Shown: piece after piece, positions 1 to 61,380 of the stretch
Layout: every line of letters starts with the position of its first letter
Numbering within the stretch: position 1 is the stretch's first letter
Source of the DNA: a virus
Lineage: Duplodnaviria > Caudoviricetes
Strand: one strand, 5' to 3'
IMG/VR virus record: IMGVR_UViG_3300000271_000007
Location: 1-61,380 of that record
DNA: 61,380 nucleotides
Translations under genes and position numbers: made by a program
The notes under the pieces: model-generated
The model's database searches: none
What the model saw: only the letters and a program-made list of their open reading frames with translations
Told to the model about the DNA's origin: nothing

Positions 1-615
1 CAGTGGAGCAGCAGCGCCTGCTGCCGTGCCGCCACCGGCCGCTGCTGCTCCACTGGAGCCGGCCATCGCGCCGCCGTACACCCCGGTGCCGCCACCGGCG
101 CCGCCGGCCACGGCCGCCGAAGTCGGGGCGCTGGTCAGCCCGGCCGCGCCCAGGCCCGTGCCCAGGGCATAGCCGCCAGCCGCCACCAGCAGCGCATCGC
201 GCATGAAGTCGCCGCGATCCACCGGGTTCGTGCCAACGGGCTGCCCAATGGGATTGCCCTGCGCGTCAAGGCCAACCACGTAGGTGATGCCGTTGATGTT
301 GGTGTAGCGGTAGCTGGATGCGCCGGGCATGTCGCGCTGCGCGATCTGCATGGCCTCGCTGTCGTTGCCGAGGTACACCTGGTTGGCCGTCCCTCCAGCC
401 TCGGCGTCGTAGTTGGTGACTCGACCGAAGGTTTGCCACTTGCGCGGGTCGTTGATGTACGCCATGTCCCAATCGGACGATGGCGTGATGCCCTGCTGCT
501 GCCACCACGGCGCTGCCACCTGTGCGTCGGTGCGCGTGTCCACCACGGCAGGGCCGACAGGCTGGCCGGTCAGGTTCTGGTTGTACGGCGCCACTGCGGT
601 CTGCATCGTCGGCAT
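1..615 (-). CDS. 5' part of Gly/Ala-rich internal virion protein, truncated by window edge; probably continues as 60059..61380
   Basis: ATG at 615 after GAGGA; my translation MPTMQTAVAPYNQNLTG...GGAGGGTG is open to position 1; same composition as the ORF at the other end. Confidence 0.7.
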   Translation of the reverse strand, partial: MPTMQTAVAPYNQNLTGQPVGPAVVDTRTDAQVAAPWWQQQGITPSSDWDMAYINDPRKWQTFGRVTNYDAEAGGTANQVYLGNDSEAMQIAQRDMPGASSYRYTNINGITYVVGLDAQGNPIGQPVGTNPVDRGDFMRDALLVAAGGYALGTGLGAAGLTSAPTSAAVAGGAGGGTGVYGGAMAGSSGAAAAGGGTAAGAAAPL

Positions 616-686
616 GTGCTGGTCCTCACGGCGCCAGCGGCGCCTGCTCTTGGCACCGTACCCCGGGAACCCCGGAAATCAACCCA

Positions 687-1919
687 TCAGGCCAGCGTCA
701 GGTTTGCCACCCGGGTGACGCCATCGGTGCCGCGCACGCTCACGCGCAGGTTGGTGTTGGTGGTGAGGCTGAACACCATCGTCTGGTTCACGGTGAGGCT
801 CGGCGCGGCGGTGTTGGCCTTCCAGATGGCGTTCTGGTTGGAGTCCAGGCGCAGCGCCTCGCGCAGCACGCCGGCGGCGGTGTTGCCGTTGGCAGCCGTC
901 GGCGCGGTGTGGAAGGTCAGCGTCATCCCGCCGCCTTCGTCGGCGCTGTATGTCTCCGCTGCCTCGGCGGCGATGACGGCGCCGAACTTCGGATTGGTGG
1001 TGGTGAACTGGCCGTCCGTCGAGCCGAACTTGATGGCCGGCATGTACTTGTTGGTGGTGTTCGAGTCTGCGGCCACGAGCTCCAAGCCCGCATTGGTCTG
1101 CGTCAGGTCGGGGTTGCCGACGCTGGTGCTCTGCAGGCGCAGCTTGGCGTCGGTCCCGCTGGCTTGAACGTGCAGCCGAGCCTGCGGCGCAACCCCCATG
1201 CCCACGTCGCCCGACGCATCCATCTGCAGGCCGGTGACGCCGCCCACCAGGAACGAATGCCCGGTCACGGTCGTGCCGCTGCGCGTGATGACGTAGGCGT
1301 TTGCGGGGGTGTCGTTCGCGTCGTTGGTGGTTCCGAGGGCGAACGACCCGCCGCTGACTGATGCACGCCACTTGCGGTTGTCCCCTGCGGCGTCAGACTC
1401 GTCCAGCATCAGCGCCGGGTTGGTGCTCGTGATGTGCAGGGCGTTCAGCGGCGTCGTCGTGCCGATGCCCAGCCCGGTCGTGGTCAGGCGCAGGCGGTCG
1501 GCGCCGGCCAGCGCCACGCCGATGCTGTTGGTGCCGGGTCGGTAGAAGCCGGTGTCCAGGTCGGCAGCGAATCGGACCCCAGGGGTGGAAACGTTTCCAT
1601 CTCCGAACTGCCCTTCGCCCGCGCCGTCGCGCACCGCGGCGAAGTCGTTGATGAGGGTCTGCGCTGCCGTGGCCAGGGTCTGCACGATGCCCTGCGTGGG
1701 CACGATCTTGTAGGGCTCGCCCGAGTCGCTGGCGCTGGCGTAGGGCTCGGCCAGGGTCAGCTGCGTGTTGGAATCCACGCTCAGGATCTCGTAGGTGAAG
1801 CGGTCGGGGCCGATGAAGCCGTGCCCGGCCTTGACGTTCGCCACCCAGGAGGTGCCCGAGCCGGTGACGGTGGGGCTGCCGCTGGTGACGGAAACGGTGC
1901 CGGCCTTGTACCACGCCAT
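687..1919 (-). CDS. Tail fibre protein
   Basis: N-terminus MAWYKAGTVSVTSGSPTVTGSGTSW typical of tail fibres; GIGTTTP/GMGVAP beta repeats; AGGAG RBS. Confidence 0.85.
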   Translation of the reverse strand: MAWYKAGTVSVTSGSPTVTGSGTSWVANVKAGHGFIGPDRFTYEILSVDSNTQLTLAEPYASASDSGEPYKIVPTQGIVQTLATAAQTLINDFAAVRDGAGEGQFGDGNVSTPGVRFAADLDTGFYRPGTNSIGVALAGADRLRLTTTGLGIGTTTPLNALHITSTNPALMLDESDAAGDNRKWRASVSGGSFALGTTNDANDTPANAYVITRSGTTVTGHSFLVGGVTGLQMDASGDVGMGVAPQARLHVQASGTDAKLRLQSTSVGNPDLTQTNAGLELVAADSNTTNKYMPAIKFGSTDGQFTTTNPKFGAVIAAEAAETYSADEGGGMTLTFHTAPTAANGNTAAGVLREALRLDSNQNAIWKANTAAPSLTVNQTMVFSLTTNTNLRVSVRGTDGVTRVANLTLA

Positions 1920-1929
1920 GTGCTTCTCC

Positions 1930-2322
1930 TTACAGCGCGGCGAGCGCGCTCTTGGCCGATTCCTCGGCTGCTTCGATTTCGGCCTCGGTGGTGCAGGCCA
2001 TGACGGATTCCTTGCCAGCGAAGCGTGCGCCCTCGATGGCCGGCCCCTTGTCGTCGTCGAACACTGCGGCGGCGCTGATGATCGAAGCGGCAGCGGCCAG
2101 CGCAGTCATGCCGCGCGCGGCGGCCTCGTGCGCGATGTAGGGCGGCACGGTGGCGTCGGCGTCCAGCGCGTGCGCAGCGGTGTAGGCCACGGCCTGCGCC
2201 AGCTTTCTCTCGTACACCCGCGATTGCAGCGGCAGGTCGGTGAGGTACTTTACGCGCGCCGCGCCGGCTGCCGCGTCGATGCGCTTGCAGGCCCTGATCC
2301 GCAGGAGTGCGAGGCTGGTCAT
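1930..2322 (-). CDS. Putative tail fibre assembly/chaperone protein
   Basis: Start MTSLALLRIRACKRIDAAAG overlaps upstream stop; lies between two fibre genes. Confidence 0.6.
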   Translation of the reverse strand: MTSLALLRIRACKRIDAAAGAARVKYLTDLPLQSRVYERKLAQAVAYTAAHALDADATVPPYIAHEAAARGMTALAAAASIISAAAVFDDDKGPAIEGARFAGKESVMACTTEAEIEAAEESAKSALAAL

Positions 2323-5225
2323 GCTTCGTAGATGGCGTGAAGGATGCGGCTGACGGTCGCCACCAGTTCGTTCGTCCCGTCGTTGCGGATCGACACCAGC
2401 ACCCGGGTCTGTCGCTCGCCGGCGGGGCTGATGGGGATCTGCGCCTGCGTCCAGGTGCGTGTCGTGCCCAGGGACTGCCACACCCCCAGCGTGCCGCCGG
2501 TGAGGGCGTCGCCGCTCTCCACCTCGGCGAACCCGCTGAAGCTGCCCGACACCGTGCCCTTGAACCACTCGGCCACGTCCACCCAGGTGCCACCGTTGAT
2601 GCGCTGCTGCACCTTGCCGTTGCTGTTCAGCCGGAACTCGGCCACTGCGTCGGTGCCGGTGGCAACGCGCGTGGCCAGGGTGTAGCCGCTCGAACTGTTC
2701 GGGCCGGTGGACGGCGTGGCGCGCTTGATCTTGGCGACGTTCACCCGCAGCGGCCCCTGCGTCGGGCTGCCGCTGCGCGTGGCCTGGATCTCGATCCAGC
2801 CGCTGTCGATGCCCGTGCCCATGCCGCTGATGGTCACGGTGGACGTGCTGACGCTGGTGATGATGCTCGCGTCGCTCTTGCTGCTGACCGTGAAGGTCCA
2901 CAGCGCCGTCTCGTCGGTGGTGCTGCGCTGGACCTTGCACACCACGGGGAAGGTCTGCCCCGCGTCGATCAGCCCGGTGCTGTCGGCGTTGAAGGCCACC
3001 GCGTAGGTGCTCAGGGACGCAACGATGGTGCCCAGGCCGTTGAGCACGGGCGCGCCGGTGCCGTTGTAGGTGATGTTGCCGTCGGCAGTGCCCAGCGCGA
3101 ATGTGCCGTCGGCGTTGATGACGGCGCCGGTGCCGGTCATCGTGGTGCCGCTGATGGTCGGGCTGCTGCCCACGCGCAGCTGGCCGGCGAAGGTGCCGGT
3201 GGCTGCCACCAGCGCGCCCGAGAATGTGCCGCCCGAGGCGTAGATCAGCCCGCGCACGATGGCGTTGCTGAACTCCACATTGCCATTGCCCTGGATGCGC
3301 CAGCCGGCCGAGCCGGTGACGAAGCCGGTGCTGCTCATGTCCGCGCCGACCCGCAGCGTGCCGGTGGTCAACTGCGCCACGCTGATGTCGGCGGCCACGA
3401 TCTGGTCGGCGATCAGCGTGGCGATGCGGGCGTACAGCGCCGACAGGTTCACGATGAAGGCCGCGTCCATGTAGACCCCGGCCGGGATCGACACACCGCC
3501 CTCGGTGCTGGTGCTGGTCCGCACGATGAAGGGCTTGCTGTCGGCAGCGCCCGAGCCTGCCGGCGCGGTGATCCAGAACTGGTCGGCGCGCACGCCGAAG
3601 TCGATGCGCGGGCCGGCGGTGGCCGTGGCCGTGGCCGACAGGCCGAAGCCGCCCACCACGGTGCGCCCGCCCGACGACACCTCGGCGCGCAGGGTGTAGA
3701 GCGCTGCCACGGAGCCGTCCAGCGCCGCCCGGGTGCTTTCCTCGGTCAGCAGCCGTGCATAGGTCGGGTTGTTCAGCGTGGTCGGGCTGTTGACGGCCAC
3801 CTCCAGCCCGCTCGTGCGCGTGGCCAACGCGGCGTTGCCGCTGGTGCCGTTGTTCACGGTCAACTCCACCACGTCGAGCGCGGCGGCCGTGGCAGACACC
3901 CCGGTGGTCGCGTTGTTGACCGTGGCCTCCAGCGCCGTCGTCCTGCTGGCCAGCGCCGCGTTGCCCTGCGTGCCGCTGTTGACCAGCGTTTCCACCACGT
4001 CCAGCGCCAAGGCGGTCGCCGACACGCCCGTGGTCGGGTTGTTGACCGTGGACTCCAGCGTGCTGGCGCGCGTGGCCAGTGCGCTGTTGCCGCTGGTCGC
4101 GTTGGTGGTCACGGCCTCCAGTGCCGTCGCGCGGGCCAGCAGGCCGGTGCTGGGCGTGTTGACCGACGATTCCAGCCCGCTGATGCGCGTCACCTGCGCG
4201 CCGTCGGCGTCCACCCGGGCGCTCAGTTCCTCGAACAGCAGGCCCGACGTCACCAGCGACAGGTCGGTGCCGTCGTAGGTGCCGCGCAGCTGGGCGGCCA
4301 GCGTGGTGCGTTGCAGCGCCTCGGCCTCGTCAGCGGTGGCGCGGACCAGTTCCTCCTGCTCCAGCGCAGCGGCCAGCACGGCGTCGCCGGCATCCACCGC
4401 TGCGGTCAGCGTCACGATGCGCTGCGCCAGCTGCTCGTCTTCCGATGCGCGCACCACGTTCGCCAGCGTGATGGCCGCGCCGCGGTCCTCGGCCTCAGCC
4501 AGCAGGTCGGCCGCCCGGGTCTTGCTCTCCTGGTAGGTGCTCAGGATGTTCGCCAGCGCCGCGGCAGCCGCCTCGTCGATGCTGTCGGCGATGCTGTTGA
4601 TCGGCGTGCCGATGTCGATGTACAGCTGGCTCGCGGTGATCTGGTTGGTCAGGATCTCCAGCAGTTGCTCGATGTCCTGGCCCGTGGTGCCGGTGACGCC
4701 GTTGGTGCCGCCTGCCGGGCTCACCGACAGCACGCCGTCGTTCGTCTCGAACTTGGCCCACACGTGCCACTGCGTGTTGAGCTCGCTCGGCAGGGAGATG
4801 ATGGTCAGCGGGTGCGTGGCCGTCGCCACTACCTGCGCGTCGCCGAAGGTCGGCAGCGGCGCGGTGCTGGCCGGGTCGCGCTTGACGGCGTAGATCAGCG
4901 TCTGCTTGTTGCCGCGGCCCTCGGTGTAGGTGACGCCGCTCCACGTCAGGATGACCTGGCTGAAGCCGGGGAAGATGGCGAGGTCGCTCACCGTCGGCGG
5001 GGGCGTCAGGTCGGGCGTGTCGCCTCCACCGCCACCCGTGCCGGGCACGATGATCGTGGTGCTGCTGCCGCCGCTGCCGCCACTGCGCAGGCGCAGCGCC
5101 GCGTCGCGCGGGTCGCCACGCAGGCCCAGCAGGCTCTGCAGTTCCTCGCGGATGCGCTGGAGCGTTCGCCGCAGGTCCGGGTCCAGCCCCTCGGGGATGG
5201 GCGGGATGTCCTTCACCGTGGTCAT
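2319..5225 (-). CDS. Tail tip / host-specificity protein (DUF1983, gpJ-like C-terminal region)
   Basis: Start MTTVKDIPP overlaps upstream stop; coiled-coil repeats, then FGVRADQFWI...YMDAAFI and GWRIQGNGNVEFSNAIVRG motifs. Confidence 0.8.
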   Translation of the reverse strand: MTTVKDIPPIPEGLDPDLRRTLQRIREELQSLLGLRGDPRDAALRLRSGGSGGSSTTIIVPGTGGGGGDTPDLTPPPTVSDLAIFPGFSQVILTWSGVTYTEGRGNKQTLIYAVKRDPASTAPLPTFGDAQVVATATHPLTIISLPSELNTQWHVWAKFETNDGVLSVSPAGGTNGVTGTTGQDIEQLLEILTNQITASQLYIDIGTPINSIADSIDEAAAAALANILSTYQESKTRAADLLAEAEDRGAAITLANVVRASEDEQLAQRIVTLTAAVDAGDAVLAAALEQEELVRATADEAEALQRTTLAAQLRGTYDGTDLSLVTSGLLFEELSARVDADGAQVTRISGLESSVNTPSTGLLARATALEAVTTNATSGNSALATRASTLESTVNNPTTGVSATALALDVVETLVNSGTQGNAALASRTTALEATVNNATTGVSATAAALDVVELTVNNGTSGNAALATRTSGLEVAVNSPTTLNNPTYARLLTEESTRAALDGSVAALYTLRAEVSSGGRTVVGGFGLSATATATAGPRIDFGVRADQFWITAPAGSGAADSKPFIVRTSTSTEGGVSIPAGVYMDAAFIVNLSALYARIATLIADQIVAADISVAQLTTGTLRVGADMSSTGFVTGSAGWRIQGNGNVEFSNAIVRGLIYASGGTFSGALVAATGTFAGQLRVGSSPTISGTTMTGTGAVINADGTFALGTADGNITYNGTGAPVLNGLGTIVASLSTYAVAFNADSTGLIDAGQTFPVVCKVQRSTTDETALWTFTVSSKSDASIITSVSTSTVTISGMGTGIDSGWIEIQATRSGSPTQGPLRVNVAKIKRATPSTGPNSSSGYTLATRVATGTDAVAEFRLNSNGKVQQRINGGTWVDVAEWFKGTVSGSFSGFAEVESGDALTGGTLGVWQSLGTTRTWTQAQIPISPAGERQTRVLVSIRNDGTNELVATVSRILHAIYEA

Positions 5226-6865
5226 GGCCGGCGCAGGTCGTCCACGTCGGTGCCGCCGCGCACCGCGATCACGCGCGCGGCCGACGACACTTCCACCTGG
5301 AACTGGTCGGCGTACTTCGCCACGCTCGGCCGCACGCTGTCGTCGTCCGTGATGCTGCGGTCCAGGATCAGCAGGCCGTCGGCCCACACTTTCAGCGTCA
5401 CCGGGTAGCCCTTGGCGATCACCTCCCAGGCCTGCATGCAGGTGGGCTCGGGGGTCTGGATCAGCTTGCTCTTGAAGGTCGCCGTCATCGCGCTGCCGGC
5501 ATCCCAGCGGCGCACGTTGCCGCCGTCGAGCACATAGAGCCGGTCGCTGATGGGGTCGCGGTAGAGCGCGTGGTAGCCCGTGCCCAGGAAGTAGATGCCC
5601 TGCGGGTTCTTCGGGTCGATCAGGAAGCCCTTGCGGGTCGCGCCGTCCTCGTAGAAGCAGATGTAGAAGCCCAGCACGCGGCTGGCGATCATCGTGCTCG
5701 GGTTCAGCGCCTGCCACTGCTCGCGCGTGAGCATGTCGCCGGTCAGGAGCCGGAAACCGCCGTCGCCGTACCAGCACAGCCCTTCCTCGGACGGCCACAC
5801 CACGCCCTTGTAGGCCTCGCCCTCGTTGAACTCCACCACGCCGCGCACGCTGGCGCACGGGCGGTTGATCTTGGCCGGCTCGTCGTCCATCGACTCCGGG
5901 GCCGTGCCGTTGATGAGGTAGGCGTCACCGGTCGTCAGCACCAGCAGGCGCTGGCCCCACACGGCTTGCGCAATGGCCTTGCTCGGCAGGCCGATCTCGT
6001 AGGCGATGGGCCAGGCGTAGTGCTTGTACGGCTCGCAGAAGCGCACCGTCTTGCCAGACAGGATCGAGAACATACCGCCCCACAGCTTCGTCAGGCAGGT
6101 GCCGTCAGCCGGCGGCGGGCGCCAGCCGGTGGTCTGCAGCGGGTCGCTGCCCACGCTGCGCGCGTCGTCGATGGGGTTGGCAGGCGTCGAGCCGATGACC
6201 CACTCGCGCAGGAAGAAGTAGTCGCCGGCCGTGCCGGTGCCGGGCACGAAGCGGTACAGGCGGATCTTCGTGATGCCGAAGGCGCCCGACGGCGCGGTGT
6301 CGAAGCCGCTCAGGTCGAACGTGGTGCCAGGCTTGTTCAGCAGCGTGTTGCTCACCGGCGAAGGCGCCGACTCCCAGCCCAGGTCGTTCACGAAGGTGTA
6401 GACCCACAGGTAGGCTTGGTCCGTGCCGGTGGCGCTGGCGGTGTTCACGGCCGCGGTCAGCGCGGTGGTGGGCGCCGGCACCGACAGTTCGCGCGTGGCC
6501 TGCGGGTACGGCGCGCCGCCGCTCAGGGCGATCACGTTGTCCGTCCACTTCGGGGTGCCGCTGCCGCTGAAGTAGGTGCGCTCGGTCGTGTCGTCGGTGT
6601 CGAAGCCCCGCACGGCGTGGACCACGGTGCTCCAACTGAGCCAGTAGTCCGCTTCGCTGGCCACGTCCTGGCCCATTCGGTGGATCGTCAGGCGCTGCGG
6701 GCTGGTGGGCACGGTGGCCACGGCAGAGCCGGGCTGGTTCCACGGTCGCAGGTCGCCGTAGCCCGGCCGCTGGTTGAGCGACTGCACGCCGACGCCTGCC
6801 GGCAGCAGCAGTTCATCGAAGGCGAGGTTGGCCCCCTGGAAGGCGGTGATGTCGAGCGTGCTCAC
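5222..6865 (-). CDS. Podoviral tail tubular / nozzle protein
   Basis: 547 aa beta-rich; YTFVNDLGWESAPSP and FCEPYKHYAWP motifs; tail module position. Confidence 0.7.
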   Translation of the reverse strand: MSTLDITAFQGANLAFDELLLPAGVGVQSLNQRPGYGDLRPWNQPGSAVATVPTSPQRLTIHRMGQDVASEADYWLSWSTVVHAVRGFDTDDTTERTYFSGSGTPKWTDNVIALSGGAPYPQATRELSVPAPTTALTAAVNTASATGTDQAYLWVYTFVNDLGWESAPSPVSNTLLNKPGTTFDLSGFDTAPSGAFGITKIRLYRFVPGTGTAGDYFFLREWVIGSTPANPIDDARSVGSDPLQTTGWRPPPADGTCLTKLWGGMFSILSGKTVRFCEPYKHYAWPIAYEIGLPSKAIAQAVWGQRLLVLTTGDAYLINGTAPESMDDEPAKINRPCASVRGVVEFNEGEAYKGVVWPSEEGLCWYGDGGFRLLTGDMLTREQWQALNPSTMIASRVLGFYICFYEDGATRKGFLIDPKNPQGIYFLGTGYHALYRDPISDRLYVLDGGNVRRWDAGSAMTATFKSKLIQTPEPTCMQAWEVIAKGYPVTLKVWADGLLILDRSITDDDSVRPSVAKYADQFQVEVSSAARVIAVRGGTDVDDLRRP

Positions 6866-6914
6866 GTCGCCAGCATCGCCCGGGAATGGCCGAATGCAAC
6901 GCGCTGCTGGCGCG

Positions 6915-7403
6915 TCACCGTGGGGCGGTCAGCGCGTCGTAGCGACTGGCGCACTCGCTGCCGGCGATGCCGCGGCGGTCGGCTTCGGCAGCAAGCTCTC
7001 GACCTCGGCTCTCCAGCCGGCCGAGCAATTCGGCAAGCACCACGGCGGGGGCGCTGGCTGCCGTGCCGACGGCGGCAGCGGCGGGATCGCAGGCGGCGGC
7101 ACTGGCGGCGAGGCGGGCCGCATGCTCGCGCAGCCGGTCAGCAGCGCCAGCAGCAGCAGCGGAATCGGCGCGCGCGCGGCGCGCTTGGAGCTCGGCGGCA
7201 TTCGATGCCTCCTGTTGCGCCGCGAGGCGGCGGGTGGTTTCGACCAGGGCAGAGTGCATGGCGCTCTCGCGCAGCGTGGCTGTCTCGTTCTGGTGGCGCA
7301 GCAGTTCGGCCCCGGCGCGCTCGGCGCGGCGGTGCTGCCAGCCGCCCCACAGCAGGGCCGCGGTCAGCGCCCAGGCCCACAGGGGGACGTGGCCGAACAT
7401 CAT
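6915..7403 (-). CDS. Rz: i-spanin (DUF2514-like)
   Basis: N-terminal TM helix, Ala-rich coiled coil, C-terminal ADRRGIAGSECASRYDAL. Confidence 0.85.
   Translation of the reverse strand: MMFGHVPLWAWALTAALLWGGWQHRRAERAGAELLRHQNETATLRESAMHSALVETTRRLAAQQEASNAAELQARRARADSAAAAGAADRLREHAARLAASAAACDPAAAAVGTAASAPAVVLAELLGRLESRGRELAAEADRRGIAGSECASRYDALTAPR
6929..7201 (-). CDS. Rz1: o-spanin lipoprotein embedded in Rz
   Basis: Lipobox LLTGC, Pro-rich body with two further Cys, nested in alternate frame of Rz. Confidence 0.85.
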   Translation of the reverse strand: MPPSSKRAARAPIPLLLLALLTGCASMRPASPPVPPPAIPPLPPSARQPAPPPWCLPNCSAGWRAEVESLLPKPTAAASPAASAPVATTR

Positions 7404-7771
7404 CAGACGGGCGCCCCACGTTGGCGCGAGAATACGGTGAACACACCGCCGAACTTGGCCTCGCAAGCGGCCTTCCTGGCTACTGCTTCGGGTTCGCTGT
7501 AGGCGTAGTGGGCGATGGTGCTTTCGTCACCCATGCTGCCGCCGACGATCACGTACTCGACGCCATCGGGCTCTGCTGGCGGCAGCGGGTAGTCGGGCGG
7601 GCCGTCCGGCGGGACAACCGTGGCCCTCATCGCGGCGGCAACCTCATTGGCGGCATCGACGTTGGGGAACTCGCCGATGGTCCGCACGCCGCAGGTACTG
7701 CCGTTGCTTTGGAAGTGCGTCAGCACAAACCGATTCACCGGGCGCACCCGGAATTCGCTCACGTTGCTCAT
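7403..7771 (-). CDS. Hypothetical protein
   Basis: MSNVSEFRVRPV after AAGGGA; stop abuts Rz start. Confidence 0.6.
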   Translation of the reverse strand: MSNVSEFRVRPVNRFVLTHFQSNGSTCGVRTIGEFPNVDAANEVAAAMRATVVPPDGPPDYPLPPAEPDGVEYVIVGGSMGDESTIAHYAYSEPEAVARKAACEAKFGGVFTVFSRQRGAPV

Positions 7772-7844
7772 GGTTCCCTTCCAGCCCCTCGGGGCCATCC
7801 CGGCGAAGAACAAAGACCAGTGGGCCGGGGCCACTGATTCAGAT

Positions 7845-8240
7845 TCATGCTGCGGCCCTTCGCGCGAACTCGGCCATCAGTTCCTGCGCGATGGACTGGA
7901 TGCCGTAGGCTTCCTGCTCAACCGCTGGGTTGCGCTCTCCGATGCGGTCGCAGTAGTGCTGGAAGACATGCACAGCCTCATGCACCAGCAGGCCCGCGAT
8001 TTCGATGGCGCTGCGGCTCTCTGCCTGCCGTACACACACGATGCACACGGTCTCGCCCTTGGGGTTGCTGGCGTAGTGGGTCTTCCCGCCGTCTTCGCCG
8101 CACCACTCGCTGTCGGCCGGCACCAGCTTCAAGTGGGCCAGAGCCGCAAGGTACTCGGCCTCGGACAGGCACAAGGTCAGGTACGGGCCAGGCCACGCGA
8201 TGCGTCGGTCAAGCCAGCGGGGTTTCACAGACCGCTTCAC
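7845..8240 (-). CDS. Hypothetical protein with HExxH motif
   Basis: GTG start overlapping endolysin stop; LLVHEAVH...EQEAY. Confidence 0.65.
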   Translation of the reverse strand: MKRSVKPRWLDRRIAWPGPYLTLCLSEAEYLAALAHLKLVPADSEWCGEDGGKTHYASNPKGETVCIVCVRQAESRSAIEIAGLLVHEAVHVFQHYCDRIGERNPAVEQEAYGIQSIAQELMAEFARRAAA

Positions 8241-9001
8241 GCCCAACCACCATTGCGCTGCTTCCACCTCCAGTACAGCGCCGCCGCGCCGGCCGCCAGC
8301 AGCAGCGCCGGCAGGAACCATTCGCTCGGCACGCCCAGGGTGCCGACGACGACGGCCTTGGCCTGATCGAGCGCTGCGCCCACCGGCCCCATGGTCGTGC
8401 CGGCCTCCTGCACCAGCGCCACCACGCCAGCGCCAGCGGTGACAGCGCCGCTCTGCGCGATGGGGCTGGCCGCGATGCTGCTCTCCGGGGCCACGGCCTG
8501 CGGCATGCGCTCGGCTGGCGCGTCGGCTTCGGGCTTCAGGTACAGCGCGGCCTCGGCGGCGCGGCGCGCGGTCAGGCCGGCGAGCTCGGTCAGCTTGCCG
8601 TCCACCTTGGCCTTGTTCCACAGCGCGAAGGCGCGCGCTGCGCCCTGCGGATCGCCTGCGTTGTGGCGCTTCAGCACGGTGGACTTGGCCAGCGCACCGA
8701 CGCCGATGTTGTAGGCCAGGGACACCAGCGCGCCCAGCTGGTTCGGGTCGGCGTGCTCCTTCAGAAGCGCCGCCACCTGCATGGTGCGCACCTGCAGGTC
8801 TTCCAGCAGCCACCGGTCGGCCTCGGCCTGCGTGCAGGTCGCGCCGGGCCGGGCCTTGTCGGCGTCCGTCTCGCCCCAGCCGATGGTCCAGATCCCGGCC
8901 GGGCACTTGTAGGTGCGCAGCCGGCAGCCCTCGCGCTCGGCGATGATGGCGACGGCGGCCAGTGGGATCGGCCAGGGCAGGTTCGGGTCAGGCAGGCGCA
9001 T
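8237..9001 (-). CDS. Endolysin, GH24 lysozyme with C-terminal hydrophobic segments
   Basis: EGCRLRTYKCPAGIWTIGWGET catalytic region, ALVSLAYNIG, GLTARRAAEAALY. Confidence 0.9.
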   Translation of the reverse strand: MRLPDPNLPWPIPLAAVAIIAEREGCRLRTYKCPAGIWTIGWGETDADKARPGATCTQAEADRWLLEDLQVRTMQVAALLKEHADPNQLGALVSLAYNIGVGALAKSTVLKRHNAGDPQGAARAFALWNKAKVDGKLTELAGLTARRAAEAALYLKPEADAPAERMPQAVAPESSIAASPIAQSGAVTAGAGVVALVQEAGTTMGPVGAALDQAKAVVVGTLGVPSEWFLPALLLAAGAAALYWRWKQRNGGWA

Positions 9002-9016
9002 GGGGCGCTCCTTCGG

Positions 9017-9304
9017 TTACGGGCGGCGCTCCAGCAGCTTCTTCACGTCGGCCTCGATGCGCAGCGTGGTTTCCTTCGTGTCCTTGACGCTCGACTCCAG
9101 CACGGCCATGCGCTCCGAGACCTTCTCGTTGGTGCGCGCGCCTTCCAGCGCGGCCACGCGGCGCTGTGTCTCGTGCAGGTCGGCCAACATCCCGCGGAAG
9201 AACCACACGCTGCCACCCAGGTGCAGCACCAGGGTCAGGATCAGCGCAATCGGCACCTTCTTGTCGAGGTGCCAGTGCTCGGCGAGTGGGCTGGTGGTCT
9301 TCAT
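9017..9304 (-). CDS. Holin-like membrane protein
   Basis: One TM helix plus coiled coil, immediately upstream of endolysin. Confidence 0.5.
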   Translation of the reverse strand: MKTTSPLAEHWHLDKKVPIALILTLVLHLGGSVWFFRGMLADLHETQRRVAALEGARTNEKVSERMAVLESSVKDTKETTLRIEADVKKLLERRP

Positions 9305-9316
9305 CGGGTGCTCTCG

Positions 9317-11161
9317 TCAGAACATGAAAGGCCGGGTGCGCCCGCCGGCGCGGCTGAAAGACTTGGCCGTGGCCGCGCCCACCGAGTCGATGGCGTCCTG
9401 GTACAGCCGGCCGTGGTACTGCGCGAGGCCCGGGTTCGTCCAGGGCTGGTTCGGCATGGCGAAGATCCGCGACAGCGCGCCGTCCACCAGCGCGTCGGCG
9501 TAGTGCTCCCACAGCGAAGCCAGCACGCCCGTCGCGGCCTGCGAGGGCTTGAGCGCCACGTCCAGCACCAGCAGCTGGCCGGCGTCGGGCGCCGGGCTCA
9601 CGCTGAAGGTCGCGCGCGTCGTCGTCCAGGCCACGTCGGCGCTGCTGTTGCACGCGGCCAGATCCTCGCCGCGCTCGGCCTGCACCACGTGCGCACGCTG
9701 GCCGTCGATCCAGTAGGCCAGCAGCTTCGCCAGTGCGCTCTGCGAGTCGGGCAGCGGCATGGTGTAGGTCGTCACGTCGGCCAGCGCCGTCACCGGGTTC
9801 AGCTTCTGCCGCCACGCCAGGGTCTTCTGGAAGAAGTCGATGCAGATGCTGCGCAGGTGCGTCACCACGGACTGGTCCGGGCAGCCGGGCACGTAGGGCA
9901 GCACCTCGTAGATCAGCGACTGGAAGGTCAGGTACTCCAGCGGCACCGTCACCGTCAGCGTGGCCGGCGAACTGGTAACGTTTCCAGCGCCGTTGGTCAC
10001 GGTCACGCTGAAGTCGGTGCCGTTGTCCTCGATGCCGGGGGTGAAGGTGTAACTGTCCGAGGTCGCGCCGGCGATGGCCGCGCCGTTGCGCAGCCACTGG
10101 TAGACCAGCGGCGACGTGCCGGCCGCTACCACGCTGAAGGTCACGGGGCTGCCCACCAGCGACGACTGCGGCGCGGGCTGCGTCGTGATGCTCGGGGCCA
10201 CCGCCAGGGCCGTGACGGTCAGCACCGCGGCGTTGGTCGTGACGCTGCCGGCGCTGTTGCTGGCCGTGCAGGTGAAGACCGCGCCGCTGTCGCCCAGCAC
10301 TGTCGTCAGGCTGTAGGTCAGGCCCGTGGCGCCGCTGATGGCCACGCCGTTGCGGAACCACTGCCGCGTCGGCGTCGGCGTGCCGCTGAAGGCTGCGGTG
10401 AAGGTGGCGAGCGCGCCAGCGGCCACGCTCACGTTCGCGGGCTGCGTGGTGACGGTCGGGGCGATGCCCAGCAGCGTGACGCTGGTGCTCAGGGGGGCGC
10501 TGAAGTTGCCCGCGGCGTCGCGCGCGCGCATTTCCAGGCTGTCGGTGCTGGCCGGCGTGCGGCCGGCGAAGTTCGCCACCCGGCCGCCGCTTGCGATGTC
10601 GGTCCACGCGCCGCTGCCGCCCAGACGCCACTGGTAGCCGGTCACGCCCACGGCGTCGCTGGCCGGCGGGCAGGTGGCGGTGTAGCTGGTCGAGGTCAGC
10701 GCCGAGATGGCGATGCTGCCGGTCAGGCTCGGGCTGGTGACGTCGGTGGCGCCGATCACCGCACCGCCGGTGACGCTGTTGTCGGTGAAGACCGCGGCGC
10801 CGACGGTCCAGGCGCTGTCGGCTTGGCCCGTGCGCTTGGCCCGCACGCGCGGGGTGTACTGCGTGACGACGGTGAGGCCGGTGGCCGCGAAGGACGCGAC
10901 ACCTGCGCCGGTCGGGTTGGTGGCGCCTGCCGCTGCGACCCACGTGCCGCTGCCGGTGGGGTTCTCCAGTTGCACGTCGAAGCCGGTGGGCACACTGCCG
11001 CCGGCGCCGGGCACCCACTCGATCAGCAGCGTGGTCCCGCCCGTGGCCGATGCACTGACGGACGCGGGCGCCGACGCGGGGCTGTCGGGCGTCTCGACGT
11101 CAGGCAGCGCCCAGGCAGCAGCGCCGCCGCCGGCATCGGTCAGGAACCACTCGGCGGCCAT
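9317..11161 (-). CDS. FN3/Ig-domain protein fused to a C-terminal head-tail adaptor-like domain
   Basis: FN3 motifs (DAVGVTGY, RARDAAGNFS), two Ig repeats (PxITTQP...YQW..NG..I.GAT), C-terminal VLPYVPGCPD...GALSRIFAMPNQPWTNP. Confidence 0.75.
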   Translation of the reverse strand: MAAEWFLTDAGGGAAAWALPDVETPDSPASAPASVSASATGGTTLLIEWVPGAGGSVPTGFDVQLENPTGSGTWVAAAGATNPTGAGVASFAATGLTVVTQYTPRVRAKRTGQADSAWTVGAAVFTDNSVTGGAVIGATDVTSPSLTGSIAISALTSTSYTATCPPASDAVGVTGYQWRLGGSGAWTDIASGGRVANFAGRTPASTDSLEMRARDAAGNFSAPLSTSVTLLGIAPTVTTQPANVSVAAGALATFTAAFSGTPTPTRQWFRNGVAISGATGLTYSLTTVLGDSGAVFTCTASNSAGSVTTNAAVLTVTALAVAPSITTQPAPQSSLVGSPVTFSVVAAGTSPLVYQWLRNGAAIAGATSDSYTFTPGIEDNGTDFSVTVTNGAGNVTSSPATLTVTVPLEYLTFQSLIYEVLPYVPGCPDQSVVTHLRSICIDFFQKTLAWRQKLNPVTALADVTTYTMPLPDSQSALAKLLAYWIDGQRAHVVQAERGEDLAACNSSADVAWTTTRATFSVSPAPDAGQLLVLDVALKPSQAATGVLASLWEHYADALVDGALSRIFAMPNQPWTNPGLAQYHGRLYQDAIDSVGAATAKSFSRAGGRTRPFMF

Positions 11162-12633
11162 TACGCGCAGGCTCCGATGTAGTAGGCCATGCGCCGTGTC
11201 GCCGCCTGGCTGCCGCCGGTGGCCGTGCCGTCGCTGTTGGTCACCACCACGCAGGCCAGATCGCCCACGCGCTTCGTGGTCACGCCCGCGATGCTCACGG
11301 TGCAGACGTCGCTGGCGTTCGTGGACTCGGCCGCGCCCTTGGCGATGGGCGCCACCCAGGCGTCAGGCGTCAGGCCCTCGAACACCGCCCATTTCAGGCC
11401 GGTCAGGCTGGTGGCGCCGGTGATCGTGAAGGTGATCGTCGTGGCCAGCGGCTGCAGCACCGTCAGCGTGGCCTGGTTCGAGGTGGCCGGCGGGCTCGTG
11501 TCGCCCGTCACCACGCAGCGGTACTTGTCGCCGTTGTTGGCGCTGCCGCCGCTGATGCTGGTGGCCGGCGTGGTGTAACTCGCGCTGGTGGCGCCGCTGA
11601 TGTCCGCGAACCCGCCGCCGGCCGCCGGCTCGCGCTGCCACTGGTAGGTCAGCGTGCCCGAGCCGGTGGCAGCAACCGTGAAGCCCGCCGTGCTGCCCAC
11701 GGTCACGCTGGCGTTGCTGGGCTGGGTCGTGATGCTCGGCGCGGTGCCGGCGGCGTTGACCGTCAGCGCCACGTCGTTGGACAGCACCGTGCCGCCCGAC
11801 CAGTCCACGGCCAGCCGCACGCGGTCGGTGTTGTTCCAGCTGCCGCCGGTCACGCTCGTTGCGCCCGTGGTCAGGGTGCTCGACGTCGCGCCGCTCACGT
11901 CGGCCCACGCGCCTGCGCCGGCCGCCTGCCGCTGCCAGCGCAGGCCGGTGAACGTGCCACCCACCGATGCGGTGAAGGTGGCTGCCGTCGGGGCCGTGAC
12001 GGTCTGCGCGGTGGGCTGCGCGTCGATGGTCGGGGCGGTGGCCGATGTCAGGTTCCCGCCTTCCCAGTTGTCGCCGTAAGCAGCCGCCGTGACAGATGCC
12101 CCCGGCTTGCCAGTTGTGATGCTGCTGTCGGTCTGCGTGAAGCTGCCGCCAAGCGCCGTGCCGTTCTTCAGCAGGCGGATCGTCGTGCCCTCGGCTTCAA
12201 GCTCAATGAGGTCGTTGTCCGCCCATGCTGCCGCAGCGCTGTGCAGGAGCGTGCGCGTGCCACTGACCCACTTGGCAAGCTCCGTCGTAGGAGTCGTGGC
12301 GCTGTCCAGCCGAATGACGGCCTCGTAGTAGCTCCGCGTGCCTTCGTTGCCAGAAGACCGCACAGTGACGCCAGCGCGCGAGGTGCCGCCAGTGACACTT
12401 GCCGCAGTTGGCAGCGCCATGCTGGCGTACTGGTCATCGGTGAACGTGCCCGCACCAGCCCACACGACAGTGGGCAGTTGGTCGGTAGGCTGCGAACTGA
12501 ACTGCCCAACGATGCGCGTTGACGAGTCAATGGAGACGTCGCCCGCGTTGCCGGTGTTCTGCTGCGTCCAGTTTGAGCCGATGGCCGGCCCGGCACGGTC
12601 GAAGTTGTCCGATGCGATGAGGGTGCGCGGCAT
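11161..12633 (-). CDS. Ig-domain virion surface protein
   Basis: Lectin-like beta N-terminus (SDNFDRA) plus two Ig repeats. Confidence 0.75.
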   Translation of the reverse strand: MPRTLIASDNFDRAGPAIGSNWTQQNTGNAGDVSIDSSTRIVGQFSSQPTDQLPTVVWAGAGTFTDDQYASMALPTAASVTGGTSRAGVTVRSSGNEGTRSYYEAVIRLDSATTPTTELAKWVSGTRTLLHSAAAAWADNDLIELEAEGTTIRLLKNGTALGGSFTQTDSSITTGKPGASVTAAAYGDNWEGGNLTSATAPTIDAQPTAQTVTAPTAATFTASVGGTFTGLRWQRQAAGAGAWADVSGATSSTLTTGATSVTGGSWNNTDRVRLAVDWSGGTVLSNDVALTVNAAGTAPSITTQPSNASVTVGSTAGFTVAATGSGTLTYQWQREPAAGGGFADISGATSASYTTPATSISGGSANNGDKYRCVVTGDTSPPATSNQATLTVLQPLATTITFTITGATSLTGLKWAVFEGLTPDAWVAPIAKGAAESTNASDVCTVSIAGVTTKRVGDLACVVVTNSDGTATGGSQAATRRMAYYIGACA

Positions 12634-12636
12634 GGC

Positions 12637-15600
12637 TCAGACCTTGAAGAAGTACCCTGCCTCGCCGGCAGAGTTGAAGACCACGAACACGCCCGCGTTC
12701 GCCCACCATGCGAAGCGGCCGAAGGTGCCGTTGGGCGCTGCGGCCGAGGGCGTCACGGCGTTGCCTGGGTCTACCGACAGGAAGCCGATCGTCCAGCCGC
12801 CGGTGCGCGGGTTGGCGCCTGGCGTGAACGTCGTGATGCGCGTGCGGTCGGTGGTGTTGTCCCAGGCGCAGAAGCAGCCGAGCGCCGGCACCCACACGGG
12901 CTGGCATCGACCGGGCTCCAGGCCGCCGCTCACCGTGCCAGTGAAGGTCGGGAAGTAGTACGTGCCGTCTGCGCAGTCGAAGACGCACCAGCCGCCGGTG
13001 ACGCTCTGCCCCTGGTCGCTATCACCGTTGCCGACCAGCAGGTAGTCGCCGCTGGGGTGGGCCGCGAGGCTGCACTGCCCGTTCCAGGCCTGCACCACGC
13101 CGACGTCGGCGCGCGTGTCCGCTGCGACGTCGTGGCGCTGGATCACGCTGGTGCCCAGGCGGCGCATCCAGACGCTGCCCTGCGTGCCGCGCGTGCCGTC
13201 GAAGCACGCGGCGATGCCGGTGCCGCTGCCGCTGTTGGTGTCCGCACTGCTGAGCACCGACGACCCATCGCTGCGATTGAAGAAGATCAGCGCGCTGCTG
13301 CCGTGGCCGCCGTCCGTCGAGCGCGACGACAGGCCGGCCATCACCGGCCCGACCCCAGGCACCCATACGGCAGCGTTGTAGACGTGCGTGCTGCGGAGCC
13401 TGCCGTCGCTGTAGGCGGTCGCGGTGCCTGCGCTGTAGCTGCCCAAGTTCGAGGGCTCGCTGACGCGCGCCCATGCGGGGGACGCGACGCCAAGCAAGCG
13501 CCGGTAAAACTCGTTGCCGAAGTAGTCGCCGTGCCCGCCACCGAAGGTGCACTGTTCGCCAGTCTCCGGATCCAGCCACGCCGAGCCCCACGCGGTCACG
13601 ATGGCAGGCTGGCCGCTGCTGCCTGTGTACGCAGCCGTGCGCCCCGGATCGGGGTCAACGGCCGAGAGCGCAGTGCCGGGGATCACGCCCCAGGTGCCTG
13701 CCGCCTGCGCCGTCACCCACGCGGGCACGTTGGACTTGTCGCCAGCCTCGGCACTGGCGCGGCCGGTGATGACCGCGCCGATGTCCGGCGTAGCGCCGCT
13801 GAAGCCGTCGGTGATGCCAGGCAGCGCGACGCCAGCGTTGCGCAGGCTGACGCCACCGGCCAGGGTCCAGTCCATCGAGCCGGTGAACTCGGTGGTGTAG
13901 TCGGCCCCCAGGGTGATCGTCGCGGCGAAGGGGTTCTCAATCGTGGCGACGTCGTTCGCCATGCGCGGCGCGTTGGCCGCCTTGGCGGCCGTCAGCCCGT
14001 TCTGCGTGCCGTACTCGCTGCCGAGCGTGATGTTCCGACCGGTGGCCGGGTAGATCGCGTTGTAGTTCCAGTCGAGCCCCGGCATCGAGCAGTCCCAACG
14101 CACCACGTCGCCCGTGCCGCGGTAGACGATGGCGTTGTTGCGCACGGTCCAATTGGTGTTCACCGGCCCGCTGCCTGCCGCGTAGAAGTTGTGCGGGTCG
14201 GTGGGGTAGCCAACCCCCGTCGTGCGCAAGAAGGTGTTTGACCAGATGGCGACGTTCTGGCTCTCGCTCGTGGGCTTGATCGGGCCGCGCGTCGTGTTGC
14301 CCACGCGGTTGCGGAAGAAGTAGATCGGGCCGCCGTAGATGCCGTCGACGCTCAACCCGGTGCCGGCGTTCTTCACGTAGCAGTCGTAGGCCGCGCAGTT
14401 GCCCGCCGACTCGTCCATCTCCGCCAGGTCATCGCCCGTGCGGTCGCAGGCGACGCGGTACATGAAGCACGCCGCGGTGTAGACGTCGCCGGTGGTGCCG
14501 TTGCCGAGCTTCCAGACGTCGCCGTGGCCGGTGATGCTGCTGTCGAAGAAGCAGTTGCCCGTGCCGGGGCCGCTCACGCCGTCGTCGTTCCAGGTGTAGT
14601 TGGGCTGGCCTGACGCGGGGTTGATCTCGTAGGTCTTGGCCCAGGTGTTGCTGCCGACGATCGTGCAGTTGTAGACCAGGCGGCCAATGACGGGCTCGAA
14701 GGCCTTGCAGAAGCGGTCGAAGCCGGTGGCCGTGATGTTGCGAATCGTCGCGTTGGTCTGAGGCGTGCTCAGGCCCGTGCTGAAGATGATCGCGGCGCTG
14801 CTGGCTGCGGTGCCGCTGTCGGTGCCGCTGCCCTGCAGGGTCAGGTTCTCCAGCACCACATGCGAGGCCGCCCAGGTCACAGCCGTGCCGGTCGGGGCGC
14901 TGACGATGACGCCCTCGCGCGACGCGCCGCGGATGTAGATCGGTGAGCCGGTCGTGCCGCTGCGGGCCTCGGCCAGCGTGAAGGGGGCGTAGGTGCCAGC
15001 GGCAAGCTCCAGCACGTCGCCCGGCACCAGATCCGCCAGCTCCGCGGACAGGGTGGCTGGCGTGGCCGTCTTGTTCGGCGCGCCGGCAGCCGCAGGCAGC
15101 GCGCGGGTGGCTCGCGTGCCGGTCACGGTGACCACGGGCTGGCCGGGCTCGGTCACGGTCAGCCGCACGTCGTACGTCACGCCGCGCGACAGGCCGAAGA
15201 TGCAGCCCGCGTAGGCGTCCACGATGCCGGCTGGTGCGCCGCCAGGCAGCGTCGCCGCGGTGACCTTGAACAAGTTGCCTGCAGAGAGCCACGTGCTGCT
15301 GGCCGGCAGCTTGTACTCGGCCAGGACCGTGGTGCCCGATGCTACCGCGCGCGTGAGCGATGCCCGAATGCTGATCTGCTCGGGCGTCTGGGCGTCGAAG
15401 GCCAAAGTCAGGGGTGCCGAGGCGCTGCTGCTGGTGAAGTTCGCCGGCGTGCCGTTGTTGCTCAGGCCGCTGCCGTTGGTCATGGTCACGACACTGGTGC
15501 CGCTCGTGCTCCGCGTCAGGGTCGTGGTCTGCGCTGCCGTGCTGCCGCTGGTGAACGACAGCGAAGTGCTTCCGAGCACGCCGCCGTTGCTGGCCGCCAG

Positions 15601-16146
15601 GGTCACGGACACGCCACCCGACGGGATCGGGCCGTTCGGCGTCACCGTCACCGTCACTGGTGTACCGTTGGTGCCGCTGCTGGGCACGCTTAGGCTGAAG
15701 GCCGTGGCGCTGGAGCCCGTCACCGGCAGCGCGGGGTTGGCGCTGATGGTGACGCGGCCCAGCACCGAGTCGGACAGGTTGGTGCGCGCGGTCGCGGTCA
15801 CGCCGCCGCCGGCCGCCGGCATCACGAGGTCGGCGCTGGCCGGGCTCACGGCCGCGGTCATGCTGAAGATGTCGGTGCTGCCTGCGCGGAAGGTGAACAC
15901 CGTGGGCGCGCCGGTGCTGCTGACCGTGCGCGCGATGAGGCTGCCCAGCGTCATGCCGCGCGGCGTGGCGCTGTTGAGCACCCAGGGGCCATAGGTGCCC
16001 ACGTCGCGCAACGTGGCGCCGTTGAGCGCACGCACCGTCACGTCGCCACCGGTCCACGGAGCGATCAGCGCCGCGCGCTGAGCTTCCTGCGTCGTGGCCG
16101 CAGCCACGTTCGCCGCGACGGTGGGGTCGTGGATCGTGAGCGCCAT
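12637..16146 (-). CDS. Large surface protein with pectate-lyase-like beta-helix and propeller-like C-terminus
   Basis: LVPGDVLELAAGTY...PIYIRG, Asn/Gly beta-helix repeats, PDIGA end motif, FGGGHGDYFGNE. Confidence 0.7.
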   Translation of the reverse strand: MALTIHDPTVAANVAAATTQEAQRAALIAPWTGGDVTVRALNGATLRDVGTYGPWVLNSATPRGMTLGSLIARTVSSTGAPTVFTFRAGSTDIFSMTAAVSPASADLVMPAAGGGVTATARTNLSDSVLGRVTISANPALPVTGSSATAFSLSVPSSGTNGTPVTVTVTPNGPIPSGGVSVTLAASNGGVLGSTSLSFTSGSTAAQTTTLTRSTSGTSVVTMTNGSGLSNNGTPANFTSSSASAPLTLAFDAQTPEQISIRASLTRAVASGTTVLAEYKLPASSTWLSAGNLFKVTAATLPGGAPAGIVDAYAGCIFGLSRGVTYDVRLTVTEPGQPVVTVTGTRATRALPAAAGAPNKTATPATLSAELADLVPGDVLELAAGTYAPFTLAEARSGTTGSPIYIRGASREGVIVSAPTGTAVTWAASHVVLENLTLQGSGTDSGTAASSAAIIFSTGLSTPQTNATIRNITATGFDRFCKAFEPVIGRLVYNCTIVGSNTWAKTYEINPASGQPNYTWNDDGVSGPGTGNCFFDSSITGHGDVWKLGNGTTGDVYTAACFMYRVACDRTGDDLAEMDESAGNCAAYDCYVKNAGTGLSVDGIYGGPIYFFRNRVGNTTRGPIKPTSESQNVAIWSNTFLRTTGVGYPTDPHNFYAAGSGPVNTNWTVRNNAIVYRGTGDVVRWDCSMPGLDWNYNAIYPATGRNITLGSEYGTQNGLTAAKAANAPRMANDVATIENPFAATITLGADYTTEFTGSMDWTLAGGVSLRNAGVALPGITDGFSGATPDIGAVITGRASAEAGDKSNVPAWVTAQAAGTWGVIPGTALSAVDPDPGRTAAYTGSSGQPAIVTAWGSAWLDPETGEQCTFGGGHGDYFGNEFYRRLLGVASPAWARVSEPSNLGSYSAGTATAYSDGRLRSTHVYNAAVWVPGVGPVMAGLSSRSTDGGHGSSALIFFNRSDGSSVLSSADTNSGSGTGIAACFDGTRGTQGSVWMRRLGTSVIQRHDVAADTRADVGVVQAWNGQCSLAAHPSGDYLLVGNGDSDQGQSVTGGWCVFDCADGTYYFPTFTGTVSGGLEPGRCQPVWVPALGCFCAWDNTTDRTRITTFTPGANPRTGGWTIGFLSVDPGNAVTPSAAAPNGTFGRFAWWANAGVFVVFNSAGEAGYFFKV

Positions 16147-16160
16147 GTCTCAGGCGCCCG

Positions 16161-16937
16161 TCAGGAGGTCGAGATGCCCGGCAGCACGGTCAGGTTCGGG
16201 TTGTTGCCCGTCACTGCCTGCACCTTGGCGTTCAGCGACGCCAAGAACCGGTTCGTGTGCAGCTGGATGGCCGCCTTCTCGGCGTACTTGGTGTCCTTCA
16301 TGTTGGCGCGCGCCACCACGTAGTCCACGAGGTCGTCCACGAACTCGTCGTCCACGCTGATCGTGGTCGTGCTCACGCCGTCCACCTTGTAGGCTTCCAG
16401 CGGCGGCTCGGCCACGTTCGGGATGGCGATGGGCGCCGCGGTGTAGCTGATGTCGATCCACACGTCGGTGGCCGGCGGCACGCCCGGCGTCACGTGGAAG
16501 TAGCGCGGGGTCTGCGGGTCGAAGATGACCGACGCGACGACGGCCGACGTGCGCGTGTGCCAGTCGGGGTCGGTGTTGTCCAGCACGTCGCGCTCGACCA
16601 TGCGGATGGCGCGGCCCGGCGTGGTGCCGTTGGCGCCCATGTTCCGGTGCGGGGCCAGGAACTGCGTGCCGTTGATGGCCGTGGCCGGCGTGCTGCCGTC
16701 ACCCGGCTTGCAACTCAGCGCCGGGATGCTGGCGATGCTCTGCCGCGTGCCCGGGACCAGCTTGATCGCGTCCATGCGCGAGCACGCCAGCGGCAGGTAC
16801 TTGGTGATCGCCACCTGCGCGTCGTTGAGCCAGTGGATGATCTCGCGCTCGCTCCACAACTGGAACTGCGGCGCGGTGTCCTTCAGGATCACGGCGATGC
16901 GCCACACCACATCCTTGACCTTCAGTGTCGCGGCCAT
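16161..16937 (-). CDS. Head-tail adaptor protein (DUF6682-like)
   Basis: WSEREIIHWLNDAQ...LVPGTRQ...LVDYVVARANMKD pattern; follows capsid genes. Confidence 0.75.
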   Translation of the reverse strand: MAATLKVKDVVWRIAVILKDTAPQFQLWSEREIIHWLNDAQVAITKYLPLACSRMDAIKLVPGTRQSIASIPALSCKPGDGSTPATAINGTQFLAPHRNMGANGTTPGRAIRMVERDVLDNTDPDWHTRTSAVVASVIFDPQTPRYFHVTPGVPPATDVWIDISYTAAPIAIPNVAEPPLEAYKVDGVSTTTISVDDEFVDDLVDYVVARANMKDTKYAEKAAIQLHTNRFLASLNAKVQAVTGNNPNLTVLPGISTS

Positions 16938-16949
16938 GCCGGCGCTCCT

Positions 16950-17279
16950 TTACAGGCTCTCGATGACGCTGTGGACCATCAGCACGCAGTTGGCCTTGAG
17001 CCGGTCCACGGACAGTTCGGCCGCGTCGCGCTTGCTCACGCCCACCTGCAGCGCGTACTGGCGCAGTTCGTCCTCGCCCATCAGCTGGATGTTTCGGTGC
17101 CGCTGCAGCGGGTCGCGCGAAGGCGTCGCAGCCGCAGCAGCCACCATCGGCGGCAGTGCGGGCGGCGCGCCCGGAATGGAAACGCTTCCACTTGCCGGGC
17201 TGGCCTCGGCTTGCTGCGCGCGCTTGGCGCCGGCCTTCGGGCCGGGCTTGCGCCGCGCGACGGGCTGCGCGGCGGCCAT
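16950..17279 (-). CDS. Hypothetical protein
   Basis: MAAAQPVARRK start coupled to upstream stop. Confidence 0.6.
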   Translation of the reverse strand: MAAAQPVARRKPGPKAGAKRAQQAEASPASGSVSIPGAPPALPPMVAAAAATPSRDPLQRHRNIQLMGEDELRQYALQVGVSKRDAAELSVDRLKANCVLMVHSVIESL

Positions 17280-17770
17280 CACACGCCGTTGACGGCCGGG
17301 CGGCACAGCAGCGTGAAGCGCACGGTGGCGCCCACGGTCGGCACGCTCACCGTCGAGGCGACGAAGCCGACGCTGCGGTTGTACTGCACGCCGTTGCCAG
17401 CGTCGTAGGCCGGGGCCACGCGGCCACCGCCGGCGACTGCCATGCGCTTGATGCCCGCGGTCTGGAAGGCCTGCGCCGCCATGAACTCGGCACCGCACGC
17501 GCGCGCCGCGCCTGCCAGGTTGAGCGCCGCGTCGTACAGGCCGGTGACGATGCCGACGTCCGAGGTCACCGTGGTGCCCATCGCGGCGTTGTCCACGATC
17601 AGGTCCACCGGCACGTAGCCGGCGGGCAGCGGGCACATCTCGACGACATCGCCGGAAGCGAAGCCGGCCGGCACCTCGAAGTCGCCGAAGATCGGGATGA
17701 CTTCGATGCCGCGGTCGGCGGTGGGGATCGGCGCATTCGCCGCGATCTGCTTGCTCTTGAACAGGGCCAT
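17279..17770 (-). CDS. Capsid decoration / minor virion protein
   Basis: 163 aa beta-rich, directly after major capsid gene; GAGG RBS. Confidence 0.65.
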   Translation of the reverse strand: MALFKSKQIAANAPIPTADRGIEVIPIFGDFEVPAGFASGDVVEMCPLPAGYVPVDLIVDNAAMGTTVTSDVGIVTGLYDAALNLAGAARACGAEFMAAQAFQTAGIKRMAVAGGGRVAPAYDAGNGVQYNRSVGFVASTVSVPTVGATVRFTLLCRPAVNGV

Positions 17771-17826
17771 GATGGTTCCTCTGTGAAGTGGTCAGGAGCC
17801 CAGGCCGTTGCCGGCCCGGGGGTCCA

Positions 17827-18936
17827 TCAGGTCGCGGCGGTGAAGGCCACGTCGTTGGCGATCAGCCCGAAGTCCAGGCCGTTGAACTGGCACTTGTCGA
17901 AGCCGGCGATCATTCGCACGATGACCACGCCTTCCTCGCCGTAGTCCTCGTCGGCTTCCATCAGCTCGAAGCGCACGTTGTCGCGCTGGGTGCGCGTGCC
18001 GTAGGCCACGGCCACCGCGTTGGCGCCCAGGAACAGGTTGCGTGCGGCGTTGACCGAGCCGGCGCCGTAGTCGTTGAACTTCACGCAGGTCTGCGTCTCG
18101 TCCACCAGCGCGCCGTTGATGTAGATCGCGCCGGCCTTGAACAGCGGGCTGTCGGCGCCCACGCTCGTGACCTTGGCCTTCTCGTAGGCCAGCCAGCCGG
18201 CTTCACCCGTCTCGCGCCGCAGGTCGTACATCGACTCCGGGCAGGCGAGGTAGATGAAGTGCTTGCCGCCGTTCACCTGGATCTGCTCCATCTTGACGGC
18301 CTTGTCGGGCTGGCCGCCGATCTGGCGCTTGGCGCGCAGCACCAGCTTCTCGATGACGTTCACGCCGAGCTTGTCGGTCGCCGTCAGGTCGGCCTTGGCG
18401 GCACGGGTGCCGTCCCAGGTCATCAGGTGCTGCGAGTCCGGGGCGCGGAACGTGTTCGGGAAGCCGGTGTAGCCCAGCGGGTAGTGCTGGATCTCGTCGC
18501 CCACGCCGCGCGAGCCGGCGGCGGTCATGGTCAGCTGCTCGTCGAGCACTTCGGCCATGTAGTCGGAGAGGCGGTCACGGGCCTGCTCGGGGATCGACCA
18601 GTTCACGCGCTTCTGGTCCATGACGTCGCCGACGTTCACCGCTTGGCGGTGCTTGTCGATGCGCATCTTGTGGGTCGCCGACTGCAGCCGCATGATGCGG
18701 CCGGCCAGCTTCTCCTGGCCTTCCACGGGCTTGCCGCGGAGCTTGGCGATCAGCGTGGTGGTCACCTCGTCGCCCGGCTTGGTTTCCAGGTCGGTCTTGG
18801 TGACGACGGGCATGTAGGTGCCCTCGCGGCCGGTCATCTTCGCGAAGTACTGCTTCTTCGTCGAGTCGAGGGCCACTTTCGTGGACCACACCTTCAGTGC
18901 GGTCGGGTCGGTGGGTAGCACAGTGGTGCGAGCCAT
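17827..18936 (-). CDS. Major capsid protein, N4-gp56 / DUF4043 family
   Basis: KTDLETKPGDEVTTTL, RIDKHRQAV, ARNLFLGANA, DFGLI motifs; AGGAG RBS. Confidence 0.9.
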   Translation of the reverse strand: MARTTVLPTDPTALKVWSTKVALDSTKKQYFAKMTGREGTYMPVVTKTDLETKPGDEVTTTLIAKLRGKPVEGQEKLAGRIMRLQSATHKMRIDKHRQAVNVGDVMDQKRVNWSIPEQARDRLSDYMAEVLDEQLTMTAAGSRGVGDEIQHYPLGYTGFPNTFRAPDSQHLMTWDGTRAAKADLTATDKLGVNVIEKLVLRAKRQIGGQPDKAVKMEQIQVNGGKHFIYLACPESMYDLRRETGEAGWLAYEKAKVTSVGADSPLFKAGAIYINGALVDETQTCVKFNDYGAGSVNAARNLFLGANAVAVAYGTRTQRDNVRFELMEADEDYGEEGVVIVRMIAGFDKCQFNGLDFGLIANDVAFTAAT

Positions 18937-19005
18937 GAGAATCTCCTGAGAGAAGTCATGGAGCACTCCTGCGCCCCGGTCGGGTAATGACCAGCACTCC
19001 GCTGG
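18937..19005 (-). promoter_or_regulatory. Capsid leader with three GGA(G) motifs, CsrA-type sites
   Basis: CCAGC-GGAGT-GCTGG hairpin, GCAGGAGTGC and TCAGGAGA (RBS). Confidence 0.55.
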
Positions 19006-19020
19006 CTTGTTGAACTCTTA

Positions 19021-19044
19021 CATGCCTTTTGCGGTTGTCAAACC
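19021..19044 (-). promoter_or_regulatory. Putative late promoter motif GGTTTGACW-N9-SGCATG, copy 1
   Basis: Same spaced motif at 19614-19637 and 26269-26292. Confidence 0.55.
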
Positions 19045-19045
19045 A

Positions 19046-19543
19046 CTACAGGGTGCAGCCAGCATGGAGCCTTCGTTTTGCGTCCAAGTAGGCGGCTCTG
19101 GCGTCTTCCTCTCGGTCGAATAGGCCAAGCCGAATCGGCACGCCGTCCACCTTGATCCTGGCATCGAACTTCTTGTCGCCCTTGTGCCAGCTGTAGCCCT
19201 TGCAGGATCGACGGTTCTCGGAGTTCGTCTTGTGCGAGGCCAGTCGCAGGTTTGAGGGCCTGTTGTCCCTCTTGTCGCCATTGATGTGGTCGATAAGAGA
19301 GCCTGCGTGGTCGCCATTGGCGAGCAACCACACAATCCGGTGGACCAAGTAGGGCCGTCCGTCCAACTTGACTTGGATGTAGCCGTTGCTTGTTGGCGCA
19401 CCCGCGATTCCAAGGGCGTTCTTGCAACGCCACGTGGGGCTCTTCCAAGTCAAGACGCCTGTTTCCGCGTCAAGACGTAGTAGCTCGTTTGCGCGATCAA
19501 ACGAGATCGGCGGAGCCTTTCGGGATAGCATGTTGGCAGCCAT
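19046..19543 (-). CDS. Free-standing HNH homing endonuclease with AP2-like C-terminus
   Basis: HRIVW...IDHINGDKRDNRPSNLR; LGLFDREEDARAAY; lower GC. Confidence 0.9.
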   Translation of the reverse strand: MAANMLSRKAPPISFDRANELLRLDAETGVLTWKSPTWRCKNALGIAGAPTSNGYIQVKLDGRPYLVHRIVWLLANGDHAGSLIDHINGDKRDNRPSNLRLASHKTNSENRRSCKGYSWHKGDKKFDARIKVDGVPIRLGLFDREEDARAAYLDAKRRLHAGCTL

Positions 19544-19613
19544 AAAGCACGTCCTTGCTTGTTGGTCAGATGCCCCGTCAAGACTGCAATCTTGCGGGGC
19601 CTCGTCTTTGTCT

Positions 19614-19637
19614 CATGCCGATTGGCTATGTCAAACC
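19614..19637 (-). promoter_or_regulatory. Putative late promoter motif, copy 2
   Basis: GGTTTGACATAGCCAATCGGCATG. Confidence 0.5.
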
Positions 19638-19828
19638 GCTGCCGCCGGTTCCTTGCGCTGCGGGCGCTTGATCGTCACCGAATCACCTGCACGGATGCGC
19701 AGCCGGGCCAGCTGACCCGACTTCTGCTCGACGGTGATGGCCACGCGCTGCACGCCATTCGCGCCCGGCACTTCGAGGTGGACTGTCTCCAGCACACGCA
19801 CGTCCACGGCCACACCGTCGCGGCTCAT
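19631..19828 (-). CDS. CsrA/RsmA-like small protein
   Basis: 65 aa beta pattern VRVLETVHL...ITVEQKSGQLARLRIRAGDSVTIKR resembling CsrA. Confidence 0.55.
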   Translation of the reverse strand: MSRDGVAVDVRVLETVHLEVPGANGVQRVAITVEQKSGQLARLRIRAGDSVTIKRPQRKEPAAAV

Positions 19829-20808
19829 CAGTGGATGCCCAGGTTGTCGGTGGTGCGCATGAGCTTGGCCACCTGGTTGGCCGGCAGGCCCGCCAGGAAC
19901 CGCTCGGCGTCCTCGCCTTCGAGGTTGCTGAACTGCGCCATGAGGTCGTCGTTCACCACGGCCGGCGCAGCGTTCGGCAGGCCACCGATGCTGGGCGGCG
20001 CGGCGCGCGGCGCGGGGGCGGCAGGCGCAGCCGGTGCAGCAGCAGCGGGAGCCGGCGCGGGAGTGGCAGCGATGCCACGCAGCGCCAGCACGGCCTTGTG
20101 CGCCTTCTCGACTAGCTGCGCGGGCGTCAGGCTGGCGTTGGCCGGGCTCGCCTTGGCGGCAGCGAACAGGCTGTCGAACTCAACCGCTGCGGCCTTGTCG
20201 GTGCCGTAGTCCACCTGCCCTGCCTTCTTCGCAGCAGCAGCCACCGCCGCCATCGCGGCGAGCTCGGCCTTCTCCTGCGCCTCGGCAGCGCGGCGCGCGT
20301 TCTGCTCGTTCACCTCGCGCAGCGTGTCGGCGCGGGTCTGCTCGGCCAGCAGCGTGGCCATCTTGTCGTCCACCGCTTCCACCGCAGAGTGGTAGTCGTC
20401 GTCGGACAGTTCGCCGTCGCTCCACTTCTTCGCCAGGTCGCGCTTCTCGGTGCGCAGCGTGTCGCGCTGGGCCTTGAAGTCGGTGGCGGGCACGTCGAAG
20501 GCAGCCGGCGGCGCTGGCGGTGCTGCGGCCGTGTCCAGTTCCTCCAGCGCGGCGCTGGCGGCCTCGGGCGTCACTGCGTCGGAGGCAGGCTGCGCGGGGG
20601 CGGCTTCGGTGGAAGCAGCGGCTTCCGGGGTGGAAACGTTTCCAGCGTCCGCTTCCGTTTCCACTTCCTCGGTCGTACCGGCGGCGCCAGCGCTCGCGGC
20701 CGGCTTCTGCTCGGCCATCGTCGCCAGCGCCGTCTCGGCGCCGGTGTCTTGCAGGGCCGCGGCTTCCTCGGGGGTCAGCAGGGCCAGTTCTTCGGGGGAG
20801 AGCTTCAT
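19828..20808 (-). CDS. Capsid scaffolding protein
   Basis: Acidic, Ala/Pro-rich and helical; lies between portal and capsid. Confidence 0.7.
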   Translation of the reverse strand: MKLSPEELALLTPEEAAALQDTGAETALATMAEQKPAASAGAAGTTEEVETEADAGNVSTPEAAASTEAAPAQPASDAVTPEAASAALEELDTAAAPPAPPAAFDVPATDFKAQRDTLRTEKRDLAKKWSDGELSDDDYHSAVEAVDDKMATLLAEQTRADTLREVNEQNARRAAEAQEKAELAAMAAVAAAAKKAGQVDYGTDKAAAVEFDSLFAAAKASPANASLTPAQLVEKAHKAVLALRGIAATPAPAPAAAAPAAPAAPAPRAAPPSIGGLPNAAPAVVNDDLMAQFSNLEGEDAERFLAGLPANQVAKLMRTTDNLGIH

Positions 20809-20810
20809 CG

Positions 20811-21008
20811 TCAGTCCTTGGTTTCGATGGCGGCAGCAGCGGAAGCTGCGGCAACCATCTGCTGTTGGGCCAGTTCCTGCACGGCCTTCACGCGCTTCGG
20901 GTCCGCCTTGATGGCCTTGGCTTCGGCCAGGGTCCGCAGGTCGGATTCAGCGCGCCACTTGGCGTCCATGTCCATGCTCACCGGCTTGGTGCTCTTGCCC
21001 ATGCTCAT
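20811..21008 (-). CDS. Hypothetical protein
   Basis: KWRAESDLRTLAEAKAIKADPKR; AGGAG RBS. Confidence 0.7.
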   Translation of the reverse strand: MSMGKSTKPVSMDMDAKWRAESDLRTLAEAKAIKADPKRVKAVQELAQQQMVAAASAAAAIETKD

Positions 21009-21295
21009 TGCTCCTTCGTGTCGGCGACAGGCGCCGGGGTCTTGTGCAGCACGCCGGCCACGCTCACCACGCGCATCGTGCGGCCGTCGGGGTCCATGAA
21101 CTGCTCGATGCTGCCGGGCTCGTAGGCCAGCGGCTCGGGCTCGACGCCTTCAGGCGCATCGGGCAGCGCCTGGGCTTGCCAGAGGTGCAGCAGGTTGGCG
21201 GCGGCGGCCGGGGCCTCGGGCTGCATCTGCGGTTCCACCACGTCGTCCAGCGTCGGCACGTCGGCTGCCGGGGGTTGGGTCGTCTCGTCCATCAC
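21005..21295 (-). CDS. Hypothetical protein
   Basis: Coupled to portal stop. Confidence 0.55.
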   Translation of the reverse strand: MMDETTQPPAADVPTLDDVVEPQMQPEAPAAAANLLHLWQAQALPDAPEGVEPEPLAYEPGSIEQFMDPDGRTMRVVSVAGVLHKTPAPVADTKEQ

Positions 21296-23487
21296 ACTGC
21301 TCCTGGGTTGATGCCGGTCACTTCCGGCGACTGGATGCCTGCCTGCGCGCCTGCAAGCGCACCGTCGGCCTGTTGTGCCGGCGGCATGGCCGGCGCTGCC
21401 ACGGTCGGCACCGGCGCGTTGAGCGCACCGTCACCGGCCTCGTCTTGGAAGCCCACGCTGCGCGCGAGCTCGTCGGCCACCGGCGCGATCTGCGGGGCCA
21501 TCGTCAGCACCTGCGCCGCCTGGGCTGCCATGTAGAGCGTTTCCAGCCGCTTGGCCATCGCCTCGGCACTGAGCTTCATGCCCTTGTTCTGCGCCTCCAC
21601 GATGTCGGCCTTCAGCTGCGCCATCTGCGCCTCGAACTGCATCTGCGCCATCTGCGCCTGCTGCTGGGCCTGCTGCTGCATCTCGGGCGTCTCGCCCTTG
21701 GTCGGGTCGGGCATGCCCGTGACCTGCCGGATGCGCTGCAGGATGACGGCCTTCTTCGGCAGGTTCGGGTGCATTTCGAACACCACATCCAGCAGCGCCG
21801 TGACCACCTGCGGGCTCATCTTGGCGAGCTCGCCCATCATCGAGGTCAGCGACTCGAAGGCGCTCTCTGCCAGGCTCTGCTGCCAAGGCGTCTCGCCGAT
21901 GACGTACTGCGCCTTGCGCTTGCCGATGTCGTTCATCACCGTGCCGTCGGCGGCCTTCTGGTTGATCTTGATGTACTCGGGTCGGCCGCCGTCGCTGGCG
22001 CGCGGGAACTCCATCGGCTCGCGCAGGTACTGCTCGGCGAGGCTCAGGGTGATCTCGCCTTCCAGCTGCCGCGCCAGCATGATGTTGTCGAAGGGCTCGG
22101 CCGTGATGCGGCTGCCCTGCTCCTGTCGGATCGCGCGCGCCTTGCCGCTCACTGCGTTGCCGCTGTCCTGGCCGCGGTCCTCGGTGCTCACCGGACCCAG
22201 CGTGCGGATGCCGCGGGCGAACTGGTCGGCCATCAGGATGTCGGCCTGGGCCAGCGCGGTGCCTTCCTGGATCTGCACCTTGCCACCGGAGAGCGCGCCC
22301 TTGGCGAACTGCAGGTGCGCGCTCGGGTCGGCGATGCGGTCCTCCAGTTCGTTGGCGTCCATGACCGAGTTGTCCAGCGCGCCCACTTCGGTCCAGACCT
22401 GCCGCGTGCTCAGGCGGAACTGCGCTTTGCTCAGGTGCTTGTTGATGCTGTCCTGCGCGCTGCGGTGCTGGCGGATCATCCCGTAGGGCGCGCCGTCCTT
22501 CTTGCGCCGGTAGCACCACAGCGGGATGAAGGGGAAGCGGTCGTGCTGGTACGGGCTCCATTCCTCAAACAGCGTGTCGTACTCGGTCATCACGGCCACG
22601 CGCTTGCGCATCACCAGCGGCCGGTCATGCATGCCGGTGCTGCTGTCGCCGGTGTCCTTGTAGGGCTCCGACATCCAGGCCTCGATCAGCATCACGCGCT
22701 CGCGCGGGTTCGCCAGCCACGCCTCGGCGTCGTAGGTCGTCCAGCGGCTGGTCAGCGCCACGTCGCTCAGGCTCAGTTGGCCCGTCATCGGCGCACCGTT
22801 GGCGAAGTCGATGTAGCGTCGGGTGTCGCTGGTCACGATGGCCCGGCGCAGCGCGTCCACCTTGTCCTTCGGCACCATCGCCTCTGCGATGTCGAAGTCC
22901 ACTTCACGGAAGCGGAAGATGTAGCGCCAGTCGTCGGGCATCTTGCTCTGCCCCAGGCTGTCGTAGAGCATGTTGCGCCACGACTCGCGGCGCTTGTAGA
23001 TGGCGAACTCCTGCGGGTTGGCGCGCACGCCCACCTCCAGCCAGCCCAGGCCGCCCTTGAACGTGTCGTCGGCGCTCTCGCTGCGCACGAACTGCGTGCG
23101 GTTCACGTCGTCGATGAACTTCAGCAGCTGGGTCTTGTTCTGCGCGTCCTCGCCGGCCTCGGGGCTGCTGTCGTAGCGGTTGATGACCTGGTGGTCCACG
23201 CGCATGCGGCGCTCGGTGCCCAGCAGGAAGTCCACCATCGGCTTGCACTCGTTGAACACAGCCGGGTGCTGCCCGCGCGCCTGCACGGCGGCTGCCTCCT
23301 GCGCGGTCCACTGCTCGCCGTCGTAGTAGTCCTCGTCCAGCGCCATCTGGAAGCGGTTCGCGGTCTGCCGCGTGAGTTCCATGATGAACCAGCTGCGGCG
23401 GCGGTTGAAGCGCTCCTTGGCGCGCTCGTCCTCGGCCTGCTTCTTGGCCTGCCCGCGGCGGGTGTTCTTCTCCAGGATCGTGGCCAT
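21292..23487 (-). CDS. Portal protein (P22-like)
   Basis: DYYDGEQW, GLGWLEVG, FPFIPLW, PYGMIR...QDSINK, SGKA motifs; Q-rich tail. Confidence 0.9.
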   Translation of the reverse strand: MATILEKNTRRGQAKKQAEDERAKERFNRRRSWFIMELTRQTANRFQMALDEDYYDGEQWTAQEAAAVQARGQHPAVFNECKPMVDFLLGTERRMRVDHQVINRYDSSPEAGEDAQNKTQLLKFIDDVNRTQFVRSESADDTFKGGLGWLEVGVRANPQEFAIYKRRESWRNMLYDSLGQSKMPDDWRYIFRFREVDFDIAEAMVPKDKVDALRRAIVTSDTRRYIDFANGAPMTGQLSLSDVALTSRWTTYDAEAWLANPRERVMLIEAWMSEPYKDTGDSSTGMHDRPLVMRKRVAVMTEYDTLFEEWSPYQHDRFPFIPLWCYRRKKDGAPYGMIRQHRSAQDSINKHLSKAQFRLSTRQVWTEVGALDNSVMDANELEDRIADPSAHLQFAKGALSGGKVQIQEGTALAQADILMADQFARGIRTLGPVSTEDRGQDSGNAVSGKARAIRQEQGSRITAEPFDNIMLARQLEGEITLSLAEQYLREPMEFPRASDGGRPEYIKINQKAADGTVMNDIGKRKAQYVIGETPWQQSLAESAFESLTSMMGELAKMSPQVVTALLDVVFEMHPNLPKKAVILQRIRQVTGMPDPTKGETPEMQQQAQQQAQMAQMQFEAQMAQLKADIVEAQNKGMKLSAEAMAKRLETLYMAAQAAQVLTMAPQIAPVADELARSVGFQDEAGDGALNAPVPTVAAPAMPPAQQADGALAGAQAGIQSPEVTGINPGAV

Positions 23488-23972
23488 CAGACGCTCACCT
23501 CCGCAACAGCCTTGCCGTTCTCCTTGCGGATCACGTCGAACATCGGCACGCGGCCGGCGCGCAGAACCTCCTTGGGCGGCGGCGGCACGTCCACGATCAG
23601 GTCGGGGATGTAGCGCATCAGCACGTCCAGCAGGTTGTTGATCTCCACCGTCAGCGCCGGGCGCTCGAACACCTCCACCAGCACCAGCGCGGCCTCGGCC
23701 CTCGCTTCAGGCGTCGGCGTCCCGGTGGGCCGGTCGTTGGCATCGAACTCGCAGAACTTGCCCACGCTCGACAGGCAGATGCCCCACACGCCGCTCTCGC
23801 GCTCGGACGCCAGCGGCCAGATGGCCAGCATGGGCTCGCAGCTGCGGTTGCCGATGAACCACTCCAGGCTCGCGCAGTAGCCTTTGTGGATGTGCTGCTT
23901 CCAGGCCGTGGTGCCGCCGACGGCCCACACCTCACGGCCGCGGTGATCGAGGATGGTGCTGTTGATGTCCAT
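23487..23972 (-). CDS. Hypothetical protein
   Basis: MDINSTILDHRGREVW; between terL and portal. Confidence 0.65.
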   Translation of the reverse strand: MDINSTILDHRGREVWAVGGTTAWKQHIHKGYCASLEWFIGNRSCEPMLAIWPLASERESGVWGICLSSVGKFCEFDANDRPTGTPTPEARAEAALVLVEVFERPALTVEINNLLDVLMRYIPDLIVDVPPPPKEVLRAGRVPMFDVIRKENGKAVAEVSV

Positions 23973-23995
23973 GATGTTGGTGGAAGCGTTTCCAG

Positions 23996-25492
23996 TCAGG
24001 CGGTTTTCCAGTTGCGCTCGCGGCGCTCGTGGCGCCTCACGGGCTCGGTGCGTGCCACGTCCAGGCCGGTCATGGTCAGGTAGCGCGTTGCGTCCATGAG
24101 GTGGTCGTTCTCCTTGACCACGCGGCCCTTGTCGTCGCGCCGGTAGATGCGGTACTCGGCCAGCCAGTTGGTGCAGGACTTGAAGACCTTGATGCGGCCC
24201 GTGCTCAGGCGCTGCCACACCTCGTAGATGCCTGACTCCACGGCGTTGTCGGCCAGGTGCAGGTGCAGACCCTGCTTCTCGTACAGGTCCAGCAGTTGCG
24301 CGCCGTCGGCCTGCGCTCGGCCACGGGATGCCGGGTCGATGGCGCCCTGGATCCACTCGCCGCGGTGCTTGATGGCCTCGGCGTGGATGCTGGGCTCGGC
24401 TTGGCCGCGGTAGTGCTCGCTGTAGAGGTAGAGGATGTCGTTGTCGCGGTCGATGGCGCCCCACACAGCAGCGGTGCGCTTCCAGCCCACGTCCATGCCA
24501 TAGGCGCGCGGCCAGTGGTCGGGGATGTCGAACGGCGCGACGGTGATGTCGCCTTCCTCGATGGGGTAGATGGCGCCTGAGCCCAGCGCCGGCACACCGC
24601 GCGTGCGGGCCTCGCGCTGGTGCGGCGCCAGCTTGGCGTACAGCTGGCGCTTGGATTCTTCGTCCAGGTGCGGCACGTCGTCCCAGCCGCACATGACGAT
24701 GGCGCGCCCTGCTTCGGGCTGCGTGATGGCGGTTTCCGTGGCTGCGCCGATCTCCGAGCCGGCCAGCAGGTTCTGCACCAGCTTCGTCAGGCCTTCCAGC
24801 GGCGTGAACGTGAGCGTGCTGATGCCCTTGGTGGTCATCAGGCGCACCTGGCCCTCGTCGTACACGTCGTCCGGGCATTCCTCGTCAGGCCAGAAGCCGT
24901 CGAGCTCGAAGCCCTGGAAGATCTTCCGGCCCTGCTCGTAGGACCGCAGCCACACCTCGCTCTCGCCGGCGTTGCTGACGTCGCCGCCGCCGCTGACGCG
25001 CTTGATGATGGCCTTCTCGATGGCGCCCTTCACGTGGACCCGCGGCACCCAGGCCTTGATCTGCATGCCCGGAATCAGCCCGGTGCCGATCTTCTCGGGC
25101 CGGTCGCGGTCGTCGGTGCCCAGCAGCTTCTCCTGCAGGATGTCCCGCGTCGTCTCGTGCGTGTCGCCGCTGGCCAGCAGCGTGATCGGGCGGCTGAACG
25201 TGTGCCCTTTCCACCAGTCCGGGTACATGCCGGTCAGGTGGTAGCTCCACTCGCTGCCTGCCGCGACGGTCTTGCCCACGCGGTTGCCGGCCAGGAACAC
25301 CCGTTCGCGGTACTGGCGGCCGAGCTCGAAGAACTGCATGTGCTTCGGGTAGAGCTCGCGCCGCAGCGGCCCGGCGTCGGGGAACAGCGTGGACAGCAGG
25401 CGCATGCCCTTGCGCCGCTCCATCTCGGTCGTGATGGCAACCAGTTCGGCCCGCTGCTCGGGCGTCAGCCGGGACAGGTCAGCCGCGCCCAT
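23996..25492 (-). CDS. terL: Terminase large subunit
   Basis: Walker A AGNRVGKT, Walker B FWPDEE, motif III TFTP, nuclease GMDVG and DHLMDATRY. Confidence 0.95.
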   Translation of the reverse strand: MGAADLSRLTPEQRAELVAITTEMERRKGMRLLSTLFPDAGPLRRELYPKHMQFFELGRQYRERVFLAGNRVGKTVAAGSEWSYHLTGMYPDWWKGHTFSRPITLLASGDTHETTRDILQEKLLGTDDRDRPEKIGTGLIPGMQIKAWVPRVHVKGAIEKAIIKRVSGGGDVSNAGESEVWLRSYEQGRKIFQGFELDGFWPDEECPDDVYDEGQVRLMTTKGISTLTFTPLEGLTKLVQNLLAGSEIGAATETAITQPEAGRAIVMCGWDDVPHLDEESKRQLYAKLAPHQREARTRGVPALGSGAIYPIEEGDITVAPFDIPDHWPRAYGMDVGWKRTAAVWGAIDRDNDILYLYSEHYRGQAEPSIHAEAIKHRGEWIQGAIDPASRGRAQADGAQLLDLYEKQGLHLHLADNAVESGIYEVWQRLSTGRIKVFKSCTNWLAEYRIYRRDDKGRVVKENDHLMDATRYLTMTGLDVARTEPVRRHERRERNWKTA

Positions 25493-26165
25493 TGGCTTCC
25501 TCTGCGCTTGGCAGCGCGCCGGCCAGGCGCAGCAGTTCCAGCGCGCGACTGGTCAGGTCGGCGTCGGGCACGTTGTTCATGGTGACGTTCTGCGTCACGT
25601 CCAGCTTGTCGCCGTAGGTGCGCGGCTTCAGCTTCGCGGCGATCCACTTCCGGGCATCGACCCGCAGCCGGTTGCGCTGGATGGCGGCCGAGTCCAGCGC
25701 CAGGGTGACGTTTTCACCGTCGTGCGTCGCGGCCACTGTCGCCTCGTCGCTGATGGCCACCATCTCGTCGGCCAGCTTGTCGGCGCGGTCTTCGCGTGCG
25801 CGCGCGTAGAGCACCGTGCGGCCCGGGTCCGCATTGATCCATCGCTGCATCGATGTGTAGCTGAACCCTCGTTCCCGGCAGAACTCGGCCAGGTGCCCGC
25901 CTGCCGTGATGTGGTCGCAGAACTCGCTCAGGGCGGCCTCGGCGTCTTGCGTCCAGGCCTGTAGCGGAGTCAGTGCGGGGGTGTTGGGCTGTGTCGTTGC
26001 GGGAGGCTTCTTGCCCTTGGAAGTGGAAACGCTTCCAGCCTTCCCGGCCTTGTCGCCCTTCCCCGCCTTGCTGGCGGGCGTCCTCTTGGCTGCGGGCTTG
26101 CGCGGCTTGGTAGGCTTCTTGGCGTCAGGCTGTGCCGGCGTGGGCACACTCTTGCGTGCGGGCAT
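25479..26165 (-). CDS. terS: Terminase small subunit
   Basis: YARAREDRADKLADE...RLRVDARKWIAAKLKPRTYGDK. Confidence 0.9.
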   Translation of the reverse strand: MPARKSVPTPAQPDAKKPTKPRKPAAKRTPASKAGKGDKAGKAGSVSTSKGKKPPATTQPNTPALTPLQAWTQDAEAALSEFCDHITAGGHLAEFCRERGFSYTSMQRWINADPGRTVLYARAREDRADKLADEMVAISDEATVAATHDGENVTLALDSAAIQRNRLRVDARKWIAAKLKPRTYGDKLDVTQNVTMNNVPDADLTSRALELLRLAGALPSAEEANGRG

Positions 26166-26268
26166 GGTCGATTCGCAGAAGTAGCCCCGGGCGGGTGAGG
26201 CCCGGGGCGAACTCGCTGTGGAGCGAGGGAGACAACGACAACCGGAAGACCCGGCTGTGTCAGCGTCC

Positions 26269-26292
26269 CATGCGAATCGGAAAAGTCAAACC
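26269..26292 (-). promoter_or_regulatory. Putative late promoter motif, copy 3, upstream of terS
   Basis: GGTTTGACTTTTCCGATTCGCATG; a palindrome copy lies at 26316-26329. Confidence 0.55.
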
Positions 26293-26361
26293 AGGGGTGG
26301 AAGTGGCGGTTGGGGTGGAAACGTTTCCACTTGGCCTGTTCTCATGCCGCAGCCCTGACGA

Positions 26362-27042
26362 TCAGCGCGCGGGCGGCGCCCATCCGCGCACGTTCAGTCG
26401 CACCACGGTGCGCAGGCAGTCGCGCCTCACCGGCAGGGCTTCGTGCAGCATCGTGAGCGTGTGGCCAGCCCAGGCGCGGCCCGGCTCCATATCCACGCGC
26501 AGCAGGCCGCTGGCGTCAATGTGCGCGCAGTCACCGCCATCGCCAGGCTGCCCGTCGAAGCGGCCCACGTAGGCTGCGCAGCCCAGCACGTCGCTGGCAA
26601 GAATCAGCCCTTCGGCGTTTTCGCCAGCGTGAAGGTGCCCGCCTCTTGGCCTGCGGTGTGAGTGGTCTCCGCTGATGGGCTCTGGCACGCCGCGATGACT
26701 GCCTCGCCCGCCGTGACTGTGCCCGCCGACAGGCTCCGTCGGTCGGATGCTGTGCCCGCCGCCTCCGCCGCCATGTGCTTGCAGTGTCGGATGCCAATAG
26801 CCGTCAACATGTAGGCCGGGGCGGCGGTGCGTCGTTGCCACCTTCACGTGCGCTTGATCCACCATCAGGAAGACAGGCCCGCTGGTGTCCACGCCGTCCA
26901 GCATGGCGTCCACGGTGTCTTGCCAGCGCACCAGATCGGGCGGCAGGCCAGCGGCTTTGGTGAACTCGCGCATGTAAACGCGCTCGCCAGTGAAGGCGGG
27001 GAACGGCACAGGGCCGCGCTGCTGTACGTTGCTCAGGTTCAT
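26362..27042 (-). CDS. Putative 2OG-Fe(II) oxygenase-like protein
   Basis: HVD ... LHE ... RTVVRL spacing; His/Gly-rich insert. Confidence 0.5.
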   Translation of the reverse strand: MNLSNVQQRGPVPFPAFTGERVYMREFTKAAGLPPDLVRWQDTVDAMLDGVDTSGPVFLMVDQAHVKVATTHRRPGLHVDGYWHPTLQAHGGGGGGHSIRPTEPVGGHSHGGRGSHRGVPEPISGDHSHRRPRGGHLHAGENAEGLILASDVLGCAAYVGRFDGQPGDGGDCAHIDASGLLRVDMEPGRAWAGHTLTMLHEALPVRRDCLRTVVRLNVRGWAPPAR

Positions 27043-27064
27043 GCTCTCTCCAGTAGTGGGGCGG

Positions 27065-27274
27065 TCAGCGGGAGAACTCAGCGACCAGCACGATGACAAG
27101 GCTGATGAACAGGCCGGTAAGCACGCCGAGCCAATAGGCCCTGTTCTCGCGCCTCTCCACAAGCGCCTGTATCTGCCTTGCGCGGAACTCGTGATCCGCG
27201 ATGCGCCGACGTGACTCGTCCATCAGTGCGTTGAACTCGCCGCGATCCTCGTGGCTCCACGAATGTGTTTCCAT
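27065..27274 (-). CDS. Small membrane protein
   Basis: C-terminal TM helix; GGAGAG RBS. Confidence 0.55.
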   Translation of the reverse strand: METHSWSHEDRGEFNALMDESRRRIADHEFRARQIQALVERRENRAYWLGVLTGLFISLVIVLVAEFSR

Positions 27275-27284
27275 GCTCTCTCCC

Positions 27285-27548
27285 TCAGTCCGAAGCGGCG
27301 AGCATCTGGCGCCCGGCGTCGGTTAGGTTGAATCGGTGCCACGGGTAGGGCTCGGACTTGCCTTCCGCCACAAGGCCCAGCGCTTGCAGATCGGCCAGCA
27401 GCGATTCCAGCCACGCGCCGCCGCGCTCGAACGTGCTCACGCGCGGGTCGGCGGCTAAGACGTGCAGCGCGTTGCGCACCGTGCGCTTGCCTCGCGGTAG
27501 CTCGCTCAGTGAGCCAGTGAAGGTGTCAATGTGGAACGGGGAGCTCAT
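27285..27548 (-). CDS. Hypothetical, winged-helix-like protein
   Basis: LADLQALGLV...FNLTDAGRQML; GGAGG RBS. Confidence 0.6.
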   Translation of the reverse strand: MSSPFHIDTFTGSLSELPRGKRTVRNALHVLAADPRVSTFERGGAWLESLLADLQALGLVAEGKSEPYPWHRFNLTDAGRQMLAASD

Positions 27549-27590
27549 CTCATCCCTCCGCAGTAGTGCCGGGTCAGCGGCGTATCGGTG

Positions 27591-27998
27591 TTACACCGCA
27601 GGGTGCGCGGTCGAATTCACGTTGGGCGTCTTCAGGGTCGCCAGCAGCAAGCGTGCCTCTTTCTCGGCGCTGCTCGCGAGTTGCTGCAGCACCAGCAAGC
27701 GGTCGGCGGCTTCCATCCGGCCGCCAGCGCTGAAGTTGTCGCGTGCGACTCGATAGCTGGCAGTTGCCCGGGCCTCCTTGTCGCGCGCCTCCAGAACCTT
27801 CAGAAGCGCATCCCGCAGGTTGCTAACTTGGCAGCGCAACACCTGAAGTTCGGCCGCGGCTTCGCGGTCGTACAGGCCGTTGATGTGGCTGCCGCTGCTG
27901 TCCAGCAGGCGCTCCACCAGGTCACGCTCCGGCACCGGCCGCCCAACCCCTCGCTCAACCGGACCAATGCCGGCGGGCTGCTTTTGTTCCATGCTCAT
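27591..27998 (-). CDS. Hypothetical protein carried in an integron-type cassette
   Basis: RBS and start lie inside the attC loop; C-terminus resembles that of 32526..33071. Confidence 0.65.
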   Translation of the reverse strand: MSMEQKQPAGIGPVERGVGRPVPERDLVERLLDSSGSHINGLYDREAAAELQVLRCQVSNLRDALLKVLEARDKEARATASYRVARDNFSAGGRMEAADRLLVLQQLASSAEKEARLLLATLKTPNVNSTAHPAV

Positions 27999-28042
27999 GC
28001 TCCTGTAGCGCCGTCATTGGCGCGGTTAGCTCTGCGTTAGGC
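27941..28042 (+). mobile_element. Integron attC recombination site
   Basis: R'' GCCCAAC, 5-nt spacer, L'' GCTCAACC with extra C, stem CAATGCCGGCG/CGCCGTCATTG, L' GGTTAGC, 5-nt spacer, R' GTTAGGC. Confidence 0.8.
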
Positions 28043-28327
28043 CCCACCCTCGCGCAGCCGCCTGAAGTGCTCGGCCACCTCGGCGCCGGTCAGGATCACG
28101 GCGCTCGGCGGGGCCAGCATCGCCCGCAGTTCGCGCACCTCGGCGCTCAGTTCAGCCAGGCGCGCGGCCATCACGCCATCGCTCTGCGTCATTGCATGCC
28201 CGGCGCCCATGATCGCGCCGCGCTGCTGCGGCATCTGCTCCAGCAGTTCGCGGGGAATCGTGCTCTGTTGGCCGGCGGCCATCTGTCCAGGTGTTGGCAT
28301 TCCATCTTCCTTTCGCTTCGGCCCCAC
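28037..28327 (-). CDS. Hypothetical protein
   Basis: TAA stop lies within the attC core; true start may be at MPTPG. Confidence 0.55.
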   Translation of the reverse strand: MGPKRKEDGMPTPGQMAAGQQSTIPRELLEQMPQQRGAIMGAGHAMTQSDGVMAARLAELSAEVRELRAMLAPPSAVILTGAEVAEHFRRLREGGA

Positions 28328-28339
28328 GGCCAGTGTTGC

Positions 28340-29332
28340 TCAGTTGCCCGCAGTAGTGCCGGCCTCGCGGGCGGCAGGGGTGGCGTAGACCATCTGCCCG
28401 TCACGCAGCGGGGACTGGTCGGGGTCGCGCACCATCGGCGTGATGTGCACCTCGCCGCTGTCGATGCGGACACGCCCCACCGCCAGCGCTGCGGGCTCTG
28501 CTGGCGCCACCGTAAGCCCGGCGACCGATGCAGTCTGCGCCGTCTCGGCTTCGCTCAGGCCGTTGAGCATCAGCGGCTGCTCTGCTGGCGCCTGGGGAGC
28601 GGCTGCGGATCGAAGCGCGTCCAGTTCCAGCTTGAGGCTGTCGGTGTACGTCTGCATTTCATCGAACAGCATGCGCCAATCTCTCGCGGCTTCCTCGGCG
28701 GCAACAAACCGCTGACGCAGTACGCTTGCCATCGCTGGCGTGACGGCTGATCCTTGCCCCGACTCTCCGAGCCCGGCATCGCGCAGCGCGGCGCACGCGT
28801 CTGGCACTGACGCTTCCAGCTCTCGGCACAGGTCACGCAAAAGCAACGGCAAGAACTCACCGGCCTGCCCCGAAATCGACGCATCTGCGGGACGTGTCGA
28901 TGCGGGCGCCTGGGCTCCGATGCCGAGTCGGCGCTCAATGTCCCGCACGCACGCCTCGAATGCGTCCACTTCCTCGCGCAGCAGGCTGCTCAGCGGGTAG
29001 TGCTCCGTCATCACTTCGTCGATCTGCTGGCGCGTCAGCGGCGCCTTGGCTGCGATGGCGATGGCGGCACGCACCTTTGCCCTGTAATAGACCGGCCAGT
29101 CCCCGTGCATCGGCACGCCCGGAACAAGAATGTGGCCTTCAATCTTGCGGCCGATCTCTCGCATCATCTTGTCGATCTGCTCATCCGTCAGCGGCGCCTG
29201 GGCTGGCCCGGCCTGCGCTGCGAGGGCCTTGGCCGATTCGTCGAGAAGCATGGCAATGTCGTCGGCGCCTTCGTTGCGGCAGAGGTCGGCCTCGTCCTGA
29301 AGCCTCGAAATCAGGTCAGATTGCTTATTCAT
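28340..29332 (-). CDS. Hypothetical mosaic accessory protein
   Basis: 330 aa; repeated PLTDEQI / PLTRQQI modules. Confidence 0.7.
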   Translation of the reverse strand: MNKQSDLISRLQDEADLCRNEGADDIAMLLDESAKALAAQAGPAQAPLTDEQIDKMMREIGRKIEGHILVPGVPMHGDWPVYYRAKVRAAIAIAAKAPLTRQQIDEVMTEHYPLSSLLREEVDAFEACVRDIERRLGIGAQAPASTRPADASISGQAGEFLPLLLRDLCRELEASVPDACAALRDAGLGESGQGSAVTPAMASVLRQRFVAAEEAARDWRMLFDEMQTYTDSLKLELDALRSAAAPQAPAEQPLMLNGLSEAETAQTASVAGLTVAPAEPAALAVGRVRIDSGEVHITPMVRDPDQSPLRDGQMVYATPAAREAGTTAGN

Positions 29333-29353
29333 GCGATTTAGTCCTAGTACGCT

Positions 29354-29974
29354 TTACTTGTCATCGCCGGCCTGCGCTGCGATGCGTCGTGCGTCCCCGA
29401 TGCCACGCTGGTATGCAACGCGCTCGCCAAAGGTCTGCAAGTCGGCAGGCCAGTCGGGCAGGCCATGCCCCGGAACTTCACCCCGGAAAGCCTGCGCTGC
29501 GAGTTCTTGGCCTGCGTCGCAATGGCAGTAGCCTCGCCACTCGCCGATGATCGAAGTCACGTCGCCCGTGTCGTCGCAGTTCGGGCACCGTTCGGCCTGC
29601 GCTGCGATGGGCGCGGGCTGCGGGGAGGCGGCGTACAGGGCGCGGACTTCGTAAACCTTTTGGCCCTTGTAGGTGAATGCGCGCAGTTCTCGAATGCGCT
29701 CCTCTAGGGTCTGCATGCGTGGGTTCCAAGGCTTCACCTCCTCCCACTCTTGCTCATCGCGGTGACGGAACTGCCACAGCACCGGCTCAGGCTGCGCTGC
29801 TTCGGCTGCGCTGAGGGCTGCTTCCAGCGCTTCGATGTGCGCGCGCACGCCACCGGCAGGCACGCCCAAAAGCTCGTTGTCGAATCCGCCGACAGCGGTC
29901 AGGTCGGCGCGCATCTTGGCGACGATGGCGCGGATGGATTGCGCCTCCAGCAGCGCGGCTTGTGTGGTGGTCAT
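29354..29974 (-). CDS. Hypothetical accessory protein
   Basis: YEVRALYAA motif, CxxC module. Confidence 0.7.
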   Translation of the reverse strand: MTTTQAALLEAQSIRAIVAKMRADLTAVGGFDNELLGVPAGGVRAHIEALEAALSAAEAAQPEPVLWQFRHRDEQEWEEVKPWNPRMQTLEERIRELRAFTYKGQKVYEVRALYAASPQPAPIAAQAERCPNCDDTGDVTSIIGEWRGYCHCDAGQELAAQAFRGEVPGHGLPDWPADLQTFGERVAYQRGIGDARRIAAQAGDDK

Positions 29975-30228
29975 GTGGGCTTCTCCGGTTGCTTCAGGGC
30001 TTCGTCAATGGCCGCACGCAGAGCCAGCATCCCCTCGCGCGACGCGATGGTGATGGACTGCGCGGGCTCGTGCACGCCTTCGTCAGTCGAAGCCGTTGTG
30101 CTGATGATGACCATCGGGGCGTGCGCTCGGTCCTGGCCGGGCGCCATCCGGCGCCACGACGCGACGATTCCGACATAGCCAAGCACGACTGCGCCGACTT
30201 CGTACATGGGTGCTGCACTGGTGCTCAT
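29971..30228 (-). CDS. Hypothetical protein
   Basis: ATGA-coupled on both sides. Confidence 0.55.
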   Translation of the reverse strand: MSTSAAPMYEVGAVVLGYVGIVASWRRMAPGQDRAHAPMVIISTTASTDEGVHEPAQSITIASREGMLALRAAIDEALKQPEKPT

Positions 30229-30542
30229 GGTGTGGTGTCCTGGGTGGGTGTGCGCGGATTGGCCTTTGAGTGCGGCTTGGCCTCCGCAAAGCCGTGCGTA
30301 CACCAGCAGTAGCCGGCTGCGCCCGGCTGAATCTCGGGCATAGCCGCGAGGATGGACGGCGCCACTTTCGGAGGCAGTCTCACGACCAGCCGGTCGTTGC
30401 CCACGCGCTCGAAGTTCCGAAGCGCCACACGCTCGCGCAGCCGCTTAAATCGCTCCTGCGTCGTCGGCTCGATCCACGGCCCGCAGTCCACCAGCACATG
30501 CAGACCGGGCTGCATCGCGTTTCCCATCCAGTAGCCAGTCAT
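30225..30542 (-). CDS. Hypothetical protein
   Basis: MTGYW after AGGAGG; flanked by 25-bp direct repeats. Confidence 0.6.
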   Translation of the reverse strand: MTGYWMGNAMQPGLHVLVDCGPWIEPTTQERFKRLRERVALRNFERVGNDRLVVRLPPKVAPSILAAMPEIQPGAAGYCWCTHGFAEAKPHSKANPRTPTQDTTP

Positions 30543-31003
30543 CACCCGCCCTCCTTCGTGTCCTGGGTGGGTGTGCGCGGATGGTCGGAGGTCGGCACGT
30601 TGTCGAGATAGATCGCCCGCGACTTGCTGGCGGTGATCGGCGTTGGCCTCTGTGTCGTCTTGCTGCAAAGCAAGCGGTTATTCAGCAGATGGCGCCATTG
30701 ATTCGCGGAGTTCGGAACCGGACGATGCGGGCCGCCGTCATAGAGCTTGTTGAGCGTGCCGTCGCTGCGCCGGTAGTAGGGCGTACTGCGTGCCAGCGAT
30801 TCAACCGCCTGCGCACGCACCGCGATGTTGCCCCCGTGCTGGCAGATGCCACGCGCTTCTTCCTCGCTGTATCGCCCGGCCTTGTCGATGCAGATGGTGT
30901 AGCCCCGACTGTCAGGGTTCCACCACGTCACATGCTCATGGCTCTTGGTCGTGTGCCCGATGTGGGCGATCAGGTAGTCAGCCATCACCCGCCCTCCTTC
31001 GTG
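30235..31003. repeat. Overlapping direct repeats at gene junctions
   Basis: GTGTCCTGGGTGGGTGTGCGCGGAT at 30235-30259 and 30558-30582; CATCACCCGCCCTCCTTCGTG at 30540-30560 and 30983-31003. Confidence 0.9.
30542..30985 (-). CDS. Hypothetical protein, paralog of 33088..33486
   Basis: YLIAHIGHT...WW.PD..GYTICIDKAG.Y. Confidence 0.75.
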   Translation of the reverse strand: MADYLIAHIGHTTKSHEHVTWWNPDSRGYTICIDKAGRYSEEEARGICQHGGNIAVRAQAVESLARSTPYYRRSDGTLNKLYDGGPHRPVPNSANQWRHLLNNRLLCSKTTQRPTPITASKSRAIYLDNVPTSDHPRTPTQDTKEGG

Positions 31004-31971
31004 GGAGCTGAGGGGAACCCGTCATGCGTGCGGCCGTCCAGCAGGCGGCCGGCGGCTTTCTTGCCGATGCGCAGCGGATCGTCCGTCGCGTTGATCACCT
31101 GCTCGGCAGCGTCGGGGTTGCCGTCCTGCATCGCGCCCAGGTGCTCGCCCCACTGCTTGAACAGGAACGGCACGCCAGCCGCGGCGCACTGGTCGCGCAG
31201 GCTCTGCGCCCAGATCGGCTGCATCGGCCGCGCGCCGGGGCCGCTCTCTCCGCCGCAGATGACCCAGTGCAGCCCTGGGTGCAACGGCGCCTTCTCGTGC
31301 TCGGCCAGTGGTTCGCCGATGCTCCAGATGCCGCGGCCTTCGCACACCTCGCACTTACCGTCAGGCTCTTGCGATAGTCCGTGGCGTGTGCAGCCGGGGC
31401 GCAGCCACTTGTTGAGCCACACGGCGCCCAGCATCGGCTCGATGCTCAGGAACCGCACGCGCGCCGGCACCTGCAGCAGCTTCGGCACGTCGCGGTCGGC
31501 CTCGGCCTGGTTGACCACGGTGGCGCCGAGCCAGACGTTCGGCAGCGGCGCGCTGCCAAGGTCGCGCCAGCGGCTTCCGAGCGCGTCGCGCATCATGTCG
31601 GCCGCGTTGCCGATGCGCTTCGTCAGCAGCAGCCAGTCCAGGTGCGGCGTGTCGTGGATCAAAGCGAACAGGTCCGACCGCCATTCGTCCGGCACCTGGT
31701 TGTCGAACACGTCGGCCAGGCTCGCGCAGAACACACGGAAGCGCCGGCCCTCGCGCCCGGCCTGCGCATTCCAGCGCAGCGGCTGCTGCCAGTTCGCGGG
31801 GCTGGTGCGCCTGCGCGGCGCGCCCGGCCCCCAGTTGATCGCCATGCCACCGCCGAAGCGCGCGTTGCGCGTCTCCGCGTAGCAGTGGTCACAGCCCGGG
31901 CCGACCTTCTGACAGCCTTCCCAGGGGTTGAAGGTGTGGTCGCACCACTCGATTGCCGTGTTCTCAGCCAT
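30985..31971 (-). CDS. Phage Gp37/Gp68 (DUF5131) family protein
   Basis: IEWCDHTFNPWEGCQKVGPGCDHCYAE, LLLTKR, WVICGGESG, FLFKQWGE. Confidence 0.92.
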   Translation of the reverse strand: MAENTAIEWCDHTFNPWEGCQKVGPGCDHCYAETRNARFGGGMAINWGPGAPRRRTSPANWQQPLRWNAQAGREGRRFRVFCASLADVFDNQVPDEWRSDLFALIHDTPHLDWLLLTKRIGNAADMMRDALGSRWRDLGSAPLPNVWLGATVVNQAEADRDVPKLLQVPARVRFLSIEPMLGAVWLNKWLRPGCTRHGLSQEPDGKCEVCEGRGIWSIGEPLAEHEKAPLHPGLHWVICGGESGPGARPMQPIWAQSLRDQCAAAGVPFLFKQWGEHLGAMQDGNPDAAEQVINATDDPLRIGKKAAGRLLDGRTHDGFPSAPTKEGG

Positions 31972-32533
31972 GCTCCGCCCCCATCAGCATCATCTCCATC
32001 GCCAGATCCGGCGCGCACTCCGGGCCACGGGGTCGAACGGCGCGCGCCGCAGCCCCCACATCGAACCCCGGCGCCCGCGTGAACTCGCCGAGCCACACCG
32101 CCGCCATCCGCGGGTCCGCCAGCACCTGCTCGAACCGCATCCGCATCACCGGCCGCGAGCCGATGACGCCCATCGCGGCGTGCGTGTCGCGCACCAGGGA
32201 CGCGGCCAGCGCGCGGCGGCCAGCGCGGTCGTAGCGCATGCCGGTCATCGTCTCCAGGAACTTCGCGTGCGACCTCGCCTGCTGCCGGTGGTCGCGGTCG
32301 AGCCAGATCACGCGTACGTCGCCCGGCAGGCCCACGCGGTGCGGGTCGAGCACCTTCACGGCCTTCCCGCGGCTGGCTTCGATGAATGCCGGCGTCACGC
32401 GCTCGCGGACTTCCGGCACTTCGAAGGCCGGCCACTCGCCGACGCACGCCACGCCGCCCCGGTGCAGCATCTGCATCAGCATGCTGGTGCCACAGCGACC
32501 CAGGCCGGCAACGATGATGGTGGGCTCAGACAT
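31964..32533 (-). CDS. Sulfotransferase-like P-loop protein
   Basis: IIVAGLGRCGTSMLMQML resembling a PAPS-binding loop; VIWLDRD; MRFEQVLADP. Confidence 0.65.
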   Translation of the reverse strand: MSEPTIIVAGLGRCGTSMLMQMLHRGGVACVGEWPAFEVPEVRERVTPAFIEASRGKAVKVLDPHRVGLPGDVRVIWLDRDHRQQARSHAKFLETMTGMRYDRAGRRALAASLVRDTHAAMGVIGSRPVMRMRFEQVLADPRMAAVWLGEFTRAPGFDVGAAARAVRPRGPECAPDLAMEMMLMGAEHG

Positions 32534-33071
32534 TGCCCCGCTCCTGTGCGCTGCGTGCGGCGCGGGCGTGACGTTCGACCACGCTTGCCACATGCATTGC
32601 CCGCAGGTGCGCCTTTTCTTCGGCTGCTGCGCCGCCAGAGAAGTTGTTTCGCGCGTTCTCCGCCGCGAACCAAGCCTTCGCTTCAGCTTCTCGCGTGTCA
32701 AGAACACGCGTCAGCAATGCCCGCCACCGCTCTGCATCCCTGAGCGCTGCGTCTCGCTCTGCCGTGAGGCGGGTGATGGTGGGCTCCATGAAGTACAGCT
32801 TCCCGCTCACTTGCAGGTACTTCGTGTGCTCGCGTTGAACCTGGGCGGCAAGGGCCTTGTAGGCTCCGTACAGGGTTCCGCTGCCGTCGCAGTGGGGGCA
32901 ACACTCCGCGACGAGGAGCGCATCAGGTCCGCCGTTCTCGTACACATCGATAGTGCCCTCGCCTTCGCAGCGCGGGCACCAGTGCTCGCAGTTCTCCGGG
33001 TCGCCGGCATCCTGCGCAGCATCAGGGGATTCAGGGGCGGGGGGCATGCGTCCGGTATCTCTGGTGTCCAT
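32526..33071 (-). CDS. Hypothetical protein with DnaJ-type zinc finger
   Basis: CPRCEGEG and CPHCDGSG. Confidence 0.65.
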   Translation of the reverse strand: MDTRDTGRMPPAPESPDAAQDAGDPENCEHWCPRCEGEGTIDVYENGGPDALLVAECCPHCDGSGTLYGAYKALAAQVQREHTKYLQVSGKLYFMEPTITRLTAERDAALRDAERWRALLTRVLDTREAEAKAWFAAENARNNFSGGAAAEEKAHLRAMHVASVVERHARAARSAQERGNV

Positions 33072-33087
33072 CTCTTGCCTCGGGGGG

Positions 33088-33486
33088 TTAGGCCGGGATC
33101 GCGTCGAGGTAGATCGCGCGGGCCTTCTTCACGCTGATCGGCGTCGGCTTGATCGGTTGCGCGCAGCGGCCAAGACGCCCGGCCATCAAGCGCTTCCAGT
33201 TCTCCAACGAGTTCGCCACGGGGCGATGCGGGCCGCCGTCATAGAGCTTGTTCAGGCTGCCGTCCAAACGGCGGTAGTACGGCGTCGTCTTGGCGAGGCT
33301 CTCGGCCACTTGCTTTTCGACAGCGATGCACACGCCGACGCAGCAGATACCGCGCGCCTCCGACTCTGTGTAGAGCCCGGCCTTGTCGATGCAAATGGTG
33401 TAGCCGCAGTGATCCGGTTTCCACCAAGTGATGTGCTCGTGCTCTCGGTGCGTGTGGCCGATGTGGGCAATCAGGTACTGTCGCAT
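33088..33486 (-). CDS. Hypothetical protein, paralog of 30542..30985
   Basis: Near-identical motifs across full length. Confidence 0.75.
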   Translation of the reverse strand: MRQYLIAHIGHTHREHEHITWWKPDHCGYTICIDKAGLYTESEARGICCVGVCIAVEKQVAESLAKTTPYYRRLDGSLNKLYDGGPHRPVANSLENWKRLMAGRLGRCAQPIKPTPISVKKARAIYLDAIPA

Positions 33487-33527
33487 CGCTCGCTCTCTCG
33501 TCGGTTAGGTGGGGTGTAGGGGTGCGG

Positions 33528-33791
33528 TCAGGCGGGCACGCAGGCCGAAAGCACGTCCAAGCGAACCAGCGCCGCAGCCATCTCGGCGTGCATCGCTTCG
33601 CTGAAGGCCTCGGCATCGAGCCAGCCGGCGTCGGTCTTCACGGCCTCGACCCAGCAGGTCGGGCGGTCCTTGGTGCCGTCCGGGGCTTCGTCGCCTTCTT
33701 CCGCTCCCCACTGCACGGTGAGGTCCATGCCGGCAGCAGTGATGCGGGCCACGCGGTTGGGGTCGATGCGGTGGGTGGGGTAGGCGAGCAT
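33528..33791 (-). CDS. Hypothetical protein
   Basis: MLAYPTHRID after GAGG. Confidence 0.55.
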   Translation of the reverse strand: MLAYPTHRIDPNRVARITAAGMDLTVQWGAEEGDEAPDGTKDRPTCWVEAVKTDAGWLDAEAFSEAMHAEMAAALVRLDVLSACVPA

Positions 33792-33793
33792 GG

Positions 33794-34246
33794 TCAGGCG
33801 GCCTCGGCGAAGGCGAACACGCTGGACTGCGGCAGCGGTGCCGGGGTCAGGCCATGCTTGCGGTGGATCTTCGCCAGCAGCAGCGCATCGGATCGCTGCT
33901 TCTCGGGCGTCTTCCACGCACCACGTTCCGCTGCGCGGCGGCAGCACTCGGCCGGCGTCACCGCTTCCATGTGCTCAGGGTTCAGGCACAGCCGGTTGCA
34001 GCACGTCATCACCACGCGGTGGCCAGCGGGGATCGGACCCTTGCGCATCTCGAACACCACGCGACGGGCCAGCACCGTGCGCTTGGTCTGCCGCGTCGCA
34101 GGGTCGTAAGTGCTCTTGTCGTGCATCTGCGGGTAGCCGCCTTTGCGGCTCACAGTGCCCTGCCAGTTCAGGCAGTCACCGACCTTCTTGCACACGGCGC
34201 GGATGCTGGAGAAGGTCCGCGGCTTGCCGATGTTGATGCGCTTCAC
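33794..34246 (-). CDS. HNH-like (beta-beta-alpha-Me) protein, possibly degenerate
   Basis: CLNWQG...GYP...ARRVVFE...CCNRLCLNPEHM. Confidence 0.65.
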   Translation of the reverse strand: MKRINIGKPRTFSSIRAVCKKVGDCLNWQGTVSRKGGYPQMHDKSTYDPATRQTKRTVLARRVVFEMRKGPIPAGHRVVMTCCNRLCLNPEHMEAVTPAECCRRAAERGAWKTPEKQRSDALLLAKIHRKHGLTPAPLPQSSVFAFAEAA

Positions 34247-35400
34247 GCTGCACCCCGGTCGGCCAGGGCGTAGAACCGCGTCCACCACTCCGCGCCCACC
34301 TTGGGCTGGCTCGGGAAGCGGCAGGCGCGGGCTTCTGCGGCCAGGGCCTGCAGTTGGTTCGGGAGGGTCCACTGCCCATAGGGAATGCCGTTCGGGTGCT
34401 CGTTGGTCAGCACCGTGACGACGTACTGCGTGGACTCGGTGGCCGGCGTTTCCGGATAGGCAGCGGGCTTGCTGGCAACATCCACGCACAGGCCTTGGTT
34501 CACGTCATCCTGCATCGCCATCCCGGTGTCCGGGGCCTCGCCGCCCATTTCCTCCACCGTGGCAGCCGGGGCTGCGTCGGGTTCGTCGGGGACGATGGGG
34601 TCGGAGTCGGTCGGCCTGGAAACGCTTCCACCATCCAACACCTCGCCGGTGGCGGTGTCTACCACATCGCCGGCCGGGGTCGTGATCGTGGCAGCGCGCG
34701 CTGCGGCCAGTTCCGCCTGCAGCCGCTCGTTCTCGGCCTTCAGGCGCGCGGCTTCCACCGCGTCGGCGTGCAGCTGGCGCAACTGCACCAGCGCCTCGCC
34801 CTTCGCGTCCTCGGCCTGCTGGCGGTACTCCTGCCACTCGTCGCCGAACGACAGGCCTTCCACGAAGGCGATGGCAGCGGCGATGCGCTCGGCCGGCAGG
34901 CCGGTGGCCTGGCGGATGTAGCCGTAGATGCGCGCCACGCCCGCGGCCAGCTTGTCCTTGCGCTGGTCCTCAGCGCGCTGCGCTTCCTGCTTCTTGCGCA
35001 GCGCCTCGGCCTCGTGGTCGTCGCGGATCTTGACCAGGCGCGACTCGGTGGGCCCCAGGAACTTGATGATCTCGGCTTCCTCGGCGCCGATGGCCTTGCT
35101 GACCTTGGCGAGCTCGGCCTTGGATGCCTTGCTCACGTTCTGCGCGGCGTAGCGCGGCGCGCGCACGTCGGCGATGGCGGCGGCCAGTTCCTTGGCGCCC
35201 TTCGTGGTGCTCGGGTCGAACACCACTTCGCGGTAACGCTCCACCAGCGCCTGGGCCTGGGGCTTCCAGTCACCGAAGCGCGCCAGCGCCACGGCCTGCA
35301 GGTCGATGGTGGCCAGCGTCGCGCGCTGCGACACTTCGGGCGGCGGCGCCGGCGGCAGCGCGGCGTCGTCCAGGATGGGGAAGTCGAGTACGGCGTTCAT
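34243..35400 (-). CDS. Coiled-coil protein of the recombination module
   Basis: Follows exonuclease; helical; GAGGA RBS. Confidence 0.7.
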   Translation of the reverse strand: MNAVLDFPILDDAALPPAPPPEVSQRATLATIDLQAVALARFGDWKPQAQALVERYREVVFDPSTTKGAKELAAAIADVRAPRYAAQNVSKASKAELAKVSKAIGAEEAEIIKFLGPTESRLVKIRDDHEAEALRKKQEAQRAEDQRKDKLAAGVARIYGYIRQATGLPAERIAAAIAFVEGLSFGDEWQEYRQQAEDAKGEALVQLRQLHADAVEAARLKAENERLQAELAAARAATITTPAGDVVDTATGEVLDGGSVSRPTDSDPIVPDEPDAAPAATVEEMGGEAPDTGMAMQDDVNQGLCVDVASKPAAYPETPATESTQYVVTVLTNEHPNGIPYGQWTLPNQLQALAAEARACRFPSQPKVGAEWWTRFYALADRGAA

Positions 35401-35411
35401 GGTGTCCTCGC

Positions 35412-36176
35412 TCAGAACGGCAGGTCTTCCGGCACCTCGTCGGGGCGCACGGTCTTGGTGGGGGCAGCGGGCGCGGCGGCCGGCGGCTCGGGGTGTTGCG
35501 TGGTGGTGGGCTGCGCCGGCTCGGGCTCGGGCAGCGCGGCGTCAGCGCCAGCGGCCTGCATCAGCGCGCGCAGCCGGTCCTCGCACTGCGTCACGAAGCG
35601 GTCGAAGGCCACGAGGTCGTCCACCAGCGCCTGGATGGCGTTCTCGTCGCGCTCGATGCGCACGGTGTGCATCAGGTTCAGGTCGGGACACCACAGCGTG
35701 AGGTCCACCCACTTGCGGTGCAGCAGCCACATGGCACCGTTGCACTGGTCCACGTACTCGCTGATGTCGCCGCTGACCATCGCGTCGAACAGCGTCTTGC
35801 TGCTGACCATCGTCTTGCATTCCCACACGCCGTCGTCGTCGATCAGCCCGTCCACGCTCACGCCGAACTTGCCGTCGGGGGTGTAGGCGAAGCCGACTTC
35901 TTCCACCAAGCGACCGGTCTTGTCCTCGTAGCCGATGCGGGCCACGGGCTCCTGCTCGCTGCCCACGCGCATGTACTGGTTGGTCGGCGTCACGGGCGGC
36001 ACGCCACCGCAGCGCTGGCGCGCGACGTCGTAGGCGTAGCCCAGGGCCTTCGAGCCCCAGCCGCCGTTCTTGAGCTTGTCGCGGGCGTCCTTGAAGCGCG
36101 AGCCGGTGATGCGGCCCTGCCGGATGGACAGCCATTCCTCGCTGCCTTGCGCAGCGTCGTTCCACAGGATGCTCAT
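35412..36176 (-). CDS. YqaJ / lambda-type exonuclease
   Basis: QGSEEWLSIRQGRITGS, SVDGL, ECKT, Q motif. Confidence 0.9.
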   Translation of the reverse strand: MSILWNDAAQGSEEWLSIRQGRITGSRFKDARDKLKNGGWGSKALGYAYDVARQRCGGVPPVTPTNQYMRVGSEQEPVARIGYEDKTGRLVEEVGFAYTPDGKFGVSVDGLIDDDGVWECKTMVSSKTLFDAMVSGDISEYVDQCNGAMWLLHRKWVDLTLWCPDLNLMHTVRIERDENAIQALVDDLVAFDRFVTQCEDRLRALMQAAGADAALPEPEPAQPTTTQHPEPPAAAPAAPTKTVRPDEVPEDLPF

Positions 36177-36826
36177 GCTGCGGCCCCTTCCGTCTTCTTG
36201 GCCATCGCCACCAGCGTGCGCCGGTGCTGCACCGTCTCGTCCTTGAACTCCTGGTAGGCGTTCGGGTAGGCGCTCAGTTGCGCCTTGGCCTTGTTCCAGA
36301 ACTCCAACGCTTCCTTGTCGCTGGTGGTGGCGCGCACCTGCGCGACCAGTTGGCCCAGCAGCTGGCTCACCTTCTCGCCGGCACCGTCGTCGCCATCGCC
36401 GTTGCCCGGGTGGCGGCCGTTCTGGTCCAGGTCGTCGTCGGCGGCCACGCCCAGCAGCGGCGTGATCTGGTAGCGGCGCAGGTAGGTCACGGCCGCGCCG
36501 AACTCCTTGGGGTCGGCGTACTCGCGCTGGCTCTTGATGTCGAGCCGGGCCGACACGGCGCCGCCATCCTTGTGCGTCAGCCTCGTCTCGATGAACGTGG
36601 CGCCGCCGGGCTCGCTGCCCACGATCTGCATGATCCCCAGGCCGTGCTTCGTCAGCGCCGGCCGCGTGCGCAGGTTGATCTCGTCCAGGTCGGCATAGCG
36701 GAACTTGTACTTGCCGCCGGCCTTGGTGCTGATCGTCACCTCGCGGTTCTTGGTGATCGGCTGGAACTCGGCTTGTGCCGCAGCCAGCGCTGCGTACAGC
36801 GCGGAAGTCTTGGTGTCGTCGTCCAT
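36173..36826 (-). CDS. erf: ERF-family ssDNA annealing protein
   Basis: YADLDEI and GAAVTYLRRY...DDDLD signature. Confidence 0.92.
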   Translation of the reverse strand: MDDDTKTSALYAALAAAQAEFQPITKNREVTISTKAGGKYKFRYADLDEINLRTRPALTKHGLGIMQIVGSEPGGATFIETRLTHKDGGAVSARLDIKSQREYADPKEFGAAVTYLRRYQITPLLGVAADDDLDQNGRHPGNGDGDDGAGEKVSQLLGQLVAQVRATTSDKEALEFWNKAKAQLSAYPNAYQEFKDETVQHRRTLVAMAKKTEGAAA

Positions 36827-36839
36827 GTTGTTCCTCGGT

Positions 36840-37100
36840 TCAGGTCAGCCAAGCCATCAGTGCGAAGCCCAGCACAGCGCCGACCAGCACAGCACCAGGG
36901 ATCAGCAAGTCGAGCCGGTGGCGCATGTGGGCGGCAAACGAAGCGGCTTCTTCGTCGCGCTCGATGGCGTCGTTCGCCGCTAGCGTCGTGCCCTTGTCGG
37001 CGAGGTCTGCACAGGTGCAGGCGCGGCCCTGGTTGCACTTGCCGGTGCAGGACGTCTCGAACAGCGGACGGTGGCGGCGAATAGGGGTGAACGTGGTCAT
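36840..37100 (-). CDS. Small membrane protein
   Basis: CTGKCNQGRACTC plus C-terminal TM. Confidence 0.6.
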   Translation of the reverse strand: MTTFTPIRRHRPLFETSCTGKCNQGRACTCADLADKGTTLAANDAIERDEEAASFAAHMRHRLDLLIPGAVLVGAVLGFALMAWLT

Positions 37101-37112
37101 TTCAGGCTCCTA

Positions 37113-37610
37113 TCACTTGCGAACAGGCATCAGCAGGGCTTCGCCGCCAGCGAAGAGCAGCGCCGCCGCTTGGTGCGGCCCGTTGGTGCGGATGCGAACC
37201 TGCGGCAACTTCGACAGCAGATTCAGGTAGTGCAGTGCGAAAGCCGCGTCGCCGATGTCGAACGGCTCGGCCCAGAACCCGCTGCCATTGCAGCGCCAGC
37301 ACCCTTCGGGGTCATCTTCAGAGTCAGGCCATTGCCCGGACCCGTGGCACTCCGGGCACTGCTTGTCGTCCGGCAGCGGAGGCATCAGCAGGAACTCGCC
37401 TTCCACATTGCGATGCCATGTGTTGAACAGCGCCGGCAAGTTGTTGGGCTGCTTCTCGCTTCGGTCGGCGGCGCTGTAGGTGTCTGCTGGCACGCGCACA
37501 GCCATGTGCCCGTTGGTGGCGTAAACCCACTCACCGTCTCGCCACGGCGTTTGCAGGTACTCGCGGACTTCCCACTTGTTGGCGACAAACGGAAGAAGGT
37601 CGATGGTCAT
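37113..37610 (-). CDS. Hypothetical protein with CxxCxGxG finger and beta-clamp-like termini
   Basis: YATNGH...ALLMPVR. Confidence 0.6.
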   Translation of the reverse strand: MTIDLLPFVANKWEVREYLQTPWRDGEWVYATNGHMAVRVPADTYSAADRSEKQPNNLPALFNTWHRNVEGEFLLMPPLPDDKQCPECHGSGQWPDSEDDPEGCWRCNGSGFWAEPFDIGDAAFALHYLNLLSKLPQVRIRTNGPHQAAALLFAGGEALLMPVRK

Positions 37611-37611
37611 G

Positions 37612-37893
37612 TCAGGCTCCCAGGCGCCGGCCGCACTCGTCGGCGGCCGGCTGTTGATGCGTGTGCGGCTCATGCTTGGGCACGCCCTTCGCGCCGGCAG
37701 GAGTCGCAGGGTTCATCGAGGGCTGCAGGGCGTACAGCCGCACGCGCATGTCGGCGATCTGCCCGCGAAAGGCGCGTAGGCTCAGGGAGTCGATCAGCCC
37801 GTCCTTGGCGCAGGCGTGCATGTAGTTCTCGGCTTCCCAGATGCACCAGCGCAGCCACAGCGCCAGCACGGCGTCGAAGGCGCGGCGGATCAC
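37612..37893 (-). CDS. Hypothetical protein
   Basis: ATGA coupling. Confidence 0.5.
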   Translation of the reverse strand: MIRRAFDAVLALWLRWCIWEAENYMHACAKDGLIDSLSLRAFRGQIADMRVRLYALQPSMNPATPAGAKGVPKHEPHTHQQPAADECGRRLGA

Positions 37894-38186
37894 GGCTGCA
37901 CCCCACGGTCCAGCGCGTCCAGGTGCTCGATCTCAGCGTCGAAGAAGCCCATGTTCCGCGGCGTGCGCACGGTGTCGGGCGGCGTCGCGCCGGGATGGAA
38001 CGTGCGCCAGCCGGCGTCGTACTCGTCGGCGTCGCGCTGCGACAGGAAACCGCGGCAGCGGCCTTGCGTCGAGTGGTAGATCACCGGCACGCGGCGGGCA
38101 ATGGCGTGCTCGGTGCTGGCGTGCTCGCCTTCCCTGCACTGCTCCAGTCGCACCGGGTCCAGCACGCGGTCCAGAAGCGCGCTCAC
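37890..38186 (-). CDS. Hypothetical protein
   Basis: GTGA coupling. Confidence 0.5.
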   Translation of the reverse strand: MSALLDRVLDPVRLEQCREGEHASTEHAIARRVPVIYHSTQGRCRGFLSQRDADEYDAGWRTFHPGATPPDTVRTPRNMGFFDAEIEHLDALDRGVQP

Positions 38187-38341
38187 AGCGCACCCCACGC
38201 GAGGCAACCTGCCGGCACCAGCGCCATCACGGCGCGGAAGATGCGCACGTGCAGGTGGTCGCCGAAGCGGACGGCCGTCACGCAGGCGCTACCCCACACG
38301 ATGACCGAGAGCCACAGGTAGGCGGTGACGACGGCGCTCAT
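38183..38341 (-). CDS. Small membrane protein
   Basis: Two hydrophobic segments; ATGA coupling. Confidence 0.45.
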   Translation of the reverse strand: MSAVVTAYLWLSVIVWGSACVTAVRFGDHLHVRIFRAVMALVPAGCLAWGAL

Positions 38342-38526
38342 GCCGCGTCTCCAGCGGCCCGGCAAGTGGAAGCGCTTCCACTGTCGGCCTTGGTTTCGAT
38401 CGCCACTGGCACGTAGTGCGCCAAGGCTTGGGCCTGTTTCGCGCGGCGCCGCGCCTTGATCGTGTGAACGATCTCTTGCAGGCTCGCCACCACTTCGGGT
38501 GGCGCGGGATGGGCGTGCAGGGTCAC
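38338..38526 (-). CDS. First gene of leftward early operon
   Basis: GGAG RBS downstream of PL-like promoter. Confidence 0.5.
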   Translation of the reverse strand: MTLHAHPAPPEVVASLQEIVHTIKARRRAKQAQALAHYVPVAIETKADSGSASTCRAAGDAA

Positions 38527-38565
38527 TTGCGTCTCCCACCCTGAAACGATCAGGGCATGGGACGC

Positions 38566-38606
38566 ATTGTTAAGCGCGTCGCTTTATCTTGTCAAGCGTT
38601 GCGCTT
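38566..38606 (-). promoter_or_regulatory. PL-like promoter with two operators AAGCG-N3-CGCTT
   Basis: TTGACA...TAACAAT on minus strand; operators at 38572-38584 and 38594-38606. Confidence 0.75.
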
Positions 38607-38652
38607 TATCTTTGTGGGACAGCCTGCTGCCCCTGGTCACAGTTCGCGCGAA

Positions 38653-39147
38653 CTATCTGCAGTTCGTCGTGACCATGTTCCCCATAGCTGTTGAGGTGCA
38701 AGTCACCTGCTGCTGAGGCGGCGCGCTGCGACGCATAGCCTCCAAAAAGGCTTGGTTGGCCTGCGCACGAGCCTGCTGCTTTTGCATGTTCAGCCGCTCA
38801 AGGTCCAGCGCAAACCGCATGTCGATATCGCGGCCAGGCACTTCCGGGCGCTCGAAGGTGAACTGCTGGTTCATACCCAGCAGTCGAATGTCAGCGGTCA
38901 GCACCTCAATGCCGGCCGTCGCACCGCTGGCCCACTTCACGCGAGTGCCCTGCAGGCGCATGGTGCCGGCCCGCTTGTCCTCCTCGGTGACTTGGTACTC
39001 CAGCGTCACTGGCGCATAGCCAAACAATTGAGATCCCTGGTAGACAGCCGCGCCCGGCGGGTCTGATACGTAGGTGACTTTCAGCGCAGTGCTGCAGCCA
39101 GCGGCAAGAAGTGCTGCGGGCAGCAGCGCCAGTAGGCGTTTTCTCAT
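38653..39147 (-). CDS. PEGA-domain lipoprotein
   Basis: Lipobox LAAGC then VSDPPGAAVY...GYAP; directly downstream of cI. Confidence 0.8.
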   Translation of the reverse strand: MRKRLLALLPAALLAAGCSTALKVTYVSDPPGAAVYQGSQLFGYAPVTLEYQVTEEDKRAGTMRLQGTRVKWASGATAGIEVLTADIRLLGMNQQFTFERPEVPGRDIDMRFALDLERLNMQKQQARAQANQAFLEAMRRSAPPQQQVTCTSTAMGNMVTTNCR

Positions 39148-39167
39148 GGTCTTCTCCCTGGTGAAAA

Positions 39168-39791
39168 CTAAATCTCGCCGCCCTCGCGCCACGTCATGAC
39201 GGCGAGCACGCGCAGACCGTGCGTTTCCGAGTGCAGGCTGATGTAGGCGTCGTCCAAGGCTTGGGCGTACCAGCTATTGCCGGCGCCCTGGGCATACCGG
39301 CGGACGTACCGCTGACCCTCGCGGTCCTCGACCAACACGCACTGCCTAGGCCGCGCCGTGTCGGCCTTCTTAAAGATCAAAGCAGTGCCCACCGGCACCC
39401 TGTCTCCCAACGCTCCATCCGGCATCTTCACGGCGAACTCGTCGGGCAGTTCTCTCGACTGCATTACTGACTCCCACGCAAGTACGTGAGGAACTGTGAC
39501 GGCGTGCGGGCTCATGAGTTGAGCCACCCCAGGAACGGGAGACTCACCATCTGGGGGAGTAGCTGGCGTATCCATCCAACCGACCGGCTTACCTGCTGCT
39601 TCAGCTAAGCGCTTAGCCATCGCCGCGCCCATTTCTCGCGGCCGCCCCGTTTTCTGATCCCTGGCTCGGTTACGTATCTGGCTCAGGTAGACCGAGCTAG
39701 TGCCTGCAGCCGTCGCCAGAGTTTCTAGCGTGCCGAACTGCTTGATGAGCAGTTCCAGGTTCTCGCGGCGCGTGTCTTGAACTGGCTTCAT
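39168..39791 (-). CDS. cI: CI-like repressor
   Basis: N-terminal HTH (RRENLELL...YLSQI...GWMD) plus degenerate S24-like domain; divergent from cro. Confidence 0.8.
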   Translation of the reverse strand: MKPVQDTRRENLELLIKQFGTLETLATAAGTSSVYLSQIRNRARDQKTGRPREMGAAMAKRLAEAAGKPVGWMDTPATPPDGESPVPGVAQLMSPHAVTVPHVLAWESVMQSRELPDEFAVKMPDGALGDRVPVGTALIFKKADTARPRQCVLVEDREGQRYVRRYAQGAGNSWYAQALDDAYISLHSETHGLRVLAVMTWREGGEI

Positions 39792-39796
39792 TTGCG

Positions 39797-39868
39797 CAAT
39801 TACAAGCGCGGCGCTCACATCCGCCAACAAGCGCCACGCTTGACTGTCTATAGCGTCACGCTTAAGAT
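39797..39868. promoter_or_regulatory. OR switch: PR and three operators
   Basis: TTGACT(39840)-N17-TAAGAT(39863); operators 39804-39816, 39829-39841 and 39851-39863 match those at PL. Confidence 0.8.
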
Positions 39869-39874
39869 GGCCGC

Positions 39875-40147
39875 ATGAAGCTCCAAGACTACGTGGACCA
39901 AGAGCGTGGCCGGCAGACACAACTGGCTGAGGCATTGGGCATCCCTCCTCAGTTGGTGTGGCAGTGGGCGCGCAGCGTCAGGCCGGTGCCGACGAACCGT
40001 TGCGCAAGCATCGAACTGGCAACCGATGGCGCCGTCACCTGCGAAGAACTCCAGCCCGGACTGCGGTGGCTGCGAGTTCCTGACAAGAAGTGGCCTTGGC
40101 ATAAGGGGGGGCGGCCGGCGCTGGATCTCACGAAGGCGGTCGCATGA
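39875..40147 (+). CDS. cro: Cro/YdaS-like regulator
   Basis: QTQLAEALGIPPQLVWQW...IELATDGAVTCEELQP. Confidence 0.85.
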   Translation: MKLQDYVDQERGRQTQLAEALGIPPQLVWQWARSVRPVPTNRCASIELATDGAVTCEELQPGLRWLRVPDKKWPWHKGGRPALDLTKAVA

Positions 40148-40515
40148 GTCAGCCCCGTAGTTCCGCTGCCAAGCGCAGCCACTCGGCTGCTGCGTCGGAC
40201 TTGGCCTTTGCCAGCGCGGCGGCCACGGCGGCGGCGGCCCATTCGTCGTTGGACATTTCTCAACCCCTCCTGTCGCGGCCGACGACCAGCGGGTGGGGCA
40301 AGTCCACCGAAACGATCAAGTGCTTGGTGCCCATCGAGGTGAAGGAACAGTTCCTTCGCCGGCAGCGTGAGCTGGGGTATCCGTCGGAGTCGGACGCCTT
40401 ACGCGAGTTGTGCATCGTCTTTGCCTTTGGTGCGGAGCATCTGGCAAAGGTACACGCGGATCGCATTCGGCGGCTGGCTGACAGCATGGCTGGAATCGGT
40501 ACGACGGAGCGCTGA
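40144..40515 (+). CDS. CII-position regulator (RHH-like)
   Basis: Follows cro; GKSTETIKCLVP...SESDALRE. Confidence 0.55.
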   Translation: MSQPRSSAAKRSHSAAASDLAFASAAATAAAAHSSLDISQPLLSRPTTSGWGKSTETIKCLVPIEVKEQFLRRQRELGYPSESDALRELCIVFAFGAEHLAKVHADRIRRLADSMAGIGTTER

Positions 40516-40517
40516 GA

Positions 40518-40805
40518 GTGAGCCGCCGCGCCGTCATCATCCAGATCGCGCCCGTGTCGCCGCCGTGTTTCCACGACCGGCTGGCATGGGTGGAGTTTCT
40601 GGTGTCGGCGGCCGAGGACACGTCACGCACCGGCGCGCGCCGCGGGCCGCTGGATCTGCGCAAGCCCGAGCCGGCTTTCAACTTCGCCTTCGACTTCTGC
40701 GAGCAATGCAGTGCGAACTACGCGCTGCGCATGCAGGGCGAGGACCGCTGCCACCCGTGGCACCTGCGCGAACTCGCGCCGAAGAAGGAGCCCAGCGGTG
40801 CATGA
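40518..40805 (+). CDS. Hypothetical protein
   Basis: PPCF...FCEQC...RCHP. Confidence 0.6.
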   Translation: MSRRAVIIQIAPVSPPCFHDRLAWVEFLVSAAEDTSRTGARRGPLDLRKPEPAFNFAFDFCEQCSANYALRMQGEDRCHPWHLRELAPKKEPSGA

Positions 40806-41127
40806 GCCCTGGTCCGACCGCGAGATCGCGCGGTTCACCTTCCGCCACGCGCTGTTCCAGCGCCGGGGCATGACCGAGCCGCAGGCCGAGGCACTGGCCG
40901 AGCGGCTGGTGCTGCGCGACCGCGACCGCGACGACCGCCGCTGCTGCGCCGAGTGCTCGAACCTGCAAGACGACGGCGGCTGCTTCCAGGCCCGCCGCAT
41001 GAACACCGCACGCCGTCGGGCAGCGGACACGGGCGAAGACCCGCCCGTTCGTCACGCGCTCGACCCCATCGACCCCATGCCGGCCGTGCTCCAGCGCTGC
41101 CGCACCTTCTCATTCAGCACACCATGA
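40798..41127 (+). CDS. Hypothetical protein
   Basis: GTG after AAGGAG; RDRDRDDRRCCAEC. Confidence 0.6.
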   Translation: MHEPWSDREIARFTFRHALFQRRGMTEPQAEALAERLVLRDRDRDDRRCCAECSNLQDDGGCFQARRMNTARRRAADTGEDPPVRHALDPIDPMPAVLQRCRTFSFSTP

Positions 41128-42014
41128 AGCTCCCCATCAGCGCCATCCGCCTCGACGGCGGCACACAACCCCGCACCAGCATCAACGAGGCCGTGGTGTC
41201 GGAGTACGCCGAGGCCATGCTGGCCGGCCAAGTGCTGCCGGCACCGGTGGTGTTCTTCGACGGCAGCGCCTACTGGCTCGCCGACGGCTTCCACCGCGTC
41301 CACGCAGCGCGGCAGGCTGGCATGGTGGACATGGGCTTCGACATGCGCACCGGCACCAAGCGCGAGGCCATCCAGTTCAGCCTGGGCGCCAACGCCACCC
41401 ACGGGCTGCGCCGCAGCAACGAGGACAAGCGCCGCGCCGTGCGCATGGCGCTGGACGATCCCGAGTGGGCCGCGCTGCCGAACCGCGAGATCGCGCGCAT
41501 GACCGGCACCACGCACCCGTTCGTGGCCGACATGCGTGAAGCGATGAAGCCGGCACCGAAGCCCGAAGGTGGAAACGTTTCCAGCCAGGACGCGCCGCGT
41601 CGCGAGGACAACACCAAGAGCACCCCGCCGCCGGCACCGCGCGCCGACCAGCAGCCTGGAAACGTTTCCACTTCCAAGCCGGGCAAGGTGGAAGCGGAAC
41701 CGGAAGCCAGCGACGGCCCGACCCTGGCCGAGATCGCCGACGAACAGCAGCGCGAGATCGAGCGGCTGCAAGGCGAGATCAGCGCCATGCAGGCCGACGA
41801 CCAGAAGGCCGAAGCGCTCAAGCTGCGCCGGCTGGCCGACAACGCCCAGCGTCAGCAAAGCGAGGCGATGGAGAAGGCGCGCCGCGCCGAAGACCGCGAG
41901 GCGTTCACGAAGCGCCAGCTGATGCGCTGCGGCAAGGCCGTCGGCGTCACCGACCCGGACCAGATCGCCCCGGCCGTGGAAGCGCTGGCGCGGCGCGTGA
42001 AGGTGGCGGCATGA
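41124..42014 (+). CDS. ParB/Srx N-terminal domain protein with HTH and coiled coil
   Basis: QPR...LADGFHRVHA ParB motif; NATHGLRRS; HTH NREIARMTGTTHPFV. Confidence 0.85.
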   Translation: MKLPISAIRLDGGTQPRTSINEAVVSEYAEAMLAGQVLPAPVVFFDGSAYWLADGFHRVHAARQAGMVDMGFDMRTGTKREAIQFSLGANATHGLRRSNEDKRRAVRMALDDPEWAALPNREIARMTGTTHPFVADMREAMKPAPKPEGGNVSSQDAPRREDNTKSTPPPAPRADQQPGNVSTSKPGKVEAEPEASDGPTLAEIADEQQREIERLQGEISAMQADDQKAEALKLRRLADNAQRQQSEAMEKARRAEDREAFTKRQLMRCGKAVGVTDPDQIAPAVEALARRVKVAA

Positions 42015-42322
42015 AGGCGCTGGAGCACTTGGAGACGGCGCTGGAGAACTTCGCGCCGAAGCCGCTGCGCGCGTCGGAACTGCACGAGATCGTCGGCAAG
42101 TGGAAGGCACGCAAGGCCATCCAGCTGGCGCTGCACGGCGGCACCGCGTTCTGCATGCGGGCGGAAGGCCACGGGTCGGAGAAGTTGTACTTCCGCTACC
42201 AGGCCGACATGGAAGCGTTCGCCGCGGCGCTGCCGAAGCCTGAGCCCAAGGGCACGGCCAGCGGCTGGCATCTGGCCCAGCAGCAGCAGCGGCATGGCAA
42301 CGCGGTGCGGGGTGTGGCGTGA
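42011..42322 (+). CDS. Hypothetical protein
   Basis: Coupled on both sides. Confidence 0.55.
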   Translation: MKALEHLETALENFAPKPLRASELHEIVGKWKARKAIQLALHGGTAFCMRAEGHGSEKLYFRYQADMEAFAAALPKPEPKGTASGWHLAQQQQRHGNAVRGVA

Positions 42323-43803
42323 GGGTCCAACTGCGCGAGGACTACCAAGTCCCGGCCGTGGACCGGGCGCGCGAGGCCATCCGCAACGGTGCGCGCAGCA
42401 TCCTCATCAACGCCCCGACGGGCAGCGGCAAGACCGTGATGGCCAGCGCGCTGATGGAACTCATCAGCGAGAAGGGCAAGCGAGCCAACTTCGTGGTGGA
42501 CCGCCTGAGCCTCATCGGGCAGACCAGCGACACCTTCGACCGCTACGGGCTGGAGCACGGCGTCATCCAGTCGCAGCACCCGCGCTACCGGCCCAGCCTG
42601 CCGATCCAGGTGTGCAGCGTGCAGACCCTGGCGCGCCGCGGCTGGCCGGAAGCGGACGTTGACCTCATCGACGAGGCCCACGTGCTGCACGAGACGGTGA
42701 AGAAGCGCATCGAGTCCAAGAGCGGCATCGTGATCGGCCTGACCGCCACGCCGTTCACGCGCGGGCTGGGCAAGTACTTCGACGTGGTGGTGAACGTCAC
42801 GACCACGCGGTGGCTGATCGACAACGGCTGGCTGGCGCCTTACCGCGTCTTCAGCTGCGCCGAGCCCGACATGAGCGAGGTGGCCGTCAAGAGCACCGGC
42901 GAGTGGGACGAGAAGCAGGCCAGCGGCAAGGCGCTCGAAGTGGTGGGCGACGTGGTGGCCGAGTACCTGAAGCACGGGGACGGTCGCAAGTTCATCTGCT
43001 CTGGCGTGGACACCGCGCACGTGGAAGAACTGCAGCGGCAGTTCCTGGCCGCCGGCATCAACGTGGCCAGCTACACCTACAAGGACCGCGAGGAAGACCG
43101 CGCCGACACCACGCTGGAATTCCGTAAGCCCAACAGCACCATTCGCGGGCTCGTCACGGTCACGGCCGCGTCGCGCGGGTTCGACGTGCCCGACGTGTCG
43201 TGCGTCATCATGGCCCGGCCGCTGCGCAAGAGCCTGGCCGAGCACATCCAGCTGCTCGGCCGTGGCCTGCGCATCGCCGAAGGCAAGACCGACTGCCTGG
43301 TGCTCGACCACAGCGGCAACATGGCGCGGTTCTGGCAGGAGTGCGAAGGGTTCTTCGACTTCGGCATCGAGGCGCTGGACGACGGCAAGACCAAGCCCAA
43401 GAAGCCGGCCGAGAAGAAGGAAGCCGAGCCGATGAAGTGCCCGCAGTGCCGCACGCTGCACAAGCCTGCGCCTGCCTGCCCATCCTGCGGCCACGAGTAC
43501 CCCCGTAAGGCGGCCATCGCCCACGTGCCCGGCACGCTGAAGGAACTCATCGCCGGCGGCCACCACAAGGAACTGACCCGCGACCTCTGGCCGCAGGTAG
43601 CCGGTTACGTGTTGGAGCGCCGCGAGGGCGAGGCAGCGCGCAAGCAGGCGCTGGCGATCTACAAGGACATCACCGGCGGCTGGCCGAAAGTGACCTGGGA
43701 AGCCACCAAGCCGGTGGAGCCGAGCAACGAAGTCCGCAACAAGATCCGCGCGCAGCAGATCCGGTTCGCCAAGCGGCGCGAGCGTTCGGCGGTGGCGGCA
43801 TGA
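42319..43803 (+). CDS. SF2 DEAH helicase with zinc ribbon
   Basis: APTGSGKT, IDEAH, GLTATP, GFDVP, QLLGRGLR. Confidence 0.95.
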   Translation: MRVQLREDYQVPAVDRAREAIRNGARSILINAPTGSGKTVMASALMELISEKGKRANFVVDRLSLIGQTSDTFDRYGLEHGVIQSQHPRYRPSLPIQVCSVQTLARRGWPEADVDLIDEAHVLHETVKKRIESKSGIVIGLTATPFTRGLGKYFDVVVNVTTTRWLIDNGWLAPYRVFSCAEPDMSEVAVKSTGEWDEKQASGKALEVVGDVVAEYLKHGDGRKFICSGVDTAHVEELQRQFLAAGINVASYTYKDREEDRADTTLEFRKPNSTIRGLVTVTAASRGFDVPDVSCVIMARPLRKSLAEHIQLLGRGLRIAEGKTDCLVLDHSGNMARFWQECEGFFDFGIEALDDGKTKPKKPAEKKEAEPMKCPQCRTLHKPAPACPSCGHEYPRKAAIAHVPGTLKELIAGGHHKELTRDLWPQVAGYVLERREGEAARKQALAIYKDITGGWPKVTWEATKPVEPSNEVRNKIRAQQIRFAKRRERSAVAA

Positions 43804-44825
43804 GCATCCGCATCATCCAAGGCGACTGCCGCGACGTGCTCAAGACGCTGCCCGAAGCGTCGGTGCATTGCTGCGTGACCAGCCCGCCCTACTTTGGCCT
43901 GCGCGACTACGGCCACGCTGGACAGATTGGGCTTGAGCAGACGCCGGCCGAGTACGTCGAGCAGATGGTGCAGGTGTTCCGCGAGGTGCGGCGCGTTCTG
44001 GCCGACGACGGCACCCTGTGGCTGAACCTTGGGGACAGCTATGCCAACGATGGCAAGTGGGGTGGTAGCACCAGTGGCAAGCACGTCGATGCCCTGCACG
44101 GTGACACTGGCGCCGGCCGTGGCAAGCGCACCACTGGACTGAAGGCAAAAGACCTGATCGGCATTCCCTGGCGCGTTGCCTTCTCCCTTCAGGCTGACGG
44201 CTGGTATCTGCGCCAGGACATCATCTGGCACAAGCCGAACCCGATGCCCGAGAGCGTGCGCGACCGCTGCACCAAGGCGCATGAGTACGTGTTCCTGCTG
44301 TCGAAGTCGGAGCGGTACTACTACGACAGTGAGGCGATGCGCGAGCCGGCAGTCGCGGCTGACATCGGCGCGATGGACGGCGGCGCGCAGCGTCTGCCGG
44401 ACGGCTCCGACGCGAACGCGGGTCGCAACTTCCGCAGCAAGCGCGACAGTTTCAAGCGCGACGACAGCAAGCGCGCGGAGGTGATTCCCGGCCAGTCTGT
44501 CGGCACGCACCGGGCTCAGCGGGAGGAGAGCGCATACGACACGCTCACCCGCAACAAGCGCAGCGTCTGGACCATCGCTACCAAGCCGTTTGCCGAAGCC
44601 CACTTCGCCACGATGGCGCCTGAACTGGCCGAGACGTGCATCAAAGCCGGCTGTCCGGAAGGCGGCACGGTGCTAGACCCATTCGGCGGCGCTGGCACTA
44701 CAGGTCTTGTCGCAGATCGACTCCAGCGCAGCGCCGTGCTGTGCGAACTGAACCCGGAATACATCGCCATCGCGCGCCGCCGGATCGCCAGCGATGCCCC
44801 GCTGTTCGCGGAGATCGAACTATGA
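43800..44825 (+). CDS. DNA methyltransferase (N4-C/N6-A, beta class)
   Basis: TSPPY catalytic motif; VLDPFGGAGTT SAM motif. Confidence 0.95.
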   Translation: MSIRIIQGDCRDVLKTLPEASVHCCVTSPPYFGLRDYGHAGQIGLEQTPAEYVEQMVQVFREVRRVLADDGTLWLNLGDSYANDGKWGGSTSGKHVDALHGDTGAGRGKRTTGLKAKDLIGIPWRVAFSLQADGWYLRQDIIWHKPNPMPESVRDRCTKAHEYVFLLSKSERYYYDSEAMREPAVAADIGAMDGGAQRLPDGSDANAGRNFRSKRDSFKRDDSKRAEVIPGQSVGTHRAQREESAYDTLTRNKRSVWTIATKPFAEAHFATMAPELAETCIKAGCPEGGTVLDPFGGAGTTGLVADRLQRSAVLCELNPEYIAIARRRIASDAPLFAEIEL

Positions 44826-45727
44826 CCTTCGACCAAGCCCTGCGCCTGGCAGGCATGCGCCCACGCGACATCGTGGCCGATGGCAAGTGGCGCCGGTGCG
44901 CGACGGACGACAAGCCGACGAAGCGCAACGGGGCCTACTGCCTGAGCATCGAAGGCACGCGCGGCTGGTGGCGGAATTGGGCGCTGGACTCCGAGCTCAA
45001 CACCTGGGCCGACGACCAAGCGACCACGGCCAAGCCCATCGACCAGCGCAAGCTGGACGCCCAGCGCGCGGCCGAGCGCGAGCGCCGCATCCACGCCATG
45101 CGCGGCGCGCGGGCCTACTGGAATCGTTGCCACCCGCTGAACCGGCTGCACCCCTACCTGGAAGCCAAGGGCCTGAGTGCCGTCGGCACGGCCGGGCTGC
45201 GCAGCATCGACGGGCTGCTGGTGATCCCGGTCTGCTACGGCGACTCGATCATCAGCACGCAGAGCATCCACCCCGACGGCACCAAGCGGTTCTATGCCGG
45301 CGCGCCGGTCAAGGGCGGGTGCTTCGTGCTCGACCGCAAGGGTGCGGCAGTTACGGTGCTGGTGGAAGGGCTGGCCACGGGGCTGGCGGTGTTCCAGGCC
45401 ATGCGCATGGCGCGCGTGGTGGTGGCGTTCGACGCGGGCAACCTGCTCCCCGTGGTGGACCGGCTGCGGCCTACGGGCAGCGTCGTTTTCATGGCTGACA
45501 ACGACCACCGGACCATGAGCCGACGAGGCTTTAACCCGGGGATCGACAAAGCGAAGAACGCCGCAGAGCTGGTCGGTGCAGGTGTTGCCTGGATCGAAGG
45601 CATTGACGGCACTGATGCAGCCGACGCGCTCAAGGAATGGGGCGTTGGCGCCCACAAGCGCATTGAACGAATCGTGCTCGCCGGCGCGCGCTACGTGCCC
45701 AGCACGGCACGCGAGGCCCCTGCATGA
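44822..45727 (+). CDS. Toprim-domain primase
   Basis: VEGLATG, VAFDAGNL, ADND. Confidence 0.88.
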   Translation: MTFDQALRLAGMRPRDIVADGKWRRCATDDKPTKRNGAYCLSIEGTRGWWRNWALDSELNTWADDQATTAKPIDQRKLDAQRAAERERRIHAMRGARAYWNRCHPLNRLHPYLEAKGLSAVGTAGLRSIDGLLVIPVCYGDSIISTQSIHPDGTKRFYAGAPVKGGCFVLDRKGAAVTVLVEGLATGLAVFQAMRMARVVVAFDAGNLLPVVDRLRPTGSVVFMADNDHRTMSRRGFNPGIDKAKNAAELVGAGVAWIEGIDGTDAADALKEWGVGAHKRIERIVLAGARYVPSTAREAPA

Positions 45728-46004
45728 CCTCAAGCACCGTGCGCGCCGCGGAAACGTTACCGCCCTGCATGGGGCCGAGCGCAGGAAACACCGGGGGTAG
45801 CAGCCGCCCCGTCAACAAGCTGCACCGGACGAGGCCCCTGCGGGCCGGGGTGCAACTCCCTCAACGATTCCGGCGGCTGGCGTCGATCCCACGGCCGGGG
45901 GTGAAGCAAGGGCTTCACTGGTGGGAATCCCGCAAGGGGGTGGCGTCCTCGTCTTTCTGCCCCGTGGGGGTAGGGGGGCGTTTGGGTGGAGACAGGAGGA
46001 AGTG

Positions 46005-46271
46005 ATGGCTGGAAGCAGAGACAGGACAGACCGGGTGCCGCTGCCGGTGGCAGAGGCCCGGTGCGAGCCGGCGCATCCGGGGCAGGCGCGGTTCATCTGC
46101 GCCCGGTGGCACGCCGCGGTGCTGCAGGGCTCGCCGATGGGCGACTACTCGAACCGCGTCCACGGCTGCACGCCGATCTGCGACGGGTTCCTGAGCGTGC
46201 AGTCCGCGCAGGCGCAGGCCAAGCCCGCGATGGAGCGGAAGGTGAAGCCAGCAGTGAAGGGGATCGTGTGA
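46005..46271 (+). CDS. Hypothetical protein
   Basis: AGGAGG RBS. Confidence 0.55.
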   Translation: MAGSRDRTDRVPLPVAEARCEPAHPGQARFICARWHAAVLQGSPMGDYSNRVHGCTPICDGFLSVQSAQAQAKPAMERKVKPAVKGIV

Positions 46272-46762
46272 GCACAGCAGACAAGAAGCCGACGTTCGCG
46301 GGTGAAGTGCAGTTCGCGGGCTACAGCGACAGCAGCCGCAGTGGACCGCGCGTGACGCTGCGGCTGGCCGACCGCGACGACCTGGAGCGCTTCATCGGCT
46401 GCGAGAACAAGCGCTACATGGCCGTGCTGATGGAGATCGCCGACGACGAGACGCCGGCGCCTGCGCCCTCTCCTGCCGCGCCGAAGGTGCAGCGCGAGCG
46501 CATGGCGCCGCTGTGCGAGTGGGCGGTGATGCGGTGCGGGGAGTTGGAGTTCCAGCGCTGGGCGTGCCAGACGCATCCGAGTGTGTGGGGGTGGAGCAAC
46601 ATCGTGAACCCCGCCGACGCGGCGCGCTACGTCATCGTCACGCTCTGCGGCATCGAGTCGCGCAAGGAACTCGACACCAACCCCGAGGCCGCCAAGCGCC
46701 TGCATGAGCGCGTGCGCAAGCCCTATGCGGCATGGCTGGCGCAGCAGGGGGTGCCGGCATGA
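46268..46762 (+). CDS. Hypothetical protein
   Basis: CGIESRKELD motif; GTGA coupling. Confidence 0.65.
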   Translation: MSTADKKPTFAGEVQFAGYSDSSRSGPRVTLRLADRDDLERFIGCENKRYMAVLMEIADDETPAPAPSPAAPKVQRERMAPLCEWAVMRCGELEFQRWACQTHPSVWGWSNIVNPADAARYVIVTLCGIESRKELDTNPEAAKRLHERVRKPYAAWLAQQGVPA

Positions 46763-47124
46763 CGCCCGCGCAAGTGCTCAAGCGCGAGAGCGCCAAGGCC
46801 CGCAGCAGTGCGCTGGAAGAAACGCTGGCCTTGCAACTGCGCGCAGCTGGCCTTACGCGCGGCATGGTCCGCGAGTTCCAGTTTCACGATGTTCGGCGCT
46901 GGCGCTTCGACTTCGCATGGCCCGACAACGACCCGCTGGTGGCGGTGGAAGTGGAAGGCGGCATCTGGACGTCAGGGCGGCACAACAGGCCCACCGGGAT
47001 GCTGCAGGACATGGAGAAGTACGCCGAGGCGGCGACGCGAGCGTGGTATGTGATCCGCGTTTCTGGCGAGCACATCAAGTCCGGGCGTGCGCTGGAGTGG
47101 ATTCAGCAGATGGTGAAGCCATGA
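46759..47124 (+). CDS. PD-(D/E)xK endonuclease (DUF559/Vsr-like)
   Basis: RRWRFDFAWP...AVEVEGG...GRH. Confidence 0.8.
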   Translation: MTPAQVLKRESAKARSSALEETLALQLRAAGLTRGMVREFQFHDVRRWRFDFAWPDNDPLVAVEVEGGIWTSGRHNRPTGMLQDMEKYAEAATRAWYVIRVSGEHIKSGRALEWIQQMVKP

Positions 47125-47381
47125 CCCCGCCTCTCATGCACTCCCTGGCGTTCAAACTCTGCTTGTACTTCACGCTGGCGCCCGACGAGTACCTGACCCG
47201 CGACGACATCGCCACGCGGTATGGCGTCAAGGCGCACGACATCAAGACGATGCTGCGAAACGCAGTGACCGTGGGCTGGTTGGCGCGCGAGATCGAAGGC
47301 GCAGGCCCGAAGGCGATGACGAACTACCGCGCCGGGCCGCTGCTGCTGGCCGAGATCGAGCGCTTCAGGCTGCCGGCATGA
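47121..47381 (+). CDS. Hypothetical HTH protein
   Basis: LTRDDIATRYGV. Confidence 0.55.
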   Translation: MTPPLMHSLAFKLCLYFTLAPDEYLTRDDIATRYGVKAHDIKTMLRNAVTVGWLAREIEGAGPKAMTNYRAGPLLLAEIERFRLPA

Positions 47382-47578
47382 AGTGCGAGCACTGTCATCG
47401 CACGCTGACGCGGTTCGCTGCCGCGCTGGAGACGCCGGCCGGCACCATCGGCTGGGGACCGGTCTGCGCGCGCACCGTGCTGCCGCGCGCCAAGCGCCGG
47501 GCTGCCGTGGTGACGCCGCTGCGCCGTGGCCGGCCCGACCCGCGGCAAGTGGACTGGATCGAAGGGGCCGCGGCATGA
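47378..47578 (+). CDS. Small zinc-finger protein
   Basis: CEHCHRTL...GPVCA. Confidence 0.6.
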   Translation: MKCEHCHRTLTRFAAALETPAGTIGWGPVCARTVLPRAKRRAAVVTPLRRGRPDPRQVDWIEGAAA

Positions 47579-47823
47579 AGCCCAACCAAGGCATCGCCAC
47601 CGAGCACAACACGCCCGAGGTGTTCTGCGACGGCAAGCGGCGCCTGGACCGCGCCGCGCTGGATGCCCTGCTGTCGCGGCAGTGCCGGCGCACCAACGGC
47701 GCGCTGCGCCCCTACCGCTGCCCGGCCTGCAAGGGCTGGCACATCGGCTCGACCATGACCAGCCGCGACAAGCGCAAGCGGCCCGACCGCAAGGCCCTGG
47801 CGCTGCTGGAGTCCGACGAATGA
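47575..47823 (+). CDS. Hypothetical protein
   Basis: CDGKR...YRCPACKGWHI. Confidence 0.6.
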   Translation: MKPNQGIATEHNTPEVFCDGKRRLDRAALDALLSRQCRRTNGALRPYRCPACKGWHIGSTMTSRDKRKRPDRKALALLESDE

Positions 47824-48317
47824 AACGCAGCGCCCCGATGAAGCGCACGGCGTTCCGCGCCAAGTTGCCGCCGCCGCGCCCGGTGAAGACCATCGACTAC
47901 ACCCCGCGCCCGCGCGCGCCGGCGGCAGCTGTGCAGGCCGGCCAGCCCCGCGCTGTGCTGCCCGTGCCGAAGTTCGACTATGTGCGCGACACCAGACTGC
48001 GCGACGTGTGCCGCGCGCTCCCCTGCCAGCACTGCGGCGCCAGCGGCCCCGATGCAGGGGTCACGTGGGCGCACAGCAACCAGGGCATCCACGGCCACGC
48101 CCGAAGCATCAAGGCCAGCGACGTCTTCGTGGCGGCGCTGTGCTGGATCTGCCACCGCGAGCTCGACCAGGGCAAGCGGTGGGACCAAGCCACCAAGGTG
48201 GCCATCTGGACCGCTGCCCACCTGCGCACCGTCGCGCAGGCCGTGCTGCTGGGCCTCTGGCCGCGCGACATCCCCATTCCGACCCGACAACTGGAACCCG
48301 CCCATGAGTACGCCTGA
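47820..48317 (+). CDS. Nin-region nuclease-like protein
   Basis: LPCQHCG...AHSNQ...KASD...LCWICH. Confidence 0.7.
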   Translation: MKRSAPMKRTAFRAKLPPPRPVKTIDYTPRPRAPAAAVQAGQPRAVLPVPKFDYVRDTRLRDVCRALPCQHCGASGPDAGVTWAHSNQGIHGHARSIKASDVFVAALCWICHRELDQGKRWDQATKVAIWTAAHLRTVAQAVLLGLWPRDIPIPTRQLEPAHEYA

Positions 48318-48582
48318 CCTGTTCCTCGCCATCGACCTCGAACCCGCCGAGCCCGACAACATCCACGACCTGCCCGACGACTTCCTGTTCGGCATGGCCA
48401 ACTGCGCGCCGCTGCTGCTGCACGACACGGTGAACTCCGATCGCTGGGTGCGCACGTGGCGCGCGTTCAAGACCGCGGAGGAAGCCGCCGAGTACACCAA
48501 GACCCGGCCCACCGTCATCGTCGTGCCCATGCAGGCCGACACTGTGCCGCTGGCGCAGATGGATGGGATGCCGCAAGCATGA
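48304..48582 (+). CDS. Hypothetical protein
   Basis: Coupled to alpA. Confidence 0.5.
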   Translation: MSTPDLFLAIDLEPAEPDNIHDLPDDFLFGMANCAPLLLHDTVNSDRWVRTWRAFKTAEEAAEYTKTRPTVIVVPMQADTVPLAQMDGMPQA

Positions 48583-48779
48583 GCCGCGTCCTGCGACTGC
48601 CCGAGGTGCTGGAGCGCGTGCCGCTCAAGCGGGCCACGATCTACAAGCACATCCAGGCCAAGCTGTTCCCGGCGCCGATCAAGATGGGCGGCGCCAGCGG
48701 CTGGCCGGAAGACGAAATCGACGCCTACGTGGCCCGGCTCAAGTCTGCGCGTCCAGCCAATCCGCCCAGCGGGACATGA
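48579..48779 (+). CDS. alpA: AlpA-family excisionase/regulator
   Basis: LRLPEVLERVPLKRATIY...FPAPIKMG...W. Confidence 0.9.
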   Translation: MSRVLRLPEVLERVPLKRATIYKHIQAKLFPAPIKMGGASGWPEDEIDAYVARLKSARPANPPSGT

Positions 48780-49935
48780 GCGCCACCCGCTCGCTCCAGT
48801 ACTCGGCGCGGTTGTACGCGCGCTTCACGCGGTTGGGTTCCTCGTGCGCCAGCTGCTTCTCCAGCGGCGCGGCGGCCACGCCCAGGTGTTCCTCCAGGAT
48901 CGTGCGCGCCATCGCGCGGAAGCCGTGCGGGGAGTGCCTGCCCTTGAAGCCCAGCGACTCCAGCGCGCCGCTCAGTGCCGCCTCGCTCAGTGGCTTGCCG
49001 TGCCGCCAGCCGGGCCACAGCCACCCTTCAGTGCCCACCACGCCGGCGTGCGCGCGCAGCAGCGTCACCACCTGCGGCGCCAGCGGCACCCAATGCTCGC
49101 GCTCCAGCTTCATGCGCTCGGCCGGGATCACCCAGCGCCCTGCGTCCAAGTCGAACTCGGCCCACGTCGCCTCACGAATCTCGCTCGGCCGCTGCCACAG
49201 GTAGGCCGACACCAGCAGCGCCGTGCGCACCACGGGCTTGGAGTAGCCCCGGATGGCCCGCATCAGCGCCGGCACGTCCGCAGGGTTGGTGATGGCCGGG
49301 AAGTGGCCCCGCTCTGGCGCCAGAAAGCTCTTGAGGTGCCCCGTCGGCACCGGCGACGCCTGCACGCGCTCGGCATCCAGCGCCCACTCGTAGGCCTGCC
49401 GCAGCCACATGCGCACCCGGCGCAGCATCTCCAGCGACTCGCGCTTCTCCAGCGCGCGCAGGATCGCCAGCACGTCCTGGCGCGTCACCGCGGCCGGGTC
49501 CAGCGCCCCGATGGCCGGCAGCACGTCCTTCCGCATCGCGGCCTCGATGTTGCCCCGGTAGACGTCGCTGATGCGCTGCGTGGCCAGCCAATCGCTGATG
49601 AGCGAGCGCACCGTGTCCTGCCGGGCCGGCGCGGCGCGCGCGTTGCGGCGCTGCTCCACCGGGTCCGTGCCCTTGGCCACCTGCTCGCGCGCATGCGCGG
49701 CCAGTTCGCGTGCCGCCTTCAGGCTCACCGCAGGCCAGGCCCCCAGCGTCACGCTGCGGCGCTCGGCGCCCAGCCGGTACTGCAGCAGCCACGAGGCCCC
49801 GCCACCCGGGCGCACCACCAGCATCAGGTTGTCCCCGTCGCGCACCTTCACGCGCGTGTTCTTCGCGTCGGCCTCGGCGGCGGCGCGCTTCACAGCGGCC
49901 TCCAGCCCCTTGGCCGACAGCATCTCCTTCGGCAT
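48739..49935 (-). CDS. int: P4-type tyrosine integrase
   Basis: Arm-binding N-terminus; RPSE, HGFR, LAH, AYNR catalytic motifs. Confidence 0.95.
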   Translation of the reverse strand: MPKEMLSAKGLEAAVKRAAAEADAKNTRVKVRDGDNLMLVVRPGGGASWLLQYRLGAERRSVTLGAWPAVSLKAARELAAHAREQVAKGTDPVEQRRNARAAPARQDTVRSLISDWLATQRISDVYRGNIEAAMRKDVLPAIGALDPAAVTRQDVLAILRALEKRESLEMLRRVRMWLRQAYEWALDAERVQASPVPTGHLKSFLAPERGHFPAITNPADVPALMRAIRGYSKPVVRTALLVSAYLWQRPSEIREATWAEFDLDAGRWVIPAERMKLEREHWVPLAPQVVTLLRAHAGVVGTEGWLWPGWRHGKPLSEAALSGALESLGFKGRHSPHGFRAMARTILEEHLGVAAAPLEKQLAHEEPNRVKRAYNRAEYWSERVALMSRWADWLDAQT

Positions 49936-49960
49936 GCCTGTCGTCCTCCTGGCGCGGGAT

Positions 49961-50200
49961 CGTACCCCCAGGCTCGGCGCCGTACCCCTGCTGGAACCCC
50001 TGCCGCACGTAGAAAGCGGTGGACTACCGTGGACGGCTCTGGAAGAAAAAAGCCCCACTCACCGAGGTGCAGCGGGGCTCTTGTGGATGCCGGTGAACGG
50101 CTGTAGATGGTTCACTGGCGGAGTCGGAGGGATTCGAGAATCACGAATCCATGCGGCTTGCCGGGCGTCTTTCAGTTGCGTACCCCCGCTGGTGCCTCTG
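49961..50200. mobile_element. attP with tRNA-Ser-like 3' core and arm repeats
   Basis: 50116-50137 reverse complement is TCGAATCCCTCCGACTCCGCCA; CGTACCCC repeats at 49961, 49981 and 50179. Confidence 0.85.
50046..50080 (-). terminator. Intrinsic terminator downstream of the att core
   Basis: AGCCCC/GGGGCT stem followed by T6 on the minus strand. Confidence 0.6.
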
Positions 50201-50227
50201 GCGGGTTGCGACTGCGGAGTGGAAGCG

Positions 50228-50347
50228 TTACCGCTTCAGCCCCCACAGCAGCACGCCGAAGTGTCCCACAGCCACCAGCAGCCCCGGCCAGCCGAACGTG
50301 AGCACCACGGCCACGTAGCCGGCGACGATCAGTCCGGCGCCGATCAC
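50228..50347 (-). CDS. Small membrane protein (39 aa)
   Basis: GTGA overlap with giant gene stop; hydrophobic. Confidence 0.45.
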   Translation of the reverse strand: MIGAGLIVAGYVAVVLTFGWPGLLVAVGHFGVLLWGLKR

Positions 50348-53300
50348 TGCAACGCCTCGGCGGTCTGCGCGCGCAGCGGGCGCGGGGTGTTGGCCACGGT
50401 GCGCTCGGCCTTGCTCATGCGCATCTGGCGCAGCCGCTGGCGGATGGTCTGCGGCAGGATGATGATGCGTGCCTCGGGGTTGGAGTCGTTCCACCGTGCC
50501 AGCGCCTGCTGTGCGTTCCGCAGCGCGTCGTCGTCGCCGTCGAACCGGGCCTGCGCCATCGCGTCGGTCAGTTCTTCCTTCACCGCCTGGTAGAGCGAGC
50601 GCTGCTGGATCTGCCGGCCGATCTCGCGCTGCGCGCGGGCGACGTTCGAGGGCTGCAGGCCGATGCCCTTGAGCACTGCGTCCACCATGTCGGCCTCGGT
50701 GACGTTCCGGCCGCGGCGGTCGCGGTACAGGCCCGTCTCGTAGATGTCCAGGCCCTGCATCAAGTTGCGGATGGCCACCGGCAGGAACTGGCCCTGCGTG
50801 GCATCGCGCACCGCCGAGCCGGCCACGCCGAAGACTTCCAGCACCTGGTTCTGCTTGTTGGACTCGGAGGTCTTCAGCAGCCCGGTGCCCGGCAGCAGGT
50901 TCGCCATGCCCAGGCGCTGCGACACGTCAAACGGCACGCCGGGCATACCACTGAACCCGTGCTGCACCAGGTCGGAGAAGGTTTCCCCCAGCAGCGCGTC
51001 CAGCCACTTGTCGCGCTGCGCGTCGGTCGTCCAGTTGTAGCCCAGGCCCTGCGCCACGGTGTCGATCAGGTCGTCGGCGTCGTCGGCGAACGGCAGTCCC
51101 TTCATGCCCGACAGCATCACCAGCGTCAGCAGCGCCAGCGCGGCAGCCTTGCGGCCCTGCGCGCGCTCGGGTGAACCCGGCTCGCCGGCCGTGGCCAGCC
51201 GCTTCAGGAACTCCAGGTACTGGATCGTGAAGGTCTTGAAGGTGAACAAAGTGGCGCCCACGGCGCCACGACTCCACGAAGGCCTATTTCCTTTGTTAAA
51301 AACAGATTGCGTCTCGTCCACCGCGTTCTCGGCGAAGGCGAACGGGTCGGCCATGCCCTGCTGGCGCGCAGTCTCGTAGGCAGCGATGAAGGCCGTGCGG
51401 CGGTTGAACTGCTCGGCCAGTTGGAACATCGAGCCCCAGGCGGCCAGCAGCGAACGGGCGTAGAGGTTCGAGCCCAGGCTGCGGCTGGCCTCGGCCTGCA
51501 GTTGGAACACCTCCTGCGGCTTGATGACGCCATCCTTCTCGGCACGTGCCACGGCCTTGGCCAGCGCCGGGTCGGCGATCTTGTCGGCCAGCGCCGTCTT
51601 CATGGCACTCGACAGCCGCGCGCCGGCCTTGATGGCGCCGCCGTACTGGCTCAGGTAGGGCAGCGTCTGCACCAGGGTCTGCGTCAGGTTGACCATCGCG
51701 GAGGCGATGCTGCCGCCGATGTACTGCACGAACAGCAGCCCGCGCAGGGCCTGTGCTTCTTCCTTCGGGTTGTTGACGTACTCCACCAGCGCACGGGCTT
51801 CGTCCTTGACGTCACCCTGCTGCACGTTCTCCACGGCGTCGGCCATGCGGGCGGCGTGCAGCGCGCGCGACGCGGCGCGGGCGTTGCTGGTCACGAAGGC
51901 GGCCAGCACCCGGCCACCGTCCTCGTCGAAGCCCTCGATGCCCTTGCGGCGGATGTGGCGCTTCAGCGCGGACTGCTCGGCCACGGCGTTCTGCAGCCAC
52001 TTTTGCATGGCCTCGTTCTTCTCGACGCCCAGCATCTCGGCGAACAGCAGCGCCGTCTCGGGCGACACGCCTTGCAAGGCCTCGAAGTCCTTCTGCGGCA
52101 TGATGCTCTGCGTCACCTGGAGCCCGTCGCCGCGGAAGTTGCGCGCGGCCTTGTTGGCGGCGGCCTGGCTCTCGTACATGCCGAAGAACACCCGGCGGCC
52201 GTCGGCGTTCACCGCGTCCACGGCGTAGGGTCCGAAGCGCATCAGCGGCGCGTAGCCGGCGTCTTGCAGGTCGGCGATGCGCTGCGCCTTGTCGGCGATG
52301 CTGGTCTGGAGCTTGCGCAGTTCCTGGCGGCGGGCCATCAGGTCGGGCGTGTGCTGGTTTGGCTGGCCGTCCAGCGCCGTTTCCAGTTCGGCCAGCCGGT
52401 CCTTGATGGCGTTGCGCATCAGGGTGTAGGCCTGCCAGGGGTTCTCCGACGCAGCGGCGCGGCGCATGCCGGCCAGCAGCGCGTCCAGTTCCCCCGGCGT
52501 GGTCGCCAGCATCTCGGGTGGCAGCACGCTGGCCTGCCGGTACAGGTCGGCCGCCAGCATGTTCTCCAGGCTCTGGTCGATGGCCTGCCGGCTCTGGCGG
52601 TACATCTTCACCGCCCGGTCGCTCAGGCCACGCTCGCGCAGTTCGGCGTCGGTCCACACGATGCCGCCCAACTCGTCGCTGTCGGGCTCGACCTTCACGG
52701 CCTTGCCTTCCTCGTCGCGGGTGTAGCGCAGCGTGCCGTCGAACAGCGCGGCACTCGCGGCCTGGATGTCGGCCTTGCGCTGCTTGTAGGCGGCCGGGCT
52801 CGCCAGCGTCGGCGCCAGCCGGGCCAGGTCACCCAGGCTCTCGATCTGCGGCAGCATGTCGGGCGCCTTGTCCGCTGCCAGCGTGGCGATGCGGCTCACG
52901 TCCTTCATGAAGTCCTGCACGGCGTAGTAGACCCGGCCGAAGTCCTTGTTGATCTTGGCCTTGTGCAGCTGCGTGCCCACGGTGCGGTGCCACACGCGGT
53001 TGAACCCGCGCTGCGAGGTCGTGCGGTCGGTCATCCACTGCTGCACGCCCTCGGGGATGGTGTCGCGCAGGGCATTGGCGGTGCGGGCAAGCATGGGGCC
53101 GTCGGCGGCGGGTTCAGCGTCGGGCGCCGGGGCCGCTGCCGTTCCCTGCCCGGTGTTCACATGCACCCCACCCTGCAGCCCGCGCCCGGTCAGCGCAGCC
53201 ACGAAGTCCAGCACCATGTCGTCGGTCCAAGTCATCTCCAGGCCCAGGGCCTTGGCGAAGCCAGCCACCCAGCTGCGGATCGTCTCCATCAGCTTGCCCC

Positions 53301-56300
53301 AGCCTTTCAGGTCGCGCACGGTCCCGGCCTCGGCCATCACCGCCAGCGCTTCCTCGATGGCCTCATCTTGCCCGATTCCGTGGGCCTTCATCTGCGCAGC
53401 GGTGGCGGCACGCAGGTTCTGGTTCGTGCGCCACATCTCGCGCAGCACGGCCTTGGCCTCGGGGATGGTGCGCGCCAGCCCGCGGTGGAAAGCCTCGTGG
53501 AAGGCGATGCGGACGAACTCGTCGGCGCCGCGGATGTTGTCAGCCACCATCCAGATGCTGTCGCCCTGGCGGAAGTAGGCGCCGCGCACCTGCCCTGCCG
53601 GGTCCAGCGCCAGCACCTTGTCGCGCTGCCGGGCGGGCATGTCGGCCACGCTCTGCACCACGTTCAGCCGCACCATGCCGCGCTCGGCCATCTGCGCCGC
53701 CAGCGCGCGGGCGGAGTCGAGGTCCAGGGAGCCGGCGGCGGTGGAGCCGCGCTTGAGCATCGCCACGTTGCCAGTGTCGTCCTGACTGGCCGGGAAGTGC
53801 TTGTCCAGCACCTGCTTGGCGGCGTACTTCGCGGCCGGCGTCAGTTGGCGCTGCCACGCCTCGTTCTTCGGGCTCCACTTGAACGCTGCGGCCTTCAGGT
53901 CTTCGCGCACAGCATCGCTCGGCTTGCCGTCGAAGTACAGGCGCAGTCGGTCGTCGGTGGCGTCCTCCACCATCCGCACGCCGTTGTACTCCTGCTCCAC
54001 CGGCCCGGCCTGCGCCGCGGCCATGCGTTCCTCGGCGCTCTTGAGTCGTTCGCGCAGCCGCGCAATCTCTGCGTTGTTGTTGCTCAGGCGGTAGGCCGGG
54101 AAGCCAGTGCGGCCCGCGAAGTCGGGCTTCTTCAGTTCGGCGATCTGCTCGGCCGTGAAGCCCAGGTCTTCGAGTGCCGCATCGTCGCCCTTGCGCAGCG
54201 CCGCGTTGGCAGCCTTCATCTGCTCTTGCAGTTCCTCGCGCTGGGTGAGGTTCAGCCGCACGCGCTCCAGTTCGGACTCGGGGCTGTTGTCGATGGGGCC
54301 ACGGGCAGCGCGCAGCAGGCGCTTGATTCCACGCTCCAGGTACTCGCTCGCTTCTTCGGCCCGCTTGCGCGCCGTGGCGTTGCGCTTCTCCATGCGGCGC
54401 ACGGGGAAGTTGCTGCCGCCGGCGATCATGGTGGACACGATCTGGCTCTTGGCGCCCAGCGATGCGGCATACCGGGCGTTGTAGCCGGCCGCCACGTCCT
54501 CGAACACCTCGGTGATGCGGGCGATGGCCGCCTCGTCCTTGCCAGCAACGCGCGCGGCTCGGTCCCATGCGTCTCGCAGCGCCTCACGGTAGCCGGCAAC
54601 TTCCTGCTCGCCACGGCGCTCGGGGCTGAAAGACGTGCCTCGATGCGCGCTCTGCGCCAAAGACATGGACAGGCCGGGGATGCCGGGCATGGGGGCAATG
54701 CCCGTTGCCGGCGCAGCCTCTGCTGGCGCTGCTGCTTCCTCTGCTGCGGGCTGGGGGGTAGCGTCTTCGCCGGCCGCCTTGTAGTCGTCGGCCTTGTCCA
54801 CGTTCAGCGGCTCTTGCGTCTCGCCGGCCAGTTCAATCGGGCCAGCGTAGGGCTTCACCTTGGCGAGATCCACGCCAGCGCCGTCGTAGGTCAGCGTGAC
54901 GTGCGGCGTGTAGCTCTCGTAGTCCCACGATGCGCCGGCCTTGCGGTACTCGCGCCAGCGCGCCTGAAGCTCGGGGCTCTCCAGCTTCAGAACGACAGCG
55001 CCTTGATCGCCCAGCGGCTCAACGGAGCGCTTGCCGGACCGCACGGTCAGCGGGGCATCATCGGCAGGGACAAGAGCACCGTCCACCGGCTCGCGGCTGT
55101 AGGCCACGGTGACGTGCATGTCGGCAGCGGGCAGCGTGGTCTTGAAGCCTTGCGTCGCAGCCCAGGCGCGGATGGCTTCGGCGCTGGCCGGCGTCAGGGG
55201 GCGGCTGGCGTACAGGGGGGTAGGCTCTTGCTCGGCCGCAGGGGCTGGCGCTGCCTCGCGCTCGGCCACGGCTGCCGCCGGCGCACTGATACCCAGCCGC
55301 TCGTTCAGCGTCCCCGGCTTGTGGCTCTCGCTCGTGATGCCGCTGACGCCAAAGGCATCGAAGGCGCTGCGCGGGTCGGCCTTGTTCGCCTCGTCCTGCG
55401 CGCGGGGCTTCATGGCCTCGGCTTCTTCCTTCGTGTCGAAGGGGCCTGCCAGCCGGGCCACGCGGTCGCCGCGCACCATCGTGACGTAGAACTTGCGTTC
55501 GCCCTTGGCATCGGGGTCGCCTGCGGTCGCCACCACGGCGTCAGGCGCGGCGGGGCGCTCGACTTGCTCCTGCAGCGTGCGCTTGGCCGTCCCCTTCTCT
55601 GCCTGCAGCCGCTTGCGGCGGGCGGCCGGTTTCTCGGGGTTCGCCATACTGGTATTTGATACAGTAGGCGGGTCGTCATTGGTTGCATCCGATGACGACC
55701 CTAGCTCATCAACTCTTGTCGGAGAATTGACTTGCGTACTGTCCAGTGTACCTATTGCTCTGCCCCCGTCCTGCGGACCAACTCGGACGTCAACAGATAC
55801 CCGTCCGGGAATTCCTTCTGCAACACGGCTTGCCAATACGCTTGGCGCGGCAGAAATTCCGTCACCTTCACGTGCACCAACTGCGGCGTCACGGGCAAGC
55901 GGAAGCCCGCCCGCACCACCGGGCATCGCAACTTGTTCTGCGGCTACGCTTGCCGCGACACGTACAAACGTGTCGGAAGCATCAACAAGGACGGGTACCG
56001 ATCCTTCAAGCTCAACGGCCGCCAAGTTCTTGAGCACCGCCTCATAGTCGGCTCTGCCATCGGCTTTGATGCGATTGCCGGCAAGGACGTTCATCACCTC
56101 GACGGGAACAAGCTCAACAATGCGCTTGAAAATCTCGCGGTTCTTGACAAGTCTGCCCACGCCCGAGAGCACCAGACTCTTAGTTTCTGCATCGAGACTG
56201 CCAAGCAACTTGTTGCCAGCGGGTTGAGCGCGCGTGATGCGGCCAAGCAACTCGGCGTCAGCAGGGAGCTTGTTGCGAGTGCTTTTGCTCGATATGGCAT

Positions 56301-58680
56301 CAGCATTCAAAGCCTCAGGCCCTTGCTCTGCAAGCGCAGGGGTTAGTTGCTCTGCTGCTCCTGCAACTCCTGCCGGCGCTGGCGCTTGCTCTGCCGGGGC
56401 TTCGGGCTCGGTTCGCGGTGCTGGTGCATTCTTCCCCTTCGCTGCCACGATGCGGTCGTTGATCTGCGTCGCCAGCACCGTGTCGCCGCGCTGCACGGCG
56501 TCGCTCCAGGCCTTCTTGAGCGTGGGCACGTCGGCGTCGGCAGGCGGGGCGGCGGGCGCTTCCGGCTCGGCCGGGGTGGAAACGTTTCCACCTGCCGGCG
56601 CGGCGGCGGTCGTTTCCACCGGCTCGGCGGCCGGCCCCGTCACTGCATCGGCAGGTGCGGGATCGTCTCCGGGTCGAACTCCATCAGCATCGCCGCCTGC
56701 CGCAGCGCGGTCCACAGCGGCTGGGGCATCGCCAGCATCTGCTGCGGGGTCGCTGCGCTGTTCAGCCATGCCGCGATCTCCAGGTACTGCGGCTCCGTCA
56801 AGAGCCCCAGGCTGTGCATCTGCGTCAGCTTGTCCATCGGTGATGAATCCCTGCGTCGGTCGCACCACGTAGCCGCCGTCCACCGGCACAACTTCGTGCG
56901 TTTCTGCGCCTGCGATGTTGCGAGCACGGGTAGCGCGCGTCTTACTCAAGAAGGCCCGACCGTTGGTTTCCAAGATCAGCCCCTGCTCAGGCTGATATTG
57001 CTTGGCGGCTCGCTCCAGCCGGGCGCTTGGGTCTTCCTGTTCCGCCGGCAGAAGCCTTGCCAGAACATCGGCATCAGTGATCCGGCCCGCTTCATAGTCT
57101 CGGACGTAAGCGCGAGCGGCCATCGTATTGGTGCGCCGCAGGCCGTCGATGAACTGAGCCACGGCATTGGGGGCTGCAGCATCAACCTGCACGGGATCAA
57201 CCATGCGCGTGCGCGGCGCACGACTGACGGGCTCGTCTTTGATAAGCTGAATCCGCGATTGACGATCGCGCTCGACTTGATATGCCGCTTCGCCTTGCTC
57301 CAGGTAGCCGGCGAGCACGGGTGAAGCCACCCATGCCTGCGGCACCACGGTGTAGCCGCTTCCATCAGGGAGCGGCAGAACCGACATGGGATTGCCTGTG
57401 CGCTCCTGCGCCATGCCTGCCAGTTGTTGCGCCTGCTCAGGCGGCATGGGGCGCGGAGAGCGCGCAATCCACTGTTCAATGTTCTGCAGTGCAGCACGTT
57501 CAGAAAGGACTGCCGCGGCTTCTTCGGCCGTGGCGGCACTCCCGTCTTGGAACACATAAAGCGGAGCCTGTCCGGAGAACCCGCCTTCAGGCTCGTAACG
57601 CTGGTTCCATTCCAGCGCAGGCGGCAGCGGCTCTCCCGCGTCGGCCTTCTTCGCCGCCGCTTCCACTGCCGCGTTCACGGCGCGGCTCATCGGCCCCACC
57701 TCGGGCAGCTTGTCCGCGCGCAGTTGGTCGCCGGGGCGCATGGCCGGGCGCGGGATGCCCAGCGCGCCACCCATTGCAGCGCCGGCCAAGGCTTCCATCG
57801 TGCCGCTGGCCACCACGCCAGCCATCGGGTCCACGTCGAAGCCTTCGTTGGCGAGTGCGGTGTTGGTGGCGAACTTCTCCTGCCCGCCTTGTAGCGCCTC
57901 GGGCACGCCTTCGGCCGCAGCACCGATGCCCACGCGGCGCGCGATGCCCGGGGCGGCCTGCGTCGTGCCGCGCACCAGGCGGTCGGCCGCGGCCTCGATG
58001 CCCGACCGGCCAGCCCATGCACCCAGCCCGGCGCCCAGCGCGATCTGCCCGGCGTTGGGGCCGCCGTAGGCCTGCGCCTGTGCGGCCAGCGCCTGCGCTT
58101 CCTCGGGGGTCTTGCCCGCGGCCAGCTGCGCCTGCAGCACCTCGTCGTAGATGCTCGACTTCACCGCGCCAGCGCCCTGCCCTGCACCGATGCCGAGTGC
58201 CGCACCCATGCGGCCAGCCACGGCAGCCGGGCCGGCGCCGGGGATCAGCGCGGTGGCCACGGTCGGGATCGACGTGCCGACGGCCTGCGCCAGCGTCTGC
58301 ACCGGGGCCACGCCGAAAGCGCGGAAGCCGGCCACGACTTGATCCAGCAGCCCCTTGCCCTCGGCGTCGCGCAGGATCTGCGCCATCGTGCGCTCGTCGG
58401 CCTGCGCCTCGGCGCTCTTGAGGCTGGAGATGTAGTCCTCCACGCTGCGCAGCCCACCGGACACGGCGTTGTCCGCGCCGGCGAGGTCGGTCAGCATGCG
58501 CACGCCCTGCACGGCACCACGGCCGAACGACAGGCCGGTGTCGGCCACGGCGCGCGCCATGCCGCGAGGCTCGGCCGGGGCAGCGACTTGCGCCGCTTGC
58601 GCGGACAAGGCGGCCATCGCCGCGTCGAAGTCAATCGGCTCTTGCGGTTGCGCGATGTAAGTCGGCTTGCGGGTGGCCAT
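50344..58680 (-). CDS. Giant polyvalent internal virion protein (PLxRFG type) with 2H phosphoesterase, DUF3560-like and HExxH domains
   Basis: YAPLMRFG ~52240; FHEAFH ~53490; HVTVAYS and PHVTLTY ~54780-55215; Gly/Ala hydrophobic N-terminus. Confidence 0.85.
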   Translation of the reverse strand: MATRKPTYIAQPQEPIDFDAAMAALSAQAAQVAAPAEPRGMARAVADTGLSFGRGAVQGVRMLTDLAGADNAVSGGLRSVEDYISSLKSAEAQADERTMAQILRDAEGKGLLDQVVAGFRAFGVAPVQTLAQAVGTSIPTVATALIPGAGPAAVAGRMGAALGIGAGQGAGAVKSSIYDEVLQAQLAAGKTPEEAQALAAQAQAYGGPNAGQIALGAGLGAWAGRSGIEAAADRLVRGTTQAAPGIARRVGIGAAAEGVPEALQGGQEKFATNTALANEGFDVDPMAGVVASGTMEALAGAAMGGALGIPRPAMRPGDQLRADKLPEVGPMSRAVNAAVEAAAKKADAGEPLPPALEWNQRYEPEGGFSGQAPLYVFQDGSAATAEEAAAVLSERAALQNIEQWIARSPRPMPPEQAQQLAGMAQERTGNPMSVLPLPDGSGYTVVPQAWVASPVLAGYLEQGEAAYQVERDRQSRIQLIKDEPVSRAPRTRMVDPVQVDAAAPNAVAQFIDGLRRTNTMAARAYVRDYEAGRITDADVLARLLPAEQEDPSARLERAAKQYQPEQGLILETNGRAFLSKTRATRARNIAGAETHEVVPVDGGYVVRPTQGFITDGQADADAQPGALDGAAVPGDRGMAEQRSDPAADAGDAPAAVDRAAAGGDADGVRPGDDPAPADAVTGPAAEPVETTAAAPAGGNVSTPAEPEAPAAPPADADVPTLKKAWSDAVQRGDTVLATQINDRIVAAKGKNAPAPRTEPEAPAEQAPAPAGVAGAAEQLTPALAEQGPEALNADAISSKSTRNKLPADAELLGRITRAQPAGNKLLGSLDAETKSLVLSGVGRLVKNREIFKRIVELVPVEVMNVLAGNRIKADGRADYEAVLKNLAAVELEGSVPVLVDASDTFVRVAASVAAEQVAMPGGAGGLPLARDAAVGAREGDGISAAPSVLASRVAEGIPGRVSVDVRVGPQDGGRAIGTLDSTQVNSPTRVDELGSSSDATNDDPPTVSNTSMANPEKPAARRKRLQAEKGTAKRTLQEQVERPAAPDAVVATAGDPDAKGERKFYVTMVRGDRVARLAGPFDTKEEAEAMKPRAQDEANKADPRSAFDAFGVSGITSESHKPGTLNERLGISAPAAAVAEREAAPAPAAEQEPTPLYASRPLTPASAEAIRAWAATQGFKTTLPAADMHVTVAYSREPVDGALVPADDAPLTVRSGKRSVEPLGDQGAVVLKLESPELQARWREYRKAGASWDYESYTPHVTLTYDGAGVDLAKVKPYAGPIELAGETQEPLNVDKADDYKAAGEDATPQPAAEEAAAPAEAAPATGIAPMPGIPGLSMSLAQSAHRGTSFSPERRGEQEVAGYREALRDAWDRAARVAGKDEAAIARITEVFEDVAAGYNARYAASLGAKSQIVSTMIAGGSNFPVRRMEKRNATARKRAEEASEYLERGIKRLLRAARGPIDNSPESELERVRLNLTQREELQEQMKAANAALRKGDDAALEDLGFTAEQIAELKKPDFAGRTGFPAYRLSNNNAEIARLRERLKSAEERMAAAQAGPVEQEYNGVRMVEDATDDRLRLYFDGKPSDAVREDLKAAAFKWSPKNEAWQRQLTPAAKYAAKQVLDKHFPASQDDTGNVAMLKRGSTAAGSLDLDSARALAAQMAERGMVRLNVVQSVADMPARQRDKVLALDPAGQVRGAYFRQGDSIWMVADNIRGADEFVRIAFHEAFHRGLARTIPEAKAVLREMWRTNQNLRAATAAQMKAHGIGQDEAIEEALAVMAEAGTVRDLKGWGKLMETIRSWVAGFAKALGLEMTWTDDMVLDFVAALTGRGLQGGVHVNTGQGTAAAPAPDAEPAADGPMLARTANALRDTIPEGVQQWMTDRTTSQRGFNRVWHRTVGTQLHKAKINKDFGRVYYAVQDFMKDVSRIATLAADKAPDMLPQIESLGDLARLAPTLASPAAYKQRKADIQAASAALFDGTLRYTRDEEGKAVKVEPDSDELGGIVWTDAELRERGLSDRAVKMYRQSRQAIDQSLENMLAADLYRQASVLPPEMLATTPGELDALLAGMRRAAASENPWQAYTLMRNAIKDRLAELETALDGQPNQHTPDLMARRQELRKLQTSIADKAQRIADLQDAGYAPLMRFGPYAVDAVNADGRRVFFGMYESQAAANKAARNFRGDGLQVTQSIMPQKDFEALQGVSPETALLFAEMLGVEKNEAMQKWLQNAVAEQSALKRHIRRKGIEGFDEDGGRVLAAFVTSNARAASRALHAARMADAVENVQQGDVKDEARALVEYVNNPKEEAQALRGLLFVQYIGGSIASAMVNLTQTLVQTLPYLSQYGGAIKAGARLSSAMKTALADKIADPALAKAVARAEKDGVIKPQEVFQLQAEASRSLGSNLYARSLLAAWGSMFQLAEQFNRRTAFIAAYETARQQGMADPFAFAENAVDETQSVFNKGNRPSWSRGAVGATLFTFKTFTIQYLEFLKRLATAGEPGSPERAQGRKAAALALLTLVMLSGMKGLPFADDADDLIDTVAQGLGYNWTTDAQRDKWLDALLGETFSDLVQHGFSGMPGVPFDVSQRLGMANLLPGTGLLKTSESNKQNQVLEVFGVAGSAVRDATQGQFLPVAIRNLMQGLDIYETGLYRDRRGRNVTEADMVDAVLKGIGLQPSNVARAQREIGRQIQQRSLYQAVKEELTDAMAQARFDGDDDALRNAQQALARWNDSNPEARIIILPQTIRQRLRQMRMSKAERTVANTPRPLRAQTAEALQ
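55732..56346 (+). CDS. HNH endonuclease with zinc fingers and C-terminal HTH, nested antisense in the giant gene
   Basis: Two CxxC...FCxxxC fingers; EHRLIV...DVHHLDGNKLNNALENL...H; GGAG RBS at 55721; lower GC. Confidence 0.9.
   Translation: MRTVQCTYCSAPVLRTNSDVNRYPSGNSFCNTACQYAWRGRNSVTFTCTNCGVTGKRKPARTTGHRNLFCGYACRDTYKRVGSINKDGYRSFKLNGRQVLEHRLIVGSAIGFDAIAGKDVHHLDGNKLNNALENLAVLDKSAHAREHQTLSFCIETAKQLVASGLSARDAAKQLGVSRELVASAFARYGISIQSLRPLLCKRRG
56640..56837 (-). CDS. Probable overprinted 65-aa gene in an alternate frame of the giant gene
   Basis: MDKLTQMHSLGLLTEPQYLEIAAWL...; GC-rich third positions in this frame while the host frame is low-complexity. Confidence 0.55.
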   Translation of the reverse strand: MDKLTQMHSLGLLTEPQYLEIAAWLNSAATPQQMLAMPQPLWTALRQAAMLMEFDPETIPHLPMQ

Positions 58681-60062
58681 CAGTATTGCCCGTTGTCGAT
58701 GCGGTCGATCAGGGTTTGGATCTCGGCGGCGCGGGTTTCGGCGCCGGGCCGGCCCTTCCAGCGGGACAGGTCGGCCACCAGTTCGGCGCGCTTCTCGCGC
58801 ACCTGCTGGCGCGACAGGCCGGCGAGCGGGTCGGCGCTGGCCTGCGCCATGCGCGGGGGTGCGGGGCGGGCGGCCGGTGCCGGAGGCGCAGCGGGTGCAG
58901 CAGCGGCAGCGGCAGCCGGTCGCGGCCTCGTAGCTGCGTCAATCGCTGCCATTGCCTTTGCCTTGTCGCCTCCAGTCGCCGCCATCGCTTGCTGGTAGAG
59001 CGCCAGCGCTTGGTTGACAGCGCCTTGGGTGTCGCCGCTCTGTGCTGCTGGCATGCGAGTCATCAGCCCTCGGACGGCTTGTGCGCCCGTCGGGTCGTAC
59101 ACCGTCCGTCCGCTCACTTCGTCCTTGGTCGTGAACAGACCAGTGATGAACTTGTCGGCAGCGGCCATGTCCAGCCCGGTTGGGGCAGGCGCAGCGGCAG
59201 CCGGGCCACCGTTCGCACGGGCCTCGGCAGCGCGCGCGGTGCGCTCGGCAGCGCTGGCCACACGTTCCTCGCGGGCCGACTGCGCATCCACGCGCTGCTG
59301 GTCGCGGGCTTCCTTGCGCGCGTTGGCGAAATGCGCCAGCTTCTGCTGCGGCGTGGTGTTCTTGGCGAACAGGAAAGTCGCCCGTATCTGGCCTTCTTCG
59401 GTATCGGGCACGGTCATGCCGGCGCCCAGCGCGGTGCCGTCCGGTCCCACCGGGTACAAGGTGACGTTCTCGCCGGCCTTCTTCACCGCGAACTTGGCCT
59501 GCCCGCCCATGCCGTCGGCCTTGGACTCGCTCAGGAACTTGGCGAAGCCTTCCCAGCCGCCGGTCTGGAGTGCGCCCACCATGTCGCGGTCGAAGCGCTG
59601 GATGGCCTCGGCCTCGCGCGCGGCGTTCACCTGCGCCTCTGCGCCCTCGGCTTGCATGGCACCGGCCTCGATCTGCGCAGCGCGCACCGGGTCGCTGGTG
59701 GCGCCAGCAGCGCGGCGCATGCGGGCAGCGGGCCGGTTCATGCCGGCCACGGTGCGCTCGGCCTCGGCCGGGTCGGCGATGACTTGGCTGCCCACGTTGT
59801 AGGCCTGCGGCCCCTGCTGGTCGGGCGCGAGTTCGGGCTGGGCCTGCACGGGTGCGCTGGCGGCCTTCACTGCGGCGCGCTCGGCTTCCTCGTCGGCGAA
59901 GCGCTGGTCCTCACGGGTCCACTGCGTGCGCTGGCGGTCGCGCTGCTCGCGGCGGAAGGCGTCGTCTTCCTCCTGCCGCTGGCGCTGGCGGGCCTGCTCG
60001 GTGCCCTGGGTGTAGCCGGATGCGCCAGCACCCAGCATGGCGAGGGCTCGGGCGATGCTCAT
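58680..60062 (-). CDS. Internal virion / DNA-transfer protein
   Basis: Ala/Gln-rich helical; coupled between virion genes; GGAGG RBS. Confidence 0.7.
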   Translation of the reverse strand: MSIARALAMLGAGASGYTQGTEQARQRQRQEEDDAFRREQRDRQRTQWTREDQRFADEEAERAAVKAASAPVQAQPELAPDQQGPQAYNVGSQVIADPAEAERTVAGMNRPAARMRRAAGATSDPVRAAQIEAGAMQAEGAEAQVNAAREAEAIQRFDRDMVGALQTGGWEGFAKFLSESKADGMGGQAKFAVKKAGENVTLYPVGPDGTALGAGMTVPDTEEGQIRATFLFAKNTTPQQKLAHFANARKEARDQQRVDAQSAREERVASAAERTARAAEARANGGPAAAAPAPTGLDMAAADKFITGLFTTKDEVSGRTVYDPTGAQAVRGLMTRMPAAQSGDTQGAVNQALALYQQAMAATGGDKAKAMAAIDAATRPRPAAAAAAAPAAPPAPAARPAPPRMAQASADPLAGLSRQQVREKRAELVADLSRWKGRPGAETRAAEIQTLIDRIDNGQY

Positions 60063-61380
60063 GCCGCCTCCAGTTCTTCGCGCTTGAGCGCTCTGACCTG
60101 CTTTGAGAGTTCTTGGATCGCGGAAAGCATCCTTCCTTGCTGCTTCACAAGGTCGATCACTTTGCCGCCCGGGGCGCTGGCTTCACCGCTCACGCGCCGC
60201 ACGTCGTCGGCCATCGGGCCGGTCATCTTCTGGCCGCCGCTGCCGGGCGGCGCGCCCTTGGCGGGGTCATATTCCCAGTTGTCATGCACCGGCGTCTGCT
60301 CGATCTCGCGCAGCGCCTTCGCGGCGTCGGCCATCTTGCCGGTGCCCTTCTTGACCTTCGGGTCGCTCGTGCCGTAGCGGTTGCCCGCCCACTGGCCGAT
60401 GCCGTTGATGCCTTGCAGCAGCATCCGGTCGTCCTGGCGCTGGCTGCTGGCCACGCTGTTGAACAGGTTGCCGGCCGAGGTCATGCCGTTCAAGGCGGTG
60501 TTGAAGCCCTGCGTCATCGTCGGCGTGCCGCTGGTGGCCGACTGGAGCGCCTGCCCGGCGGAACTGGAGCCGGCGCTGCCGCTGCTGGTGGCGATCTGCT
60601 GCTGGGTGGCCTGCTGGGTGGCGATGCCGCGGCCCAGGTTGGCGACGTCGGCCATGCGGGCGTAGCCCTGCTGTTCCACCTGCCGCGCTGCACCCGTCAT
60701 CGCGCCGCCGCGCGCCGCGGCCTGCCGCACCGCAGAGTCCTCGGCCAGCGCCTGCGCACGTGCGGAACCCGGGGCCACGCCGGCGCGAGCCAGCGCGCGG
60801 TCGTTGGCCTGCCGCGTCGCGTTGGCGCTCATGTCCACGTCGGCGGCGGCGCTCGCGGCTGCAGCAGCGCGGCGCTCGGGCGTGTCGTAGGTCGTCGCGT
60901 CCTGCACCCGCCGCTGCTCGACCGGGCGGAAGGTCGTGCGGTTGTACTGGTCCAGTTCCTGCGCCTGGTCCACGGCGAACTGCATGCCGCGGATCTGCTG
61001 GTCGGCGATGGCGTTCTGGCGGGTCGCCGCACCTTCGCGCAGCGGGGCCTCGTTGGCGTAGGTCGTGCGATACCAGTCGAAGGCGTCGCGCGATAGTTGC
61101 AGCTGGCCCTGCGCCACCGCTGCCGCTGCTGCCGTCGCTCCGCTGGCGTTGTTGCTGGCTTGGTCGCTGGCCCACAGGCCCGCGCCGAGTTGAATCAGGG
61201 AAATCCAGTCGCCTGCGCCCATTGCGGATGCTCCTGCGTTCGTCGCGCCGGTGAAGTTGGTGCCGTTCCAGGCGCCGCTGCCGACAGTCGAGCCGCCACC
61301 CGCGCCACCCGCGCCGCCAGCGGTCGTGCCGGCGGTGGTGCCTGCACCCGGGGTCACGGCCGAGCCGCCAGAACCGGCGC
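60059..61380 (-). CDS. 3' part of internal virion protein with C-terminal peptidase S74 (intramolecular chaperone) domain
   Basis: SDPKVKK...WEY...GPMADDV...LSAIQEL; frame open to window end. Confidence 0.75.
   Translation of the reverse strand, partial: AGSGGSAVTPGAGTTAGTTAGGAGGAGGGSTVGSGAWNGTNFTGATNAGASAMGAGDWISLIQLGAGLWASDQASNNASGATAAAAAVAQGQLQLSRDAFDWYRTTYANEAPLREGAATRQNAIADQQIRGMQFAVDQAQELDQYNRTTFRPVEQRRVQDATTYDTPERRAAAAASAAADVDMSANATRQANDRALARAGVAPGSARAQALAEDSAVRQAAARGGAMTGAARQVEQQGYARMADVANLGRGIATQQATQQQIATSSGSAGSSSAGQALQSATSGTPTMTQGFNTALNGMTSAGNLFNSVASSQRQDDRMLLQGINGIGQWAGNRYGTSDPKVKKGTGKMADAAKALREIEQTPVHDNWEYDPAKGAPPGSGGQKMTGPMADDVRRVSGEASAPGGKVIDLVKQQGRMLSAIQELSKQVRALKREELEAA

Follow-up and report, generated by a model that had tools for sequence, protein, structure and literature searches.

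Proteins of the ParB fold are today regarded as DNA clamps gated by nucleotides, and we know of few roles for them outside partition (KorB, Noc, VirB), each of which was found by genetics. KorB has IncC as its ParA partner, Noc of Bacillus possesses dispersed 14-bp binding sites, and the IR1-4 sites of the prophage-plasmid N15 are dispersed in its genome. Binding sites in the linker-coding part of the protein's own gene occur in lambda (O/ori) and SPP1 (G38P/oriL). In PMC11790492, KorB of plasmid RK2 is described as a ParB-family protein with OB operators, CTP boxes and the clamp-locking partner KorA. PMC7205306 reports SopB of N15 together with IR1-4 as centromere sites, and PMC9283540 presents the stoperators of Cluster A mycobacteriophages as asymmetric, orientation-biased sites to which an immunity repressor binds as a monomer. 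Some thymine dioxygenases have ParB-like activators of phage origin, which, according to bioRxiv 10.1101/2025.08.14.668559, are without a DNA-binding domain and paired with a 5mYOX enzyme.

The window analyzed here, i.e., the whole stretch of 61,380 bp, is a phage genome with a GC content of 68.6%. It contains TGGAAACGTTTCCA, a perfect palindrome of 14 bp, in six exact copies (0.01 expected in the whole genome). Allowing up to two mismatches, 13 copies were found in the whole genome versus 0.04 expected, and with up to three mismatches 15 copies versus 0.64, the maximum in shuffled sequences being three. The first-pass annotation had proposed an enrichment check against codon-preserving shuffles; with dinucleotide shuffles, none of 100 contained six or more exact copies, and under an order-3 Markov model the palindrome and its sub-words headed the over-represented 8-, 10-, 12- and 14-mers genome-wide. 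AAACGTTT occurs six times in the genome, each time within the motif. The extended consensus of the palindromes is GTGGAAACGTTTCCAC, with TGGAAAC as the half-site. On re-scanning, every coordinate given by the annotation was correct. Its variant copies with one or two mismatches were retained, whereas the two with three mismatches are doubtful (Table 1). An additional copy at 45119 exhibits two mismatches, lies in a different frame and is possibly due to chance; with this copy set aside, 12 sites at up to two mismatches are spread across all modules. Their spacing in this phage is no more even than expected at random (CV 0.78, P 0.31). A promoter and terminator scan of the region 23000-41000 revealed no consensus site coinciding with a palindrome. 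Most copies in this phage are intragenic and not located at promoters, so nothing marks them as classical operators.

Table 1. Palindrome copies and genes discussed in the text (positions within the window).
Feature	Position	Strand	Remarks
Exact palindrome	1586..1599	.	in gene 687-1919 (-), GNVS
1-mismatch copy TGGTAACGTTTCCA	9973..9986	.	in gene 9317-11161 (-), GNVT
1-mismatch copy	17177..17190	.	in gene 16950-17282 (-), GSVS
Exact palindrome	20631..20644	.	in gene 19828-20808 (-), GNVS
1-mismatch copy	23981..23994	.	23-bp gap between large-terminase stop and start of next gene
1-mismatch copy	26024..26037	.	in small-terminase gene 25479-26165 (-), GSVS, residue 43
Exact palindrome	26316..26329	.	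intergenic, ~150 bp upstream of small-terminase start
1-mismatch copy	34617..34630	.	in gene 34243-35400 (-), GSVS
Symmetric 2-mismatch copy TGGAAGCGCTTCCA	38367..38380	.	in 62-codon ORF 38526-38339 (-), GSAS
Exact palindrome	41570..41583	.	in ParB-like gene, residue 149, GNVS, N-terminal edge of disordered linker
Exact palindrome	41657..41670	.	in ParB-like gene, residue 178, GNVS, 87 bp after 41570 copy
Exact palindrome	56577..56590	.	in 2,778-aa gene 50344-58680 (-); with flanks an 18-bp palindrome
Doubtful 3-mismatch copy	45749..45762	.	intergenic; 0.64 chance matches expected at <=3 mismatches
Doubtful 3-mismatch copy	50220..50233	.	intergenic; 0.64 chance matches expected at <=3 mismatches
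ParB-like gene P0001, 296 aa	41124..42014	+	PHROG 1033; proposed palindrome reader
SF2 helicase (ResIII/Helicase_C)	42319..43803	+	downstream of ParB-like gene
Toprim-type primase	44822..45727	+	same early operon
Tyrosine integrase	48742-49935		family match
AlpA-type excisionase	48579-48776		family match

All nine copies residing in called genes are read in the frame T GGA AAC GTT TCC A. The annotation had counted ten in-gene copies in one frame; the tenth, at 38367, belongs to an ORF which the gene caller left uncalled and whose codon-position GC is more coding-like than that of the alternative frame. Its statement that the codons are atypical was borne out, as GGA makes up 4.5% of the Gly codons and GTT 6.2% of the Val codons of the genome (TCC, 12.4% of Ser). 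Within called genes, the peptides GNVS (5/5), GSVS (3/3) and GNVT (1/1) are encoded by the motif, and a single GSVT is encoded without it. The three motif-encoded peptides arise as a side effect of the palindrome, which spells them in uncommon codons, and the motif is under selection at the DNA level. A location of the copies in disordered linkers, also claimed before, agrees with the model of the ParB-like protein, in which the second copy (residue 178) falls within a segment of pLDDT <50 (152-196) and the first one (residue 149) at its N-terminal edge; for the other genes, it is suggested by flanking peptides rich in G/P/S/T/A.

The product of the gene at 41124-42014, P0001, had been called ParB-like, and several searches corroborated this. 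It matched PHROG 1033 (E 6.5e-17 over residues 1-138) and, by phmmer, ParB entries of the PDB (7o0n, E 2.8e-5; 7bnk, E 3.9e-5), while the alignment with Spo0J (1vz0) spans residues 2-142. The AF2 model reached a mean pLDDT of 84.9. Its top Foldseek matches were 6sdk, 7bnk, 6t1f, 7nfu and 8qa9 (probability 1.00), and ParB, Noc and KorB chains including the DNA-binding domain, among them the KorB structures 8qa9 and 8qa8, aligned over 137-152 columns. Thus, PHROG, phmmer and Foldseek all assigned the ParB/Srx fold. Pfam ParB_N (PF02195) remained below the cut-off (E 0.091), and neither NCBIfam nor the PADLOC defence library gave any match to P0001. Residues 1-141 comprise a ParB/Srx-type N-terminal domain directly followed by a helix-turn-helix (helices 99-141, pLDDT >90); beyond them are the disordered linker and a long predicted C-terminal helix (201-273, pLDDT 87-96), a possible dimerization element. 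The QPR box is retained, with Q15 invariant and R17 nearly invariant in alignment A1, and the other two canonical CTP-binding boxes have diverged (GERRxRA is replaced by GFHRVHA and ENLQR by ANATH). Because of this divergence a CTP clamp cannot be assumed for P0001. By profile and structure model, the protein is a ParB-fold protein plus helix-turn-helix with a divergent nucleotide-binding motif. Two of the six exact sites lie within its 891-bp gene versus 0.09 expected.

To find the palindrome in other phages, we scanned IMG/VR for the exact 14-mer, which occurred in at least 117 stretches; among the matches listed, several contigs carry three to six copies within the returned stretch. Whole records harbor up to 23 exact copies (G002 and G004, 23 each; G003, 20; G008, 11; G005, 6). 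G001 contains 12 exact copies in 25 kb, and G009 two together with three copies of TGGTAACGTTACCA. The motif-bearing phages, this one included, have GC contents of 40-69% and 5-23 palindrome copies each. The annotation had suggested looking for co-occurrence of motif and ParB-like gene, and both were found together in all seven motif-rich records (G001-G005, G008, G009) of otherwise unrelated phages, against a base rate of 7 of 50,697 INPHARED records encoding a P0001 homologue (tblastn). G008 and G009 had been picked as single-copy negative controls and proved motif-rich and homologue-bearing, while G006 and G007, which are 16-18% complete and show a single motif copy among the matches listed, are without a homologue. 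The seven relatives have a GC content of 40-53%, and the virion module of G002 differs from that of this phage. Megablast and blastn against INPHARED disclosed only short matches at 66-69% (portal, terminase) and a methylase fragment. Searches with P0001 peptide patterns yielded only homologues of 36-52% identity, the loci of which lacked the 12-mer core (0/9). Most of the motif-bearing homologues came from searches for the motif itself, which is a sampling bias. Moreover, G001, G002 and G004 are near-identical, as are G012 and G013, and the counts therefore overstate the number of independent cases. Besides the ParB-like protein, the relatives share with this phage the helicase (7/7; it is present in 16/16 genomes) and the ERF recombinase (6/7), and beyond these only isolated matches in single records. 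Since helicase and ERF co-occur too, co-occurrence alone does not single out the ParB-like protein.

Copies within the ParB-like gene were detected in this phage (G000) and in G001-G005, G008, G009, G011, G017, L272, L214 and L183. Their codon frame varies, the encoded peptide being GNVS in this phage and xETFP elsewhere. In G015 the in-gene copy was found only at two mismatches, and G016 possesses three motif copies and the helix-turn-helix signature described below, none of the copies lying within its ParB-like gene. Comparing G002 with G003, 5 of 11 aligned sites are conserved at 14/14 positions at a background identity of ~70%. The sites of G002, G003 and G004 are spaced more evenly than random (CV 0.55-0.67 versus ~0.93, P 0.004-0.03).

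The generic operator pattern of the LacI family is TGnAAnCGnTTnCA. By inspection the palindrome fits this pattern, GAAACGTTTC turns up in papers on Cra/FruR operators, and motif pairs occur in bacterial contigs without a ParB-like homologue, e.g., of Halobacillus. The sites might accordingly be operators of a host LacI-family regulator borrowed by the phage, but the same network exists in phages of 40%, 53% and 69% GC, a range that makes a shared host regulator unlikely, and always with the ParB-like gene, in which copies reside. Furthermore, the structural relatives Itty13, BcepIL02, Gerry, Skulduggery and RPZH6, whose hosts belong to Burkholderia, Ralstonia and Pseudomonas, do not carry the motif (0/5) and are not among the tblastn matches of P0001. 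Together with the change of the palindrome in homologues with another helix-turn-helix, these data render a host operator highly improbable. Only slightly better is the prospect that another phage factor reads the sites (a small early-operon protein, an HNH nuclease or an N6/N4 methyltransferase) or that they are RNA or DNA hairpins such as terminators. Small proteins could escape tblastn at such divergence, and in G002 some intergenic copies closely follow a stop codon and precede a T-run. However, the methyltransferase and HNH genes are missing from most motif-bearing phages, the RNA fold is weak and no better than shuffled (-7.5 kcal/mol, z -0.8), most copies in this phage are intragenic, and the co-variation with the helix-turn-helix would be left unexplained.

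This co-variation was examined, as the annotation had advised, in homologues whose helix-turn-helix differs, and they carry different palindromes. MW202545.1 encodes a homologue of ~40% identity within the same ParB-helicase-primase order; the TGGAAACGTTTCCA motif is absent, and its first 50 kb contain eight exact copies of TACTAGTCWGACTAGTA versus 0.001 expected, two of them in its ParB-like gene. The region of this homologue corresponding to Arg121/His131 may direct specificity towards TACTAGTC. In G010 and L002 the only copies found, TTGTAAC-G-GTTACAA and TTGCCAC-C-GTGGCAA, respectively, reside at residue 151 of the phage's own ParB-like gene. In each of the 12 aligned homologues whose genomes possess the TGGAAAC half-site, Arg precedes helix 2 and the recognition helix begins with [ST]H, whereas all nine from genomes without this half-site lack one or both of these features. 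The signature is also present in L272, L214 and L183, and in G011, G015 and G017 a single additional base separates the two unchanged half-sites. In a protein-only test, the R..H signature occurred in 66 of the 150 best family representatives and the footprint ETFP/GNVS/WKRF in 6 of these 66 versus 2 of the 84 without signature, a weak test; the in-gene copy is not universal, as only 6 of 66 signature-bearing representatives show the footprint. No in-gene palindromes were found in CHOED, MQM1 and MW202898, and no over-represented palindrome in the 30.8 kb of MT835519.1 examined. G013 (93% complete, homologue present) revealed no dispersed network, only two long palindromes of another sequence and one half-site.

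The assignment of the palindromes to the 41124-42014 product, made in the first-pass annotation, is supported by the cross-phage co-occurrence, the in-gene copies and the palindromes changing with the helix-turn-helix. Judged from sequence, the palindrome is very probably the cognate site of the phage's own ParB-like protein. The recurrence of such a predicted pairing in otherwise unrelated phages suggests a phage DNA system of genome-wide reach that has so far escaped description.

In the early operon, cro-like and cII-position genes precede the ParB-like gene, which is followed by helicase, methylase and primase. In all 15 relatives examined, the ParB-like gene is closely followed on its own strand by a helicase homologue, which is adjacent or no more than ~600 bp away in nine of them and separated by ~900 bp in the 53% GC group. 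Because this synteny of helicase and primase is conserved and sites exist within the gene (here at residues 149 and 178, upstream of both), the ParB-like protein might be an origin-binding replication initiator recruiting the adjacent SF2 helicase and the primase, with the in-gene copies as primary origin and the dispersed ones as secondary origins or helicase-loading sites. Its gene occupies the position of a lambdoid initiator, neither a known initiator family nor another candidate was recognized among the 73 predicted proteins, many homologues have one to four sites in the linker-coding part of the gene, and no copy besides the in-gene palindrome was detected in G010 and L002. Yet there is no AT-rich unwinding region (GC 0.63-0.73 in 60-bp windows around 41500-41860), homology to known initiators was not found, 20-23 evenly spread copies far exceed the needs of an origin, and ~40% of the sites in the 53% GC phages are intergenic and look regulatory. 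On balance, we regard an initiator as unlikely, although a role in origin binding or helicase recruitment is the strongest competitor of our main reading. A predicted complex of P0001 with the helicase (alignments A1, A2) scored 0.00, which counts neither way.

Segregation, another role envisaged at first, fared poorly in the analysis. At E 1e-3, none of the 73 predicted proteins matched a family of the ParA, CbiA or MinD type. By inspection, P0001 begins directly with its N-terminal domain and has no ParA-activating peptide, which is of the LG[KR]G[LFI] type (PMC12704722). As integrase and excisionase are present instead of the features of an extrachromosomal replicon, and ParA and the ParA-binding peptide are absent, classical partition is unlikely.

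Thus, our main reading, to which we give a probability of roughly 0.6 as the whole explanation, is that the palindromes are cognate sites of an orphan ParB-like protein acting genome-wide in the manner of KorB or Noc. As our best guess, we infer direct binding, dimerization, sliding gated by a nucleotide and the biological output. A dimer of the protein would read two TGGAAAC half-sites through its helix-turn-helix; the one to four in-gene copies would act as primary or autoregulatory sites, and through the other copies, dispersed among all modules, the protein would exert its action genome-wide. Nucleotide-dependent closure of the N-terminal domains would free a clamp from each site onto flanking DNA, where it would regulate or organize phage DNA rather than partition it. 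Such a clamp or spreading mechanism is a tentative proposal. Regarding the output, transcription control or DNA organization may be considered, equally tentatively; helicase recruitment or replication is somewhat more doubtful, and what remains falls to protection or other functions.

Should the pairing prove right, a function can be suggested for a phage gene family that is very common and yet unnamed. In public data, a profile of the P0001 family retrieved 25,178 cluster representatives with E 1e-3 or better. Given the pairing, peptides encoded by rare codons in phage proteins, GNVS for example, could be footprints of DNA sites. Sequence alone yields a predicted protein-site pair, natural specificity variants and genomes with up to 23 exact sites, which, if the pairing is true, provide a directly testable model of genome-wide marking or control by a phage, as well as orthogonal protein-site pairs for DNA labelling. 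It is a speculative extension, and rather unlikely in its full breadth, that a large unrecognized phage class combines an orphan ParB-fold/helix-turn-helix protein of switchable specificity, 5-23 roughly even sites and a partner SF2 helicase into a genome-wide DNA-organizing or replication-licensing machine distinct from partition, classical repression and known origins.

Compared with the described systems, P0001 resembles the ParB-like activators of thymine dioxygenases in being an orphan phage ParB fold with partly divergent CTP residues. It differs from them by its helix-turn-helix, and the 73 proteins yielded no match to a dioxygenase family; a role as partner of such an enzyme was rejected on these grounds. 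With lambda O and SPP1 G38P the locus shares sites in the linker-coding part of the protein's own gene, upstream of replication genes, but sequence homology and an adjacent AT-rich element are missing and many extra copies exist elsewhere. Stoperators are dozens of copies of one short word over a phage genome of ~50-60 kb, many of them in or between genes, with one phage protein as genome-wide reader, and the palindromes resemble them in this layout. Here, however, the word is palindromic, a ParB-like protein is the candidate binder, and the phage encodes a CI-like repressor separately, with other operator-like repeats at the divergent promoter region near 38560-38620, so that a stoperator-type word was dismissed.

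N15 likewise combines a phage-encoded ParB-family protein with several inverted repeats at separate places of the phage genome, but has four sites versus 12-23 here, and SopA and a plasmid prophage requiring partition in place of an integrase without ParA. The likeness to KorB comprises a ParB-family N-terminal domain with a helix-turn-helix, dispersed palindromes on one mobile replicon (12 sites on its own replicon here, the pairing being drawn by comparison) and replicon-wide action. The canonical CTP boxes, KorA and the ParA partner set KorB apart; neither of the first two was seen in this phage, a KorA-like family having been sought among the 73 predicted proteins, nor was a ParA partner. 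KorB sites relate to promoters and the OB operator is unrelated in sequence to the TGGAAACGTTTCCA palindrome, while the sites described here are mostly intragenic, with one to four in the protein's own gene. Noc (7nfu, 7ol9) is chromosomal and has a membrane-targeting helix and canonical CTP motifs, in contrast to the phage setting of P0001, but both are orphan ParB-family proteins without ParA that go along with many dispersed 14-bp palindromes and genome-wide coverage.

The 14-base palindrome with TGGAAAC half-sites occurred six times exactly in the window (0.01 expected), and 13 and 15 times when up to two and three mismatches were allowed (0.04 and 0.64 expected, respectively). It ranked first among the over-represented words of the window for k = 8 to 14. 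Nine copies resided within called genes, all in the G-N/S-V-S/T frame, and a tenth within a plausible 62-codon ORF, which bears out the single frame described in the first-pass annotation. The motif codons, of which GGA and GTT had been called atypical there, are rare in the window (GGA 4.5%, GTT 6.2%, TCC 12.4%), and the chance of a GNVS peptide being spelled by them is 3.2e-4. Since these codons lie behind every GNVS (5/5), GSVS (3/3) and GNVT (1/1) peptide of the window, we concluded that the DNA word dictates the peptide and not the reverse. Tolerance best accounts for the shared frame; the alternative frames would encode W-K-R-F or x-E-T-F-P. The five structural relatives of the window that were examined contained no copy at up to two mismatches.

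The phage genome (61,380 bp, 68.6% GC; record G000, one contig with the same sequence as the window) harbors 73 genes called by a codon-statistics caller and assigned by Pfam and PHROG (Table). In INPHARED, the closest records are Pseudomonas Itty13, Burkholderia BcepIL02 and Ralstonia podophages, whose similarity is confined to portions of the portal and terminase genes, at only 66-69% nucleotide identity. Within the 2,778-aa protein, residues 1155-1298 match an Acb1 (anti-CBASS phosphodiesterase) domain (Pfam E 1e-38), and a PLxRFG domain lies at the C terminus (NCBIfam E 2.5e-145); as giant proteins of this kind are usually carried in the virion, the anti-defence domain may be delivered alongside the DNA. 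The minus-strand ORFs left open at the two record ends could be two parts of one putative gene of ~645 aa, if the record were circularly permuted and cut within it. The DUF5131 protein (Pfam E 2.8e-90), whose gene adjoins a weak sulfotransferase-like gene, has further matches in PADLOC, to the candidate defence families PDC-M41B and PDC-M30B (E 1e-50 to 1e-52). The N6/N4 methyltransferase gene shares 186 nt at 90% identity with Bordetella phage PHB04 and stretches of similar length at 81-86% identity with methylase genes from phages of Burkholderia, Pseudomonas and Shewanella, and thus contains a widely exchanged segment. Two near-repeats, AGATAAAGCG(C/A)..ACGCTT, overlap a minus-strand TTGACA-18-AACAAT promoter-like site and are likely CI/Cro-type operators. 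They are unrelated to the palindrome, which had before been noted to differ from the CI operator.

Features of the window and of records with a ParB-like gene
Feature or record	Position or size	GC	Content	Copies in ParB-like gene	Source
Portal, terminase and adaptor genes, window			P22-type portal; T4-type large terminase; Sf6-type small terminase; SU10-type adaptor		Pfam/PHROG
Lysozyme and spanin-like genes, window			lysozyme; spanin-like DUF2514		Pfam/PHROG
Integrase, excisionase and CI/Cro-like genes, window			integrase; AlpA excisionase; CI-like + Cro-like pair		Pfam/PHROG
Recombination genes, window			ERF + YqaJ		Pfam/PHROG
Early rightward operon, window	39875 onwards		ParB-like gene, SF2 helicase, N6/N4 methylase, Toprim primase		Pfam/PHROG
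N6/N4 methyltransferase gene, window	43800-44825 (+)
2,778-aa protein, window	50344-58680 (-)		PLxRFG domain		Pfam/NCBIfam
DUF5131 gene, window	30985-31971 (-)
Near-repeats, window	38560-38620
ORFs at record ends, window	1-615 and 60059-61378 (-)
G000 (window)				2
G001	25 kb	53%	12 exact copies	1
G002	59,960 bp, terminal repeats	53%	23 exact copies	1
G003	58,353 bp	53%	20 exact copies	1
G004	59,720 bp	53%	23 exact copies	1
G005	37 kb	53%	6 exact copies	1
G008	60 kb	53%	11 exact copies	1
G009	58 kb	40%	2 exact copies + 3 symmetric TGGTAACGTTACCA	1 (TAAC form)
G011				2 (15-bp form, one extra central base)
G015				1 (two mismatches)
G016				0
G017				2 + 2 of 15-bp form
L272				2
L214			cyanobacterial MAG	1
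L183			Rhodopirellula MAG	4
TACTAGTCWGACTAGTA, MW202545.1	66, 10176, 10203, 27597, 34033, 43566, 49119, 49148

The proposed reader, P0001 (296 aa), gave no Pfam match at 1e-3 (ParB_N just E 0.091), but PHROG 1033 'ParB-like partition protein' (E 6.5e-17) and M. xanthus ParB (E 2.8e-5 to 1.9e-4) matched it, and T. thermophilus Spo0J aligned to residues 2-142. An AF2 model built from a 15-row alignment (mean pLDDT 84.9) predicts a folded N-terminal domain with a helix-turn-helix (residues 1-141), followed by disorder over residues 152-196 and by a long helix at 201-273. The second palindrome copy of the gene falls inside the disordered segment, the first at its N-terminal edge. Best Foldseek matches of the model were ParB-CDP (6sdk), MxParB, CcParB-parS (6t1f), Noc and KorB. 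The CTP boxes are partly conserved: QPR is kept, while GFHRVHA stands opposite GERRWRA and ANATH opposite ENLQR.

Scanning IMG/VR for the exact 14-mer yielded at least 117 stretches, several contigs having 3-6 copies per listed stretch. Exact copies were then counted over whole records (Table). Each of the seven motif-rich records has a gene for a P0001 homologue (261-292 aa), as anticipated from the proposed co-occurrence, against a base rate of 7 in 50,697 INPHARED records; most motif-bearing cases were located by way of the motif search, and G001, G002 and G004 are near-identical, as are G012 and G013. By tblastn with the 73 window proteins, the ParB-like protein, at 31-40% identity, and the helicase, at 23-36%, were common to the window and all seven records, and ERF to six; DUF5131, methylase, primase and an HNH protein gave isolated matches in single records. 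G002 (59 of 88 genes scanned) encodes a lambda-type portal, a beta-clamp, and tail-tube, Mom-like and sigma-70 region-4 proteins, and thus is a different kind of phage from the window. Three-copy fragments lacking the homologue (G019/L107, L125, L123) are pieces of the G002 group; G018 was assigned to the G009 group.

Homologues found by protein similarity alone lacked the motif (0/5 in IMG/VR, G010-G014; 0/5 INPHARED phages), and several of them carried another palindrome at the equivalent in-gene position: TTGTAAC-G-GTTACAA in G010 and TTGCCAC-C-GTGGCAA in L002, both at residue 151. In MW202545.1 (L165), which has the ParB-helicase-primase order of the window, a 17-bp palindrome, TACTAGTCWGACTAGTA, occurs eight times exactly within the first 50 kb (0.001 expected), with two of the copies inside the ParB-like gene, 27 bp apart. 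Two copies adjoin the end of the large-terminase gene. An Arg preceding helix 2 and [ST]-His starting the recognition helix were present in 12/12 aligned proteins from TGGAAAC half-site genomes, whereas 9/9 from other genomes lacked one or both (Y and Q in MW202545, N for Arg in G010). Hence, the suggested co-variation of motif and helix-turn-helix was recovered. A footprint test starting from proteins only was weak (footprints in 6/66 with and 2/84 without the signature, among the best 150 of 25,178 family representatives). In G013, a repeated element comprises four TTTCCCCTTGCTCG copies on one strand at 17660-18428, spaced ~250 bp, each preceded by 'cat', perhaps a start codon in complement.

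Within the ParB-like gene, the copies sit 3' of the helix-turn-helix-coding part. Bacterial contigs scanned with a 16-mer gave mainly single matches, presumably by chance, and three further homologues (L272, L214, L183) with in-gene copies and the same signature. As lineages differ in codon frame (GNVS or VETFP), it is the DNA that is conserved.

Although ~87-90% of the 53% GC phage genomes is coding, 9-10 of their 20-23 sites are intergenic, many of these directly 3' of a stop codon or 26-51 bp 5' of the next start. Site spacing in these phages is evener than random (CV 0.55-0.67 versus ~0.93; largest gap ~6 kb versus ~10 kb expected; P 0.004-0.04); for the 12 sites of the window regularity was not detectable (P 0.31). 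Between G002 and G003 (~70% identity), 5 of 11 aligned sites kept 14/14 bases and others were absent, some through small indels, indicating turnover of sites while their count persists. Two intergenic G002 copies (reverse-complement 7262 and 24975) are followed by a common ~40-nt sequence (AAAATGCT.CCATTT.AAATCAA.GAAAA) and thus belong to a longer repeated element.

In 15/15 relatives examined, a helicase homologue lies 3' of the ParB-like gene in the same orientation, and no AT-rich element was found adjoining the in-gene sites; the former favors and the latter speaks against the main rival explanation, by which the protein would bind an origin or recruit the helicase. The aligned helicases that accompany the ParB-like genes (42319-43803 in the window) have an invariant cysteine (C387) and nearly invariant C374, C377 and C390, which looks like a CxxC...CxxC zinc-ribbon-like motif, possibly a DNA- or partner-binding module. 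Partition, and with it the segregation role first considered for the sites, is unlikely: the window genome encodes no ParA and P0001 contains no ParA-binding peptide.

Literature searches gave no match for the exact 14-mer, a sole match for a 12-mer (an unrelated poxvirus preprint) and nothing relevant on ParB-like proteins of phages combined with dispersed palindromes. Neither the ParB-fold survey PMC12704722 nor the dioxygenase-ParB preprint (bioRxiv 10.1101/2025.08.14.668559) appears to describe such a pairing. We consider it probable, at roughly 0.8, that palindrome and ParB-like protein belong together as a pair. For the mechanism beyond binding, we tentatively favor a network of sites like those of KorB and Noc, by which the protein would act on the whole genome.

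Follow-up and report, generated by a model that had tools for sequence, protein, structure and literature searches.

The window analysed here, a 61,380-nucleotide stretch of phage DNA, carries on its minus strand an ATG-initiated gene (P0001; 50344..58680 in the ORF list) for a mosaic protein of 2778 aa, probably of the polyvalent type. In translation this frame holds no stop along its whole length, including across the insert described below, so the uninterrupted frame claimed in a preliminary description of this DNA stands. Pfam applied to P0001 itself returns only an Acb1-type 2H phosphoesterase module (PF23474, E 1e-38; residues 1155–1298, 54787..55218, minus strand), which lies outside the insert, with no polyvalent-domain match at E≤0.01. 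Since its own Pfam result gives no such domain, the assignment rests on homology to carriers of ART-PolyVal and LPD domains, which identifies P0001 as a predicted polyvalent protein. Specifically, its C-terminal ~930–1480 aa are 97% identical to P0003–P0005 and 37–78% identical to proteins with polyvalent Pfam domains (e.g. PF18760), and long blocks are common to P0001 and P0005–P0013, whose precomputed Pfam annotation includes PF18760. The stretch 'PLMRFGPY' also resembles the PLxRFG motif. The host architecture is modular, i.e. beads on a string with cassettes exchanged.

The nested HNH gene and its host frame

An inserted island of 712 bp (55640..56351) interrupts the homology of P0001 to its close relative L005, in which it is missing: blastn similarity stops at 56352 and restarts at 55639. 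GC content is 0.57–0.60 over about 55550–56450 vs about 0.68–0.74 alongside. The lower-GC island of ~700 bp noted previously is thus real, and its edges come from the alignment with insert-lacking relatives that had been proposed as a check. Just upstream of the insert (host sense), sequence comparison identifies a module 'PTLKKxW...NDRIVAxK' (residues 719–746; 56443..56526, minus strand), modelled as a helical hairpin with pLDDT 69–85, and after it a conserved linker (..PEKPAARRKRLQAEKG..; 55590..55639, minus strand) common to insert-free relatives. Presence of the island is sporadic and at a fixed site, as L005, P0003, P0004, and P0005 lack it despite identical flanks; the latter three hold other cassettes of roughly 120–460 aa in the slot. 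Judged from these alignments, the island occupies a variable cassette slot between conserved linkers of the host protein. An empty site, with flank joined directly to flank, was not found; the island replaces another cassette rather than forming a simple insertion, and may therefore owe its position to ordinary cassette recombination.

The plus strand of the island encodes an HNH endonuclease of 204 aa (55732..56349, i.e. ORF 55732–56346 with a TTG start, plus a TAG stop). This gene, already recognized in the preliminary description, is borne out by the ORF list and by Pfam HNH_3 (PF13392; E 3.5e-8, 33.4 bits vs a 24.8-bit cut-off, and 36.1 bits in a six-frame search). The protein is laid out as two zinc fingers, an HNH core, and a C-terminal helix-turn-helix-like part. 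Searches with phmmer reveal 7123 relatives, the best full-length match being 44% identical, and 328 phage records contain relatives, many of them annotated as HNH homing endonucleases. A word-based search of the protein collection gave only 4 distant relatives, and the window's HNH was not among them. All 22 family-invariant columns, i.e. those constant in 15 aligned sequences (the window's and 14 homologues), are retained, including H102, R103, H121, H122, N130, N134, H143, H147, and nine zinc-finger Cys/Phe positions. The AlphaFold2 model has a mean pLDDT of 88.4, and its top PDB match is I-HmuI (1u3e; E 1.1e-3, probability 1.00, 129 columns), with a TM that is low (0.28–0.32) because the HNH protein is elongated and multi-domain. 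By sequence and predicted fold, the gene is an intact HNH_3/I-HmuI-like homing-type endonuclease. Two further free-standing HNH_3 genes are present in the same phage.

The two frames are in codon register, position 55732 and the lowest base of every minus-strand codon all being 1 mod 3, and stops in the host frame would consequently appear as TTA, CTA, or TCA codons in the HNH gene. None is found among its 19 Leu and 16 Ser codons, in agreement with the register and codon avoidance reported previously.

Ahead of the HNH start, folding identifies a leader hairpin with a 13-bp stem and a 6-nt loop (55670..55701, plus strand); the 106-nt leader has a folding energy of -42.7 kcal/mol (z -5.1), which is equalled by 0 of 200 shuffles. 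A Shine-Dalgarno-like GGAG (55721..55724, plus strand) lies 7 nt before the TTG. Both the hairpin and the ribosome-binding site suggested from the letters are therefore confirmed. A Shine-Dalgarno-like motif precedes the start in only 3 of the 7 nested HNH genes described below. The candidate extended -10 fared differently: the letters TGATACAGT are present (55657..55665, plus strand), but a promoter is unsupported, with 0 promoter-like sites in a sigma-70 scan of 55300–56700.

On the minus strand, the antisense of the HNH unit encodes a passenger segment of 234 aa (host residues 778–1011; 55648..56349). Its pLDDT is 24–46 and flanking modules reach 64–85 in the same model, which is built on 3 sequences only, and the passenger is predicted to be unstructured. 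Host-frame GC3 is 0.52 in the passenger vs 0.85 elsewhere in the gene. We find the same peptide, ungapped and 75–76% identical, in P0167 and P0168, two polyvalent proteins from another mosaic lineage. Identity to these proteins is 173/231 in the passenger and 108/232 in the upstream flank, with no similarity downstream; the 'PTLKKxW...NDRIVAxK' module also precedes their related insert (18/33 residues identical). They further conserve the host-frame translation of the leader hairpin and the T-V-S read over TGATACAGT. Half of the passenger differences (28/56) fit a single change synonymous in HNH (null share 0.296, binomial p 0.001), in a parsimony analysis made from protein sequence only, not DNA.

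Recurrence of antisense nesting

For this copy alone, the open host frame in a GC-rich window could be chance. The probability of finding no TTA, CTA, or TCA is 0.07 from the codon use of the HNH itself and 0.48 from that of the phage, the probability that the 84-nt leader is open in the host frame is 0.24, and frame restoration contributes a factor of 1/3, roughly 1–4% jointly. A-ending codons (A3) make up 6.8% of the HNH gene throughout, not merely at Leu and Ser, so the avoidance seen here does not on its own argue for selection. In a free-standing HNH_3 gene of this phage (19046–19543), whose GC3 of 0.73 is similar, 5 of 166 codons are TTA, CTA, or TCA. GC bias alone keeps the in-register plus-strand frame free of stops for 1450 codons (51307–55659). 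With evidence of this modest strength, the caveat of the preliminary description, that in-register antisense frames are often open in GC-rich DNA, holds for the window in isolation.

Analysis of all 80 retained viral loci with related HNH genes reveals the same layout, i.e. an HNH gene antisense and in register inside an open host ORF, in 6 of them (L008, L009, L012, L013, L022, and L028), which include the three best-scoring of the 80. These loci have a GC of 0.41–0.54 and host ORFs of 746 to 3162 aa; the longest, in L012, is complete, and L009 holds two antisense in-register HNH genes in a single ORF. By Pfam, four hosts carry ART-PolyVal and/or LPD22 polyvalent domains, one is a PolyA_pol+HD enzyme, and one has no match; polyvalent domains thus occur in 4/6 nested hosts as well as in the relatives of P0001. 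The HNH of L012 and the second one of L009 occupy homologous positions in host modules that are themselves homologous (35% identity over 420 aa spanning the insert). An antisense signature is conserved around I-V-E-x-I-P-V-D-V-M-N. Similarity between P0001 and the L009 host runs only through their by-product peptides.

The 7 nested genes have no TTA, CTA, or TCA in 1062 core codons, whereas in 31 GC3-matched relatives that are not nested these occur at 2.08 per 100 codons; the zero count is partly circular, since nesting is defined by an open antisense frame, and 7 of the 31 also lack these codons in matched cores. Signals independent of that definition come from how long the host ORFs are and which domains they carry, from the depletion of A-ending codons and aromatics, and from the substitution pattern. 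For example, the A-ending share at codons other than Leu and Ser is 0.139 in nested vs 0.215 in non-nested genes, and Phe+Tyr+Trp+Cys make up 0.042 vs 0.13 of the antisense translation (Mann–Whitney p 1e-4). Identity is higher in the HNH frame than in the host frame in 21/21 nested-gene pairs, and differences are commonest at HNH codon position 3 in 20/21, in comparisons that are close to saturation and use alignments based on the HNH frame. This substitution pattern points to selection acting on the HNH frame. It is the comparative evidence that decides how the layout is read, and this layout looks like a selected way in which a selfish gene can occupy a coding region without splicing.

Competing explanations

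We consider it unlikely that the window holds a chance survivor, i.e. a cassette that landed through illegitimate or cassette recombination and left the frame open because the copy is GC-rich and poor in A-ending codons, the arrangement being recent, neutral or mildly harmful, and without special adaptation. The A3 of just 6.8%, the probability of 0.07–0.48 for an HNH free of the three codons, the 1450-codon frame opened by GC bias, the 7/31 non-nested relatives with none, and the restriction of the exact insert to this phage line and run X3 are all compatible with such an origin. However, the layout recurs in 6/80 loci at 41–54% GC, where 746–3162 open codons cannot be chance, and twice within the one L009 ORF. 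The host frame is open across both of two orthologous inserts even though their HNH proteins share only 50% identity, the passenger is open and ungapped over 230 aa in P0167 and P0168, and the depletion of A-ending codons and aromatics exceeds what stop avoidance needs. A different possibility is that the insert is removed or bypassed, through RNA or protein splicing, translational bypassing, or production of two polypeptides (e.g. by restart at ATG 55647), leaving a mature protein without the passenger. Introns or inteins are the usual vehicles of homing endonuclease genes, and 5/80 related loci (L057, L058, L060, L068, and L069) have the HNH inside a terminase gene or inside an ORF that matches inteins weakly; in the three to which Pfam was applied (L057, L068, and L069), the intein and Hint matches fall below its cut-offs. 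In addition, an ATG lies exactly at the island edge (55645–55647), where relatives have Pro or Thr, and in the host mRNA a very stable hairpin precedes this ATG by 22 nt. Against removal, Rfam gives no match at E≤1 on either strand of 54800–57200, and in 7/7 hosts no Hint/intein family reaches E≤1 in the region up to about 300 aa from the insert, which agrees with the earlier statement that no intron or intein motif is evident. Of the 712 bp, 618 are the HNH ORF and its stop, and the about 90 bp outside leave no room for an intron core or intein splicing blocks. The restart at MANPEK (55647) proposed in the preliminary description has no Shine-Dalgarno-like sequence upstream of its ATG, and such a restart, though possible, is not needed. 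Splicing or bypass would also impose no selection for an open, aromatic-poor host frame, yet such selection is seen in the nested genes, and we therefore judge removal quite improbable.

The HNH could instead be domesticated, serving the phage in packaging, host DNA degradation, or competitor exclusion, or acting through an antisense transcript that regulates the polyvalent gene. Consistent with this, HNH proteins act in packaging in many phages according to excerpts of PMC3592412 and PMC5304195, the HNH frame is under purifying selection, and the leader is conserved. We give this little credence, given the behaviour of the locus in other samples. In run X3, from another study, a 793-nt contig covers 55594–56386 with 3 differences and spans both junctions by 46 and 35 nt; the two differences listed in the island (56073 G>C and 56076 T>C) are silent in the HNH frame and replace the residue read in the host frame. 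In X4 and X5, contigs depart from the window sequence at 56352 and 55623 and run on into other sequence, and both runs also contain identical HNH pieces. Insert-bearing and insert-free forms therefore coexist among near-identical phages in runs X3–X5, and the exact insert is seen only in this phage line and in X3. This polymorphism, the differing cassettes in one slot, an insert better conserved than its flanks between lineages, and the kinship with ShiLan-type insertion elements, which are the nearest cultured relatives and sporadically distributed per the available text of PMC11855218, are marks of a mobile element. An assembly chimera, named at the outset as a possible flaw, would fit a metagenome-derived contig and a locus that is polymorphic in samples, but it is close to refuted: an independent assembly of the probable source run yields an 8353-nt contig with 0 differences over 55141–57400, both junctions are spanned by the X3 contig, which comes from a different study, and the same passenger is embedded in P0167 and P0168.

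Known systems and the proposed homing route

The closest published parallel is the ShiLan domain, a set of 'hidden' out-of-frame HNH insertions in phage DNA methylases (Arsenault, Gosselin & Gogarten 2025, PMC11855218; excerpts). As described there, a zinc-finger-flanked HNH gene is nested in a stop-free host ORF, neither an intron nor an intein can be detected, prediction gives the host-frame product as unstructured or as a loop, and presence is sporadic among close relatives, as at our locus. The window's HNH is homologous to ShiLan and its relatives (34.8% identity over residues 44–147, E 1e-10 to 3e-10), and nesting of the ShiLan type is also found in 5/80 viral loci and in cyanophage Cr-LKS3. 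The ShiLan HNH lies on the same strand as its host in the third frame (strand confirmed for gp65), whereas the window's HNH lies on the opposite strand in codon register, and the window copy is thus not ShiLan-type proper. The hosts differ as well, the ShiLan host being a methylase of ~600–900 aa in the excerpted account and the antisense hosts giant polyvalent proteins plus one PolyA_pol/HD enzyme. The same excerpts report no ribosome-binding site and propose leaderless initiation from the host mRNA; in contrast, an antisense HNH requires its own transcript, and the window copy has a leader, a hairpin, and a GGAG. A term search of the available text of PMC11855218 gave 0 occurrences each of 'antisense', 'opposite strand', and 'reverse complement'.

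Antisense endonucleases within inteins are described in a preprint (10.1101/2025.01.02.630785), where the endonuclease gene likewise runs antisense in a host ORF that is open across it. There, however, the by-product peptide leaves the protein when the intein around it is spliced, and the endonucleases belong to LAGLIDADG or VSR-like types. Our loci L057, L058, and L060 look like this type, with an antisense HNH in another register and an ORF with a weak Intein_splicing match (Pfam on L057 only). With no Hint/intein blocks in 7/7 hosts and no room for them in the island, the peptide of the window locus should stay in the host protein. An intein with an embedded endonuclease was rejected (blocks missing at E≤1, island of only 712 bp), as was a group I/II intron with an endonuclease ORF (no Rfam ribozyme core, host frame open, ~90 bp outside the ORF).

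I-HmuI, the best structural match (1u3e), likewise has an HNH_3 motif with a helix-turn-helix-like, DNA-binding part C-terminal to it. It resides in a self-splicing group I intron on the strand of its host gene, and free-standing HNH homing endonucleases sit between genes or split a gene in two; for example, Streptococcus phage Javan616 has a related HNH between two lysin pieces. Unlike these, the window locus has neither an intron nor a split gene. Homing endonuclease genes antisense to their host are also known from nuclear group I introns (PMC9548176, excerpts), where the host is rRNA, the intron is spliced, and dual coding is not involved. Our literature search found no report of antisense endonuclease genes within polyvalent genes.

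We favour, with a probability of about 0.7, a self-contained HNH homing-type cassette that is antisense and in register in a variable inter-module slot of a giant polyvalent gene, with host read-through. The recurrence in 6/80 loci, the passenger in P0167 and P0168, and the lack of splicing signals support the original proposal that a selfish HNH spares its host gene by being read as a ~230-aa passenger, with no intron or intein. The idea of an alternative to introns and inteins is not wholly new, since a same-strand version is published (PMC11855218, excerpts) and the antisense-in-intein arrangement is in preprint (10.1101/2025.01.02.630785).

The favoured cassette would comprise the conserved leader with its hairpin, the ribosome-binding site, and the 204-aa ORF. 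As TTA, CTA, and TCA all have synonyms, the endonuclease can remain unchanged while the host frame stays open. The host ribosome would then read 234 extra, presumably unstructured residues before the downstream ~1770 aa, and the passenger-bearing protein would be made and still work; polyvalent proteins consist of modules strung together by flexible linkers, which is why a passenger may be tolerated. The HNH, probably expressed from its own signals, would cut or nick insert-free alleles near the slot during co-infection, and repair would copy the cassette in, often with flanking sequence.

Whether the nested loci form a distinct, recurrent class of splicing-free homing elements is a question on which we are evenly divided. 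Such a class would consist of HNH genes antisense and in register in large genes, mainly giant polyvalent phage genes (injected effector arrays), with a PolyA-polymerase/HD enzyme gene as another host, and it would offer a third route beside introns and inteins. Codon choice would be shaped by the opposite strand in two respects, the lack of TTA, CTA, and TCA and a scarcity of A-ending codons, the latter leaving a by-product peptide that is poor in aromatics and Cys and stays disordered.

To our knowledge, homing endonuclease genes have been thought to persist in coding regions only through introns, inteins, or gene splitting. A same-strand exception was described in 2025, and the window locus, together with its relatives, points to a second solution, an antisense one, which exploits a property of the genetic code, i.e. 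that an in-register antisense frame is stopped by only three codons, each replaceable by synonyms. Gene callers retain the giant ORF and discard the nested gene, so that such elements are systematically hidden, and by-product peptides produce spurious similarity between unrelated proteins in database searches. The I-V-E-x-I-P-V-D-V-M-N signature is a simple handle for mining more cases. If the proposed reading is true, elements that cut insert-free alleles would drive cassette shuffling at polyvalent slots, and as polyvalent genes carry counter-defence modules such as Acb1, an endonuclease provoking recombination where modules join could speed the shuffling of this arsenal in phages.

An HNH gene antisense within a giant polyvalent-type frame

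The window is an entire viral contig (61,380 bp). Its minus strand carries the structural genes (tail fibres, internal virion protein, major head, and portal), and the host protein, P0001, is encoded there by a stop-free ORF of 2778 aa (50344–58680). Opposite to it, on the plus strand, lies an HNH ORF of 204 aa (55732–56346, TTG start; TAG stop at 56347–56349). As stated in the preliminary description, the giant minus-strand frame runs over the HNH gene uninterrupted, and both frames have common codon boundaries, i.e. they are in register. The lower GC of the island is also recovered (0.57–0.60 in the region vs ~0.70 around it), as are a ribosome-binding site (GGAG, 7 nt 5' of the TTG) and a leader hairpin upstream of the HNH start (13-bp stem, z -5.1). 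The possible extended -10 promoter is not confirmed: a sigma-70 scan of the region returns 0 sites. One terminator-like site is present (55403–55420), a number no higher than expected by chance. The island has a GC3 of 0.72 when read as HNH and of 0.52 when read as host, with 0.85 in the rest of the host gene; the coding signature of the island is that of a plus-strand gene.

The HNH protein has a Pfam HNH_3 match that exceeds the family cut-off and weak helix-turn-helix matches at its C-terminus. HMMER, run in full against 1.84 billion representatives, finds 7123 relatives (E ≤ 0.001), the best with 44% identity over residues 4–196 of 204. Aligned with 14 homologues, the window HNH keeps 22 of 22 invariant columns, among them those of two CxxC...FCxxxC zinc fingers and of the HNH-core His/Asn residues. 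Its AlphaFold2 model has a mean pLDDT of 88.4 and the homing endonuclease I-HmuI as top PDB match, and relatives occur in 328 phage records, often annotated as "HNH homing endonuclease". Judged by conservation and model, the nested gene is a real and intact HNH endonuclease gene. Two more HNH_3 genes of this phage, at 19046–19543 (minus strand, directly after the major head gene) and about 33794–34240 (minus strand), are free-standing on the main coding strand.

Searches for close relatives of the HNH in viral contigs, and of its protein in genome contigs, found none. In cultured phages, blastn with the region finds short module matches only and no copy of the insert. A scan of viral contigs with the hairpin pattern has a sole match (L007), which lacks blastn similarity to the window and has unrelated ORFs, and is considered a coincidence. 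A 54,261-nt contig from the probable source run (X1) matches the window at 55660–55751 (9 differences in 92 nt) and again at about 56087–56135, which hints, without being counted as evidence, at another genome with a related HNH and a similar leader and hairpin.

By sequence comparison, P0001 is a mosaic protein of polyvalent type. Its last ~930–1480 residues are 97% identical to those of its close relatives P0003–P0005, and the same C-terminal part shares 37–78% identity with more distantly related proteins that carry polyvalent-protein Pfam domains. The sole Pfam match of P0001 itself is an Acb1-type (anti-CBASS) 2H phosphoesterase module (54787–55218, minus strand; residues 1155–1298; PF23474, E = 1e-38), a domain also present in three proteins that share blocks with it (P0008, P0010, and P0011). 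The island flanks are kept in P0003, P0004, and P0005 (...APAEQAPAPAGVAGA on one side, PE-x-P-x-ARRKRLQAEKG... on the other), and between them each relative carries a distinct cassette of roughly 120–460 aa. Alignment with an insert-free homologue, the contig of P0005 (L005), defines the junctions: in blastn, DNA homology ends at 56352 and starts again at 55639, which places the island at 55640–56351, i.e. host residues 778–1011, with its right edge 2 nt past the HNH stop. Across these near-identical polyvalent genes (55590–56900 in the window), whole cassettes differ between short kept linkers (e.g. ..APAPAGVAGA.., ..ARRKRLQAEKG.., and ..AAAVAEREAAPAPA..), which resemble joints at which modules are swapped by recombination. 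P0005 has no match among genome contigs.

An assembly chimera, named in the preliminary description as a possible source of the arrangement, is contradicted by two independent contigs. Over 55141–57400, a separate assembly of the probable source run shows 0 differences, and a contig of 793 nt from another study (run X3) covers 55594–56386 with 3 differences and extends 46 and 35 nt past the two island junctions. Inside the island, two X3 differences are listed (56073 G>C, GCG>GCC; 56076 T>C, ATT>ATC); both are synonymous in the HNH, and they replace Arg by Gly and Asn by Asp in the host frame. In two further runs (X4 and X5), flank contigs depart from the window sequence exactly at 56352 and 55623 and continue into other sequence, i.e. 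the insert-free allele, and short separate contigs are identical to parts of the HNH gene. The island is not an assembly artefact and is polymorphic in nature. Depth (~2–7 for HNH pieces, ~8–110 for flank contigs) is a single value per contig and is not counted as evidence, and neither are the parts of X3–X5 without cover. A search for an empty site, with flank joined to flank, found none; the insert here replaces another cassette, so that entry may have been by homing or by cassette recombination.

Chance opening and recurrence among related loci

The preliminary description cautioned that in-register antisense frames are often open in GC-rich DNA, and for the window alone this is a fair objection. 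A-ending codons are scarce in the entire HNH gene (14/205), and the probability of finding no TTA, CTA, or TCA codon is 0.07 under the HNH's own codon use and 0.48 under that of the phage. Shuffling leaves the host frame open across the 84-nt leader 24% of the time, and the joint chance, including 1/3 for frame restoration, is ~1–4%, which is suggestive and not decisive. An internal control points in the same direction, with 5 TTA/CTA/TCA in the 166 codons of the free-standing HNH_3 gene at 19046–19543 (GC3 0.73). Elsewhere opposite the polyvalent gene, a plus-strand in-register frame (51307–55659) is open for 1450 codons because of high GC3, showing that open antisense frames alone mean little here.

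Beyond the window alone, comparison with relatives supplies the decisive evidence on nesting. A profile scan of viral contigs confirmed 306 loci, 80 of which were kept and all analysed. Six of the 80, including the three most similar to the window HNH, have an HNH gene that lies opposite, and in codon register with, a very long open frame surrounding it: at least 1091 aa in L008, at least 1493 in L009, at least 2858 in L012, at least 1973 in L013, 1381 in L022, and 746 in L028. The GC of these loci is only 0.41–0.54, so frames of such length cannot be open by chance. When extended, L012 contains a complete ORF of 3162 aa with an HNH gene of 240 aa inside. L009 carries two different in-register antisense HNH genes (493–990 and 1411–2031, plus strand) inside the minus-strand ORF 1–4479, and its host protein contains the antisense signature motif twice.

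A survey of polyvalent genes for antisense HNH inserts had been proposed earlier, and the 80 loci include four such hosts with ART-PolyVal and/or LPD22 domains (L008, L012, L013, and L022). The L009 host has no Pfam match, and that of L028 is an enzyme with a PolyA-polymerase head and an HD domain (746 aa; minus strand, 3026–5263), between which the HNH lies (3902–4528, plus strand). Three proteins of 694–743 aa with the same two domains (P0169–P0171) have a related by-product peptide. The L012 insert and the second L009 insert occupy homologous positions of homologous host modules, within a module with an HExxH motif that is probably a metallopeptidase, so tolerance would not be limited to linkers.

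Other arrangements also occur among the 80 loci. Nesting of the ShiLan type (same strand, other frame) is found in N6/N4 methylase genes at five (L011, L016, L018, L051, and L074), and also in a cultured cyanophage, Cylindrospermopsis phage Cr-LKS3 (L092, 2501–2836); it is therefore not confined to actinobacteriophages. Five more loci (L057/L058/L060, L068, and L069, with L058 and L060 grouped with L057 on near-identical statistics) have the HNH inside a terminase gene or an ORF with weak intein/Hint matches, antisense in another register or out of frame, and may be inteins with non-canonical endonuclease coding. Two loci whose overlapping frames stay open for 364 and 235 codons (L041, whose frame has no Pfam match, and L072) fall outside every class, and the broken HNH remnants of L015 and L011 are counted as not nested in register. 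In Streptococcus phage Javan616 (L093, 1784–4169), a related free-standing HNH lies between two lysin-annotated pieces, which is either a gene split of the classical sort or an intron that lacks annotation.

The absence of an intron or intein motif holds up: Rfam returns nothing at E ≤ 1 in the region around the insert, in none of the 7 hosts does a Hint or intein family match at E ≤ 1 within ~300 aa of it, and only ~90 bp of the island lie outside the HNH ORF. In a model of host residues 700–1100, the flanking modules have pLDDT of 69–85 and 64–79, and the 234 passenger residues 24–46; this model rests on a shallow three-sequence alignment, so the low values are only an indication that the passenger is disordered.

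Signatures of constraint on both frames and a second lineage

Seven in-register nested genes contain 0 TTA/CTA/TCA in 1062 core codons vs 2.08 per 100 in 31 GC3-matched non-nested relatives, a comparison that is partly circular because nesting is defined by the open frame. Two other measures are not circular, though several of the statistics in this section come from small or saturated samples: the A-ending share at non-Leu/Ser positions is 0.139 in nested vs 0.215 in non-nested genes, and the Phe+Tyr+Trp+Cys content of the by-product peptide is 0.042 vs 0.13 (P = 1e-4). The depletion of A-ending codons explains why the by-product peptide has so few of these four residues. Among the 21 pairs of nested genes, in an alignment built on the HNH frame, conservation is higher for the HNH-frame protein than for the host-frame peptide in all 21, and differences peak at HNH codon position 3 in 20.

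A database search with by-product peptides also reveals the window's passenger, ungapped over 230 residues, in two proteins of another mosaic lineage (P0167 and P0168), where it directly follows a homologous PTLKKxW...NDRIVAxK module. Between lineages, the passenger is 75% identical (173/231) and the upstream flank 47%, and the downstream parts are unrelated. At the protein level, 28 of 56 passenger differences fit a single HNH-synonymous change (null share 0.296; P = 0.001). P0168 has no match among viral contigs. These comparisons indicate a cassette mobile between polyvalent genes, with selection for its HNH frame and also for an opposite frame that stays open and harmless.

Known systems and a proposed mechanism

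The nearest precedent is the ShiLan domain, described in PMC11855218 as an HNH hidden in the third frame, on the same strand, of mycobacteriophage methylase genes and without splicing; for ShiLan, we confirmed that the strand is that of the host gene. Its HNH is homologous to that of the window and neither has a splicing element, but the window HNH is on the opposite strand and in codon register. LAGLIDADG and VSR-like endonucleases encoded on the antisense strand within inteins are reported in a preprint (10.1101/2025.01.02.630785); there, the intein removes the by-product, whereas no intein is found around the window's insert. By sequence, the present form combines antisense coding, no splicing element, codon register, and giant polyvalent genes as targets. 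The literature searched (few subscription journals; supplements and repositories outside its scope) holds no report of an antisense, intein-free form, and within that scope the window arrangement is not previously in print, but is kin to the recently described ShiLan kind. Among cultured phages, tblastn with the L012 HNH has ShiLan-type and free-standing genes as nearest matches, with no antisense case among the best 40 of 48 records (annotation viewed for two).

Building on the observed anatomy, intactness, polymorphism, recurrence, and frame-specific constraint, we propose that the HNH is transcribed from its own leader, opposite to the direction of the host gene, and that in mixed infections it would nick or cut insert-free alleles near the slot. 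Repair would then copy the cassette, together with part of the adjoining sequence, into the genome that had been nicked or cut. The host mRNA would be translated straight through the cassette antisense, and the polyvalent protein would tolerate the additional disordered stretch because such proteins are modules chained by low-complexity linkers.

BLAST similarity between P0001 (residues 792–921) and the L009 host consists solely of antisense-HNH by-product peptides. Inserts of this kind can produce misleading 'homology' among unrelated proteins.
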